From Centroscyllium fabricii (Eukaryota): 64,000 nt of DNA. The position numbers and the translations under genes are program-made. Of the stretch, positions 1-64,000 are shown one piece after another. Within the stretch, counting starts at the first letter, position 1; each line of letters begins with the position of its first letter. The notes below the pieces were generated by a model, which saw only the letters and a list, made by a program, of their open reading frames with translations, was not told the origin of the DNA and did not search any database. Where the stretch lies: the NCBI GenBank assembly GCA_051313645.2, contig JBNRSN020000001.1, positions 102,610,001-102,674,000 on the forward strand. Direction: 5' to 3'.

Positions 1-67
1 ATGGATAGAGCGGACACGGTGTGCCGAAGGTCCTCTTTCTGTGGTGTATAACTCTTTGACTCTATGA
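1..67 (+). mobile_element. 3' tail of CR1-type LINE/SINE (window edge)
   Basis: GCCGAAGGTCCTCTTTCTGTGGTGTATAACTCTTTGACTCTATGA resembles the CR1-like 3' terminus with a short repeat tail. Confidence 0.55.
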
Positions 68-221
68 CGAATTACTCGGGAGGCCTGTGAGGGGTTGACA
101 AATACATGGCTGAGGGTTTCATCAACTGTTGGAATGAAGATGAGTTATGTACTCTATTCAGTGAGTAAAGGCTCAATTACTTTCTGGTGGCAAATTTAAA
201 ATTCCAGTGTTTTGGCTTACG

Positions 222-636
222 TGTCAGCTGTGGTTCAGTGGGTAGCACACTCGCCTCTGAGTCAGAAGGTTGTGGGTTAAATTTCTCACTCCAGGGACTT
301 GAGCACAAAAATCTAGACTGACACTCCAGTGCAGTACTGTAGAGGTGCAGCACTGTTGGAGGTGCCGTCTTTCTGGTGAGACGTTAATCCGAGGCCCCAC
401 CTGCTCTCTCGGGTCAACGTAAAAGATCCCAAGGCATTATTTAAAATAAGAGCAGGGGAGTTATGGCCGGTGTCCTGGCCAATATTTACCCCTCAATCAA
501 CATAACAAAAACAGAATATCTGATCATGATCACATTGCTGTTTGGGGGATCTTGCTGTGCACAAATTGGCTGAGGCTTATCCCACATTATAACAGTGACT
601 ACACTCCAAAAGTACTTAATTGGCTGTAAAGCGCTT
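222..636 (+). mobile_element. tRNA-derived Deu-domain SINE (SacSINE1-like)
   Basis: tRNA-like head (TGGTTCAGTGG ... GGTTAAATT); Deu-like core GAGGTGCCGTCTTTC...GTAAAAGATCCC...GAGCAGGGGAG; L2-type tail. Confidence 0.8.
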
Positions 637-1349
637 TTTTAATTCCAGAGAACAAAGTTTACCGCAAATCAGAGAAGCATCTGTTCAGAATACGGAAACA
701 TTCAAAATCCAGAAACACACAGGCACCCAATTGTAAATAAAGACTTATGTTTTCATTTAGCAGCTTATTTGGCAAAGCAGTATTGTGGTTTGTTTGCATA
801 GCAGTAGATTGACTTACAGTGGTTAGTCTCCAAAAGTAAATAGTTATCTTTATTAGTTTGTTAAAAAAATAACGACAAGGTGGTCTCGTTGATGTGCTTC
901 ATTTCATCTTTTTAAGCTGGGAGTTCTTGTCTCCCTCACCAAAAATGTGCTTGCGTTGCTCCCATTACTGCGCTTGCTGGCAGTTGCAGGGCCTTGTCAC
1001 CAACTTGATCTTATCCCACTGTCACTGAGGCATTTTCACTGGCATTTGCAGATTCCATGGCGCATTCTCCAAATATTTGAAATCTGATGAGCTTGTTAAC
1101 TGCTGCACGAGCATAAATTATCATTATTGTTGCTGTATCATAATTGTTTTTTGTTTCATTATGCTGCTGCCAATTAAGTTACCTATTTTATAGTTGACAC
1201 TTAGCAAAAGAGGACACCCTTGTGATAGCAAAAGCATTTTTCTTAAAATTGCCATTTGTTTCACACCAACAGGAAAATGTTAGCCCCAGATGTTTTGGCA
1301 AAGTTTGTCATCTCACATCTGTACATATACAAGGGAAACAATGTTATGT

Positions 1350-2027
1350 AGCCCCGCTTTCACTGGAGGCTACGAATTCCCGATTTCTCCCGAATCTGAA
1401 ATTTGTCCGATTCGTGGGTAATTCTTGCAATTCGTAAACGATTCGTGGTTGATTCGTAGAGGATTCGTAGAGTTCGCGTAAGTTCGCGTGATTTCTTTGA
1501 TTTTTCAAGAAAGTTTTTGTTTGTCAAAAAATTTCGTGGGAGGGTTAACGAATGTCCAATTCATGATAGATTCCTAAACAATTCGTGACCCTTTCTTATC
1601 GTTCTTAACCCTTTCTTATCCTTCTTAACCGTTTCTTAATCGCTTCTTCTGCATTCTTGTCTATTCTTGGGCATTCTTGACTCCCTCAAATTCGTGGACC
1701 CACACCGAATACATCACGAAACAGGCACGAATGTCCACGAATCAGGTACGAATCAAGTACGAATTGGTCGTAGTGGATTCGTACAGTAATTCGGCACATT
1801 CGTAAGTGAGTTCGTTAAATTCTTACCTGATTCTTTGAATTCGTACTTGTTTCTTAAACCATTCTTGACATTCGGCACGAATAATTCGTAATCAATTCGT
1901 AGTGGATTCGTAGCTCCTCCCGAATCCACCACGAATTTTCACATTTTTTTGCCGAATCGCCACGAATTTCGATACGTGACGATTCTTGATATTCTTGATA
2001 TTCTTAGCCTCCAGTGAAAGCGGGGCT
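1350..2027. mobile_element. MITE, probably PIF/Harbinger-type
   Basis: Perfect 23-bp TIR AGCCCCGCTTTCACTGGAGGCTA at 1350-1372 and 2005-2027; non-coding interior dense in ATTCGT/ACGAAT/ATTCTT motifs; TSD not clean. Confidence 0.8.
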
Positions 2028-2198
2028 TTAGAGTAAGGAATTCCTACGCTGGGTAAAAGATCAGATTACTATAGTAACAAAGATACAAGGAATTCGATGT
2101 GAGACCAGAAGTGCAAATTGATTATTGGAAGACATTCGACAATCTGAGAATTCCATGGCACTCTCAGGGATAGTATCTTGAGGAATCACCAGCACGTA

Positions 2199-2602
2199 GC
2201 AGCACGGTGGCACAGTGGTTAGCACTGTTGCCTCACAGCACTGGAGAACTGGGTTCAAATCCGGCCTCGGGCCCTACCTGTGTGGAGTTTGCACATTCTC
2301 CCAGTGTCTGCGTGGGTTTCCTCCAGGTGCTCTGGTTTCCTCCCACAGTCCAAAGATGTGCGGGTTAGGTTGATTGGCCAGGATAAATTGACCCTTAGTG
2401 TTACGGGGATGAAATATGTGGGGTTGCGGGGATAGGGTGGGATATGTGTTGGTACAGGCTCGATAGGGATCGAGGGATGTGGGGAGAGGGTAGGGGCGGG
2501 GTACTGGGTTTGGATGATCAGCCATGATCTCATTGAATGGCGGAGCAGGCTCAAAGGGCCAAATGGCCTACTCCTGCTCCTATCTTCTATGTTTCTATGT
2601 TT
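2199..2602 (+). mobile_element. V-SINE (HE1-like), full length
   Basis: A box TGGCACAGTGG, B box GGTTCAAATCC, V domain TGTGTGGAGTTTGCACATTCTCCC...TCCCACAGTCCAAAGA, CR1-type tail ending (TTTCTATG)n. Confidence 0.9.
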
Positions 2603-3541
2603 GTAAGTGACGTTCTGTCCGGATGCAAAATCACTGGCTGTGCCACTGCAGTGTCCTATATGCATCATCTGTAGGCTCAATTCCCCTCTGGGCAGGTCGA
2701 ATCATAGAAACCCCTGCCCCCCTGCCTGCCCTCCCCCATCCCCCACACCATTCTGTAAAGTAAGGAACACTTAATAGCAGAGACAAAAGGAAATAAAAAC
2801 GAAATGTAAAACATTCACAGCATCTCATCATAAATCTCTGGCTATAAAACCTATGTAGCCATTGTTTGCAGTTGCTCTAACTCTACATGTAACCCATAGA
2901 TGCAGTTCTCACTATGTGAGAGCTGACCTTCCACAGCCTTCCAGCAAACTATACTCTGTGGAAAGTCTTTCCTTCACTGGAATTAATTTGCTCGAGAGCC
3001 GGTGCACACACTGGGGGGAATTTTCATGAACCCGTGAGGCGGGGTTTTGGGCGGGCGGGAGGTGAAAATTAGAACATTTTGGTTCCCGCCGAAGCCCGCC
3101 CATTCCCCGCCAGATTTGAATTTTTGGGCGGCCTTTTTTCCCGAACGAATCTTTCCCGCCGGCGCCCGGCAGGGATGCTTGTTAAGGTAGTTAAGAGCCC
3201 TTAATTGGCATCTGTAATCCCATTTTAAGGGCCCTTAGCAATTTTCAGGTGTTTCACGCACAAAACCCGCCAAGATAAACCCTGTCAGGTGAAATCCTTG
3301 TGTGAACTCAGTGGGACTGCTGAGTATCTGTGTCCGGTCACTCAATAAAGGCTCACATTTAATCAGCCATCATTCGCTTCCGCAAACACATTGTTCTCTC
3401 AGTCCTGGGAATATTTGCAACAGGCTTCAGCAAACCTGTGGAAGGTTGCATCCTCAAACACTTCTGCAGTGTGACCTGGGAAAGCCCTCTCACTTCCCCC
3501 CCTCACTCAGTGCTTCCTCAGCCGAGGCTGCCAGCACAGCC

Positions 3542-4827
3542 ATGGGAGCCATTTTCTTCCTTCCCTTCTTGGGATTGCATGATCTCTACCAGGAGCAGAT
3601 GCGGCTACAGCAGCAACAGCAGCAGCCACACCAGGAGCCTGATGCTCCTGCGGACCGTCCGGGGGCAGCATGGGCCAGAAGGCATCGGCGCATCCATGGC
3701 CGGTGCCGCAGAAGATACCCCCCAAACAGGGTCTACAGAGTCCGAGCCACCTACCTCAACATGAGTGAGTGGCGGTGACAAAGGCGACTCCGACTTTCCC
3801 GAGATACAGTCACAGACATCTGCGCCATGCTGCAGCAACAGCTGGAGCCCAGGACACCAGGTAGAAATGCCTTACCAGTGGCCCTCAAAGTCACCACCGC
3901 ACTCAGCTTCTTTGCCTCTGGCTCATTCCAGGGATCAGCAGCCGACATCAGCGGAATCTCCCAGTAAGCCGCACACTCCTGCATCACCCAGGTAACCGAT
4001 GCCCTCTTTGCCCGTGCCCACAATACATCCATTTTACCACAGATCGCGCAAGTGTGAGGGCCTGAGCGATTGGAATGGCTCGTCTGGCAGGTTTCCCAAG
4101 GGTACAGGGCATCTTTGACTGCACACATGTGGCCCTTAGGGCACCCAACGACAACCCAGTAGCTTTTCTCAACCGCAAGGGCTTCCATTCACTCAATGTT
4201 CAACTGGTGTGTGACCACAACTAGGAGATTTTGCATGTGTGTGCCAGGTACCCTGGCAGATGCCATGACTCCTTTGTCCTGTGCCAATCAACCTTGCCTA
4301 CGCTCTTCACACCACTGGACCAGCTTCTGGGGTGGCTACTTGGAGACAAGGGCTATCCCCTCAGGACTTGGCTCATGACGCCGGTCAGGAGGCCAGCCAA
4401 TGAGGCTGAGGAGAACTACAACTCCATACACATCTCCACCAGAAGCATTATAGAGCACACCATCGGCTTGCTCAAGATGCGTTTCAGACGCTTGGACAGA
4501 TCAGGTGGAGCCCTGCAATACACCCCAGCCAGGGTCTCCAGAATGGTAGTGGTTTGCTGTCAACTTCACAACATGGCACAGCGCCGTGGCTTGCAAACTC
4601 CTGACCAAGACCTGCCTCCTCGCATACCATCCTCAGATGAGGAGGAGGAGGAAGAGGAAGAGGAGGAGGAGGAATAGGAGGAGGAGGAGGAGGAAGAGGA
4701 GGAGGAGGAGGAAGAGGAGGATGAGGACGGGGTTGCTGCCACTCGTCCCCAGCCAGCGCCACAATTACGCGAGACCATTGCTGGCCGGCAAGCAAGGATG
4801 GAGCTCATCCTTGCAAGATTTTCTTAG
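3542..4827 (+). pseudogene. Harbinger (HARBI1-like) DDE transposase, disrupted
   Basis: Motifs [58 protein letters not shown]; poly-Glu tail; several in-frame stops (e.g. 3776, ~3964, ~4222). Confidence 0.92.
4638..4727 (+). repeat. (GAG)n poly-Glu tract in transposase C-terminus
   Basis: Run of GAG/GAA triplets. Confidence 0.9.
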
Positions 4828-6291
4828 CCTACTCAAGCCAGCTTGTGCTACTCTGCTCATCCTAACAGTGCATCCTCACTGACACACTCCAAGCAGTTCC
4901 ACAGCTCATACCTGCATGAGTCCCACTACTGTAAGGACATCTGTGTGGGGGGGGGGGGAGCAGTTGGGGGAGTGTGCTTCTGGGCCTGGCAAATGCCTGT
5001 GACTGCTTTCTGCGCTCACGCATGCACCCACGCCCCTGACGCACCACATATTTCTTTGATGATCATGGTCCCATCCAAACATCCATCCATCCATCCCATG
5101 CAATAATGAACACAGAAACAGTAAAGGTTGCAACTGCAACATGCTGTTTAGTAACAACATTATGCAAACATGGCCACATGCATGGTTGTTCAACTGATGA
5201 CCAGCACTTATGAATCACTGCATTAATGATGTCCCAGGCATCTCAGCTGCAGACATGCAGGCTGAAACGGTCAAAATGTCATTAGCAGCAATGCTGCACC
5301 TCAGCCAGTCCAGTTTTGAGCTTGCAAGTTCATATCCATTGTCAATCATGTTCCCCCCCCCCCTCACGTGCTGCCCCTCCCTTTTCAAGAGTAACACATT
5401 CTGACAAACCATTGACTCTGCTGTGGGGGTCACAGTGAAATCTCAGTCCCTGATCAGCTAATCGAAACGACCATCCCCCCAGAGGTTGTCAAGGCCTTCA
5501 TTTGAAAAACGGAGAAGAACATCAACCATGTGTAGAAAAATTATGCAGGCGCTGTCGGGTTTCTTTATGTGGGTGGGGCTGATGTTTTTCCAAATGTCGT
5601 GGAGGTGCTTCAGGGCAGTGCACCCAGACATGTGGCAGGAGCTGTGGAGGGCGGTGAGGGGCAAAGTCTGGTGGGTCTTCACCCACCTGATCTTGTTTGA
5701 TGTGTGGGAGCTGAGGCATGCTGGCACCATGGCTCCTTGGCCATTCCATCAGGGTCAGGTACTGTGAGGGGCCAGTTGCAGCCAGATGATGTTGGATGCG
5801 TGGGTACTTTGGCCAGTGGCCCATCTTTTCTTTGCCCACCTCCATCCTTTTAAAGTTTTGTTTGTGTTAAAGTTCAGCCCTGAGGCGTGTTTGCTGGTGT
5901 TGAGAAAGCATCAGGTGGTTTGCTCAGTTAACCTGGTCATCCTTTTAACCACACATCATTCATTCAGTCCCTCTGTTCGCTGGTGTGCGTCACCATGAAG
6001 GTAGGCCGATTTCTAAGACCTTCACTCTTAACCATTGAGCTGCAGTCTGTTATTAAAACTCATGCGTCTTGCTGTAAGTCCTTCTGCCATGTTGCGTCTG
6101 CATCCTTGCATATCTGTGAGGCCTGCCCGATTGCTATCCAGCCTGCATAACGTTTCAATGTGGAAGAGACATTCGCAAGATGTCAGACATGACAACTGCA
6201 TCAGGTGGCACCTGCAGTGGTCTGCTGTCTGACCACTGCTTTGGACACCTAAATGTCTGTTACACTAACACGCAAGTGACTCCCGTTGTGC

Positions 6292-8303
6292 CTAAGGGTG
6301 CTTAAATTTTCTTTTGTGAGTGCTCCTACGTGGTGGTGGCCCTGTGGTGTCAGCAGATGTGGAGGCCCCCTGCTGAGTGCCCTGCTGCTCCTGTGTGGAC
6401 ACCTTTGGCGGTCGTCCTCTGGGGCGGCGAGCCTGTGGGGGCTCGCTAGCAGTCTGCTGCTCCTGCGGCTGGGCAGGGTATGAGACTTCCATCTCAGGTG
6501 CATGGGGACTCAGGCGTGCCTCTGACCAAGGGCTCTGCCGTGTTGTGGACGTGGGAGCGCTTGGAGAGGAGCCCCCACTTCCTTCAGCTGCACCAACAAC
6601 CTCCCTCTCATGGGTCACCTCCCCCTCAGCGCCAGCAAGTGGCTGGACAGCACCTTGCTGCACTTCAGGGGGGCCATGGGGACCCGTATCTGCCGTGGAA
6701 GTCATACTGAGAGGAACTTCTACGAAGGCCTGGTTCCTGTGCTCAACAGATGACACTCGCTGCTCAAGAGATGTGACTCTATTCTGAACACTCCCCATGT
6801 CTTCGAAAGACTGGCAACTTATGTGCTCGATGGCCGTGGCCATCCTCTCATCCACGGTCGCTATCCTTTCCATGGTGGTCGCTATCCTTTCCATGGTGGT
6901 TGCCATCCTTTCCATGGTGATGCGATTATGCGCCACTGACTCCACAAGGTCGCTTCTCATGCTTGTGACAGACTCCTCCATTCGCATGACACTCGCAGCT
7001 ACCTGGGAGACAAAACCTGTCAGAGACACCTGCATCTGTGTCTGGAGTCCCATCATGTGTCCTCTGCCTGATGGATCCAAAGGTGCTGGGTCGACATGCA
7101 GCTCAGCTAAGCTGGCAGAGTCCTGCGTCCTCCGACTAGGACTCTGCACTGCTGTCCCTGTCTCCACAATCTGCTGAGGCTCACTTGTGTTGTCTGAATC
7201 ACCCGGTGACAAGTCATATGTAGCTCACGGGGGGCCCACCGAGGTGCTAGTATCTGCGCTGGTGCCGGGTGGAGTCTGTGGTGCTGACGGTGCACCGTCA
7301 GAGGTGGCAGGTTCCTCTGAGAACTGAACAGGGGCGGCCTCATGCTCAGCTCTGCTTGGCCGTCCAGCTGCAGATGGGCCTGTGCGGCAGTAAAGGCAGA
7401 GGTTAGAGATATGTCAGCAAGGTTACATACAGATAGCATTCAGGAGCTGAGCAGAGATGCCTCTGCAGTGCTTTAACATTCATTGTGCCAGTCTCATGTG
7501 TTACTTGTTAGATAAATAATAAAACCATGCTGTCACCAGCTCGAGATTGCATGCCTGCCTCGCCGTCACCCACTCCCGGGGCTTGCCCCTCCCCAACAAG
7601 GTCTAGAACTGCCTCCTCCCAGGTGGTGAGCTGCTGGATGGTGGGGGGTCCTCCTCCGGTCCCGGTGCTGTGCCGCTTGTTGGCGGCTGTCTTTTCCTGC
7701 AATGAGGGAGAGAAGTGGAGGTTGAGTGAGAAGGAAGGAGTTGGTGCAGCGAGTGACCAGCAAAGTTTGTTGGAGGGTGACAAAGATGCAGTGAGCCTGC
7801 AAGACCAAAGGCTCTCCCTGTGTGGTGCCAGATGTGCAGCAAGCATGAGAGTGAGAGGGAGTGTGAGGGCTGAATGGAGGGAAAGGACTGTGAGTGTGAG
7901 CATAGATAGAGAGGGAATGGGTAAGGTTGCTTGGATGTGATGGGCAAGTGGGATGTGGAGGAAGGGAGTGGTGAAGATAAGTTGTGGTGAGGAGAGGTGA
8001 GGGGGATGTGATTGAGGGTGAGGGGAAATGAATACTTACTCTCGCAGTGCGATGAAGGTCATGCAATCTCTTACGACACTGCAACCAGGACCGGGGTGTT
8101 GTGCCCAAGGAGCTGACCCCCTCAGCCACCTGCTGCCATGTAGCCTTGGTCTGTGAGGGAGGTCTCTTCCTCCCTGAGGAGGGGAAGAGATCCTCCCTAT
8201 GGGTCGTTGCCCCCTTGAGTAATGCGTCGAGGGAGGCATCATCAAATTTGGGGGCGGGTCGTCCCTTCGCGCTGCCCGATGCAGCACCCTCACGCTCTGC
8301 CAT
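6292..8303 (-). pseudogene. Harbinger Myb/SANT-like DNA-binding protein, 3 exons (8303-8040, 7696-7537, 7379-6292)
   Basis: Trihelix motif W..VA..VS...R...QCRKR..DL; GT/AG junctions keep the frame; TGGGPP motif in exon 2; one premature TGA at ~7226; heptad repeats TMERIAT; basic C-terminus RRSTHKRK. Confidence 0.85.
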
Positions 8304-8799
8304 CCTGCTGAAGGTTGTAGAACGCTGAGCAGTGCGGGAGGCGAGCTGTGTTTATTAAAGGAAACCCGAATCCTGACATCATATTGTGCAACTTTCTGAC
8401 TGGAAATCGGTGATTGAGAAGGCTTCCCACAGGCGGGGAATTAATTGGGTAGTAAGACGAAAATCTCGTGGGAAACGCAGGCACTTATTCGGGCGGGACA
8501 AAAACCCGCCCCGACCAATCCCCGCCAGTTCCTCGTCATTGGGGCAAAATTCTGGCCATTGTTTCCAAATGAAGGTAGTTTCATTTTATGAGTCATGATG
8601 AATGAGACAAACACTGAGACCCAACATTAAGCTTTTTTGCTTGTTAAGTACTTCTTGAGGAACAATTATGTGGAAGGTTCAAATTTACCCAGTATTTACT
8701 TTACTCCCATATTGTGTTAATTCGAGCAGTGGAAGGAGCCAACAGAGCTTTAGATTCCATCGGGAGTAATGCAGATGATATTGCCTAAAGCCTCTCCAT

Positions 8800-9278
8800 G
8801 GTTGATTCCTGAGATGAAGGGTTTGACTTATGAAGAAAGATTGTGCAGGTCGGCCTATACGCATTGGAATTTAGAAGAATGGGAGGTTTTCTTATTGAAA
8901 CATATAAGATACTGAGGGGGCTCGACAAGGTATATGCAGAGAAGATGTTTCCCCTCATGGGGGAATCTAGAACTGGGGCCATAATTTCAGAATAAGGGGT
9001 CACCCATTTAAAACTGAAATGAGATGGAATTTCTTCTCTCAGAGGGTCATAAATCTGTGGCATTCTCTGCCCCAGAGAGCTGTGGAGGCTGGCTCATTGA
9101 ATATATTTAAGGAGGAGGTAGACAGATTTTTGAACAATAAGGGAGTGAAGCATTATGGGGAGCGGGCCGGGAAGTGGAGCTGAGCCCAAGATCAGATCAG
9201 CCATGATCTCATTAAATGGCGGAGCATGCTCGAGGGGCCAAATGGCCGACTCCTGCTCATATTTCTTATGTTCTTATG
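8800..9278 (+). mobile_element. CR1 LINE 3' fragment (HER1-like)
   Basis: CR1 ORF2 C-terminal remnants and a 3' tail shared with the V-SINEs (GCCATGATCTCATT...ACTCCTGCTC). Confidence 0.85.
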
Positions 9279-10074
9279 GTAGATATTTTGGAGGAAAAGG
9301 AGTGACAAAAGAGAAACACGTCAGAAGATTGAAAGCCATAGGACTGCTAAGACTCACTGCTGCCTGATGCATTGAAAGTACTGGCGGTGTCTCACTTACC
9401 TGAACCTCATTTAGATATGCTGTGTGAGGAAGTTTTGCTGCAACATTGAGTCACAGACCTGTGTCAGCACTGGAACTACACCAGCTACAACAGTCAGGTG
9501 GTGAAAAAACAACAGGAAATGCTGGAAAAACTCAGTTAAGAGTGGTCTTCTAAAGCAAAGGACACAGAACATATAACTAGTTGTGCTAATACAGCAAGGG
9601 GCCTTCTTCACTTGTGAAGTTGGAAATGGAGGAGTAATTTAAAAATAACTTCAGACCCCATGAAGTGTGCTGAAGGGAGGGACTTGCAATTATTGCCACA
9701 AACTGCCACCAATCTGAAAGATGACACACAATCCACAACCCCTCCCCCTCCTCTGCCAGCATTATTCAAGTTGAACTGATTTTTTTTAAGCTCCCCCTCT
9801 CACCAAAGATCGCCAGGTGCCAGAGTATCTGGCTGCAGGGAGCATACGGACAGCAGAGATGTGCCCACAGTGCCACATGCACCCACAGGCCTCACACAAA
9901 CGGGTGGCCTACTACTCAGCCTGTAAACACCTGCAGGAGCAATGCTGAGCAGTGGACGCAAACCAGGTGTAACTAGATCAGGAGGCACAGTAAGTTGTGT
10001 GGATGGGAGCAGGAAGTTATAAAGAGACATAGACAGACATAGACAGATCTGCCACAGCAAAACTGTGGCAGATG

Positions 10075-10820
10075 GAGCCCAATGTGGCGAAGAGTAAAGT
10101 GCTTTCAATCTAAAAGCCAACTCAGAATGTATTCTTAATGACAACAGATTTGAAACTGTGGAGGAGCAAAGGAATTTGGGTATCCATGTCTACAAATCAT
10201 TAAAGGCTAGTGCACAGGTACGAAATGTAATCGAAAAGGCAAATGGAATGTTGGCTCTTATCTCAGCAAGGTTAGATTACAAAGAGAAGGAAGTTATGTT
10301 CAGGCCCCATCTCGAGCACTGCATTCAGTTTTGGGCACCTCAGCTGAGGAAGGATATACTGGCCTTCGAGGGGGTACAGTGCCATCAAAATGATACCAGG
10401 GCTTCAAAAGTTATATTTTGAATACAGGATGCATAAACATAGCTTGCATTGCCTTGAGTTTAGAAGTCTGAGAGACAAACTAAATGAGGACTTTAAAATT
10501 ATAAAGGGATGCGATAGAGTAGATGCAGAAAAGCTATTTCCTTTGGTATGGAAATCCAGAACAAAAGGGCATAATCATAAAATTAGACCATTCGAAAGTA
10601 AAGTTAGGAAGCATTTTTTCACACAAAGGTTAGTGGTGTGCTGGGACTCTTTTCCCCAATTTTCAAGACTGAAATTGACAGATTTTTATTAGGTAAGGGT
10701 ATCAAGGGATATGGATCAAATGTGGGTAAATGGAATTGAGGTACAGATTAGCCATGATCTAATTGAATAGCTGAATAGGCTCGAGAGACGGAATGTCCTA
10801 CTCCTGTTCCTATGTTCCCA
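10075..10820 (+). mobile_element. CR1 LINE 3' fragment
   Basis: EQRNLGIHVYKSLKASAQV...KANGML, RPHLEHCIQFWAP, HFFTQRLV; CR1 tail. Confidence 0.85.
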
Positions 10821-11089
10821 GTGAAATTGTCTGAAGAATTCCAAGGCCATTATATCTGTGGGCTCTATTTAATTCATTATCAGTAAGAAATGTTTATATT
10901 TTTAACTCAGGTGAGTCATTTACTACACTGTTTCTGTAAATTTACTGTACTATAATGATCAGCAGACCACTGCTGTTGCTAAGCTGCAATTGGTCCATGT
11001 TATTTATCAGAAATCACAGCCCAGGTTCCAGACTAGCTTTGAGCAATTCCGCAGGAGATCTATGAATTTTAAAGAAACTTGGGAGCTCA

Positions 11090-11470
11090 CTAGAGTAGAG
11101 AAGGTTAAGGGTGATCTGATAAAGGTATACAAACAGACAATGGGTTTCGATAATGTGAAGAGGAAACCTATTTCCACAGATCACTCAGTCAACAATAAGT
11201 GAACGTAAAATGAAGATTATTGCCAAAAGAACAAAGGGAGACATTAGGAGTATTATTTTTGTGCAGACGGTTATTAGTATATAGAATACCCTATTAGAAA
11301 CAATGGTGGAAGCAGAATCCACAAGAGTTTTTAAAAGGGAAGTGGATAAATATTAGAAAATAAACATTTAAAAGGGTGAGGGAATTAAATGAATGGATTG
11401 CTGTTTCAGAGAGCTGGTACAGATGCAATAGATTAAATGCCTCCTTCTGTGTTGTAGATCTGATTCCATG
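11090..11470 (+). mobile_element. Old CR1 LINE 3' fragment
   Basis: GDLIKVYK-like segment and degenerate CR1 3' end. Confidence 0.55.
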
Positions 11471-11644
11471 AATTTAAAATAAAAACTATATACACCAGCT
11501 CCAGTGAGCCATGTTTCCCTATCTGCCAGCACTGATTTTGCTTTGGAGATGAGAATTAGTTTTTGTCCTCTTCTTTTGTTAGGTTGAGGATGAACAGGAT
11601 TTATTTTTTGTACTTCCCCATGTGATGGACGAGGGAATTTGTTT

Positions 11645-12490
11645 TTAATTATTCATCCTCAGGATTCAGGTGCCATTGGCAAGGACAGCATTTACTGCCC
11701 ATCCCGAGTTGCCCTGAGAAGGTGATTGGTAGGCCCAATGCTTCAATCGCAGCAATCTGTGTGGTGAAGGTACTCCCACAATACTGTTACATAGGGAGTT
11801 CCAGGATTTTGACTCAGGGCCCATGAAGGAACAGCGATAAATGGCCAAATCAGGATTGCGTATAACTTTTAAGGGAAGTTTGAGGCGATGGTGTTCCTGT
11901 GCACCTGCTGCCCTTGGCATTCTAGGTGGTGGAGGTGACGGGTTTGGGAGATGCTGTCAAAGAAGTCTTGGCAAATTGGTGGACTGACTTTGTAGATAGT
12001 ACACACTGCAGGCATTGTGTGCCAGTGGTGGAGGGGGTAGATTTTTAGGCTGGTGGAGGAAGTGCCGATCAAGGGGACTGATTTGTCCTGGATGGTGTTG
12101 AGCTTCTTCAGTGTTGTTTCAGCTGCACCCAACCATGCAAGTCGAGAATATTCCAATACACTCTTGACTTGTATCATTGGTGACCCCCCAGAATGTTGAT
12201 GGTGGGGGACTCAGAGATTGGAGTGCTATTGAATGTCAACAGGAGGTGGTTAGGCTCTCTCTTGTTGGAGATAGGTATTGCCTGGTACTTGTGTGGCATG
12301 ACTGTTACTTGCCACTTATCAGCCTGGATGTTGTCCAGATCATGCTACATATGGATATGGGCTGCTTCATTATCTGAGGAATTATGAATGAAACTGAAGT
12401 CTGTGTGATCATCAGTGAACAGTCCCACTACTGATGGAGGCAAGATCATTGATGAATCAGCTGAAGATAGTTGGGTCTAAGATGCTGCAG
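11645..12490 (-). mobile_element. 3' part of CR1-group LINE, same family as 58165-60710
   Basis: QVKSVLEYSRLAWLGAAETTLKKLNTIQDK matches WMSAAPTTHRKLYIIQGK at ~60640-60700. Confidence 0.75.
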
Positions 12491-14090
12491 AATAGATGAA
12501 AAAATGTTCGTAATCTTTTTGAATGCTAATTGGTAGTCTGAGCTACCATCCAAGATGGGCAATCAGTGCTTGGAGACAGCGTGCTGGCATTATGTGCCCC
12601 TTTTAGCATTGTGTTAAATATTGCATTGTGCGTTTTCTGTTTTTATTCTTCCTTTAGCAGTGCCATTTCTTGGAGAAACATATTTGCTGTTCATAATTTT
12701 CATTTATTTTCTAAAAATGGAGAGATGAATGCATACTGTGTCAAATCATTTTAATTTATCACAGCAGTTATAAATGAGTCATGTTATTAAATCCTGCATC
12801 TTGTCTTTGGGAAGAGATCAAGCAGCTTTCACCCTTCCTAATCATCATAGAACCTGTAGAGTAGACTAGGCCGGGGAGGATTTTAATTGTTTTATTGTGC
12901 ATCATGAATGAATCTGTGAAAATGAGGGAAGTGAGGTATGTTGATAGCTGGTAACAGGTTGGTAGCTATCAGTCTCTTGTGGCATATTATGCTGTTAATA
13001 CCTATTGCCAGTCTGAAACAGAGCTCTCAAGCTATTGCTCTGGCTGTGCAGAATAATCAAATGGCTCACTCTTGCTATTAAACTCTCAGTTATGACACTG
13101 TCTCTTCCAAGGCTATTATTGGGCAATGAGTCCTAACTTTACATATTTAAGAGTATATTATTGTAGTTGCTACAATCCCTTATTACAGCCTGTGTTAATA
13201 AAGATGTGGAAAGTTTACAAAGGGCAATTGATTTAAATTGATATTGCAAGATTGTTGTACGTTTTGAAGATTAAAGGAATACTTCTGCAGATTCTGAGAT
13301 TCTGAGCAATTATTTACTCAAACTGTACAATAAAGAGACATGCTTATCTGCCAGATGTAAAATTGTCATTGGTTAGTGTGTTGAGTTAGATTATCTCAAC
13401 CGAGGTGATAGTACGATTGCCTTGCTGGCAGCATATATGGGTGGATAGTGACTGAGAACAGGATGGAGCTTGGTTGTGATGTCCCCATGGTCAAAAGCCT
13501 GCTAACACCCATTGTCAAGAGTCACACATGAATCATAACCATTTGAGCAAGTTACCAGAGGGCAACAGGTGCCAATGGAATGATACCATAAAAAGGATCC
13601 AATGTATTGAAGGAGAGCAGAGGAGAAAACTGAAGAAAATTTAACAAAATTCATTTTGAGGATTTTTATTTTTGTTTATGTTTTGCTAAGACTCATCTGG
13701 GAAGATTTTCAACTTGCCACCAAGGTGTAAAACTGGCATTACAAATTGACAGCTCATTATAGAAACCGTTCCATTTTTAATTACATTCATTTCAAGGGAT
13801 TTGAATAGGCACTGGGTGCGGAGAACATTTAAAAGCATTAGATGGGGGAAAGAGGTTGTGATGGGGCAATAGTTGGGAAGAGCAAATAGATCTGAATGTA
13901 TAATTACTAGTACTAGCCCTTTTTGAGCTACCCCAGATCAAGCGTATTCCCCAGACATTTACCTTCAACTAAAGTTAGAGATTATCGAATTCTATAAGAG
14001 GCTTAATTGGGTACAAAGGTTCAGACTATCTCTCTCTAAAGGAAAGAAATGATGCAAAGATTTTACTGTCCTCTGGATAGCACTTTTAAT

Positions 14091-14845
14091 GGGCCAGAAA
14101 TTTGGGTTGGAGGCTTCCCGCGAGTGTAAGCCTCCAACCTGCACTTACCTAGCACGCCAGCCATTGAGCTGTGGCCCCGCATGGAATTCCGATGCGGGGC
14201 CTTCCTGAACTGCCGGCGCGCCGTGCTCCTGGATCCCAGCGGCGAAGATAGTATGAGGGATGCACGGGAGCACGTGGGCCAAGGAAAGCCAATTGGAGCA
14301 CAGAATTCTCCATTCATAAGTTTGACAGGAAGACCTGTCAAACTTATGAATACTACAAGCCCCAAAACCTCAGTAAATCTTCAATTTTTTTTTAAATCAA
14401 TTTTTTTTAAATAACTATCAATTACATAAATTAGCTATTTTAAACAAAAATTAAACATTTTGAAAAAAGTAATTTAAGTTTTACCAGGGCTAAAAATAAA
14501 CTTACCTTTCTTTAAAGTATTTAAAAATAAAATACCAGAGGGAAAAATGTTTTAAATTGAATTAATTCACCACTTACCTTCTGAAAACCAGTCTTAGCAC
14601 ATGAAAATATCAGCTGTATCTTTTTACTTACTTACCCGCACACTGACCTGTAAAAAAAGTCGGAGGTCCATTGCTGCCGCGCACATGCACTCATACGCCT
14701 TCCAACCCCTGACCCCTTCCGTCAGGGGATCAGAAGTTCTGGTTTCGCGCGCATGCGCTGTGCATGCACAAAATCGGCACTTCGGATGGGCCTGCTGGGG
14801 AGTACCCAGCGCGTACTCACGCGTTGGGATCAGAATTTCTGGGCC
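14091..14845. mobile_element. Non-autonomous Harbinger-type element
   Basis: Termini GGGCCAGAAATT / AATTTCTGGGCC; 3-bp TSD AAT (14088-14090, 14846-14848); GC-rich ends and AT-rich core. Confidence 0.75.
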
Positions 14846-16349
14846 AATATGTTTAACTAGACTGTAACCTTGCGGATATAATGAGGGTCCTGAATACCCC
14901 CCATCATTCTGCAACTGCTTTCAAAGGAGTGTACAGATATTGAGTTTGTGAGATTGACACATAAATACTACTTGAGACAATTCTAAAAATATATAGATTT
15001 ATTTAAGAGCCAACATACAGTTAACAGCTTTTGAGTCAATCGCAACATTAACAGTTCAAAAACAAATAGCTTACATTTCTTACCCTCAGAGATCCTTATC
15101 TCAAATCTTAACTTTGTACATTTTTACATTTCTTATTCTTAATTCCAATTCATGATATCCACCAAAATCAAATGCCTTGATTATCCGAGAGTTGTAGGCT
15201 TACAGAGTCGTTCTGAAGCTGAGAATCGCTTGCCTCTTCCCAACGACCTCTGACTGTCTGCTTGAAAAGGTTCTATTTTTATATATTTTTTAGTGGTTTA
15301 TCGTTTGAAGTTTTCTGCTGATGTAAGTTAATTATCTCATATCATCTTCTGGTTGACTTTGTCTATTCTTACTCTAAATTTAACTGCTGCATGCAGAATT
15401 ATGTCTCTACCTTTAGGTGTTCCAAAAACCTATTAAAAAATGGCTACAACAGATGTAACTCTGATGTAATTCTTATCGAAGGGCTTTCATTCAATTCTTA
15501 ATATTGGTTTAACTGTTTATTAGCAGACGTCATGTCTCCATGGTGTTCCACGTTCAAAACAAAACTCATATGATTGCTTGGTATATCTATTGAATTCATA
15601 TCTTCAAAGTGTTCTGTTGGTATCATATTTACAACATGTAAATTAAAGACACTTCAACTAGGGTGTTTACTTATTTTCTAGCTATCTCGATGGTTGTATT
15701 TAGAATTATATCTCCTGTCTTCCAATTTTAACATAAAAACTATTTGACCAGGAGGTGTTTCTTTTACTTGATGTCATCTGATTTAATAAATGAGTCTTAT
15801 ACATCAATAACTCTAAAGTAAAGTTTTAATCCACTATATTGTCACTATTTACAAAGGTAGGTTTTACCATGCTTCCAGAAGAAGCATCCACCCCATACTG
15901 AGCAGTTCCAGTAATTATACTATCTGGGCACAGGAAGTGACATGTACAGAGTTCACCATTCAACCTTCCCCCAGAAGTTTGTTCAATATCACCACATCAT
16001 CTTTTCAAAGGCAAATGCATATTTTAATGTTTTTGTGTTCCTGTTCAATGTGTTAGTTTATAACACTTTACTTGGGTCATTCCATTGTGTTTCTCCCAAA
16101 CTCCAGATCTTCTGGAAATGCCAAACTGCTATTTTAATATGGCCATTGTTTAAGTATTTTTTAGCCAATTCCCATTTCAAAGCTTGTATGGTGTTTTACA
16201 ATGTTTGTGTTATCAAACCATCCCATCTCAGAAGCCTGTATTGATACAGCTTGTGTCGCCGAGGCTTTCCAGACTTTTAAACCCATATCATATATTAATA
16301 AAATCAGAATTCTGTTCATATGATGGTGTATTTTTCTGAAATATGGCTT

Positions 16350-16510
16350 ATTCCTTAATAGGTCAAGGATGGGCTTTGTAAGGAAAGAGGCAATGATGGC
16401 AGTTTTGAAAGGGAAAGGGATAAGGTCTGAGCAAAGGAAGTTTAGGATGTTGGCAAACACATGGGCTAGTAAAGGTGAGCAGGTATTGAGTGGAGAAGGA
16501 TCAGTTGGCA
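16350..16510 (-). mobile_element. L2 LINE fragment
   Basis: IPFPFKTAIIASFLTKPILD resembles the L2 pre-RT segment. Confidence 0.5.
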
Positions 16511-17521
16511 AGTAATTATCCTTAATATTACCCACGATGTTCATATTAAAGTGTTCCATTATAACAAATGAATATTTCCATTTTATATTGCTGCTAGTTT
16601 AGTTTATTATTGAGAACCGCATTATCGAAAGAAATATGTACTGAAATTGTACTTGCTTTACACAAATGTAAAACCTGTCAGTGCTCAACAATCTCATGTA
16701 AACTTTTATCCATGAGCTTTGTATTGCAGCAATCGGCAAATACCTAATGATTACAACAGCAACAACAACTTGTATTTATATAGTGCCTTTAACATAGCAA
16801 AATATTAAGGAGATATTAGGACAGATGAGCAAAAGCTTGGACAAAGACATAGGTTTTAAGTAGCATTTTAAAAGAGGAAAGAGAGGCGGAGAAATTTAGG
16901 AAGGAAATTCCAGAGCTTAGAACCTTGGCAGCTGAAGGAACGGCCGCGAATGGTGGAGCAATTAAAATCAGGGATGCTCAAGAGGCCAGAATTAGAGGAG
17001 CACAGATATATCGGTGAGTTGTGGGCAACATTCTCTGCCGCACAGCTCTCTGCCGATCCCGTGCAGCCCGGGACTGGCTTTTTCAATGTTAAGTTTCATG
17101 CAAGTGCAAAACTGTGAATGGAATGCGCAGCCCCTTAAAGTGGCTAAATAAGAGGGAACATTGATTATGGGGCTGGAGGAGATTACAGAGATAGAGAGGG
17201 GCAAAGCCATAGAAGGATTTGAAAACAAGGATGAGAATTTTAAAAGTGAGGCATTGCTTAAACGGGAACCAATGTAGATCAGCAAGCACAGGGATAATGG
17301 GTGACCAGGACTTGGTTCGAGTTAGGACACAGGCAGCAGAGTTTTGGATTACCTCAATTTTACGGAGGGTAGAATGTGGGAAGCCGGCCAGGAGTGCATT
17401 GGACTTGTCAAGTCTAGAGGTAACAAAGGCATGGATGAGGGTTTCAGCAGCAAATGAGCTGAGGCAGGGGCAGAGTGGGGTGTTGTTCCAGTGGTGGAAA
17501 TAGGTGCTTTTAGAGATGGCG

Positions 17522-17893
17522 CAGAAACACAGAAGATAGGAGCAGGAGTAGGACATTTGGCCCTTCGAGCCTGCTCCGCCATTTTTGACGAGATCATGGC
17601 TGATCATCCAAACCCAGCAGCCCCCTCCTACCCTCTCCCCACATCCCCCGACACACCCAACTCTAAGAACTATATCTCACACATATACTCATGGGCAATT
17701 TTTAGTATCTCCAATTCACCTAAACTGCATGTCTTTGGGTGGTGGGAGGAAACCGGAGTACCCGCAGGAAACCCACATGAACACGGGGAGAACATGCAAA
17801 CTCCACGCAGCGAGGTCCCGGGCCAAGCAGGATTCGAACCCAGGAGCTCCTTATTATGAGGCAGCAGTGCTAACCACTGCGCCACCGTGTCGT
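17522..17893 (-). mobile_element. V-SINE
   Basis: Reverse complement of tRNA head, V domain and CR1-like tail. Confidence 0.85.
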
Positions 17894-18016
17894 CCTTATG
17901 TGGTCAGTAGCTCACCTCGGATTCAAATATGACAGCAAGATTGTGAACAGTCTGGTTCAATCTCAGACAGTCAGCAGCGAGAGGGGTGGAGTCAGTGGCT
18001 GGGGAACGGGGTTTGT

Positions 18017-19666
18017 GGCCGCAAAATTGGTCAGCGCACGTTTTGGGGCGCTAACCTCGGAGCAGCGCTAAAATTAGCGCCTTTAGGCCCCGATATTCAC
18101 TTTAACGCTGGCCTTGTAGATTACAGCGCTAAATCAAGCATTGCACGGGTGCAAACGGCCAATATTCAGGCGCTAAGTGGTGAGCGCGAGCGCAGCACTC
18201 CATCTGCCACTCCTGGCCTTCCCAGCAATGCTGGCGTCAGTCAGCTCATAAAGGGGGTGGGGAAACAGTATATTATGTTTCCTCAACTCCCTCTGCCTCT
18301 CTCTGTATCTCCCCTCACCTCCCTCTGCCTCTCTCTGTATCTCTCCTAACATCCCTCTGTCTGTCTCCGATCTCCCCTCACCTCCCTCTACCTCTCTCTG
18401 TATCTCTCCTAATATCCCTGTGTCTGTCTCTGATCTCCCCTCACCTCCCTCTGCCTCTCTCTGTATCTCTCCTAACATTCTTCTGTCTGTCTCCAATCTC
18501 CCCTCACCTCCCTCTCTCTCTCTCTCTGTATCTCTCCTAACATCCCTCTGTCTGTCGCCGATCTCCCCTCACCTCCCTCTGCCTCTCTCTGTATCTCTCC
18601 TCACCTGCCTCTCTCTCTCTCTCTGCATCTCTCCTCACCTCTCTCTGTCTGTCTCTGATCCCTCTTCACCTCCCTCTGTCTCTGTCTGTAACTCTCCTCA
18701 CCTCCCTCTCTTTCTCTCTGTATCTCCCCTCACCTCCCTCTGCCTCTCTCTGTATCTCTCCTAACATCCTTCTGTCTGTCGCCGATCTCCCCTCACCTCC
18801 CTCTCTCTCTCTCTGTATCTCTCCTCACCTCTCTCTGTCTGTCTCTGATCTCTCTTCACCTCCCTCTGTCTCTGTCTGTAACTCTCCTCACCTCCCTCTC
18901 TTTCTCTCTGTATCTCCCCTCACCTCCCTCTGCCTCTCTCTGTATCTCTCCTAACATCCTTCTGTCTGTCGCCGATCTCCACTCACCTCCCTCTCTCTCT
19001 CTGTATCTCTCCTCACCTCTCTCTGTCTGTCTCTGATCTCTGTTCACCTCCCTCTGTCTCTGTCTGTAACTCTCCTCGCCTCCCTCTCTTTCTCTCTGTA
19101 TCTCCCCTCACCTCCCTCTGCCTCTCTCTGTATCTCTCCTAATATCCTTCTGTCTGTCGCCGATCTCCCCTCACCTCCCTCTCTCTCTCTCTGTATCTCT
19201 CCTCACCTCTCTCTGTCTGTCTCTGATCTCTCTTCACCTCCCTCTGTCTCTGTCTGTAACTCCCCTCACCTCCCTCTCTCTCTGTAACTCTCCTAACATC
19301 CCTCTGTCTGTCTCCGATCTCCCACAAAATGGCCGCCGCACGAAAGGGAGGAAGTGTCTCCCTTTAAAGAACACCCCAGTGGCCACACACCACCTCAGCT
19401 GCGTTTGTGAAAGCTGGCATTGGCAGCACTGGGTGTTAGTTAGGCGGCCGCTCATCAATTTCAGGTGCAGCCCTGGGGGCGGGCGTTGCACCAAGATATC
19501 ATCAAGGATTCAGGTGTGCCAAGTAGCGCGCGCTAACAGTTAGCACCGGCGCTAACCGCCTGCCGAATTTTGGGCACGGCGCAAAATTTTTAGCACCCAA
19601 CACTAAAACCTCTAGCGCCCATTTTTGGGCGCTAATCGGTTGGCATTAGAGTGCCAATTTTTTGGC
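18017..19666. mobile_element. Non-autonomous Harbinger-like element carrying a minisatellite
   Basis: Ends GGCCGCAAAATTGG / CCAATTTTTTGGC; subterminal AGCGC/GCGCT motifs; splits the L2. Confidence 0.6.
18285..19325. repeat. Pyrimidine-rich minisatellite with ~27-31 bp subunits and a ~180-bp higher-order period
   Basis: Recurring CTCACCTCCCTCTGCCTCTCTCTGTATCTC and CTAACATCCTTCTGTCTGTCGCCGATCTC blocks. Confidence 0.9.
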
Positions 19667-20344
19667 TTTTGTCTTCCCAGTATTTAGTTGGAGGAAGTTT
19701 TTGCTCATCCAGTACTGGATGTTGGACAAGCTGTCTAATAATTTAGAGACAGTGGCGGGGTCAAGAGTGGTGGTGGTAAGTGTACCTTATATTACATAAT
19801 TATATTGTACTAGACGGTGCAGTTCATTGGCACACTATCTTTTTTCCTCTATAATGTGAATTTGAATACAGTTCTGATTAATGGGCTGCAAGTTTCCTTT
19901 CTGTCAGCTGTAGCAGCCCTACATCAAATGATCTTGAGTAGTCTGAGTGCTGCTCCGAGCAGGTATGAATCCAACGTAGAAAATGGCTCTAATTAATCGC
20001 CAAAAAATTGGCAGTCTCACACAAAAAGCCCAAAAGGATGGATGATATGAGAAATATAACACTGACGTAATAGAAGTTGCTGTCCTGATAACCAATTATA
20101 TCTTGGCATTAATAGTGAGCATAAAAGAAAGCTTTGCATTTATCTAGCACTTTTCATGACCTCAGGATGTCCCAAAGTGCTTAACAACCAATGAAGTACA
20201 TATGAAGTGCAGTCACTGTTGTAATGTGGGAAATGTGGCAGCCAATTTGCACACAGCTAGGTTGTACAAACACCAATGGGATAATTACCAGATAATTTGA
20301 TTTTAATGATGTTGACTGAGGGATAAATATATCTTTGTAATAGA

Positions 20345-20655
20345 ATCAGAGGATCATAGAATCCCTCCAGTGCAGATAGAGGCCATTTCGGCCCATCGAG
20401 CCTGCACTGACACATATCCCACCCTATCCCCGTAAACCCCACATATTCAATCCCCCTAACACTAAGGGTCAATTTATCATGGCAAATCAACCTAACCCGC
20501 ACATCTTTGGACTGTGGGAGGAAACCGGAGCACCCGGAGGAAACCCACGCAGACACGGGGATAATGTGCAAACTCCACACAGATAGTCACCCGAGGCTGG
20601 ATTTGAACCCCTGGCGCTGTGAGGCAACAGTGCTAACCACTATGCCACCGTGCTA
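20345..20655 (-). mobile_element. V-SINE (variant tail)
   Basis: V domain and tRNA head on the minus strand. Confidence 0.85.
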
Positions 20656-20798
20656 TGTGATCACTATGTGATTTTATACGTCCACCTGAGAGGGCAGACA
20701 GGGTCTCAGTTTAGCATCTCACCTGAAAGACAGCACCTCTGACAATGCAACACCCTCTTGGTACTGAACTGGAGTGTCAGCCTAGATTTTGTACTTAA

Positions 20799-22288
20799 AG
20801 GGATGATTTTCTGAGGCCCGAGGAGGCAGGTTTGGAAGCGGGAAAGACGGGAAAATCGGCAAAAAGGAGTGCGGGTTCAGAACCCGCCTCCAACCTGCAT
20901 CTGTGGGATTTTGCCAGGGCCTGTTTTGTAGGGTGGGAAACGGTCCCGCCTCCAGCTGGCCAGAGAGCTTGTTAAGAGGCTTAAATGTTTGTTAAGGATC
21001 TCTCAGAGCCTTTTGAGAGGCCCTCATTAATTTTTGATCATTTCGGCCTGTTCCACAACCCTCCTAACCCACAACAGCTAAACCTGGCGGGTTGACAAGT
21101 GGGTGGTCTCCTCACAGCTGCAGTTCAAACTGTAGCGAACAGCAGTCCCCTCCTCTTTGAAATCGATAGAACGTCAATAAATCAGAGATTTCATCAGGGA
21201 TTAGTTGCTGGTGACAGAACTTTGCTTTAACAGGTCTTTCAGCACTTTTAGCAGGCCTTCCAAAGTTGGAGGTGCAGCAGCTTGTATCTATCAACTGTGG
21301 GGCCTCCTTGGAAGACCCTCTCCCGATTTGCAATGAGTGCTTTCCCAACGGAGGCATTTGCAAGCTGCATGGAAACCATTCATTCTCTTTCACCATGGAC
21401 CTTAGATGAGGATGAGGAGGAGGAGGATGAGGAGGCTGAGGAGGAGGAATATCTGGAGGCAGAGGAGGAGCAGGAAGAGGAGCAGGAGGAGGTCAGAGCG
21501 TCGGTGTATCAACCAGCAGCAGCGGCAGCATGTGAGCACATGGCTGCCCGTGATGCAAGGGATAAACTTATCCTGACCAGATTTGCATAGGTTGCCCAAG
21601 TTGGCACATGTCTTTGGCTCCATCTTAAGACATCATTAACAATGGACATGACTCTCTGGCCTCCTTCCACTTTGGCCACCAACCTGACAATGCAAGTGTC
21701 GCGGAGCCCGCAATGTGGAGCTGCCTAAGGCAAATGAACAGATGCCATAAAGGCAACATTTTGGCGTCAAATCATTTTAATGATTTCCAACAGTGATGGC
21801 ATTTCATCAATACACATAAACATCCACCCAATCTGCACACAGAGCTGGAGGTTATATCCCTTGCCAGCTGGACCCACACAGCCTTGGTTTCTTTGGGAGG
21901 CCTCTTCCTCCCAGATGAGGGGAAGAGCACCTCCTACATAGCTCTCACCCCCTCAACCAGCATTTGCAGGAGCTCATCCGGTAGCCTCGGGGAGGCCCCT
22001 GCCTTGGAATTGGACATACTTGTTTCTCAGAATATGTTGCAGGTGGTGCAGCACCAGCAGAAATCCAGTGGAATTATCCAAGGCAGCAAGCAGCCCTTAA
22101 ATCAGGCTGGAAAAATGAAGTCAGCAGTCCCAAAACACTAGTTGACATAGGGTATCCCACACCTCTGAAATCAAGCAGTCAATCAGGGGAACATCACAAT
22201 TTTTTGAAAACTTTCAGTGGAGGCGGGTTTCAAACCCACCCAAACCGAAACCAGCCTCTATCCCGCCTCCTGTGGGAAAATTACCCCC
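20799..22288. mobile_element. Internally deleted Harbinger
   Basis: TSD TAA (20796-20798, 22289-22291); TIR AGGGATGATTTTC / revcomp GGGGGTAATTTTC; keeps the transposase poly-Glu C-terminus (+, ~21400-21590) and the Myb N-terminus LFPSSGRKRPPKETK (-, ~22017-21850). Confidence 0.85.
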
Positions 22289-22483
22289 TAAGTCTCTGAA
22301 TTGGGACTTGAACCCACAATCTTCTGACTCAGAAGCGACAGTTTGGCCACTGAGCCATGGCAAACACCTAAGTATAATTATGCCTTGCACCTGTTACAGT
22401 TGGTTTAATATAAAGGTTTTATCTATGAATTTTGTGATCATTAAGCTGAAGGGTGCTAAGGACAATATCATTCTGCATTTTAA

Positions 22484-22682
22484 AGGACTAGTTTCCCAAC
22501 GTCAAGTTCGTAACAAGGAACCTCATCCAGTGAAAGCGCAATTTGCAAATTCAGGTGTGCACTGTGCACAATTTTCTACCGATTTAAATGAATGGTTGGA
22601 AAATCCTGTTCCTGAAATTCAGATATACCCTTCAGATAGGAGAGGCGCCCCACTGGGAATGCAAAGTCAGGAAATTACTCCT
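22484..22682. mobile_element. Small Harbinger-type MITE
   Basis: TAA on both sides; termini AGGACTAGTTTCC / revcomp AGGAGTAATTTCC. Confidence 0.6.
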
Positions 22683-23415
22683 TAAGTGTCAAAATCAAGG
22701 AGTACCGGGTCAAATTATAGCATGGTTAGATTTGATGTAAAGCTATGCTGTACCAACAATAAGTATCAGCCCTATCCTCAAAAGATCACTTTATAGTGTA
22801 TCAATATGGCAGTTTTCAATTTCCCACAGCAATCTATCCTGTAGCTTCTTTGAGTGCATTGTCAAATTAATACCAGTTTGTGCTGAATTAGGCACAAAGT
22901 CCATGCCTACTAAAACTGCCTATACGCATTTCAAATAGGGTCGTTACTTCAGTGGACACAAGGGACTTTCATCCCATCAGTAGGTATTAGACTCGGGTCA
23001 TCAAGGTTGTAGGCCAGTGTCTAAAGTCCATACTTGACCTATGCTTCATGCTGACATTCCCTCAAAATGGAAAACAAATCTATTCTACTCACCAACACAG
23101 ATCCTCACCCGCATCAATGTCATAGACTCAAAGTCCTACCTCACTTTGCACCATAAATCCTAGTTTTGTATCTTTTTTGTATTTTTATTAAAATAGAGCC
23201 AGTTTTTCATATGCGCACGTAGTTCCTGAAAGAAAAATATTTATTTTGTCTTTGTGAGCACGAAAGTGAGACAAACAACTTTTATACAGAATAGCTGTGA
23301 GTGTCCAGAGGATGTGGCCCAACTAGGATTATGTTATTTCCTGTAAATAAAATTGAATCAGGTCAAGATTGTTATGGCTAATATCTCAGTTTCCATTTTT
23401 AATGGCAGTATATGC

Positions 23416-26400
23416 TGTAATGTGTTTAAATCACAGAGACAGAGACAGGATGGTGTGTGTTCAGCCATTGCTCGAGGCTAACTGTTTAATCTGGTTTCCC
23501 GTTCTGTTAACCCTCTGTTGCCCCCTACTGGGCAGAGGGTAACTATCACCACATCTCCCTTTCTAAACATACTTTGAAAATTATTCCTTTACTGTTAACA
23601 TTTTCAAATCATTACTTTTTTACTGTGCTTAAGAAATAACAAACTCTAACAAACATAACAACTCTAACACATCTCTTTTTCCTTTAAAAAAAAAGACATG
23701 AATAATGCAAGCAGAGTAAGCTTGGAGGGACAAGGTGACTGCCTGAACCCTCCAACAAGTACCTCGGGTATTATTCTGACCCAATGAGGTGTCTTGGTTC
23801 ATAAGCTATTCATGTTGCAAAGTCCTGGACGTATGAAGGAGAATTGCGGACACTTTCAGGGTATCGTCTGGAACCCGATGGAGGTGGGGTATCCCCTGTG
23901 GGTGGGGGAGTTCCAGGACCCGCATCCCCATTGTAGTCATCGGGAATGGAAGGCTCATCAGCGTCAGGGGGTTGCTGTGTAAGTGCGAGGTGCCTGCGGT
24001 TCCTGCGAACAATCTGGCCCTGGATATCAACTAGATACTATCTTGGGGTGTTGGCCTGTCCTTGCAAAATGCTTCTTTTGTGGGAGTCCTGTATCCACAC
24101 ATAGTCACCTGGAAGGAGTGGACACAAGGGCTTAGCTCTGTAGCACCTGTTAAAGTTGGCCTGTTGCCTTAGTTTAGATTGTTTGTCCTTGTCTGTAAAA
24201 TTCTGGAGGTCGTGCCAGCCTGGGTTCAGGAGTAACAGCATAGTTGTCACGGTTGTACAAAGTTTCCTGCCTTGTAGCAACTCAGCAGGGCTGAATCCAC
24301 TAGAAAGAGGTGTGGAGCGGTGTGCAAGGAGTGCCCGGTATGGGTCAGGTGACTTTTTTAAAAGATGTTTGGCTGTCTGGAAAGCGCGCTCAGCAGCCTC
24401 ATTGCTTTGAGGATACAGAGGACTGGATGTGACATGGGTGAAGTCCCAGCTGTCAGCAAATGAGCGAAAGGTGACCGAGGCAAATTGGGGGCCATTATCT
24501 GTTCGGACCAGCAGTGGGACCCCTAGGCGGGCAAAGCAGGATGTCATACACTCAATGAATGCATGTGAGGTGGTGGAGGAAAGTTTGATAACTTCAATGG
24601 ACTTAGAGAATTGGTCAAACATTACCAGGTAAGTTGAGTTATCCAAATGAAATAGATCAGCCCCAACCTTCTGCCATGGGCCCTCAGAAGTGTCATCTGG
24701 AATCAATGGCTCTGGTGGTTGTTGTCTCATTTGGGCACAGCTTGGGCACTGTTGTACTTTACGTAGTAGTAGACCGCTTAATCCAGGCCACCAGACAGAA
24801 CACCTGGCTCGTGCTCTGCATTTTGTGATATCCTTGATGGCCATCATGCAGTTTGTCCAAAATGTCTTTCTGCATTGATGCTGGAATGACCAACTGGCAC
24901 CCTTGTAGCAGCAATCCTTGTGCAATAGTGAGGTCACCTGAAACAGCCGAATAAGGTCTAAGAACGATGTCAAGTTTTGCATGATCTGGCCAGCACTCAC
25001 AGCAGTATGTGAAGACCTGACAAAGTAGTTCATCCGTTTCCTGTTCTTGACGAAGTGCAGCCAGGAGTTTCTCGGTAATGGGCAGTGCAGTGAGTATTGA
25101 GTATACATAATTCTCTGTGCACTGCACCTCAGAGGAATCATCCACCGGCAGCTGGCAGGGAGCTCTGGAGAGGACATCGGCAGTTGCTAGGCTCTTCCCT
25201 GGCACATGTGATATAGTGAAGTGAAAGTGCATGAGTCGCATCCGAAATGCGCTGAATGCGGGGGGGACAACTCGTCCAGGTTGTTAGATCCCAATAGTGT
25301 AAGGAGGGGCTTGTGATCTGTTTCGACTTGGAATGTCATGACTATGAGGAAGTCTCTATAGCGCTCACATTCCCATGTAATGGCCAGTGCCTCATTTTCA
25401 ATCTGCGCATAGCGCTGCTCTGTTTTTGAAAGGGCTCGTGAAGCATAGGCTACAGGGTGCCAGTCAGTGTCAGGTCTCTTTGGTAAAAGGACTGCACCCA
25501 AGCCAAACGATGCGGCATCAGCTGACACTTTAGTGAGTGTATTGGGGTCATACAGTGCAAGGCCTGGCAGGGTGGTTAGCTCCATCTTTATCTCAGTGAA
25601 AGCTTGGGACTGCTGGGGTCCCCAATACCATGAGGCCTGCCTGTTGAGGCGATCCCGGAGTGGCTTGGTTTTATCGGCTCGATGGGATATGTATTTGCCC
25701 AAGTGATTGACCAGGCGTATTTCAAATACATTCCTTGGCGCGGCCATGTGTGTGAGGGCCTTGACTTTGTCAGGATCTGCTCTGACACCGGTCCCGTCGA
25801 TGATCTGGCTGAGAAATTTCACCTGTCTTTTGGCGACTTCACATTTGGAGTTAAGAGTGAGTTCAGCTTGCTGTAGCCTACCGAGAATTGCAAACAGTCG
25901 CTTATCGTGCTGTTCTTGGGTTGCGCCAAACACCAACACATCATCCATTTGGCATAAGACACCATCAAGTCCCTCAAGGAGGCAAGACATCCGGCGCTGG
26001 AAATGTTCAGGGATGGAGGATATTCCAAAGAGCAGTCTGTGGAAACAGTAACATCCGAATGGCGTAATGAACGTGGTAAGATGTTTTGACTCCTCTGTCA
26101 AAGGTATTTGCCAGAAACCAGATTGAGTGTCAAGCTTTGTAAAAACCTTTGCATCTTTCAGCTGCCCCAGAGTATGCTCTACGCAGGGTAAGAGATGCAG
26201 CTCTTTACAGACACATTCATTGAGTTTTGTTAGGTCTACGCAGATTCTGATTTTTCCATTGGGTTTTGGGTCTACAACCATTCCGGAGCACCAGGCTGTG
26301 GGTTCCTCAACTCTTGCAATTATCCCCAGTTGCTCCATGTGGCTTAGTTCCTCCTTAACTTTGATCATAAGGGGGAGTGAGACACGTTGGGGTGTAGAGA

Positions 26401-27455
26401 GAGGAAAAGGTTTGGCATCTGCAACTCCACTTTTGTGCTTGGAAATGTGTTCCAGTTTGAGTTCCAGTGCGAGGCCGCTGTACATATTCACGTGAGTCAG
26501 TTTGTCTTGATTTGGTAGAAAAATGTTTTTGGGGACCTGCTTGCTGGGGGGCATTTATAGTTGCAATGGACTCCTCCTCCTCATTACTATCTTTCTGAAG
26601 CATTGATTGCTGTTTCTTTATTGTTTTACTTTGGAAAACCTGTGTTTTTGCTTTGTCAACTGTAAGGTCTGGATCCATCTGTAATTTTCCAGAGAGTTTA
26701 AGATCCCTTAGTCCAACAACCAATCTGTCACAAATTAGTTCATTCTGCATATTTCCATATTCACAGTGTTCAATGAGCTCATATAGCGCTTTGATGAAGC
26801 TATCATACGATTCGCCGATCTCCTGCAGGCGCCTATGAAATCTTGCGCACTCGAATATCAAATTCCTCCACGGAATTAAATGATTAGACAACTCCGTTTT
26901 AACTGTGTCATAGCTTTTCAGTTGATCAGCCGTAATATTCCTGCACTGGATGATCGCTTCAGCCTCCGCTCCCATGGAATATAATAGGGTATTGACCTGC
27001 TTTCCTCTGCATGTTTATCGAGGCCCAAAGCCTGTCTGAAACATTCAAATCTGCTGATCTACAATGGCCACTCTTCCAGCCATGTAAAATCATACTTGGA
27101 GGGGGGAGAAATCTGAAAGAATGCAGGACTTTGTGTGGCCATGATAGTAGGCTAAGCAACGTGGGGTAAGTACACATTTTCTTTCTCTCTCGCAGTCTCT
27201 TCTGGTTATCTCTGTCCTGGCTTAAATAGCTATCGTAAACTTTCATTCACCGGGAGCTGACTGGTTTCACTGTGGAAGTTAGTTCCATTGTGGGTTCAGA
27301 TCGCAATTCTAACACCATGTAATGTTTTTAAATCACAGAGACAGAGACAGGATAGTGTGTAATCAGTCATTGCTCGAGGCTAACTGTTTAATCTGGTTTC
27401 ACTTTCTGTTAACCCGCTGTTGTCCCCTACTGGGCAGAGGGTAACTAGCACCACA
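23416..27455 (-). mobile_element. Ty3/Gypsy LTR retrotransposon (Mag-like), decayed
   Basis: 138-bp LTRs 23416-23553 and 27318-27455; TSD TATGC; tRNA-Leu-like PBS TGGTGTTAGAATTGCGAT (27317-27300); PPT AGAAAGGGAGA. Confidence 0.93.
24038..27130 (-). pseudogene. gag-pol remnants (gag, RT, RNase H, integrase); knuckle/protease region apparently deleted
   Basis: FHRRLQEIGES, RICVDLTKLN, QMDDVL, ADAASFGLGAVL, TDHKPL, RTDNGPQF; frameshifts. Confidence 0.9.
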
Positions 27456-28082
27456 TATGCTATATTGCTGCTGTGAGGATACATGGAAATCTTTGGTTGC
27501 TATTACCATTAAAGTGGATAACATGCCAGATTGAAATTCTAAAAGGTGTTCCAACAGCCCTGACACAGTAAACACCTCTCCAGATATTGAATGGGCTACA
27601 TTTCATCCACTTGGATGACAGAAACAGTTATCATACTTGCCAACCTGCTGAGAAAGGATTGTGGCTTCCTCATAGGAGGAGGCTGAGTGTGAAGGGTTTC
27701 CTTATGCCGAGAGTGCAGCAAGTCTCCCTGGCTGATAGAAACATAACTGATGCACATTATTCTGAAATTTCAGCTTTGATTATATCTAAAATGAAGTCTG
27801 AGACGTATACAGAAGTCAATGGCATCATCTCACCAAACCACAAACATCCTATTGGAAACCTTATGGAAGTTAGTGTCCCCACAAGTCTTACTGCTTATTG
27901 GACTGTTCCAGAAATATGCTGTGAAGATAAGTTATAGATGGATTCAATCTTTGCTCTTCCATCAGCATTGATACTTTAAGTATCTTGCTGTAGTTTTATT
28001 TTACTTCTGTATAATCCTAAATATTGCAAATAAATCTGATCTGTAGCTTTAAACTGAAGTTCAATCTTGTAGTTTTTGACTC

Positions 28083-29396
28083 TGTAAGCGGTTTTTATCC
28101 TAGCCCAATTGCTAGACGGACAATTCAAATCGCCCCCGCTTTATGGAAGTTCTATACCCGGGAATTATTATTCAGAGTGTAAATGGAATAATTCACGGAC
28201 AGGAATGTTTCAGTGAAAAATCAAACTTATATTTATTTGGTCTAACATACACTGGCTAAAACATGCACTACTGAATGAAATCACTGTCTCTGTGGAGAAT
28301 AAAATCCAGGTTACAAACAGCATACATACAGTACACAACTGAGGACTATAACAAGCAGTAATTCCCTTGTTGCTTTGGTGGACTCTAATTCCACCCCGCC
28401 AACGAACTATCCAGTCGCATAAGCCCCTTCGCCTGGCTGAACCAAACGAGGTGCCCACCCTTGGAATAGCCCCAAAAACTTCACTTCTGAGAAAACCCCT
28501 GAGCCCCTTACACCTCACCAAGCTTGCCTGAGATATCTGGTTACCAGCTTGGGAGAATTGAGACTATGCTTACCACCACACACGGTCGGTCTCGATCGCT
28601 TTGCTCAGCAGTTTCTTCCTCTGGTACTTCTTGTTAGGTTAATCTTGGTGGAGCGAGAAAGAGAGAGAGAGAGAATGGTGGAAAAGGATCTATCCTTATA
28701 GGATATTGAAAAAAGGTCATCGACCTGAAACATCAACTCTGCTCCTCTCTCCACCGATGCTCCCGGGCCTGCTGAGTTTCTCCAGCGATTTCTGTTGTTA
28801 TTTCAGATTTCCAGCATCCGCAGTATTTTGCTCTTGTATCTTTATAGGAGTCTGGCTACCTCTATCTTTCCCACCAAGCTTTAAAATCCTTTTGTCTCTA
28901 AGCACTCCAGAGCTTAATCAGTGGTGGGTCATCATCAGACCCATGAGTATTCCGTGATTGGACTAATGGCCCAAAGTCTGAGACATATTCTTGGTCTTTG
29001 TGTTGGGAAAAACAGGCTCCTCTTCGGCTGGCTAGGCCAGTGGGTTCATTGTTCTGCTTGTCCTCGGAGATGGAGTTGAGAAGTGCTTGTGCATATTAGA
29101 GTGGCTTTCCAATAGGTTCAAGTTAACGGCTGCCTTCGGGTCCCCAGCCCCTTCGTCAATGGCCCCCTTCCTTTTTCCAGGAATGTTGGGCGAACCCATA
29201 CATTCTGGATGACTGACAGTTCTTTTGTCACAGCCAACTGCCATGCATTCTCTGGAGTTTTAACAAACCAGTCCCCCACGCATCTGCACAGGGCGATCCC
29301 ACCACAGGGAAAACACCCTCAAAAAAATCACATAAAGTCCACAAAAATATTCTCAACTGAGTCCGTTCTTCAAACAGAGACATTGCAATCTCTTCA
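28083..29396 (-). repeat. ERV 3' LTR (contains a Penelope fragment)
   Basis: Collinear with 56342-57518; minus-strand AATAAA near 28232-28237; TATAAA-like box duplicated by the insert. Confidence 0.9.
28704..28836 (+). mobile_element. Penelope terminal fragment inside the 3' LTR
   Basis: Absent from the other LTR; near-perfect 13-bp duplication TATC(C/T)TTATAGGA; similar to 31745-31840. Confidence 0.8.
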
Positions 29397-30902
29397 GTCC
29401 CCCATTTGATGCTTTTCTTTCCACAAAGCATCACTCGACGAGAGAGCAAAAGTCTAAGTCTCCCACAAGGACGATAGCAAAATACTGCGGATGCTGGAAA
29501 TCCAAAATAACAAAAGAAAATGCTGGAAAAACTCAGCAGGCCAGGCAGCATCTGTGGAGAGAAAAACGGATTCAATGTTTCAGGTTGAAACCATTCTTCA
29601 GAACGGAGAATAAAAGGCAGGAAATAAAACAGATTAAAAGGCTGTTTGGAGGCTGGGAAATGGGAGAGGGGATGAAAGAAGAGACATTAAGAGGAATAGG
29701 ACAGACAAAGAAACAAACGATGGCTCTAGATGAAGTGTGAAATGTGCTGGGAGAGTGAAAGACAGCTGCCATGTGGGAGAGAGAAAATAAAGGGAAAAGG
29801 CACAAACCAAAAGTGCGGATAAAAAATATAAAAATATACTAGGGGCTGAGTTTATGATCTGAAATTGTTGAACTCGATATTGAGTCCAGAGGGCTGTAGA
29901 GGGCCTAATCGGAAGATGAGGTGCTGTTCCTCGAGCTTACGCTGAGCTTCCGTGAAACAATGCAAGAGGCCGCAGATGGTGAGGCCTGAGTGGGAATGGA
30001 ATGGTGAATTAAAATGACAAGCGACCGGAAGCTCGGGGTCACCCTTACGGTCTGAACAGAGGTGTTCCACAAAGTGGTCACCCAATCTGCGTTTGGTCTC
30101 CCCAGTGTAGAGGAGACCACATCGTGAGCAGCGAATACAGTATACTAAATTGCAAGAAGTACACGTAAATCGCTGTTTCACCTGGAAGGGGTGTTTGGGG
30201 CCCAGTTCACTTTGCCTCCAAATTCCACCCTACCCTCACCTTCACACAGTCCATCTCCGACTCTGCCCTACCTTTCCTCGACTTCTCCGTCTCCATCTCT
30301 GGGGATAGGTTATTGACCAACATTCACTAGAAGCCCACTGACTCCCACAGCTACCTGAACTACACTTCCTCCCACCCCGCTTCCTGTAAGGACTCTATTC
30401 CATTCTCCCAGTTTCTCCGTCTCTGCCGCGTCTGCTCTGACGATACCACCTTCCACACAAGTGCTTCCGACATGTCTTCCTTTTTCCTCAACTGAGGATT
30501 CCCCTCCACCGTGGTTGACATGGCCCTCGACTGGGTTCATTCTATCTCCCACACTTCAGACCTCACCCCTGCCCCTCCCTCCCGGAACCACGTTAGGGTT
30601 CCCCTTGTCCTCACCTTTCACCTCACCAGCCTTCACATTCAATGGATCATCCTCCATCATTTCCGCCACCTCCAACGTGATCCCACCACCAAATGCATCT
30701 TCCCCTCCACTCCCCTTTCAGCATTCTGTAGGGACTGCTCACTCCGAGACACCCTAGTCCACTCCTCTATCACCCCCAGCACATCTTGCCCTTCGCCCGG
30801 CACCTTCCCGTGCAAGCACTGGAGATGCAACACCTGCCCTTATACCTCTCCCCTTCCTACTGTCCAGGGCCCCAAACACCCCTTCCAGGTGAAACAGTGT
30901 AC

Positions 30903-31180
30903 TGTAGTGCATGCAGGCCTGAAGAACCACGCTGGAGACAGTGAGATCAGATAACACTCATTTAATAGTTTACACTGCAAGGACCAGGTAGCGAAGAGAC
31001 TGAGCTACCTGGAACAGGCATATTTAAAGGGCCCGCGGTTGGTGAGGTCACTGCCGGAAGTCCCGGTGACGTCATCACACCGGAAGTCACGGTGACGTCA
31101 TCACGCCGCCCAGTGGGCGGGCCCGTGTCCCGCGGTACGCCCGAGGCGGATTTGTTGGTCTTGGTGGGCGTGTCGCCACA
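30903..31180 (-). mobile_element. Solo LTR related to the CsRn1-type Gypsy at 51547
   Basis: Begins TGTGGCGACACGCCCACC on minus; 278 bp; TSD GTAC. Confidence 0.9.
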
Positions 31181-31745
31181 GTACTTGTACTTCTTGCAAT
31201 CTGGTATACTGTATTCGCTGCTAACGATGTGGTCTCCTCTATATTGGGGAGACCAAACGCAGATTGGTTGACCGCTTTGTGGAACACCTCCGTTCAATCG
31301 TAAGGGTGACCCTGAGCTTACGGTCGCTTGTCATTTCAATTCATCGCTCCATTCCCACTCAGACCTCACCGTCTGCGGCCTCTTGCACTGTTCCACGGAA
31401 GCTCAGCGTAAGCTCAAGGAACAGCACCTCATCTTCAGCTTAGGCACTTTACAGCCTTCCAGGCTCAATATCGAGTTCAACAATTTCAGATCATAACCTC
31501 AGCCTCTATTACATTTTTTATCCACACTTTTGGTTTGTGCCTTTTCCCTTTTTTTTCTCTCTCCCACATGGCCGCCGTCTTTTACTCTGCCAGCACATTT
31601 CACACTTCATCTGGAGCCATTGTTTTTTTTTACCTGTCCTATTCCTTGAATATCTCTTAATGTCTCTTCTTTCATCCCCTCCCCCATTTCCCAGCCCCCA
31701 AACTGCCTTTTAATCTGTTTCATTTCCTACCTTTTATTCTCAGTT

Positions 31746-31773
31746 CTGAAGAAGGGTTTCGATCTGAAACGTT
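31746..31773 (+). ncRNA. Minimal hammerhead ribozyme motif in the Penelope terminus
   Basis: CTGAAGA-stem II-GAAA followed by palindromic ACGT. Confidence 0.55.
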
Positions 31774-33569
31774 GACTCTGTTTCTCTCCACGGATGTTGC
31801 CTGGGCTGCTGAGTTTTTCCAGCATTTTCTTTTTGTTATTTCTCCCACAAGTGAAGCTGTTTCCCTGTTTTTATATTTTAAACCCCAGAACCGTGCCCCT
31901 TACTGCGTGTCATAGTTCCCTTCTACTGGGTCAAAACATCAGCAAAATGGTTTCTTAACACATTCAAACGGCTGGGTTCCAATTCCCACTGACAAACTTC
32001 AAGTCAAAATACAGAACATTAATAAGATCCACAGGACGTTACCAAAATGTCACTGCGCACATCACACAGTACAGCACTGACAGGTGGTAACACATTACAA
32101 CAATGCCACAGCACACATCCGCAATACAGAGTGTAAAACTATAACCAGAATACAAAACACTTGCTTACAGAACTTAGGTACATTACAAGTTTTGACAGGG
32201 AGAAACCATCATCAACACAAATCGAATTACACCTTTCCGGATCAATCTAACACCCCTTGCCATCGTACTTGGAGCATCTGGCTCTGTCGCCTGCAGCTGG
32301 TGTAAAACAAGTAGCTTACAAGCAACAATTGTATGATCACTAATGCATGGGAACAGATGCCGATCCAGGGGGGAATCTCTATACTCAGACCGATATCCCA
32401 CCATGGTGGTGAGACAATCCCCTTGATCTCCTCCCCCACTTCTACAGTCTTTTGCTCTAAAGTGTAAAAATGATTCTGGGAGAGCTCAACGGTCTTTATT
32501 AACTCAGTGAGGTGTTCCGGCACAAAAGGAATTGGGTACCCGAAATGCTCCACATAGTCCTGGAGATGCGTGAAGGTGTTCACAGTGAGGTGAATGGTCA
32601 AGGGTTCGGGGATGGGAATAATTCGCTCTTGTGCCACTTCAACTTCAGCCTTGGGTTTGAAGCAAGAACTGCTCTCGCTCACCGGACACCACATGTCCAT
32701 GTCCTGGCTGTATTGGTAGCAGAGCGCACTTGTGGTGAGATAGTATGTCCCACTCCCTACGTATGCTACCTGTGGAGGTCCATGACCTGGTGCCATCACT
32801 TCCATGTTGCAATTGATAGATTCCATGCCTGCAGAAGCAAACCCACATTCTGGTCGTGCAAATGCATTCAAGTGCTGGGGGCACAGTGTTACGCGTGCAC
32901 CGTGTCTCTGGCATCTGGAGAGGTCAGTGCCTGTCAGAGCATGTTCCAACTTTATCACACATGGCGGGACCACTTTAAAACGAACATGTACTCCTCCACG
33001 AATGATCCCAATATTCTCAAGCCGGTCGGGATGACCTGCCCATTACTGGCATCCACACTACAATTCCCATCACTGTATGGTTGGCCCACCCGCAATCTAC
33101 AGGCTAAACGAAGCTGGCACGGGCTTAATGAATTGTTATACGGGTGCAGCGTGGCGAGATGCTTGTTGCTTAACCATGAAGGGACGCGACCTTGCCTCAG
33201 GTCCTCCGGGTTACTGCGGCTCTCGCCCAGCATCCATGCTCCATACAACACACACTCATTCCGTGTAGCCTGCTCCGAAGCGTTACTAGCCTCCCGTATC
33301 AAATCATTAACACTTTTTGTGTGCCTCTGCAGCTCCCCAATGACCTCCTTTAAATGAATGGTCATTGCCTGGTCCTCATGAAGCTCTGAACCCGCCACTG
33401 TATTTGCTTCCCCTAGAATCTTACGCAGTTGGTTCTTTAACCCAGTGATCTGCATCTGGAGTTGTGCATCATCTATACTCTTAACAATACCCATTCCTGT
33501 CCTCAACGCTGTGGCTACATCGTTCCAGGTCCCTCTGCCTCCTGGACCGCACACTATCCTCAACATTCA

Positions 33570-33982
33570 GGGCAGCATGGTGGCCCAGTGGTTAGCACTG
33601 TTGTCTCACAGCACTGGAGACCCGGGTTCAAATCCAGCCTCAGGTACTATCTGTGTGGAGTTTGCACATTCTCCCCGTGTCTGCGTGGGTTTCGTCCGGG
33701 TGCTCCGGTTTCCTCCCACATTCCAAAGATGTGCGGGTTAGGTTGATTGGCCATGATAAATTGACCCTTAGTGTTAGGGGGATTGAATATGTGGGGTTAC
33801 GGGGATAGGGTGGGATATGTGTTGGTGCAGGCTCAATAGGGATCGAGGGATATGGGGAGAGGGCAGGGACAGGGTTCTGGGTTTGGATGATCAGCCATGA
33901 TCTCATTGAATGGCGGAGCAGGCTCGAAGGGCCGAATGGCCTTCTCCTGCTCCTATCTACTATGTTTCTATGTTTCTATGTT
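33570..33982 (+). mobile_element. V-SINE inserted in env
   Basis: Nearly identical to 2199-2602. Confidence 0.92.
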
Positions 33983-34644
33983 ATAAAGCTGGTCTTTCTC
34001 TACATTTCCATAGTCCCGTTCATAAAATTCCTGAAAAGTTGCTTTTAACAGAGCTTCATAAAGCTTCTTCGTCTTCCTTGGACACCACACAGGCTGGACT
34101 TCAGTCAGGTACAGGATCACGGATGCCACAATGTAGTGCATGCTCTAAAACAGCATTTTGTCAGTGGAGATTGACAGCAACCCATTCCCTGGACCCCTGG
34201 TGGTGGCGGGACACCCATCTACAGTCGTCTGTACCATCGGGGCTCTGGGTGGGGGCTTCCTGGTGTATGAGATGAGCTCTGTGGCGTTGATGGTGTTTGG
34301 GGGTTTTGGGATCACACAGGAGTCCACACTCCGATCCCAACCGATCCCATCCCCTGCGTCCTGACATCGCCTGCTAAACGCGATTGACACACCCGCTGGG
34401 CAGATCTTTTCTGAACCCCACGTTCACACATAAATCCCGTCCTCGGATTCCTACCACTTATCCCAACACACATTCACTCCTCCATGAGAACCCGTGATCA
34501 TCCGGTACGTGTCATTACTTAGTCTTTTCCAGTCAACTGTCTGGTCCCCTGTATCTGTGCTCAGTTCCCTGAGCCACCACCAACTTCCCAGTGGAATGTA
34601 TCCCCTACAGCTAAATGTGATGAACCTTTTGGAGTGGTTCACAC

Positions 34645-34892
34645 TGTACTGTTATTGTATATAGTTCTGTTTAATGTGTTTGTATATATCTTGTTATATA
34701 TCTGTTAATGCCTTTACCTTTCTGTGAGGACCTCTCCTGGCTGACCCCACATCTGGGTGCTAGTATAAATGAGTACGCTCCACCCACTGGTCTTTTGTAC
34801 TAGGCGGACTCATCGGGCATACGGTTCAGTTCTTTGTTAATAAAAGCCTCTTTATTAAGAAACTCGCTTCTGTCATAATTTGAGGCATCTCA
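34645..34892 (+). mobile_element. Solo LTR of a Gypsy family, inserted in env
   Basis: TG...CA ends, TATAAA and AATAAAAGCC as in the 37665 and 63405 LTRs; interrupts env; TSD unclear. Confidence 0.65.
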
Positions 34893-35191
34893 CTAAGGCA
34901 CACCCGTTTACCGTCTGTTACCCTAACCCGGGAGGTGGTAACCCCTATTCTCGGGCATGGGACGTATGCTTCAACATAGGTGAACCTGTCATGGTTGGGA
35001 TACAAGGTGGAAATTGACACCAGCCATCCAGGCCATCTTCCCTCATGGAGATAGACACTCACCCCATCCTTCGAACCACCTCCAGTGGTCATGGTCGGTC
35101 TGTCTCCACCGGTGCCCCTGTGACTCGTGCTGGCTTCAATCATAACAATCAGGACTACCATGGCTGACTTCATCTTGTTCTTAGGCATTCC

Positions 35192-35205
35192 CTGAAAAAC
35201 ATACA
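35192..35205 (-). promoter_or_regulatory. Candidate env splice acceptor
   Basis: GTATGTTTTTCAG|G immediately upstream of the env ATGs. Confidence 0.45.
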
Positions 35206-35891
35206 TAATGCAACATTGTCCTTTGGTCATGCCTCACCTTTTCAGACACAGCTACACACAATTGCATTTGGTATCCACAGCATACATGTAAATCCAAATT
35301 ATACAGACAAGCTAATGCAACAGACAGGAGAGAAATAAGTTATGTACAGCGCCACTCGTCTCCGGGTGGCCACGCTACGGGGGAAAAATTCAGTTGGTTT
35401 GCGTCTCCCATTAGTACCTTAAGAGGGCGCTAATGGAGTGCAAAACAACTAGCGCCCGGGTGAGGGGTTATCTGCGCCTCACGCGGAATTGACCAGACAT
35501 TTTGCGGCAATGCTAAACAATACCACCCGATCTCCTGTGCACGCAGATCTTGACGTCATTCAAGAGTGCAATGCATTTGTGATGCCCCAGAATGGAAATT
35601 GAGTGGCGCCCCCCTCCTCTCTGCCTGGCGCAACCAATGACAGGTAGACTGGAACATTTCCCAGTCGCTGTGGGGCTCGGGGAGGGGGGGGGGCTATTTA
35701 AAGGGGGCCTCTTCCTGGCTTTTGTGGTTGAAACTTTTGCACCACTCATTCTGAGAGAGAAAGAGATTTTGAGAGAGAGAAAGAGATGCTTCTGGATTGA
35801 GTCAATGCTGTCTGAAGTAGTTATGGCTTCTGACAATAACTTTGCAGGTACTTTGGTTTTTCATCTTCATTACTTTGATTGTCTAGATACT

Positions 35892-36902
35892 ATGGGGACT
35901 GCAATGAAAGGGGGCATCGTCCTGTGCCATCATATTCAGAGGGCACAGAGACACAGAGAGAGAGTGGCAATCATGGCCAGACCACCTCCTCTGTACAGGA
36001 GATCTTACCCTCCCAGGGTATTTCACCAACAATTCTCCTACATTAATATGTCTGAGGAGCAGTGTTTGCGATGGCTGTGCTTCAGCAAGGAGCTAGTCAC
36101 TGAGCTCTGCCACCTGCTGCAGCCAGATCTGCAGCCTCAACTGAGGAGCAGGATGTCTCTGTTGGTAGCACTGAAGATAACAGTGACTCTCAACTGTTAT
36201 GCCATCGGCTCATTTCAATCAGCTACTGGGGACATCGCCAATATCTCCCAGTTCGCGGTGCATTGCTGCATACATCAGGTCACAAATGCCCTCTATAAAA
36301 GGAGACGAGAGTACATTTTTTCCCCCATGACCCCGGACAAGCAACAAGAACGTGCAATGGGCTTTGCTAGGATAGCGAGCCTCCCCATGGTGCAGGGCGC
36401 CATCGACTGCACGCATGTGGCTTTGCGTATTCAGCATGAGAATGCCGAGGATTTCTGCAACCGAAAGGGGTTCTATTCCTTAAACGTTCAGTTGCTCTGT
36501 GACCACAGACAGCTGATACTCGCTGTCGATGCCCACTATCCTGGCAGCAGCCACAATGTCTACATCCTGCGACAGACTACTGTGGCAGAACTTTTCCAGG
36601 CACCGCATCACCCAGGTGGTTGGCTTCTCGGGGACAAGCGATATACACTGTGCACCTGGCTGATGACACCGCTCTGTATGCCTAACAACCCTGCTGAGCT
36701 GCGGTACAATGAGAGCCATCAAGCTAGCAGGAACATCGTTGAGCACACAATCGGCGTGCTGAAGCAACGGTTCCGCTGTCTGTGCTGCATGCTGCACAAC
36801 CTGGCAATCCTCAGGACCCAGCCAATGCCACCAGGCCTTGGAGCGCCACCAGAGGAGGAGGAGGAAGAGGAGGAGGAAGAGGAGGAGGATAATCATCAGT
36901 AG
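35892..36902 (+). CDS. Harbinger DDE transposase (open frame, small C-terminal deletion)
   Basis: AIDCTH, NRKGFYSLNVQLLCD, LLGDKRY, IVEHTIGVLKQRFRCL; lacks ~20 aa present in Harbinger 1 after RFR.L. Confidence 0.85.
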   Translation: MGTAMKGGIVLCHHIQRAQRHRERVAIMARPPPLYRRSYPPRVFHQQFSYINMSEEQCLRWLCFSKELVTELCHLLQPDLQPQLRSRMSLLVALKITVTLNCYAIGSFQSATGDIANISQFAVHCCIHQVTNALYKRRREYIFSPMTPDKQQERAMGFARIASLPMVQGAIDCTHVALRIQHENAEDFCNRKGFYSLNVQLLCDHRQLILAVDAHYPGSSHNVYILRQTTVAELFQAPHHPGGWLLGDKRYTLCTWLMTPLCMPNNPAELRYNESHQASRNIVEHTIGVLKQRFRCLCCMLHNLAILRTQPMPPGLGAPPEEEEEEEEEEEEDNHQ

Positions 36903-37664
36903 CACCAAGGCGGGAAGGAGGCCCGCAATGTAGAGTCTGGAAGGGCCGTCCGTCAACGGCTGATAGCAAGCCATTTCTAGGCCCCTTCTGAGGAAATGGC
37001 TTCTGCTATTGAGAACAACATGAATGAAACCAACCCGCAACCCCTAAGCCGGCCAAGGCAACAATGAATGCAAAGACCAAACATTTACATTTTGAATACA
37101 AAAACGTTTTAATTTTACAAACTATGTGTGTGTCATTTCCACCTGACAAATTAATAGAAAGAAACACAAAAAAAAGACATTAACATAACTGGTTCTCACA
37201 ACCTGGAGATAATGTCCAAAACACTAAAAAAAAATTGACCACGAACCTCAGCCTTTAATAAAAAATTAATAACATTTTGTCACACCTCCTACATTTTGCC
37301 CTTCAAGGGTGATCTCCTTCCCTTGCGCACTTACCCCTTCCCACCCTACAGCTCCTCCGTAATGGGACCCTAGTTGCTGCAGCAAGGCTGGTGGAAGGCT
37401 GCTGATTGTCACACCCTGAGACTGCAGATGCCCTTGAAGGACAGCATCGACCAGCTCTGGGCCTGGAGGGCTCGGCTACAGACTGCACCAGTTCTGCATG
37501 GGCGGCAGCAGTCTGGGTTACAGGCGGCTGCAAGTGCAGTGGAGAAGTGACAGTGGTGATAGCAGGAATGCTGTCATCTTGAGAGAGGACAGCAACTCCC
37601 TGCTCGACCAACACACCGCACTCCCACGGGGCAGCACTTCAGCATCTGGAGCAATCTACTGGAG

Positions 37665-40600
37665 TGTGGTAAACCACTCTGTATATATATGTGTGTGTAA
37701 CCAATGGCCTGTGATACTGTATGTAGTTCTTTGTATATTGCTTACCTGGGCATGCCCATGCTAGCCCCGCCTGTGACTCCTCTTCCCAGGACAGGTATAT
37801 AAGCGACTGTCTCCCTTCCCCCATTCATTCTGGGAGCGGTCGACTAGCTGGTGCATGCCCAACCTTTTAGCTAATAAAAGCCTTTTGTTCACCTCGTAAC
37901 TTCTCGTCTCCGAGGTCATTGATACGGTATCAATTTTATTAGCTAAATTTAACCATGGAGACCATGCTCAAACCAGCGACGTTCGAACTGGATCCCCAAA
38001 CACCAGGCGCCTCCAATACTTTTACGCACTGGTTCAGCTGTTTAGAGGCGTTCCTCGCAGCCAACGCGGCGGTCATCCAGACGGAGGAGGACAAGCGGCG
38101 TCTTCTCAACGCCCGGGTGGGCCCCCAAGTTTACTCGATAATCGCGGATGTGTCGTCCTACTTAGATGCGATCCGAATTCTGAAAGCCGAGTACAACCGG
38201 ACACCGAACCTCGTCCACGCCAGAAACCTCCTGGCCACCAGAAAGCAGCAACCCGGGGAATCGAGCGTGGAGTTCCTACGAGCGCTGAGAGTCCTCTGCC
38301 GGGCCTGCAACTGTAAGTCACAGACAGCCCAGGTGCACTCGGAAAGTCTCATCAGGGACGCTTATGTGACTGGCCTCAGGTCCGATTACATCCGCCAGAG
38401 ACTTCTGGAACAAAATGACATGGACCTGCAGGCGACAACTGACCTGGGGAACGCGCTGGACTTGGCGTCCCTTAACATGTTCTCTTACTCGGGCAACCAC
38501 GCGGCCACATCGCGGACGCTGCCATCTTGGGCACAGCCGGCCGCGCCGCAACCGGCAGAAAAGATGACTGTGGCTACGCACTCGAGAGGGCCCAAATGTT
38601 ATTTCTGCAGCGAGGGCCAACATCCCAGGCGAAACTGCCCGGCGAGAGACGCGGCCTGCTCTAAGTGCGGTAAGAAAGGACATTTCGCTAAGGTCTGCAG
38701 AGCAGCGGCAATACCATCCTCCAAACCGGGCAGCACCACGTGTGGGCCATGGGGGCAGCCATCTTGGACACAGCCATCTTCATCACAGCACGCCGCGTGG
38801 CGGCAGCCATCTTGGGACGAGGCCCCAGACCTCTCAACCGACTCGACCGACCCGATACTGGCCTCCATCACACTCGACCAGAACAAGAGCCAGCCACTGA
38901 GCAGATCTATGATGACGGTGCAGGTGAATGGGCAGAGTACAGATTGCCTTTTTGACAGCAGGAGCACGGCGAGCTTCATCCATCCAGATACAGTAAAGCG
39001 CTTCTCCCTTAAAGTCATGCCAGCTAGTCAAGAAATATCGATGGCATTTAAGTCCGAATCTGCGGACGTCTGCGGTCGCTGCGTAGTGACCCTGACAGTG
39101 CGGGGCGTACACTTCAATCATTTTAAAGTATTTGTGCTGCCGCACCTCTGCGCACCCTTACTGCTGGGCCTCGACTTTCAGTGCCACCTCCAGAGCGTTA
39201 CTATGGCGTACGGTGGGCCCCTTCCCCTGCTCACGGTCAGCAACCAGCGCTCCCCGCAGTACCCACAGCACGCTACCTGCGGCCTCTCGACCCTTAATGT
39301 CGCCCCCCCCTCGCTCTTTGCCAACCTCACCCCGGACTGCAAGCCCGTCGCCACCAAAAGTAGGCGCTACAGTACCGGGGACAGGGACTTCATCAAGTCT
39401 GAGGTGAAGCAGCTCCTGAAGGAGGGGGTCATCGAGGCCAGTAATAGCCCCTGGAGGGTGCAGGTAGTGGTCATGAAGACCGGGGCCAAACACCGGATGG
39501 TTGTGGACTAGTCAGACCATCAACCGGTTTACGCAGCTAGATGCATATCCCCTCCCCCGCATCGTGGATATGGTGAACCAGATCTTCAGTTTCGGGTCTT
39601 CTCGACCATCGACCTGAAGTCTGCGTACCACCAGCTCCCCATCCGCTCAGAGGACCGTCACTATACTGCCTTTGAGGCTGACGGCCGCCTCTATCACTTC
39701 CTCAGGGTTCCGTTTGGCGCCACCAACGGGGTCTCGGTCTTCCAAAGAGAGATGGACCGAATGGTTGATCAGTACGGAGTGCGGGCCACCTTTCCGTATC
39801 TTGATAATGTGACCATCTGCGGCCACGGCCAGCAGGACCATGACGCCAACCTCCAGAAATTTCTCCACACCGCCAAAATGTTAAACCTGACCTATAACAC
39901 GGAAAAATGTGTGTTCAGGACAACCCGCCTCGCCATCCTCGGCAGTGTTGTGGAGAATGGGGTCATCGGTCCCGACCTCCTCCTCCCCCACTCCCTCAAG
40001 GCCCTGAAAAGGTGCCTGGGGTTCTTTTCTTACTATGCCCAGTGGGTCCCTAACTATGCGGACAAAGCCCGCCCACTACTTAAATCCACCTCCTTTCCCC
40101 TGTCGGCAGAGGCCCGCACGGCCTTCTGCGGCATAAAGAGAGACATCGCAAAGGCCGCGATGCATGCTGTGGACGAGGCCGTCCCGTTCCAAGTAAAGAG
40201 CGATGCATCGGACTTTGCCCTGGCCGCCACCCTTAACCAGGAGGGCAGACCCGTGGCCTTCTTCTCACGCACTCTCCAGGGCCCCGAGACCCGTCACTCT
40301 TCCGTGGAGAAGGAGGCCCAGGCCATTGTTGAAGCAGTGCGACACTGGAAGCACTACCTGGCCGGCAAACGATTTACCCTGCTGACTGACCAACGCTCAT
40401 TCGCTTTTATGTTCAACAACAAAGAGCGGCGTAAAATCAAGAACGACAAGATATTGAGGTGGAGAATCGAACTCTCCGCTTTCATTACGATATCTTGTAC
40501 CGGCCCGGGAAATTCAATGAGCCCCCAGACGCCCTGTCCCGCAGTACATGTGCCAGCGCACAAGTGGACCGTCTCCAAACCCTGCACAATGACCTCTGCC

Positions 40601-42099
40601 ACCCAGTGGTCACCAGGTTGGTCCATTTCATTAAGTCCCGCAACCTCCCCTACTCCATCGAGGAGGTCAAGATCATGACCAGGAACTGCCAGGTCTGTGC
40701 GGAGTGCAAGCCGCACTTCTTTCGGCCAGACCGGGCACACCTGATCAAGGCCACCCGCCCCTTTGAGCGACTCAGCGTCGACTTTAAAGGGCCCCTCCCC
40801 TCTTCCAACCAAAATGCATACTTTTTAAACGTTATCGACGAGTACTCGCGTTTCCCCTTCGCCATCCCCTGCTCGGACAATGACCTCCTCCACAGTCATC
40901 AGGGCACTTCACAGCATTTTCTCCCTGTTCGGCTACCCCAGCTACATCCATAGCGACCGGGGGGCCTCCTTTATGAGTGACGAGCTGCGTCAGTTTCTGC
41001 TAGCCAAGGGCATCGCTACTAGCAGGACTACCAGCTATAACCCCCGGGGGAACGGACAGGTAGAGAGGGAGAACGCCACCGTCTGGAAGGCCATCCTGTT
41101 AGCCCTACGGTCTAAAGGCCTCCCAGTCTCCCGCTGGCAGGACGTCCTCCCCGAAGCGCTCCACTCCATTCGGTCACTTTTATGTATGGCCACTAACGCC
41201 ACCCCTCACGAGCGACTTTTCGCCTTCCCTAGGAAGTCGGCTTCCGGGACCTCGCTGCCGTCATGGCTATCGTCCCCAGGACCCGTCCTGCTCCGGAAGC
41301 ACGTGAGGGGCCATAAGTCGGACCCCCTGGTCGAACGGGTCCACCTCCTGCACGCCAACCCCCAGTACGCCTACGTGGCGTACCCTGACGGGAGGGAGGA
41401 TATGGTGTCCATCAAGGAACTGGCACCGCGGGTGCCTCCGAGACCAGTACGACCCATCAGCCGGCACCCCCCCCCCTGCCTACCGCCACCTTCGGGGCAC
41501 CAGCACCACGGTACACCGCTCACTACGAGGCTCCAGCACCACATTATGCCCACCCAGCACCTGCAGGCAGCACAGTATGGCCCCCTAGTCTACGCACCCG
41601 CGAGCCAGACGACGAATGGGAGAGCGTGCCCCTGATTGTTACCGCAAGGGGCCAAACGACGGATCGAACGCCCCCGCCGACCTCGCTGCTGCCGACTCCA
41701 CTGCCAACGGTGCGCCCGCCGACTCCACCACCAGCGGTGCGCCGATCGACGAGGCAGACCAGGCTGCCCGACAGGCTTGATCTCTAAGAACTGCGTCGCA
41801 TTCGCCCCGCCGGACTTTGTTTTTAAACAAGGGGTGAATGTGGTAAACCACTCGGTATATATATGTGTGTGTAACCAACGTCCTGTGATAATGTATATAG
41901 TTCTTTGTATATTGCTTACCTGGGCATGCCCATGCTAGCCCCGCCTGCGACTCCTCCTCCCAGGACAGGTATATAAGCGTCTGTCACCCTTCCCCCATTC
42001 ATTCTGGGAGCAGTCGACTAGCTGGTGCATGCCCAACCTTTTAGCTAATAAAAGCCTTTTTTTCACCTCGTAACTTCTCGTCTCAGAGGTCATTGACAC
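37665..42099 (+). mobile_element. Ty3/Gypsy LTR retrotransposon (Mag-like, double CCHC)
   Basis: LTRs 37665-37932 and 41839-~42099 (last bases and TSD lost); PPT AAACAAGGGGTGAA. Confidence 0.92.
37955..41787 (+). pseudogene. gag-pol with stop and frameshifts
   Basis: CYFC...H...C and CSKCGKKGHFAKVC; mutated protease LFDSRS; YLDN RT; SDASDFALAATL; HSDRGASF integrase. Confidence 0.9.
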
Positions 42100-43032
42100 A
42101 GATGCTGACCTGCTGTGGCGCAGTGAGAGCCCCGGGGAAATGTGTCCAAACCAGTGAGGATGGCAGCAGTCAGTGCTTGCATGGCTGCAATCTGAATCTG
42201 CATGAGAGCAGTCTGAGATGGGGTCATGGCAGCCAGTGACTGAATTGCAGCACTAAGCATTTGCGTGGCATCTGCCTGTGCTACAGCAAACTGTTCTGCA
42301 CTCCTTGCCAGTGATTCAATGCATTCAGGCACCCTTCCCCCCGCACTCATGAGCTCAGTGTGCATGTCCACCGCCTGGGTTTTCATTTCAGCGATGAGCC
42401 GCTCCTCCTCTGCGTCCAGTGCAGTAGGACATGATGGCATGCTTTCCCTCTGGGTTGAAGGTCCCCAAGCTTCCCTACCCCTATCACATTGCTGCAGCCC
42501 GCTGGGTCCTGGAGCTTTACCTTCATCAGACCCTTACCCCTGCTCCCCTCCAGTGTGGGCATGGATTTCCTTGGGAGAGTGTGGTGCTGATGCTCCGGCT
42601 TCCACTTCCTCCTCACCTGCAGCTTCACTCCCACTGGCAGCTTGAGGGCCCGTCTCCTCAGCTGGTGAATCACCACCTGAATGCAGGGAGGTACAAGAGT
42701 GGCTTTAGCATGAGGACAGGGTGGCAGTAAGGGAGGAATGAGTGCAGCGATTTTGTAAGTTGGATTGAAAGTGTCAAAGGCTGGTGTTGTGAGGACCAAT
42801 TGGAAGGAGAGAGGAAAAAAAGGTGATGACCTTACCATTGCTGTCCAGAACGGGATCGGTATCTCCAGTGGCAACGGGACCGATCTCTGGCTTGCCACAA
42901 TCCAGTGGATGCACACCTCACGATCACTGAGGGGTTGCAGCTGAGGCCGCCCTCCACCCGTCCGTTGCTGCTGTTTCCTATTATGAGATAGCTGGGCCTG
43001 CAAGAAAAAGGACGGCGTCTGAGTAAATATAC

Positions 43033-43194
43033 AGCCATGGTTTTGCCTGATGTGCCTCCCACTGTTGAATAGCCCTTACTGTATGCAGGCATGGTGTTGC
43101 CTGATGTGCATCCCATAGTTGAATAGCCCTTACTATATGCAGCCATGGTCTTTCCTGATGTGCATCCCACAGTTGAATAGCCCTTACTGTATGT
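43033..43194. repeat. 3 x 54-bp tandem repeat in the Myb intron
   Basis: AGCCATGG...CCTGATGTGC...GTTGAATAGCCCTTACTGTATG repeated three times. Confidence 0.9.
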
Positions 43195-46069
43195 AAAGTG
43201 TGGAATGTGCGTGTGTGTTTGATGAAAGAGCCATATGTCTTGGATGAGTGTTGGGCATTGGGGCTTTTAAGATCCTCTGGCCATAGAGTGAGGTTGAGAT
43301 GGAGGGATGGAGAGGTTTTGAAAGAAAGCCTCTCACCCGGATGACCCGAGTGAGGTTGTTGAACTTTTTTCTACATTGGATGTGGGTCCTGGGCACCATG
43401 CTCCTTGAGGAGACGCTCTGAGCCACCTCCCTCCACACTCTTCTGTACTCGTGTGGCATAGGCCTCCTGCCACTCTCTGGGAATAGTATAGATTTTTTTG
43501 CGCTTCATCGCTAGGCAGAATCTGCAAGGCCCACTCGCTGAAGCGCTGTGCTCGCTCCCTGGCCCTCTCCATAGTCCTTGCCTGAAAGATTTAGCCACAG
43601 GTCTGTCCAGGCCGAGATTCAAGACTCCAATGAGCAGGGTGTGGCTGGAGAGCAAGATCGACCCTCCCCTTTCAGAACTGACCGGCGCCAGTGTGTCTGT
43701 GCTCAATTGGTAACTGATGGCGCCTGGGCTGCGCCCACGCTCTGAGGTAGCGCCTTGCTCCTAGGCTTTAGCGCCTTAAGAGAGGTGTGTAGCACCTGCT
43801 TTAGCGCTCCAATCACCTCCAGGGGCGATAAAAGTCACGTTTTGCCGTCGGAGGCGATAATTAGTGCCAGGAGCTAAATTTTGCGCACGGCCGATAATGG
43901 CGCCCCAAACAGCGCGATCCTGAATTTCTCCTGCTAGGTCTCCTCGACCCTGGGCCTCTTACGACTCCAGCTTCCTTCGTTCACCGGTGTGTAAGGAGGC
44001 GTCCACGGTACCCTTGGCCGTGGGATCCTGGCACTCCTTCTCACTCCTGCCCCCACTGGCGGAACAACTGGTCCCTCTGTGAGCTCCTCACAGTCCCAGA
44101 TTAGGGGCTGGAGACCCACACCTGTAGTGCAGCTCACCACTCCCTGCTGTTTCCTCCTCTTATCAGCTCCTTCCCCAGGGGTGAAAAGCTTGCTCTGATT
44201 GATATGGAACCACTTAGTGCATTGGGGCATTTTGACCAAATATACCATTGGACTTGCCCTATCCATGATACTGTATGGTCCCATATATAGTGGTTCAAAA
44301 ATCCCTAACCTGGTGAAGTTTCTAACCATTACTTGATCTCCTACCTTCCACTCATGGTGCAATAAACAATTTCTACAATGTTGCTTCCCCATGTTACTGG
44401 TAGCCTACCAATGGATCTGTCTGAGAGGCTAAAGCAAATTCTTAACAAACCTGTCCCGGTTCACCTCTCTCAACTGACCTTCTGTGAGAATTGGGGCCAG
44501 TACATGGCTGGGCATTCTCATGACCCTGTCAGTCACAAGCTCATGCAGGGAATACCCTGTGCTTCTAGATGGGCTGGCTCAGACACCCATCAGAACTAAC
44601 AGCAAGACCTCTGCCCATTTTCTAGGCGAGACTCCCGTCTCCTTCCGTAATCTTTCCTTGATTGTCCTATTTATTCGCTCCACAATCCCCAATGACTGCG
44701 GGTTTTGTGCGACGTGCCATTTACCCTCTACACCTAGCATCTTCAGAGTTGCCTGCATGACTGCCCGTGTGAAGTGACTCCCCTGACAGTACTGTGGTAG
44801 ACCTCGCCTAGAGAACAATTCTCTCACTAGAATCCTTGTGATCCCCAAAGTTGTGGTTATTCGGCATGGGAAGGCTTCTTCCTTTACCGTCATACCTGCC
44901 ACTCATATGGACCCTCTACCTTATCTCCCTTAGAAGCATCCCCAGAACAGTATTTAGGGTGGGATCCCATGCCTGGACCATCTTTAGGTCTGGGGCCAAT
45001 GCTACACCTGCACTCCCTTGGGTCCTACCTCTGCCTCTGCTTGCTTCTACCAGACGCGACCCATATGGATCGCAAAAAGTGCCCGTTCGAGCACCATCTT
45101 TGGCCAGCACGTCGGCCTGCTGATAGAACACCGTGCAGGGTTCTGTCTTAGAATGGACCTTGGCCTTGTGGATATAAAAGTCCCCCTGGGTTCCTATGAA
45201 TGTAATGATCTCTTGCAACAATGGCTTGGTTGCTAGGGGTTTCCTGTCAGCAGATATGAACCCGCGACAAGACCAAATGGCTAAATATCCTGTACACGAA
45301 TTGCAAGTGAACATGCTGTCTGAGCAAATCATGTAGGGGATATGGAACTCTTTGGGGTGGGTAACCACATACACCACCGCCGACAGTTCAGCGTGCTGGG
45401 TGCTCATGGTGCTTGGGAGTTAAATGGTCTTGGCAATTCCTGCCTTTGGGTAAAATATCCCGTATCCAGTGAGTTGCTCCCCGGCCACAACTGTACTGGA
45501 CCCATCTACATAGATCTCACGGCCTGTGAGATGGATCCCAGCCCAAAACCCTATGTCTATGTCCCACGCTCCTTCAACAGAACATTTGTGGGCCATCTCT
45601 GGGTAGATCAAATTTGCGGTGAGCTTGGGCTCACAGGGGCCTTTCACACTCAAATTTGTCTGAGAGAGCAACAAAGTCCAGTGAGCAATGCGTGCACTTT
45701 GGAGTATGGAGAAATCTTTGGGGTGGGTAACCACATACACCACCGCCGACAGTTCAGTGTGCTGGGTGCTCATAGTGCTTGGGAGTTTAATGGCCTTGGC
45801 AATTCCTGCCTTTGGGTAAAAAATCCCGCATCCAGTGAGTTGCTGGAGTCACGTGTAGGCCAGACCAGGTAAGGACGGCAGATTTCCTTCCCTAAAGGAA
45901 TCAGTGAACCAAATGCAACAATCGACAATGGTATCATGGTCACCCTTACTAAGACTAACATTTAATTCCAAATTAAATTGAATTTAATTTAAATTCCACC
46001 AGCTACCGTGGTGGGATTTGAACTCATATCCTCAGAAACTTTGACTGAGTCTCTGGCTTACTAGTCTAT

Positions 46070-47265
46070 CACTTACTATCACTACGGCTCTTCACTCTGC
46101 ACTAAACCACCTGGATAGCAAAGATACATATATCAGAATGCTGTTTATTGACTACAGCTCAGCATTCAACACCATCGTCCCCAGCAAATTGTCTACCAAA
46201 CTCCTCACCCTCGGCCTGAACACCTCCCTCTGCAACTGGACCCTGGACTTCCTAACCAACAGACCACAGTCTGTGAAGTTAGGCAACCTCACCTCCCCCC
46301 ACCTTACCCTGAACACGGGGGCCCCACAAGGTTGTGTGCTCAGCCCCCTCCTCTACTCCCTCTTCACTCACGACTGTGCGGCTGTCCATGACTCCAACAC
46401 GATCATCAAGTTCGCGGATGACACCACGGTGGTTGGCCAGATCACCAACAACGACGAGTCAGCCTACAGGGATGAGATCCAGCACCTTGTGGGTTGGTGT
46501 GCCGACAACAACCTGGCACTGAACACCAAGAAAACGAAGGAGATCATAGTGGACTTCCGGAGGACTGGAAGCAGAAGACACACCCCCATCTTCATCCAAG
46601 GGGCTGAGGTGGAAAGGGTGTCCAGCTTCAAGTTCCTCGGGGTCCACATCTCGGAAGATCTCTCCTGGTCACTAAACACCTCCTCTCTGGTTAAGAAGGC
46701 CCAACAGCGCCTGTACTTCCTTAGGAAGCTGAAGAAAGCCAGGCTGGCATCCGGCATCCTCTCCAACTTCTACCGCTGCACAATAGAAAGCATACTGACA
46801 AGCTGCATCACTGTCTGGTATGGTAATTGCACTATCTCGGACCGGAAAACCCTGCAGCGGGTAGTCAAAACTGCCCAACGAATTACCGGTACACAGCTAC
46901 CGTCAGTGGAAAGCATCTACCTCAAACACTGCTTACGGAGGTCTATGAACATTATAAAAGACCCCACACACCCCAGCCACACTCTGTTCGCCCCTCTGCC
47001 CTCCGGGAGACGCTACAGAGCAATTTGCACCCGCACGACTAGATTTCAGAACAGCTTCTTCCCCAGGGCTGTCAGCCTCCTGAACTCTAAAAAGAAACTC
47101 CGGTACCTGCACGCCTGATAATGAACTTTACTGTATGCAATTTATTTATGTAATTTATTTATTTTGTTTACACTACTCTCGGGAGAGTCGAGTCTTCGTC
47201 TCGTTGTATTGTACTAGTACTCTGCAATGACAATAAAACTTGAATTGAATTGAATTGAATTGAAT
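46070..47265 (+). mobile_element. Rex1/Babar LINE, 5'-truncated
   Basis: [35 protein letters not shown]; AATAAA then (TTGAA)n tail. Confidence 0.92.
46138..47118 (+). CDS. Rex1 reverse transcriptase C-terminal part (open frame)
   Basis: 326-aa uninterrupted ORF with RT motifs. Confidence 0.85.
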
Positions 47266-49360
47266 AACCACTACACCACTGCCTCTGATGGGATAAAAGA
47301 GCTAGCGGGGATGCCCCATGAAGATTTGGGATCTCCTCATGGCCCAATGTGTGGCAAGCAGTTGCCTCTCACAATTGGAGTATCCCCTCTCTACATCTGT
47401 GAGGATTCTTAATGAGTATACCACAGGCCTCAGCTTGCCATGCCGCTCCTGGAGCAGTACTGTGCTCAAACTGTCCCCTGTGGCAGCTACCTCCAAAAAG
47501 AACTCCTTTCCCCCATCAATCTCTCCTGAAGCCGGTGTGGTTTACAGATCTCCCTTCAGATGTCTAAAAGCTGCCATGCAGTCCTCATCCCACTCCCAGC
47601 CCACTCCCTTGTGGAGGAACCAGAATAGAGGAGCTGCCGTAGTGGCATAGTCCTCTATGAAATCACTGCAATACCCTGTGAGTCACAGGAAGGATCTTAC
47701 CCCCATTAATGTGGTCGGGGCAGGTAACTCTTGTACTGCCTTCCCCCTCACCTCATCGATGGCCCTCTCCCCAGCACGCACGGTCAGCTCGAGGAATTTT
47801 ACTTCCTGCTGGCCGATCTGTGCTTTCTTGGGATTAACCTTGAACCCAGCTTCCTTTAACAGACTCAGCAGCTCAGCCAGCAGGGGGTGATGCTCCTCCC
47901 CCCTCATTGGAGAACAAAAGCAGGTCATCCACATACTGCCCAATCTGCTGTGGTCTGCTGAACCCTTTTAAACAGTTGGCCATACATTGGTGGAAAATAG
48001 AAGGACTGTTATGAAACCTTTGAGGAAGGCAGGTCCATGTGTACTGCTGACCCTTGAAAGTGAATGCAAACTTATACTGATCCTCCCATTTGAGAGGGAT
48101 AGACCAGAATCAGTTTGAAATGTCCAGCACCGTGAATGCTTTTGCAGATGCTGGGATACTCCCGATCAGGTCGGCTACAGTTGCGACGGTGGGGCACAGG
48201 CTGGGATGTTCTTGTTAAGAACCCAATAGGCCACAGTGGCTCTCCACAAATTGTCCGATTTCCTAACCGGCCAAACCGGAGTGTTCACATGGGTCGCTAT
48301 GGGTCTCAACACACCCTGCTCAACCTGTGGTACCAAAGCCATCTCTAAATCTGCCTCTGCCTCTCTGGGGAAGTTGCACTGTTTCTGTGGTCGGGCCATG
48401 GGGTCTCCACCTACTCTGACCTCCACCCCTATTACCCACCCACAGTCAGCTTGTGTGTAGCGAATGCTGCGAGATATGCTCGCACATCCGCTATATACTC
48501 CGCCGGGGTAGAAGTGAACAAAAGTTCAAGGTCATAACTACCCTTGGGCTTCATCATACACACGGGTCCCTTGCCTTGCTTCCCTGGTATACCTACCACC
48601 TCCTTCTCCTTTCCCTTGCATACTGGCCCCCAAAGACAGTGATTCTGGAAATACACCAATATCTTGTGGGACAGTATGAAGTCTGACCCCAAAATGACTA
48701 TTCCCTCCCGCTCCCACCACATCAGGTCACATTTCCACTCCGTATGGAGTGTGCCCAGATCGATGGCTAGCAGAACGGAGAAAGACCCAGCCTGTTCGTT
48801 CCCGGTGAGCCCTATTAATTATATGGGACCCCGCTCGATAGAGGTGATGGGGTCAGGTTATCCACATAGACAATGGAGCTTGAAGCTCCAGTATCCAGCA
48901 GATAGGTCCCTTGCACCTTCACCACCCCCATCTTCATGCACAGACTCTTCCAAGCATCATTACTTAGAGGGCACAGGTAAACGGGCTGAGAAGCCCCTAG
49001 TCATGGGTCGGGATTGTGCGGGGTGGATGGGTCTACGCTGCCCACTGCTGCGTCCACCCTACCCTGCCCTGCCGGAAAGACCGTGCGGAGAGCAGCCACT
49101 AATACCGCAAATGGATCAGTGCTGCTTCCCACCACAGCTGCGGCTTTCTGCACTGGAGGATCCCCTTTCCCACTGCTTTTGTCAGAGACTGGGCAATCTT
49201 TCCTCCAGTGCCCTTTACTCCCGCACCCATAACAACACTGCTTCTTCTCTGAGCTACCCCCTTCCTGGCGCCACTCTCTTCTAACGTTGCCTCCACTAGG
49301 CTTTAACTCGTGTACTCTGCCCTTTGGGTTGTCATCCTCACCTCTACCATTCTTAAAAGA

Positions 49361-49844
49361 TGTGGAAGTGCCGGTGTTGGACTCGGGTGGACAAATGCAA
49401 GAAGTCATACAACACCAGGTTATAGTCCAACAGTTTTATTTGAAATCACAAGCTTTCGGAGTGCTGCTCCTTCCTCAGGTGAAAGAGAAGTTAATTTAAA
49501 GACAGCACATATACAAGGGAGAGAGCAATCTAATCTCTCCCACATCACACTTCAGCAGAGAGACATACAGAGCAGACAAGGGTGTTTTATCATATTTTAA
49601 AATATTAATCAGGCACCAGCCTGAGATCAATGAGGTATAATCACAAAGGGTCAAATGTTGCAGTGCCTGCTCTGTATGTCTCTCTGCTGAAGTGTGATGT
49701 GGGAGAGATTAGACTGCTCTCTCCCTTGTATATGTGCTGTCTTTAAATTAACTTCTCTTTCGTCTGAGGAAGGAGCAGCGCTCCGAAAGCTTGTGATTTC
49801 AAATAAAACTGTTGGACTATAACCTGGTGTTGTGTGACTTCTTG
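49361..49844. mobile_element. Palindromic Penelope-terminus element inside gag
   Basis: ~185-bp inverted arms (~49394-49579 vs ~49663-49848); TSD CATTCTTAAAAGA (49348-49360, 49845-49857). Confidence 0.85.
49764..49793 (+). ncRNA. Minimal hammerhead ribozyme motif (mirror copy on minus ~49450-49478)
   Basis: CTGAGGA-a-GGAGC-agc-GCTCC-GAAA then palindromic AAGCTT. Confidence 0.7.
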
Positions 49845-51115
49845 CATTCTTAAAAGAGAGAGTTAACTGCCAGATCTCACCCACTTCTGTGGTCTGGGAA
49901 TCCCTGGAATTGAACCACCCCTCTGCTTTGGCCTTGATCCTGGGCAGGCTGTTTGCCACCAGGGTCCTCAGTCAATGAGCCCTAGGCTCCCCCTGCAGCT
50001 GCGCCCTGTCGGGCACCCCCACACAGGCGCTCCAGTAGATGGGCCAATGCCTGTCCATGAAAGCCTGTTGTGCCTCCCCAGCTGACTGCAGTGTCCTTTC
50101 CACTCGGGAGAAGGGACTTCCATCATTGAGGCCCATAGCCTCTAGGATGTCATCCTTTTATCTGCTCTAATGTACCCTGCTCCCTCTTGCTATCCGCTGA
50201 GAGCGACTGGTACAACCTACTATCCAGGGAATATAAAATTAATTTGTCTGTCTCAGCTTTGTTACAATTATTGATCCCCCCCAACTGCTCCACATCCATA
50301 AAATGGACAGATGGATCCCCTGTGCTGGTCAGTTTGGTCAGGTTAGAGACCATTGCCTGCAGTTGGGGGATCGTATATGGGACCAAGAAGTCATTCTGCA
50401 GTGCTCCTTGCTTTTGACAGTCTATGGGCGCACTGTATTTCCGCTGCCGGACAGGGCACTTGGGTCCTGGTCCCAGCACTTTGGGTGGTGGTCGAGCATC
50501 TTCCTCTGCCTCACATTACTCCTTATCTCCCTCCAGCTCTTTCTCATCTACCCGGGCCATTTCCAGAGCAACCAAGCAGACTTTCCCTTTGGCCTTAGAT
50601 AGAGCATCAGTCAAATTTCGGATCTGCTACTGCCAATGACCACGATTACCCTTAGCAAACTCTCCATTGCTGGAAACTCTGTATGCCACCTGAATATCCT
50701 TCAACTGCTCTCCCAGCACCTTTACCTCACTCGACAAGTGAGCGTTCTCCTCCCTAACCATCCTCTTGTTCCCCTTTGCCTCAGTTACCTGGCATTGCAG
50801 GAACTCCTTATGGTTACAGAAGGTTTCCTTTTGGCTTATTCTTCCCTGTTTCTCATCCCTGAGCTCCATGCATAACCTGCTCCCTACTACAGCCCTTGCA
50901 TCTGACTGTGCCTCTGACTCCCTGGGCTCTGCCTCTAACTTAGCAACCTGTCTATCTAGCAGTTGTACTTGTCTTTGTAGACAGACAAGCCATATCGCCT
51001 TTTCAATGCTGCGCCTTTGCTCCTTGCCCTCCATCCATTCTGCCGTTGCATCCACCAGACGCTCAGCACACAATAAGCCTAGCACCCACTTCTTAGTGAC
51101 GTTAACCTTCTTAAA

Positions 51116-51433
51116 TATAGAAACATAGAAGATAGGAGTAGGCCATTCGGCCCTTCGAGCCTGCTCCGCCATTCAATGAGATCATGGCTGATCATCCAAA
51201 CACAGTACCCTGTCCCTGCCTTGTCCCCATATCCCTCAATCCCTATCAAGCCTGCATCAACACATATCCCACCCTATCCCCGTAACCCCACATATTTAAT
51301 CCCCCTAACATCAAGGGTCAATTTATCATGGCCAATCAACCTAACCCGCACATCTTTGGTCTGTGGGAGGAAACCGGAGCACCCGGAGGAAACCCACGCT
51401 GACACAGGGAGAATGTGCAAACTCCACACAGAT
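51116..51433 (-). mobile_element. 5'-truncated V-SINE inside gag
   Basis: V domain and tail present, tRNA head absent. Confidence 0.88.
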
Positions 51434-51519
51434 AAACACTTATGACGAAACCCTTTCCACTATTTTGGATCTTTCACCAGAAGCGCTGTCCATGACTGAT
51501 TTACACTCCTTTAACCCAG

Positions 51520-51537
51520 GTCCTGCTGCTGGTTGCC
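51520..51537 (-). promoter_or_regulatory. ERV primer-binding-site candidate
   Basis: TGGCAACCAGCAGCAGGA a few bases after the LTR end once the Gypsy is removed; loosely tRNA-Ser-like. Confidence 0.5.
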
Positions 51538-51921
51538 AAGAGATGTTGTGGCGACACGCCCACCGGCAGCCACGAACCCGCGCTGGGAAGGCTGCAAAGC
51601 GGCCCCGCCCGTCGGAGGACGCACGGACTTCCCCGACGTGATGACGTCACCAGGTGGCCAGCCGGCAGTGACGTCCCCAGCCGCGGGACCTTTAAATACC
51701 TGAGCGCCAGGTGGCTCAGTCTCTTTCTCTCCACCTGGCCCTAGTTGTAACAAGCAGTATAATAAAAACTCTCCTTCTAACCTCTCTGTGTCCAGCGTGG
51801 TCCTTCAGCCTTGCAGGCCTCAACACTGGTGACCCCGATACCTGAGACGATTCTCAGGTGAACAATGAAGCAGCCACTGCAGGACTGAGGGCCAAGCTGC
51901 CGCAGCCGAATCGCTACCACC

Positions 51922-53067
51922 ATGCCAGCAGCAAACGACTCAGCACGCCAAAGCAGACGGGGCCAAGTTTACCTCCCGGTCCCAACCATACCACAATTCT
52001 GGGAGCTCCGTCCAGCGGCTTGGTTTCGCAACACCGAGAACACCTTCCGCATCCATGGCGTGCAGGGAGACGACCGCTACAGCCTGCTCTTCGCAGCCCT
52101 CGCACAGTCCACCATCGACAGAATGTGGGACACCATCGAGGAAGACACTTCTGCTGGCAGGTACGAATCGCTAAAGGCCGCGCTGCTCGCAAAATTTACC
52201 CCAACCATTTTCGAGCGCGATTGCCAGGTCATTAACCTCCCCGACCTGGGAGATGCAGACCCCACCGACTTGTGGGCCCAGTTTGAGGCGCTCAATCGCG
52301 ACTCGGACACCCTTAAGCGCGCCCTCTACCTCCTTAAGCTGCCGCCCTCCATCAGACCGACACTGACGGTCTTGGAGCACCTCTCAAACAGGCAGCTAGC
52401 TCAGGAGGCAGACAAGCTCATTAAGGCCGAGCGCACCCGCGCCACCATGCACCGCCACGCTGCCGCTCAACAAGAGCAGCACCACCCACAACCCCGGCCC
52501 CAACTCAGAGCCGCGCGGACCCACAAAAAGCCACGCACCGCGGCAACCGGCTGGTGCTACTACCATACCAGGTTTGAGGCCAAAGCGCAGCGCTGCGTTC
52601 CGCCCTGCAACTTCAAACCCCAAACCTGCCCCAGCCCCACCATGTGCGTCGGCCGCTCCGGAGCGCTGCTCTTCGTTAAAGACAGTGTCTCAGGCCTCCG
52701 TTTCCTCTGCGACACAGGCGCGCAGCACAGCATCGTGCCAGCCTCCCCCGCAGAATCCAAGCAGGGCACCCAAGGCCCACCACTCGAAGCCGCAAACGGC
52801 TCCGAGATACTCACGTTCGGTACCCGCCAGCTTACCATTAAACTAGCAGGCCACAGGTATACGTGGGACTTCATCACCGCGCAGGTTAACACGCCCCTAC
52901 TCGGAGCCGATTTTCTGTGCGCCCACGGGCTCCTTGTCGATGTTACCCGGCGCCGCCTGGTCGACATCCAAATCATGTCGACCATTCCGTGCTCCACAGC
53001 CCCAGCACACCAGACCCACGCGGCAGCTCACTGCCGGGCCCGCAACTGTCGGACATTCTGTGTGTAA
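51922..53067 (+). CDS. Gag-protease
   Basis: CHCC motif WCYYHTRFEAKAQRCVPPC; protease FLCDTGAQHS; LLGADFL. Confidence 0.9.
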   Translation: MPAANDSARQSRRGQVYLPVPTIPQFWELRPAAWFRNTENTFRIHGVQGDDRYSLLFAALAQSTIDRMWDTIEEDTSAGRYESLKAALLAKFTPTIFERDCQVINLPDLGDADPTDLWAQFEALNRDSDTLKRALYLLKLPPSIRPTLTVLEHLSNRQLAQEADKLIKAERTRATMHRHAAAQQEQHHPQPRPQLRAARTHKKPRTAATGWCYYHTRFEAKAQRCVPPCNFKPQTCPSPTMCVGRSGALLFVKDSVSGLRFLCDTGAQHSIVPASPAESKQGTQGPPLEAANGSEILTFGTRQLTIKLAGHRYTWDFITAQVNTPLLGADFLCAHGLLVDVTRRRLVDIQIMSTIPCSTAPAHQTHAAAHCRARNCRTFCV

Positions 53068-53081
53068 TCGAAATGTGTGTC

Positions 53082-55853
53082 CGCAACTCCGACACGTACG
53101 CCACGCTGCTCGCCGAGTTCCCCACCCTAACCAACCCCACCTTCACAGCCCGCTCCGCCAAGCACGGCGTAGAGCACCACATCACCACCACAGGCCCCCC
53201 GGTCCACGCCCACGCACGCAGGCTGGACCCGGCCAAGCTAGAGATCGCTCGAGCCGAGTTCCACATCATGGAACAGCTCGGCATCATCCGCCGCTCCAGC
53301 AGCCCCTGGGCCTCCCCCCTCCACATTGCCCCCAAACCCGATGGCGGCTGGCGCCCCTGCGGAGACTACCGCCGCCTCAACAACGCCACCACCCCGGATA
53401 GGTACCCAGTCCCCCACATCCAGGATTTTTCCGTGAGGCTAGCCGGCTGCACGGTCTTTTCAAAGATCGACCTCGTGCGGGGCTACCACCAAGTTCCAGT
53501 GCACCCGGCGGATGTCCCTAAGACAGCCGTCATCACCCCATTCGGCCTATTCGAATTTCTCCGGATGCCCTTCGGACTCAAAAACGCGGCCCAGGCTTTC
53601 CAGCGCCTCATGGACTCAGTCCTCCGGGACCTCCAGTTCACATTCGTCTATCTTGACGACATCCTGGTGGCCAGCGCTTCCCCCCGGGAACACCTCATCC
53701 ACCTCAGAACCCTTTTTAAATGCCTGGCCGAGCACGGCCTCATATTAAGCCCCTCCAAGTGCCGATTCGGCCTCGAGGCTATTGACTTCCTCGGCCACCA
53801 CATCTCCCACACCGGGGCCATACCCCTGCCCTCCAAGGTGCAGGCGGTCCAGGAATTCCCCCGCCCTCACTCCATCAAGGGGCTGCAGGAATTCCTTGGA
53901 ATGGTTAATTTTTACAACCGTTTCATCCCCGGCGCAGCCGCCCTCATGGCCCCCCTCTACCAGGCCACCCACGGGCAATCCAACAAGACCGCGGTCGAGT
54001 GGACGGCCGAAGCCGCCACCACTTTCACCGCAACCAAAACGGCCCTTGCCAAAGCCACCCTCCTCAGCCACCCCAGGCCCAACGCCAGAGTAGCCCACAC
54101 CACCGACGCCTCCGACCACGCTGTCGGAGCAGTCTTCGAGCAGTGGTCGGGCGACTCATGGCAACCACTGGCCTTTTTCAGCCGCCGCCTCCGGCCCCCA
54201 GAGGCCAAGTACAGCGCCTTCGATAGGGAGCTACTCGCTCTCTACCTCGCAGTGCGCCACTTCCGCTTCCTTTTGGAGGGCCGCCACTTTACAGCATTTG
54301 TGGACCACAAACCACTAGTCTCCGCAATGGCTAAGCTCTCCGAACCCTGGTCGGCCAGGCAGCAGCGCCAGCTCGCGGCCGTGTCCGAGTTCACGACCGA
54401 CATCCAGCACATTGCTGGCCGCGACAACGTGGTCGCCGACTGCCTCTCACGACCCGCCATTCACAAGCCCAACCCCGACCACCCCCCAACCCCAGCCACC
54501 AACCGCGCCTGCGCACACTGCTGCGCATTCCCAACCACCAACACTGTCCAGACCGCGGTCGACTACGTCAAAATGGCGGCCGACCAACTCAGCGATCCCG
54601 ACCTCCTCGACCCCACCAACAAACTTCCCGGCCTACTCTTAGCCACCGTAGCACACGGACCCACAGCCACGGGGGTCCGCTGCGACGTCACCCTACCCCA
54701 ACCCAGGCCCGTGGTGCCCCCCGCGTGGAGGCAGCACATCTTCCAGACCCTCCACGGCCTCTCCCACCCCGGCGTCCGCGCATCCACCAAGCTCATCTCT
54801 GCGCGATTCGTTTGGCGCGGCCTAAAACAAGATGTCCGCGCCTGGACCACCTCGTGCAATGCCTGCCAGCGAGCCAAGGTGCACAAACACATCAAAGCAC
54901 CACTCCAACCAATCGTCATCCCAGCCAGACGCTTCAGCCACGTGCACGTCGACCTGGTTGGACCACTACCCCCATCACGTGGACACTCGTACCGCCTCAC
55001 AATGGTCGACCGCACCACCCGCTGGCCTGAAGCGGTCCCCCTCAACACGACCACCACCGCCGAACTGGCCAGGGCCTTCATCGCCACATGGGTCGCCCGC
55101 TTCGGCATCCCCAACGACATTACTTCAGACAGGGGCCCCCAATTCACTTCAACTCTATGGTCAACCATCGCTCACGACCTTGGGGTAACCCTGCACCGAA
55201 CCACTGCCTACCACCCGCAAGCCAACGGCCTCTGCGAACGGTTCCACCGAACTTTTAAAACATCCCTGCGGGCCAGCCTCCAGGACGCAACCTGGACGGA
55301 CCGCCTGCCCTGGGTAATGCTCGGCCTCCACTCAGCGGCCAAAGAAGATCTACACGCCTCGGCAGCCGAACTCGTTTACGGCCAACCACTAACGGTACCA
55401 GGCGAGTTCGTCGCAGAAACAAGCGAACCCTGGTCGGCCGAGCTCTGCCTCAGGGAATTCAACAACCAGGCAGCAGAATTCAAACCACTTCCGGTGGCCC
55501 GCCACGGTCACCCGGCGACACGTGTCCCCGATGCCATTCAGGATGCCAAGTATGTGTTTGTCCGCCATGACTCACACAAAACACCGCTGCAGGCACCGTA
55601 CGACGGGCCATTCAGAGTGCTTCGGGCGGGACACAAAACGTTTGACATTCAAATGGGCAACAGAACTGAGACCGTATCCATTGACCGGCTCAAACCAGCA
55701 CACGTAATGGCGGGCGAGACAACAGTCCCCGCACAACCACCTAAACGCGGCCGCCCTACCGCACCAAAACCCACCCACACTCCCACACAGACCAACAAGC
55801 AACACATCACACGTGCCGGCCGTACCATCAGGCCACCTAAGCGCCTCGCCTGA
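53082..55853 (+). CDS. RT-RNase H-integrase (open frame, -1 relative to gag-pro)
   Basis: GDYRRLN, YLDD, TDASD, HHCC zinc finger, SDRGPQF, GPF. Confidence 0.92.
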   Translation, partial: RNSDTYATLLAEFPTLTNPTFTARSAKHGVEHHITTTGPPVHAHARRLDPAKLEIARAEFHIMEQLGIIRRSSSPWASPLHIAPKPDGGWRPCGDYRRLNNATTPDRYPVPHIQDFSVRLAGCTVFSKIDLVRGYHQVPVHPADVPKTAVITPFGLFEFLRMPFGLKNAAQAFQRLMDSVLRDLQFTFVYLDDILVASASPREHLIHLRTLFKCLAEHGLILSPSKCRFGLEAIDFLGHHISHTGAIPLPSKVQAVQEFPRPHSIKGLQEFLGMVNFYNRFIPGAAALMAPLYQATHGQSNKTAVEWTAEAATTFTATKTALAKATLLSHPRPNARVAHTTDASDHAVGAVFEQWSGDSWQPLAFFSRRLRPPEAKYSAFDRELLALYLAVRHFRFLLEGRHFTAFVDHKPLVSAMAKLSEPWSARQQRQLAAVSEFTTDIQHIAGRDNVVADCLSRPAIHKPNPDHPPTPATNRACAHCCAFPTTNTVQTAVDYVKMAADQLSDPDLLDPTNKLPGLLLATVAHGPTATGVRCDVTLPQPRPVVPPAWRQHIFQTLHGLSHPGVRASTKLISARFVWRGLKQDVRAWTTSCNACQRAKVHKHIKAPLQPIVIPARRFSHVHVDLVGPLPPSRGHSYRLTMVDRTTRWPEAVPLNTTTTAELARAFIATWVARFGIPNDITSDRGPQFTSTLWSTIAHDLGVTLHRTTAYHPQANGLCERFHRTFKTSLRASLQDATWTDRLPWVMLGLHSAAKEDLHASAAELVYGQPLTVPGEFVAETSEPWSAELCLREFNNQAAEFKPLPVARHGHPATRVPDAIQDAKYVFVRHDSHKTPLQAPYDGPFRVLRAGHKTFDIQMGNRTETVSIDRLKPAHVMAGETTVPAQPPKRGRPTAPKPTHTPTQTNKQHITRAGRTIRPPKRLA

Positions 55854-56341
55854 GGCGACACGGGCAGAGCATAGACGGCCCGCCACAACACCATCTTTCG
55901 AACCACGGAACAGCACACAACACCTGCCGGCCACAACACCAGGCCATTGCGGCAAACTGTCGGACATTCTGTGTGTAATCGAAATGTGTGTCTGCTCTCC
56001 TTTTTGTCTCCCTCTCCTCTAGGAAACTACACTTCCCCTCGCGGATTCTGGGGGGGAGCTGTGTGGCGACACGCCCACCGGCAGCCACGAACCCGCGCTG
56101 GGAAGGCTGCAAAGCGGCCCCGCCCGTCGGAGGACGCACGGACTTCCCCGACGTGATGACGTCACCAGGTGGCCAGCCGGCAGTGACGTCCCCAGCCGCG
56201 GGACCTTTAAATACCTGAGCGCCAGGTGGCTCAGTCTCTTTCTCTCCACCTGGCCCTAGTTGTAACAAGCAGTATAATAAAAACTCTCCTTCTAACCTCT
56301 CTGTGTCCAGCGTGGTCCTTCAGCCTTGCAGGCCTCAACAA

Positions 56342-57518
56342 TGTAAATGGTTTTTGATCCTAGCCCAGTTGCTAGACGGACGGTCCAAATCGCCCCCGCC
56401 TTACGAAGGTTCTATGCCCGGAAATTATTATTCAGAGTGTAAATGGAATAAGTCACGGACAGGAATGCTTCGCTGAAAAATCAAACTTATATTTAATTGG
56501 TCGAACATACACTGGCTAAAATATGCACTATAAACAAAATCACTGTCACTGTGGAGATTAAAATCCAGGTTACAAACAACATACATACAGTACACAACTG
56601 GGAACTATAACCAGCAGTAATTCCCTTGTTGCTATGGTGGACTCTAATTACACCCCTACCAATGAATTACCCAGTCGCATAAACCCCTTCACCTGGCTGA
56701 ACCAAACAAAGCTCCCACCCCAGAATAGCCCAAAAACTTCACTTCTGAGAAAAACCCTGAGCCCCTTACACCTCACCCAGCTCACCTGGGATATCTGGTT
56801 ACCGGCTTGGGACACTCGAGACCATGCTTACCACCACACATGGTCGGTCTCATTTGCTTCGCTCAGTGGATTCTTCCTCTGATACTTCTTGTTAGGTCGA
56901 TCTTGCTGGAGCGATCTTGGTGGAGCGAGAGAGAGAAATAATGGTGGAAAAAGATCTATCTTAATAGGAGTTTACCATCTTCCCCCATCTTTCCCACCAA
57001 TCTTTAAAATCCTTTTGTTTCTCAGCACTCGGGTGCTTAATCAGTGCTAGGTCATCATCGAACCCATGAGTATTCCATGATTGGATTAATGGCCCAACGT
57101 CCGGGGCATATCTTTGGTCTTTGTGTTGGGAAAAACTGGCTCCTTTTCGGCTGGCTGGGCAAGTGGGTTCATTGTTCTGATTCCCTTCTGAGATGGAGTT
57201 GTGAAGTGCTTTTGCATATTAGAGTGGCTTTCTATTAAGTTCAAGTTCAACAGGTGCCTCGGGCTCCTCAGCCGCTCGTCAATGGCCCCCTCCTTTTCCT
57301 AGGACTGTCGGGCGAACCCATACATTCTGGATGACTGACAGTTCTTTTGTCACAGCCAACTGCCATGTATTCTCTGGAGTTTAAACAAACCAGCCCCCCA
57401 CGCATCTGCACAGGTTGATCCCACCACAGGGAAAACACCATCAGAAAAATCCCATAAAGTCCACAAAATTATTCTCGACTGAGTCCATTCTTCAAACAGA
57501 GGCTTTGCGATCTCTTCA
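56342..57518 (-). repeat. ERV 5' LTR
   Basis: 1177 bp, collinear with 28083-29396; followed by TSD ACTC. Confidence 0.9.
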
Positions 57519-58164
57519 ACTCCCACTCACTGGGTTGTGTTTATGATCATAGAAGCTGAAAGTGCAGCATTTTGCACAAACATGAATTGAGTTAGCGAAA
57601 GAGCTTGAATTGTATAATTCAGTACAAATAAACAAGGTGGAGTTCACAGCAATAAGAAAATAAATGTGCAAAAAAAATATAGCAAGTTCAAATGTGGTAT
57701 GTAAACAGCAGAACTCAAATTACAGGTAATGCTTTGTTAGTCAAGAAATTTGGCAAGAGATAAAGATAATATTGTAAATACAAGTTTAATCCTATATCAT
57801 CTTATGGGTACTTTTTAGTAATTGTTCAGAGTTATTTTCAAGTACTCTTTTAATATTTCCAACAGTTGTCCACCGCCAACTTAATTGTTTGATGTGTATA
57901 CCTTTTATTTACTTCAGCAGCACTTGTGAGTTCTCGCACCACCGCTCAACCTGAGATAGTTGTGGCTCTCTTGCCATCTCCATGTGAGCGGAATTGGACA
58001 GTTAAATTTAATGTGAGCTATGGTCTAGGTTGAATTTAGCAATGCATTGTATGTCTTTGTCTGTGGACCAATACTTAGCTTCCTTCTGTAAGATGTCATT
58101 GTGTAGTAATGTTTAAAAGAAATTGAAAAAAGCTAAAAAAAAAAGTAGGTGCACTTTTTTATGG

Positions 58165-60710
58165 GGGTACGGTTGCAAAGTGGTTATGTTCCTGGACTAG
58201 AAATCCAGAGCACTGGCCTAATGATCTGGAGACATGAGTTCAAATCCTGCCAAGGCAGCTGGGGAACTTAAATTCAGTTAATTAAATAAATCTGGAATAA
58301 AAAGCTAGTATTTGTAATGGTGACCATGAAACTACTGGATTGTCATAAAAGCACATCTGGTTCACTTATGCCCTTCAGGGAAGCAAATCTGCAGTCCTTA
58401 CCTGGTCTGGCCTAGAAGTGACTCCAGACCCACAGCAATGTGGTTGACTGTTTTTTAAAATGGCCTAGCAAGCCATTCAGTTGTAACAAACTGCTACTAA
58501 GAAGTATACTAAGAATTTAAAAAATGGACGGACCACCCAGACATGACAAAGGCAAACACAGCCCAGTTAACCTTGCAAAGACCTCCTCATTAACATCTGG
58601 GGGCTGTGCCAAAATTGGGAGAGCTGTCCCACAGACTGGTTAAGCAACAGCCTGAAATAGTCATACTGACAGAATCATATCTTTCAGCCAATGTCCCAAA
58701 CTCCTCCATCACCAACCCTGGGTATGTCCTGACACACCGGCAGGACAGACCCACCAGATCTGACAGCACAGTGGTCTACAGTCGGGAGGGAGTGACCCTG
58801 GAAGTCCTCAATATTGACTCCGAACCCCATGAAGTCTCATGGCATCAGGTCAAACATGTGCAAAGAAACCTCCTGCTGATTACCACCTACCATCCTCCCT
58901 CAGCTGATGAATCAGCATGTTGAACACCACTTGGAAGAAGTAGCAAAGACAGAGAATGTACACTGGGTGGGGGACTTCAATGCCCACCCCCAAGAATGGC
59001 TCGGTAACACCACTGCAGACCGAGCTGGCCGAGTCCTGAAGGTCATAGCTGCCAGACTGGGCATTCGCCAGGTGATGAGAGAACCAACACAAGGGAAAAA
59101 AACGACTTGACATCGTCCTCACCAATCTACCTGTTGCAGATGAATCTGTCCATGACAGTGATGGTCGGAGTGACTACCGCACTGTCCTTGTGGAGACGAA
59201 GTCCCGTCTTAACGCTGATGACACACTCCATTGTACTGTGTGGCACTACCACTGTGCTAAATGGGACAGATTCTGAACAGATCTAGCAGCTCAAAATTAG
59301 GCATCCATGAGGCGCTGTGAACCATCAGCAGCAGAAGAATTTGTATTCCACCACAATCTGTAACCGCATGGCACTCTACCATTACCATCAGGCCAGGGGA
59401 CCAACCCTAGTTCAACGAGGAATGTAAAAGAGTTGCCAGGAGCAGCACCAGGTGTACCTAAAAATGAAGTGCCAACCTAGTGAACTGCAACACAGGATTA
59501 CATGCATGCTAAACAGCAAAAATATCATGATAAAGAGAGAGCTAAGTGATTTCACAGCCAACCGACCAAATCAAAGCTCTATAGTCCTGCCACATCCTGT
59601 TGTGAATGGTGGTGGACAATTAAACAATAGGAGGAGCAGGCTCCATGAACATACCAATCCTTAGTGATGGCGGACAAGGCTGAAGTGTTCACAACCATCT
59701 TCAGCCAGATGTGCCGAGTGGATGATCCATCTCGGCCTCTTCGTGAGGTCCCTACCATCACAGATGACATAATTCAGCCAATTTGATTCACTCCACTTGA
59801 TATCAAGAAACGGCTGAGCGAACTGGATACAGCAAATGTTATGGGTCCTGACAACATCCCGGCTGTCTTGCTGAAGACTTGTGCTCCAGAACTAGCCATG
59901 CCTCTAGTGGCACTTACTCACAAATAACCTGCTCACCGATGCTCAGTTTGAGTGCTGCCAGGACCACTCAGCTCCAGACCTCATTATAGCCTTGGTCTAA
60001 ACATGGACAAAAGAGCTGAATTCCAGAGGTGAGGTGAGAGTGACACCCCTTGAAATCAAGCCAGTATTTGACCGAGTATGCCATCAAGGAGCCCTAATGA
60101 ATCGAAGTCAATTGGAATCGGGGGAAAATGCTCCACTGGCTAGAGTCATACCTAGCACAAAGAAAAATAGTTGTAGTTGTTGGAGGTCAATCATCTCAGC
60201 CCCAGGACATCACTGCAGGAGTGCCTCAGTGCAGTGTCCTAGGCCCAACCATCTTCAGCTGCTTCTTTAGTAACCTACCCTCCAACATAAGGTCAGAAGT
60301 GGGGATGTTCGCTGATGATTGCATAGTGTTCAGTTCCATTCGTAACTCCTCAGATAATGATGCAGTTGATGTTCGCATGCAGCAAGAGCTAGATGACATT
60401 CAGGCTTGGGCTGATAAGTGACAAGTAAAATTCACGCCACACAATTGCCAGGCAATGAACATCTCCAACAAGAAATTCTAACCACTGCCGCATGACATTC
60501 AACAGGACTACCATCCATGAATCCCCCACAAAAGCAGGTCAGAGGCTGATTATTCTGTGGTGGGTATCTCACCTCCTGACTCCTCAAAGCCTTTCCAACA
60601 TTTGCAAGGCACAAGTCAGGAGTGTGATGGAATACTTGCCTGGATGAGTGCAGCTCCAACAACACACCGGAAGCTTTACATCATCCAGGGCAAAGCAGCC
60701 ATCTTGATTG
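58165..60710 (+). mobile_element. CR1-group LINE (APE-RT) with tRNA-SINE-like 5' head, decayed and 3'-truncated
   Basis: B box GAGTTCAAATCC; APE motifs IVILTESYL, YHPPS, VGDFNAH; RT GVPQCSVLGP, MFADD. Confidence 0.85.
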
Positions 60711-61545
60711 GGGGAGGGGGATTGGCAAGGGGCTGGGGGTGGGTGCAGGGGAGGGGCTGTGCAAGGGGGAAGTGGGTAGGAGTGGGGCAAAGGTGTAGGT
60801 GCGTGGTAGGGGGTTGGGTGTGGGGGAGGGCTTGCGTGCAGGGAAAGTGGGTGGGTGCAGCGCAGGCGGGTAGATGTGGGGGAGTGCGATGTGTGTCAGG
60901 GAGGGGGTGGGGATGTGGATGCCGGGGAGGGGGATGGGAGAGGGGGCTGGGACTGGATGCGGTGGATGGGCGGGGGGGCTGGGGCTGGATGCGGTGGAGG
61001 GTGATGGGAAAGGGGGCTGAGGGTGGGTACGGGTGTGAGGGTGGTTGTGGGAGAGGGGAAGGGTGCAGGGGAGGGGGTGGGTGCGGTGGGGGTGGGGGTG
61101 GCGGAGGAGGGTGAGAATGGGGTAGGGGGGTGGGCGCGGGGAGGGGGTGGGGAGTGGGCATGGGGGGAGAGTGGGTGCAATGGAGGGGGTGGGTGCCAGG
61201 GAGGGCGGTGGACATGGGGGAGTGGGGTGGGTTGTGGAGGAAGGGGTGGGCATGGTGGAGGTGGATCAACAAGGGGGCTGGAGTGGGCGCAGACGAGCGA
61301 TAGGTGTGGGGGAGAGGGATGTGTGCCGGTGAGGAGATGGATGCGGGGGAGGGGTATGTGTACGGGGGTAGGGGGAGTGTGCGGGGGAGGGGGGAGGGCA
61401 AGTGGGCTGGGGGTAGGTGCGGGGGAGGGGGGTGGCTGCCAGGGAGGGTGGTGGGTGCTGGGCAGGAGTGTGGGTACCGGGGTGGAGGGTGGGAACTAGG
61501 GAGCATGGTGAGTGTGGGGGAGCTGGATGGACAAGAGGGATGAAA
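60710..61545 (+). repeat. G-rich low-complexity tract
   Basis: Dense GGG/GGGG runs for ~830 bp. Confidence 0.9.
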
Positions 61546-61651
61546 TTTGACTGAGATCTGAAGTCTTGTACTACTGTAATTTTCTAAACTGATACATTCC
61601 ATCAGTGGTAAAATACGCTATAGTAAATATAGCCAATTGCAAATAGTTATT

Positions 61652-62416
61652 GGGCCAGAACTCCCGATGAACGCAGGAGGTTTTTGAGCCGGGTGTTAGC
61701 GCACCCGAGCTCCGAATTGCAGGGAGCAGCCGTTTCCAGCTGCTACCTGCATTTCCAAAGGCGGCCAGCGGGGGGTCGAGAGCTGCTGCGAGTTGGATCG
61801 CATGCGCCTGCGCACCAGGAGGTGCGCAGTGCACTTCCAATTTTTTTGCGAGTTTTTTATCGGGGTAAGTATTGAAGATTTTACACTTAAAAATATTAGA
61901 CGTAAGCACCCATTTTTAGCAGGTAAGTCTTTATTTTATAGAATTTTAAGCATTATTTTTACAGGTTTTTAATTTTTTTAAACTTTAAAGACAGGTAAGT
62001 ATTCTTTTAGGCCAGTTAAAGACTTTAAAAAAAAAATCTAAATTTTTCTTTTTTCTTTAAAATAGGTAATTTATGTTAGTTAGCATATTGTTAAAAAAAT
62101 GTGTTTTTTTCAAATTTTATTTTTGTGTTTGATGTGTTTTTGAAGCTCTTGCTTTTCAAAACTTACACATATTTCTCAGTGTAAGTTTTGAATGGAGGAT
62201 TGCTTCCATTGATTGGCTCCCTGCCGATCACGTGGTCTCGTGTGATATCTCGTGCTAATTATCCCATTGAGTTACACCAGCAGGTCGCTTAGAACTTTCA
62301 CCAGCTGTATAACTCGGAAGTTCACATCGTAGTATTTCAAAACGACAAAAGTGCAGGGTAAGTGTAACTTGGAGCCTTGCACTCGCAGGAAGACTCCAAG
62401 GCTAATTTCTGGGCCC
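61652..62416. mobile_element. Non-autonomous Harbinger-type element
   Basis: GGGCCAGAA ... TTCTGGGCCC termini; architecture like 14091-14845. Confidence 0.65.
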
Positions 62417-63404
62417 TTATCTCAATAACTTTGAAAGTTTTGTCAGGTCCATTTTCATTTTAAATCAATATGTGCTTTGTGAATCTCCCTCGGCACCTGA
62501 AAACACTCAACTGAGCTGGCTATAGGCTGTTTCTGGCAGAAAAGGCCTTAATAAGAAGTGATTACAAAATGCATTGCATGAGGTAGCTGCTTAGAACGAG
62601 TATTGCATTGTAAATTGGTGAACTGAACATCATACAGGTGAACTGTACAAGCTGAAGTGTAAATTACAGAAGGGAGCATTATGAAAATATATTTTGAGAG
62701 AATTGCGATGGTTTAAAGAGTTAAATTTCATTTGGTTCAACGAATAAGACACAACAGGTTTACAGACTTCAATAATCATATCTCTATTTCATGCTTTTTA
62801 GATACAAATAGCATAATAGATAATCAAAGATGCTTTATAAACATGTATTCAGATGGGTAAGCTTTCAGATCTATTTAGAGTTAAAATTCAGACACAGATC
62901 ACCCATCTAAAAAAATAAAATGACTTTGATACAAACCTAAGGATCATCAAACATGTTGCTCAATTAGGAGAAAGCAACACCTATTGAAGTGTCAAAGAAC
63001 TTCAACATAATTCCCTATAGGTTGCCAGGAGCTCACATTCTACTGCACTTCCTTGTAAAGCTCACGCTGCACAGTTAAAAATAATATTCATATCACAATG
63101 AATTCATCAACATTTGATCATTGTGAAAAAAAAAACTTCCCATCAAATTTATACACTGTATAACAGAACTTCCCCTCCTTCTGGTGCCTGGGGTTGAATT
63201 ATGCTGCATTCCCCAACACGCATTGTATACCTGAGCCTAGGCTGAATGAAGAGGCCCATCCAAATAGCAGATTCCCAGAATGCAACAGTGCTACCCTCTG
63301 CATAACACATTGATATACGACAATGCCAAGAATGTTACTCCGAGTCAAAATAACTCCAGGATGTAGCTTAAAACCTTCCATTGAGCCTAAAATTAGAGGG
63401 GGCA

Positions 63405-63715
63405 TGTGGTAAACCATTAGCAGTAATGCTATACCACTGTCATACTACCATACTGTTATTTGTAAATACCTTGCTGCTGACTATGTAAATACTGTACTGT
63501 GAGCTGTACATACCTGTATGCTAATACTTGTAGGAGCTTGCCCCGGCTGACCCCACCTCTGATTCCTCCTCTGGACTCAGGTACTTAGGTGCTTACTGAT
63601 CCGCCTCTGGTCAGTACACCTCTGAGCTCAGCCAAGACACGCGCCATTCTTCAGTGAATAAAAGCCGTATAGATAAGGTTAACTCTTCGTCTTTGGCCTT
63701 ATTGACGGTACATCA
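63405..63715 (+). mobile_element. Solo LTR related to the 37665 Gypsy family
   Basis: TGTGGTAAACCA...AATAAAAGCC...ATTGACGGTACATCA; 5-bp TSD GGGCA. Confidence 0.92.
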
Positions 63716-64000
63716 GGGCATAGGGTTTACAAACAGGTCAAGGCACACTTTGTGAAAGGCCAGTGTTTCTGTCACCTTGCTGGCGACCAACCCAGCCCAA
63801 TCTTGAGGCCTGTGACAATGGCTGACTCGAACTTTCGCAAGATGTGGATCCCATAACAGATGAGTCAGAATAATGCTGAACAGATGATCCCAATGTTGTG
63901 AGATTCCCAGAAAAATTATTTGATCAAGTTTAACAGGCCACTCCAGATTATCCAATTTAACAAAAGGCAGCACAGATTCTGAGTCAAGGGCCTATAAATT

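Follow-up and report, generated by a model that had tools for sequence, protein, structure and literature searches.

The window, by which we mean the whole 64,000-nucleotide stretch of Centroscyllium fabricii DNA analyzed here, holds a long-dead retrovirus copy that is riddled with inserts, has broken reading frames, and is one member of a high-copy family. Its reverse transcriptase (RT) falls within the canonical retroviruses and outside the lokiretroviruses (Loki). We consider it probable that this is a canonical-RT provirus of the deep SnRV/clade Huo region whose F-type Env and Loki-side RNase H were retained from a common ancestor.

Anatomy of the provirus and its family

A preliminary description made from the letters alone had proposed a ~10.5-kb provirus hidden by about 19 kb of inserts, with paired LTRs, an ACTC target site duplication (TSD), and the minus-strand order gag-pro-RT-tether-RNase H-IN-env. 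All of these were confirmed. Segments common to other copies total ~10.5 kb and the remaining ~18.9 kb are inserts, nine in number (sums from copy comparison). The parts of the provirus are as follows.

28079..28082, no strand: TSD ACTC, left copy, flanking the 3' LTR
28083..29396, minus strand: 3' LTR, ~1181 bp, enlarged by a 133-bp insert near 28704-28836
29397..29420, minus strand: likely polypurine tract (PPT), a purine-rich tract adjoining the 3' LTR; similar in three other copies
31840..33570, minus strand: env C-terminal part and 3' untranslated stretch; heptads, Cys-rich region, transmembrane segment (TM); frameshifted
33980..35380, minus strand: env N-terminal part; stops; in other copies, ~330 aa precede the cleavage site
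43930..44880, minus strand: integrase core and tail, with stops; the zinc-binding part is absent
44880..45700, minus strand: second RNase H (PF00075), following the tether and interrupted by a single in-frame stop
47285..49000, minus strand: protease, RT, and tether, disrupted by several stops and frameshifts
48997..49003, minus strand: TGA stop of gag with CTAG directly after it, a predicted read-through signal; pro is in frame with gag
49000..51115, minus strand: gag, broken; capsid region, one CCHC knuckle, likely coiled-coil N terminus (by eye)
51433..51546, minus strand: leader with likely tRNA-Arg(TCG) primer binding site (PBS); 16/18 with one extra base, hand-aligned
56342..57518, minus strand: 5' LTR, 1177 bp
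57519..57522, no strand: TSD ACTC, right copy, flanking the 5' LTR

The LTRs aligned end to end with TG...CA termini, and over 1167 aligned sites their p-distance was 12.9% (K2P, 0.143). The integration is thus old, as had been proposed, although the earlier figure of 1 difference in 10 over the first ~190 bp was somewhat low. The 133-bp insert of the 3' (left) LTR carries an 8-bp duplication. ACTC is present at both provirus ends; a 4-bp match on its own has a chance of 1 in 256. Minus-strand profile matches came in the order zf-CCHC, RVT_1, RT_RNaseH (tether), RNase_H, and SH3-like integrase tail, while the positions of protease, integrase core, and env were set by tblastn with relatives.

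Five 20-kb loci, chosen for having two closely spaced matches, were fetched. Both LTRs surround the genes in two of them, and the other three hold provirus parts in the same order. The LTRs thus co-occur with gag-pol-env elsewhere, and a chance pairing is ruled out by these other copies with the same LTR-gene arrangement. LTR distances in three copies were 0.06, 0.12, and 0.14, and ~355 bp of integrase absent from the window copy is present in two others. IMG/VR yielded no relative of the provirus; a metagenome scan returned only distant Pol relatives, with an Env relative in 0 of 80 loci. With so many copies, the family can be dated and mapped.

The primer is likely tRNA-Arg(TCG), judging from the PBS letters. 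Ungapped, only 9 to 12 of 18 positions match; with one extra base allowed, the match is 14 to 18 of 18 by hand count (five copies). Two of six loci found by the PBS pattern were called as tRNA-Arg(TCG). Rfam and ARAGORN gave no match anywhere within the 64-kb window.

The earlier proposal of a shark or ray host is likely correct, given that the Env protein matches only sawshark (76%) and skate (56%). The host AChE scored 966 bits to chains that we take from their PDB identifiers to be Torpedo, compared with 777 for snake and ~680 for mammal (bony fish were not among the comparisons). Host CDHR5 exons matched a sawshark protein at 59 to 76%, a range that has no control.

The RT lies among canonical retroviruses

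The RT motifs first noticed, LDISN-stop-FWS, LPQRFHNSP, and QYVDD, are all in the window. In an IQ-TREE analysis of 52 rows by 264 columns, the element fell within canonical retroviruses (100/99), and eight Loki anchors, which we identified by eye from rows or motifs in Dataset S3 of Wang and Han, formed a separate clade (100/99). Approximately unbiased (AU) tests rejected element+Loki (P = 0.0075) and did not reject element+kin+SnRV (P = 0.47). A 310-row FastTree recovered a 30-row clade including the element and SnRV (support, 0.967); in the IQ-TREE analysis, the fork that would make SnRV its sister is open. The nearest neighbors are coelacanth and amphibian ERVs of the SnRV/clade Huo neighborhood, and the element likely belongs to this deep region. 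All of our trees were built without foamy, ERV-L, beta, and lenti rows, and “gamma” and “epsilon” are motif-based labels.

Over the 88 columns of the window RT core, identity was 55% to SnRV, 55 to 60% to amphibian, coelacanth, and other kin, 52% to an epsilon-like row, and 32 to 42% to Loki. RT-plus-tether scores separated the groups less clearly, with Loki anchors at 185 to 249 bits, overlapping SnRV at 229. The element has LPQxFHNSP where Loki rows show PFGY, and the Loki WP-M/V motif is missing.

What defines Loki (Wang and Han, PMC7947760, PMC9040795) is an RT clade that forms the sister group of the remaining retroviruses. The preliminary description had called the provirus lokiretrovirus-like; membership of this group is contradicted by the RT tree, the AU test, and the missing motifs. 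Because the RT is not in the Loki clade, the suggested extension of the Loki host range to cartilaginous fish is not shown either. The distinction from Gypsy elements held: Metaviridae (Ty3/Gypsy) were rejected by the AU test (P = 0.017) and by the presence of a second RNase H. An epsilonretrovirus or class I element was likewise rejected (P = 4e-8, label by motif), and the Env is without CX6CC.

RNase H and integrase resemble those of Loki

The tether plus second RNase H and the LTR-gag-pol-env-LTR layout are present, a layout common to all retroviruses. A short, unrooted RNase H tree of 35 rows gave a 99/99 split that placed the element with Loki and seven kin, apart from SnRV and class I. 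In this tree, which holds no foamy row, the element lies outside Loki's own 100/99 clade. AU tests of RNase H rejected element+SnRV (P = 0.039) but not element+Loki (P = 0.31). The integrase of the closest relative scored 171 to 212 bits to full-length Loki-type integrases and 122 to SnRV. In the integrase tree, the element again fell outside the 100/99 Loki clade with an open backbone, and element+Loki was not rejected (P = 0.27). Wang and Han grouped Loki RNase H with that of foamy viruses (PMC7947760, PMC9040795); this group I RNase H and an integrase related to CGIN1/NYNRIN are features by which Loki is recognized. The Loki-like character first claimed for the element is supported or suggested in RNase H and integrase and seen by eye in Env, while Loki membership falls away.

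A conserved UGA-CUAG stop between gag and pro

All 24 aligned copies end gag with TGA, and in 17 of them the sequence reads TGACTAG (29 loci examined, 5 unaligned). TGA-CTAG is a known, tested read-through signal. We found no paper in the open-licence literature linking UGA-CUAG read-through to retroviruses; read-through at the conserved stop would differ in mode from that of MuLV, which a pseudoknot drives. The Gag N terminus, coiled-coil by eye, gave no Pfam match; some Loki members have an smc-like coiled-coil gene.

Env is likely of the F type

Loki Env is related to the F protein of Mononegavirales (PF00523) (Wang and Han, PMC7947760, PMC9040795). The Env of another copy of our element has RQRR, ~400 aa from there to the TM, and no CX6CC, and by eye it has ordered motifs in common with Loki-Str Env. 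Its Atlas matches were Gypsy env, Baculo_F, and Fusion_gly at 0.93 to 0.95, below the Atlas recognition bar. The window's own Env C-terminal half gave class III (rhabdo/gB-type) look-alikes, conflicting with the F-type matches. The fusion peptide is weakly hydrophobic. Env had no Pfam match to E = 1 (no PF00523) and no PDB profile match to E = 10, and AlphaFold models from a single sequence and from 50 rows reached pLDDT of 34 and 39, too low for a fold search. We believe that an F-type (measles-type) envelope, its fold unconfirmed, is likely shared with Loki.

Later insertions

Besides the 133-bp insert in the 3' LTR, the following inserts interrupt the provirus.

29470..31840, no strand: inverted pair with a GIY-YIG-like frame, which we take to be Penelope-like; 11-bp duplication; nested solo LTR near 30900-31180
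33570..33980, plus strand: tRNA-headed SINE-like repeat, within the Env cleavage-site region
near 34615-34890: solo-LTR-like, 280 bp, inside the env N-terminal part
35380..43930, no strand: Harbinger-type DNA transposon with DDE_Tnp_4 and a Myb/SANT frame
45700..47285, no strand: 134-bp duplicate of RNase H DNA, SINE-like piece, and LINE RT fragment (RVT_1, ALKBH8_N)
near 49360-49845: palindromic, 480 bp, inside gag
51115..51432, minus strand: SINE-like repeat in the leader
51547..56340, plus strand: young Gypsy between 5' LTR and PBS; ATGT duplication, 987-aa pol frame

The LTRs of the young Gypsy are identical (279/279). A second Gypsy element (37662-42099; LTRs identical at 250 of 264 positions) is nested in the Harbinger-type transposon. 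Clean TSDs were not found for several inserts. The locus is a clear case of nested transposon history.

Origin of the combination

In the history that we favor, a class I fusion protein cleaved by furin would have brought the virus into cells, and reverse transcription would have been primed by tRNA-Arg at the PBS and also from the purine tract. Read-through of the UGA-CUAG stop would have yielded Gag-Pro-Pol, and integration would have left a 4-bp duplication. Germ-line spread would have continued for a long time, as the differing LTR distances of the three copies suggest, and the window copy would later have decayed into a neutral landing ground for nine insertions. The F-type Env and Loki-side RNase H would be retained from a common ancestor. 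It is possible, and we put this tentatively, that the element stands for an undescribed deep canonical lineage of sharks, rays, coelacanth, and frogs with ancestral F-type Env, Loki/foamy-type RNase H, Loki-like integrase, and UGA-CUAG read-through, the coelacanth and frog kin being known from Pol alone.

The main competitor to ancestral retention, which we judge unlikely, is a recombinant that joined SnRV-region gag-pro-RT to an RNase H-IN-env block from a lokiretrovirus or close relative. All three Loki-like modules do sit together 3' of RT, element+Loki was not rejected for either RNase H or integrase, and domain swaps are common in retroviruses. However, Loki forms a clade of its own without the element in both trees, and ~330 aa of Env precede the cleavage site compared with ~120 in Loki-Str. 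Coelacanth, frog, and turtle kin are on the same RNase H side, and any swap must therefore be very old.

A foamy-related (clade Tu) or ERV-L-related class III element is much less probable. A 78-aa RT piece found its best match among solved structures in foamy RT, foamy Env has the F core, and Loki and foamy RNase H were joined by Wang and Han. Yet the longer RT-tether frame scored only 133 to 141 bits to foamy chains, below MLV (159 to 165) and kin (361 to 393), and foamy motif rows differ by eye. The Gag CCHC knuckle (zf-CCHC match), which spumaviruses and ERV-L are without, and the single gag-pro frame with a stop between also argue against this assignment. Slightly more remote still is the reading as a genuine lokiretrovirus, which would be the first from a cartilaginous fish. 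The dual RNase H and its Loki side, the integrase scores, the Env motifs, the long LTRs, and RT-plus-tether scores no lower to Loki than to SnRV would fit, and earlier chondrichthyan screening took in only 6 genomes (0 positive). The RT placement and motifs speak against it, as does the gag-pro stop, where Loki-Str is annotated with a single smc-gag-pol frame.

Comparison with known systems

Cartilaginous fish are known to carry SnRV-like ERVs, among them CmiERV lineage I in elephant shark (PMC4422223, PMC6001957, PMC4977317). The element resembles SnRV/clade Huo in RT motifs, placement, and occurrence in such hosts, and it resembles SnRV as described (PMC2717909) in its one Gag zinc knuckle and coiled-coil Gag N terminus, as well as in having gag and pol in one frame. 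It differs in an RNase H that does not group with that of SnRV, in integrase scores nearer Loki's, and in an RT identity to SnRV of only 46 to 55%. It may or may not belong to the family of CmiERV-I. The nearest RT relatives are coelacanth and frog ERV Pol proteins labeled “NYNRIN-like” (P0066, P0068, P0070, and P0072; 47 to 51%), and the Logan protein P0064 reaches 76% RT identity; all five share the element's domain order and RNase H side.

With Loki (PMC7947760, PMC9040795), the element shares the tether and second RNase H, the RNase H side, integrase similarity, an RxxR-cleaved Env with ordered motifs (by eye), and LTRs of >1 kb. It differs from Loki in RT clade, in the UGA-CUAG gag stop, in a much longer pre-cleavage Env, and in an Env with a weakly hydrophobic fusion peptide and no PF00523 match. 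Foamy viruses (PMC11468914) differ by low RT scores, while the element has a CCHC knuckle and gag-pol in one frame; an Env of the F fold that carries a large surface domain as an insertion would give the two a comparable layout.

Wang and Han left four scenarios for the origin of retroviral Env (PMC7947760, PMC9040795). The pairing of a canonical RT with a Loki-side RNase H and an Env that is likely of the F type, for which we found no earlier description in open-licence papers, could separate them. If the tentative deep-lineage reading is true, then this lineage, taken with Loki and the foamy viruses, would place F-type Env at the root of all retroviruses (their scenario 3), and gamma- and beta-type Envs would be later replacements.

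Provirus anatomy and inserts

Comparison of the window with itself gave a single long direct repeat pair, at 28083-29396 and 56342-57518. These long terminal repeats (LTRs) have TG...CA termini, and their outer flanks both read ACTC, a 4-bp target site duplication (TSD). Of 29 frames scanned, minus-strand frames between the LTRs matched zf-CCHC, RVT_1, RT_RNaseH, RNase_H, and an SH3-like tail in retroviral order; the protease, integrase (IN) core, and env were located by tblastn with relatives, and a purine tract adjoins the 3' LTR. Element sequence common to other copies totals ~10.5 kb, and the rest is nine inserts summing to 18.9 kb, two of which contain nested elements. The LTR pair, TSD, gene order, and inserts had been read accurately in the preliminary description. 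Pol is in five pieces with 12 stops in tblastn HSPs that partly overlap and span frameshifts, and IN is ~355 bp short compared to two other copies. All genes are broken, and this copy is dead. The following features lie in and around the provirus.

18280-19321 and 60735-61531, in this order: CT-rich tandem array (63-bp unit, 16.5 copies) and degenerate G-rich array (19-bp unit)
23416-27456, minus-strand RT and IN frames: third Gypsy element, just left of the provirus, 139-bp LTRs 93% alike
35380-43930: Harbinger-type transposon with transposase and Myb/SANT frames, enclosing a Gypsy element with LTRs 95% alike
51547-56340: young Gypsy element at the provirus LTR/primer site junction, 279-bp identical LTRs, open 987-aa pol frame

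Youngest of the inserts is this last Gypsy element, which separates the provirus 5' LTR from its primer site and is possibly still active. A solo LTR at 30909-31180 is ~69% similar to it. At the Harbinger-type transposon, nesting is three layers deep. The inserts that we take to be Penelope-like, Harbinger, and SINE elements were named from Pfam matches and the general anatomy of such elements. The LTR at 56342-57518 has no AATAAA in the element sense; ATTAAA stands beside TATAA at approximately positions 1022-1032 of 1177.

Copies and age

When an LTR piece, RT, and env were searched in the 7.2-Gb genome, a first look gave 1371, 4665, and 2133 candidates, respectively, which are not copy numbers. 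Among 40 scored for each, identities were 83-88%, 87-92%, and mostly 80-91%, respectively. Five other copies, picked for two matches close together, were fetched over 20 kb. Two had both LTRs around gag-pol-env, three had parts in the same order, and each bore inserts of its own. Thus, the pairing of these LTRs with retroviral genes recurs elsewhere in the genome.

The window LTRs differ at 151 of 1167 sites (93 transitions and 58 transversions; K2P, 0.143), and distances were 0.064 and 0.116 in two of the fetched copies. The rate of 2.2e-9 used in PMC7947760 gives an age of 33 million years, while the shark rate of 2.2e-10 used in PMC4422223 gives 325 million years. The integration is therefore old, as first proposed, but not dated.

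Translation and priming

The gag stop was TGA in all 24 aligned copies (29 loci examined), with CTAG directly after it in 17 of them and also in the window; gag and pro shared one frame in 7/10 scored copies. UGA-CUAG is described in PMC4132726 as a read-through driver in mammalian genes that is also present in alphaviruses, and we therefore infer that Gag-Pro-Pol would be made by UGA read-through. In contrast, MuLV gag read-through relies on a pseudoknot (PMC4132726).

The sequence after the 5' LTR is similar to host tRNA-Arg(TCG) genes at their 3' end. In five of five copies (window 51520-51546 and loci L065, L068, L069, and L072), it carries an extra base relative to the tRNA-Arg(TCG) prediction, and ~5 bases separate it from the LTR end. 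Reverse transcription would be primed by tRNA-Arg(TCG), although a different isodecoder may be the actual primer. The tRNA-Arg(TCG) 3' pattern has 87 matches in the genome, with long arrays on contigs G000:C811 (24.5-24.7 Mb, matches ~1.9 kb apart) and C922 (4.0-7.9 Mb).

RT groups with canonical retroviruses

The preliminary description had labeled the provirus lokiretrovirus-like. Three features define lokiretroviruses (Loki): an RT that branches as the sister clade of the remaining retroviruses, a dual RNase H, and an F-related Env; they were found in none of six chondrichthyan genomes (PMC7947760). Eight proteins from databases that matched Loki rows or motifs in the supplement of that paper served as anchors (e.g., P0184 with Loki-Lro, P0192 with Loki-Lca, and P0018 with Loki-Lch), P0093 matched the snakehead retrovirus (SnRV) row of its Dataset S3, and the third Gypsy element was the outgroup. 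Because the window RT is frameshifted, we used its 96-aa single-frame core and the natural frames of two other copies.

With FastTree (310 rows), the element fell in a 30-row clade with SnRV (support, 0.967) inside canonical retroviruses (0.993), and Loki was separate (1.0). IQ-TREE on 52 chosen rows supported canonical retroviruses and Loki at 100/99 each and left the element-SnRV fork unresolved. Neither tree held foamy or ERV-L rows. AU tests rejected joining the element with Loki (p=0.0075), epsilon-like sequences (p=4e-8), or Gypsy (p=0.017), while a grouping with SnRV and the nearest ERV Pol proteins (coelacanth, amphibian, and unnamed; here "kin") was retained (p=0.47). Taken together, the lokiretrovirus label does not hold for RT.

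The nearest named relatives were coelacanth and frog ERV Pol proteins (47-51%). For RT plus tether, kin scored 361-393 bits, and the Loki anchors (185-249) overlapped SnRV (229), which counts against a clean SnRV label. Solved foamy and MLV chains scored 133-141 and 159-165 bits.

RNase H and IN

The RNase H tree (35 rows, 143 columns, unrooted) split at 99/99, placing the element with six Loki-type rows, three of them verified by RT, and seven coelacanth, frog, turtle, and unnamed kin; SnRV and class I were on the opposite side. Joining the element with SnRV was rejected (p=0.039). The Loki likeness first noted for the provirus is supported for this domain. For IN, the closest relative reached 171-212 bits to full-length Loki-type INs versus 122 to SnRV; in the IN tree, Loki formed its own clade and the backbone was unresolved, and joining the element with Loki was not rejected (AU p=0.27).

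Env

Env in other copies has ~330 aa, RQRR, heptads, a Cys-rich region, and a TM ~400 aa further on; CX6CC was absent from those examined. Compared by eye with Loki-Str Env as given in the PMC7947760 supplement, the element has common motifs in the same order: R-[IV]-P-S-[YW]-L; Y-R...N-[IV]-G...H-V...P-P; C...C-P...C-G; and C...Q-V...G...V-x-T. The top Atlas clusters were Gypsy env, Baculo_F, and Fusion_gly (0.93-0.95, recognition below the Atlas bar), but the window C-half alone gave class III look-alikes, and Pfam and PDB profile searches were uninformative, as were two AlphaFold models. On balance, an F-type Env is likely. Since foamy Env also contains the F core (PMC11468914), this type is not diagnostic for Loki. 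Env would come from a predicted spliced message, with cell entry through a predicted furin-cleaved class I fusogen.

An env piece at locus L043 (753-1343), ~67-70% like other env and beside a typical piece, could belong to a second subfamily or come from a recombinant copy. Among 534 candidate proteins, two matched the Env C-half, from sawshark (76%) and skate (56%). In the sawshark gene model, 150 aa of element-family Env are joined to a CDHR5-like cadherin, and the genome's cadherin exons match the sawshark protein at 59-76%; the skate gene model corresponds to an Env of 516 aa with a gap inside it. Either these models (P0001 and P0002) are annotation errors or they reflect env that was exonised or co-opted. 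The matches also bear on the host. Acetylcholinesterase of this genome scored 966 bits against Torpedo chains, 777 against a snake chain, and ~680 against mouse and human chains, and a shark or ray host is likely.

A mix of modules

The element combines a canonical RT and a Loki-side RNase H with what is likely an F-type Env. We found no description of this mix in searches of open-licence papers; the anamniote Env survey (bioRxiv 2021.11.23.469661) deals with gamma- and beta-type Env. The main rival account is that an old recombination brought the modules together. We prefer retention of the Loki-side modules from an ancestor because the coelacanth and frog kin have the same RNase H side. As a provirus that likely belongs to the region around SnRV and Huo (the clade around SnRV-like ERVs) in a cartilaginous fish, the element is of a known kind. 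SnRV-related ERVs are known from elephant shark (PMC4422223), chondrichthyan ERV RTs are mostly clade III (PMC11089739), and Huo covers all vertebrate groups (PMC6001957).
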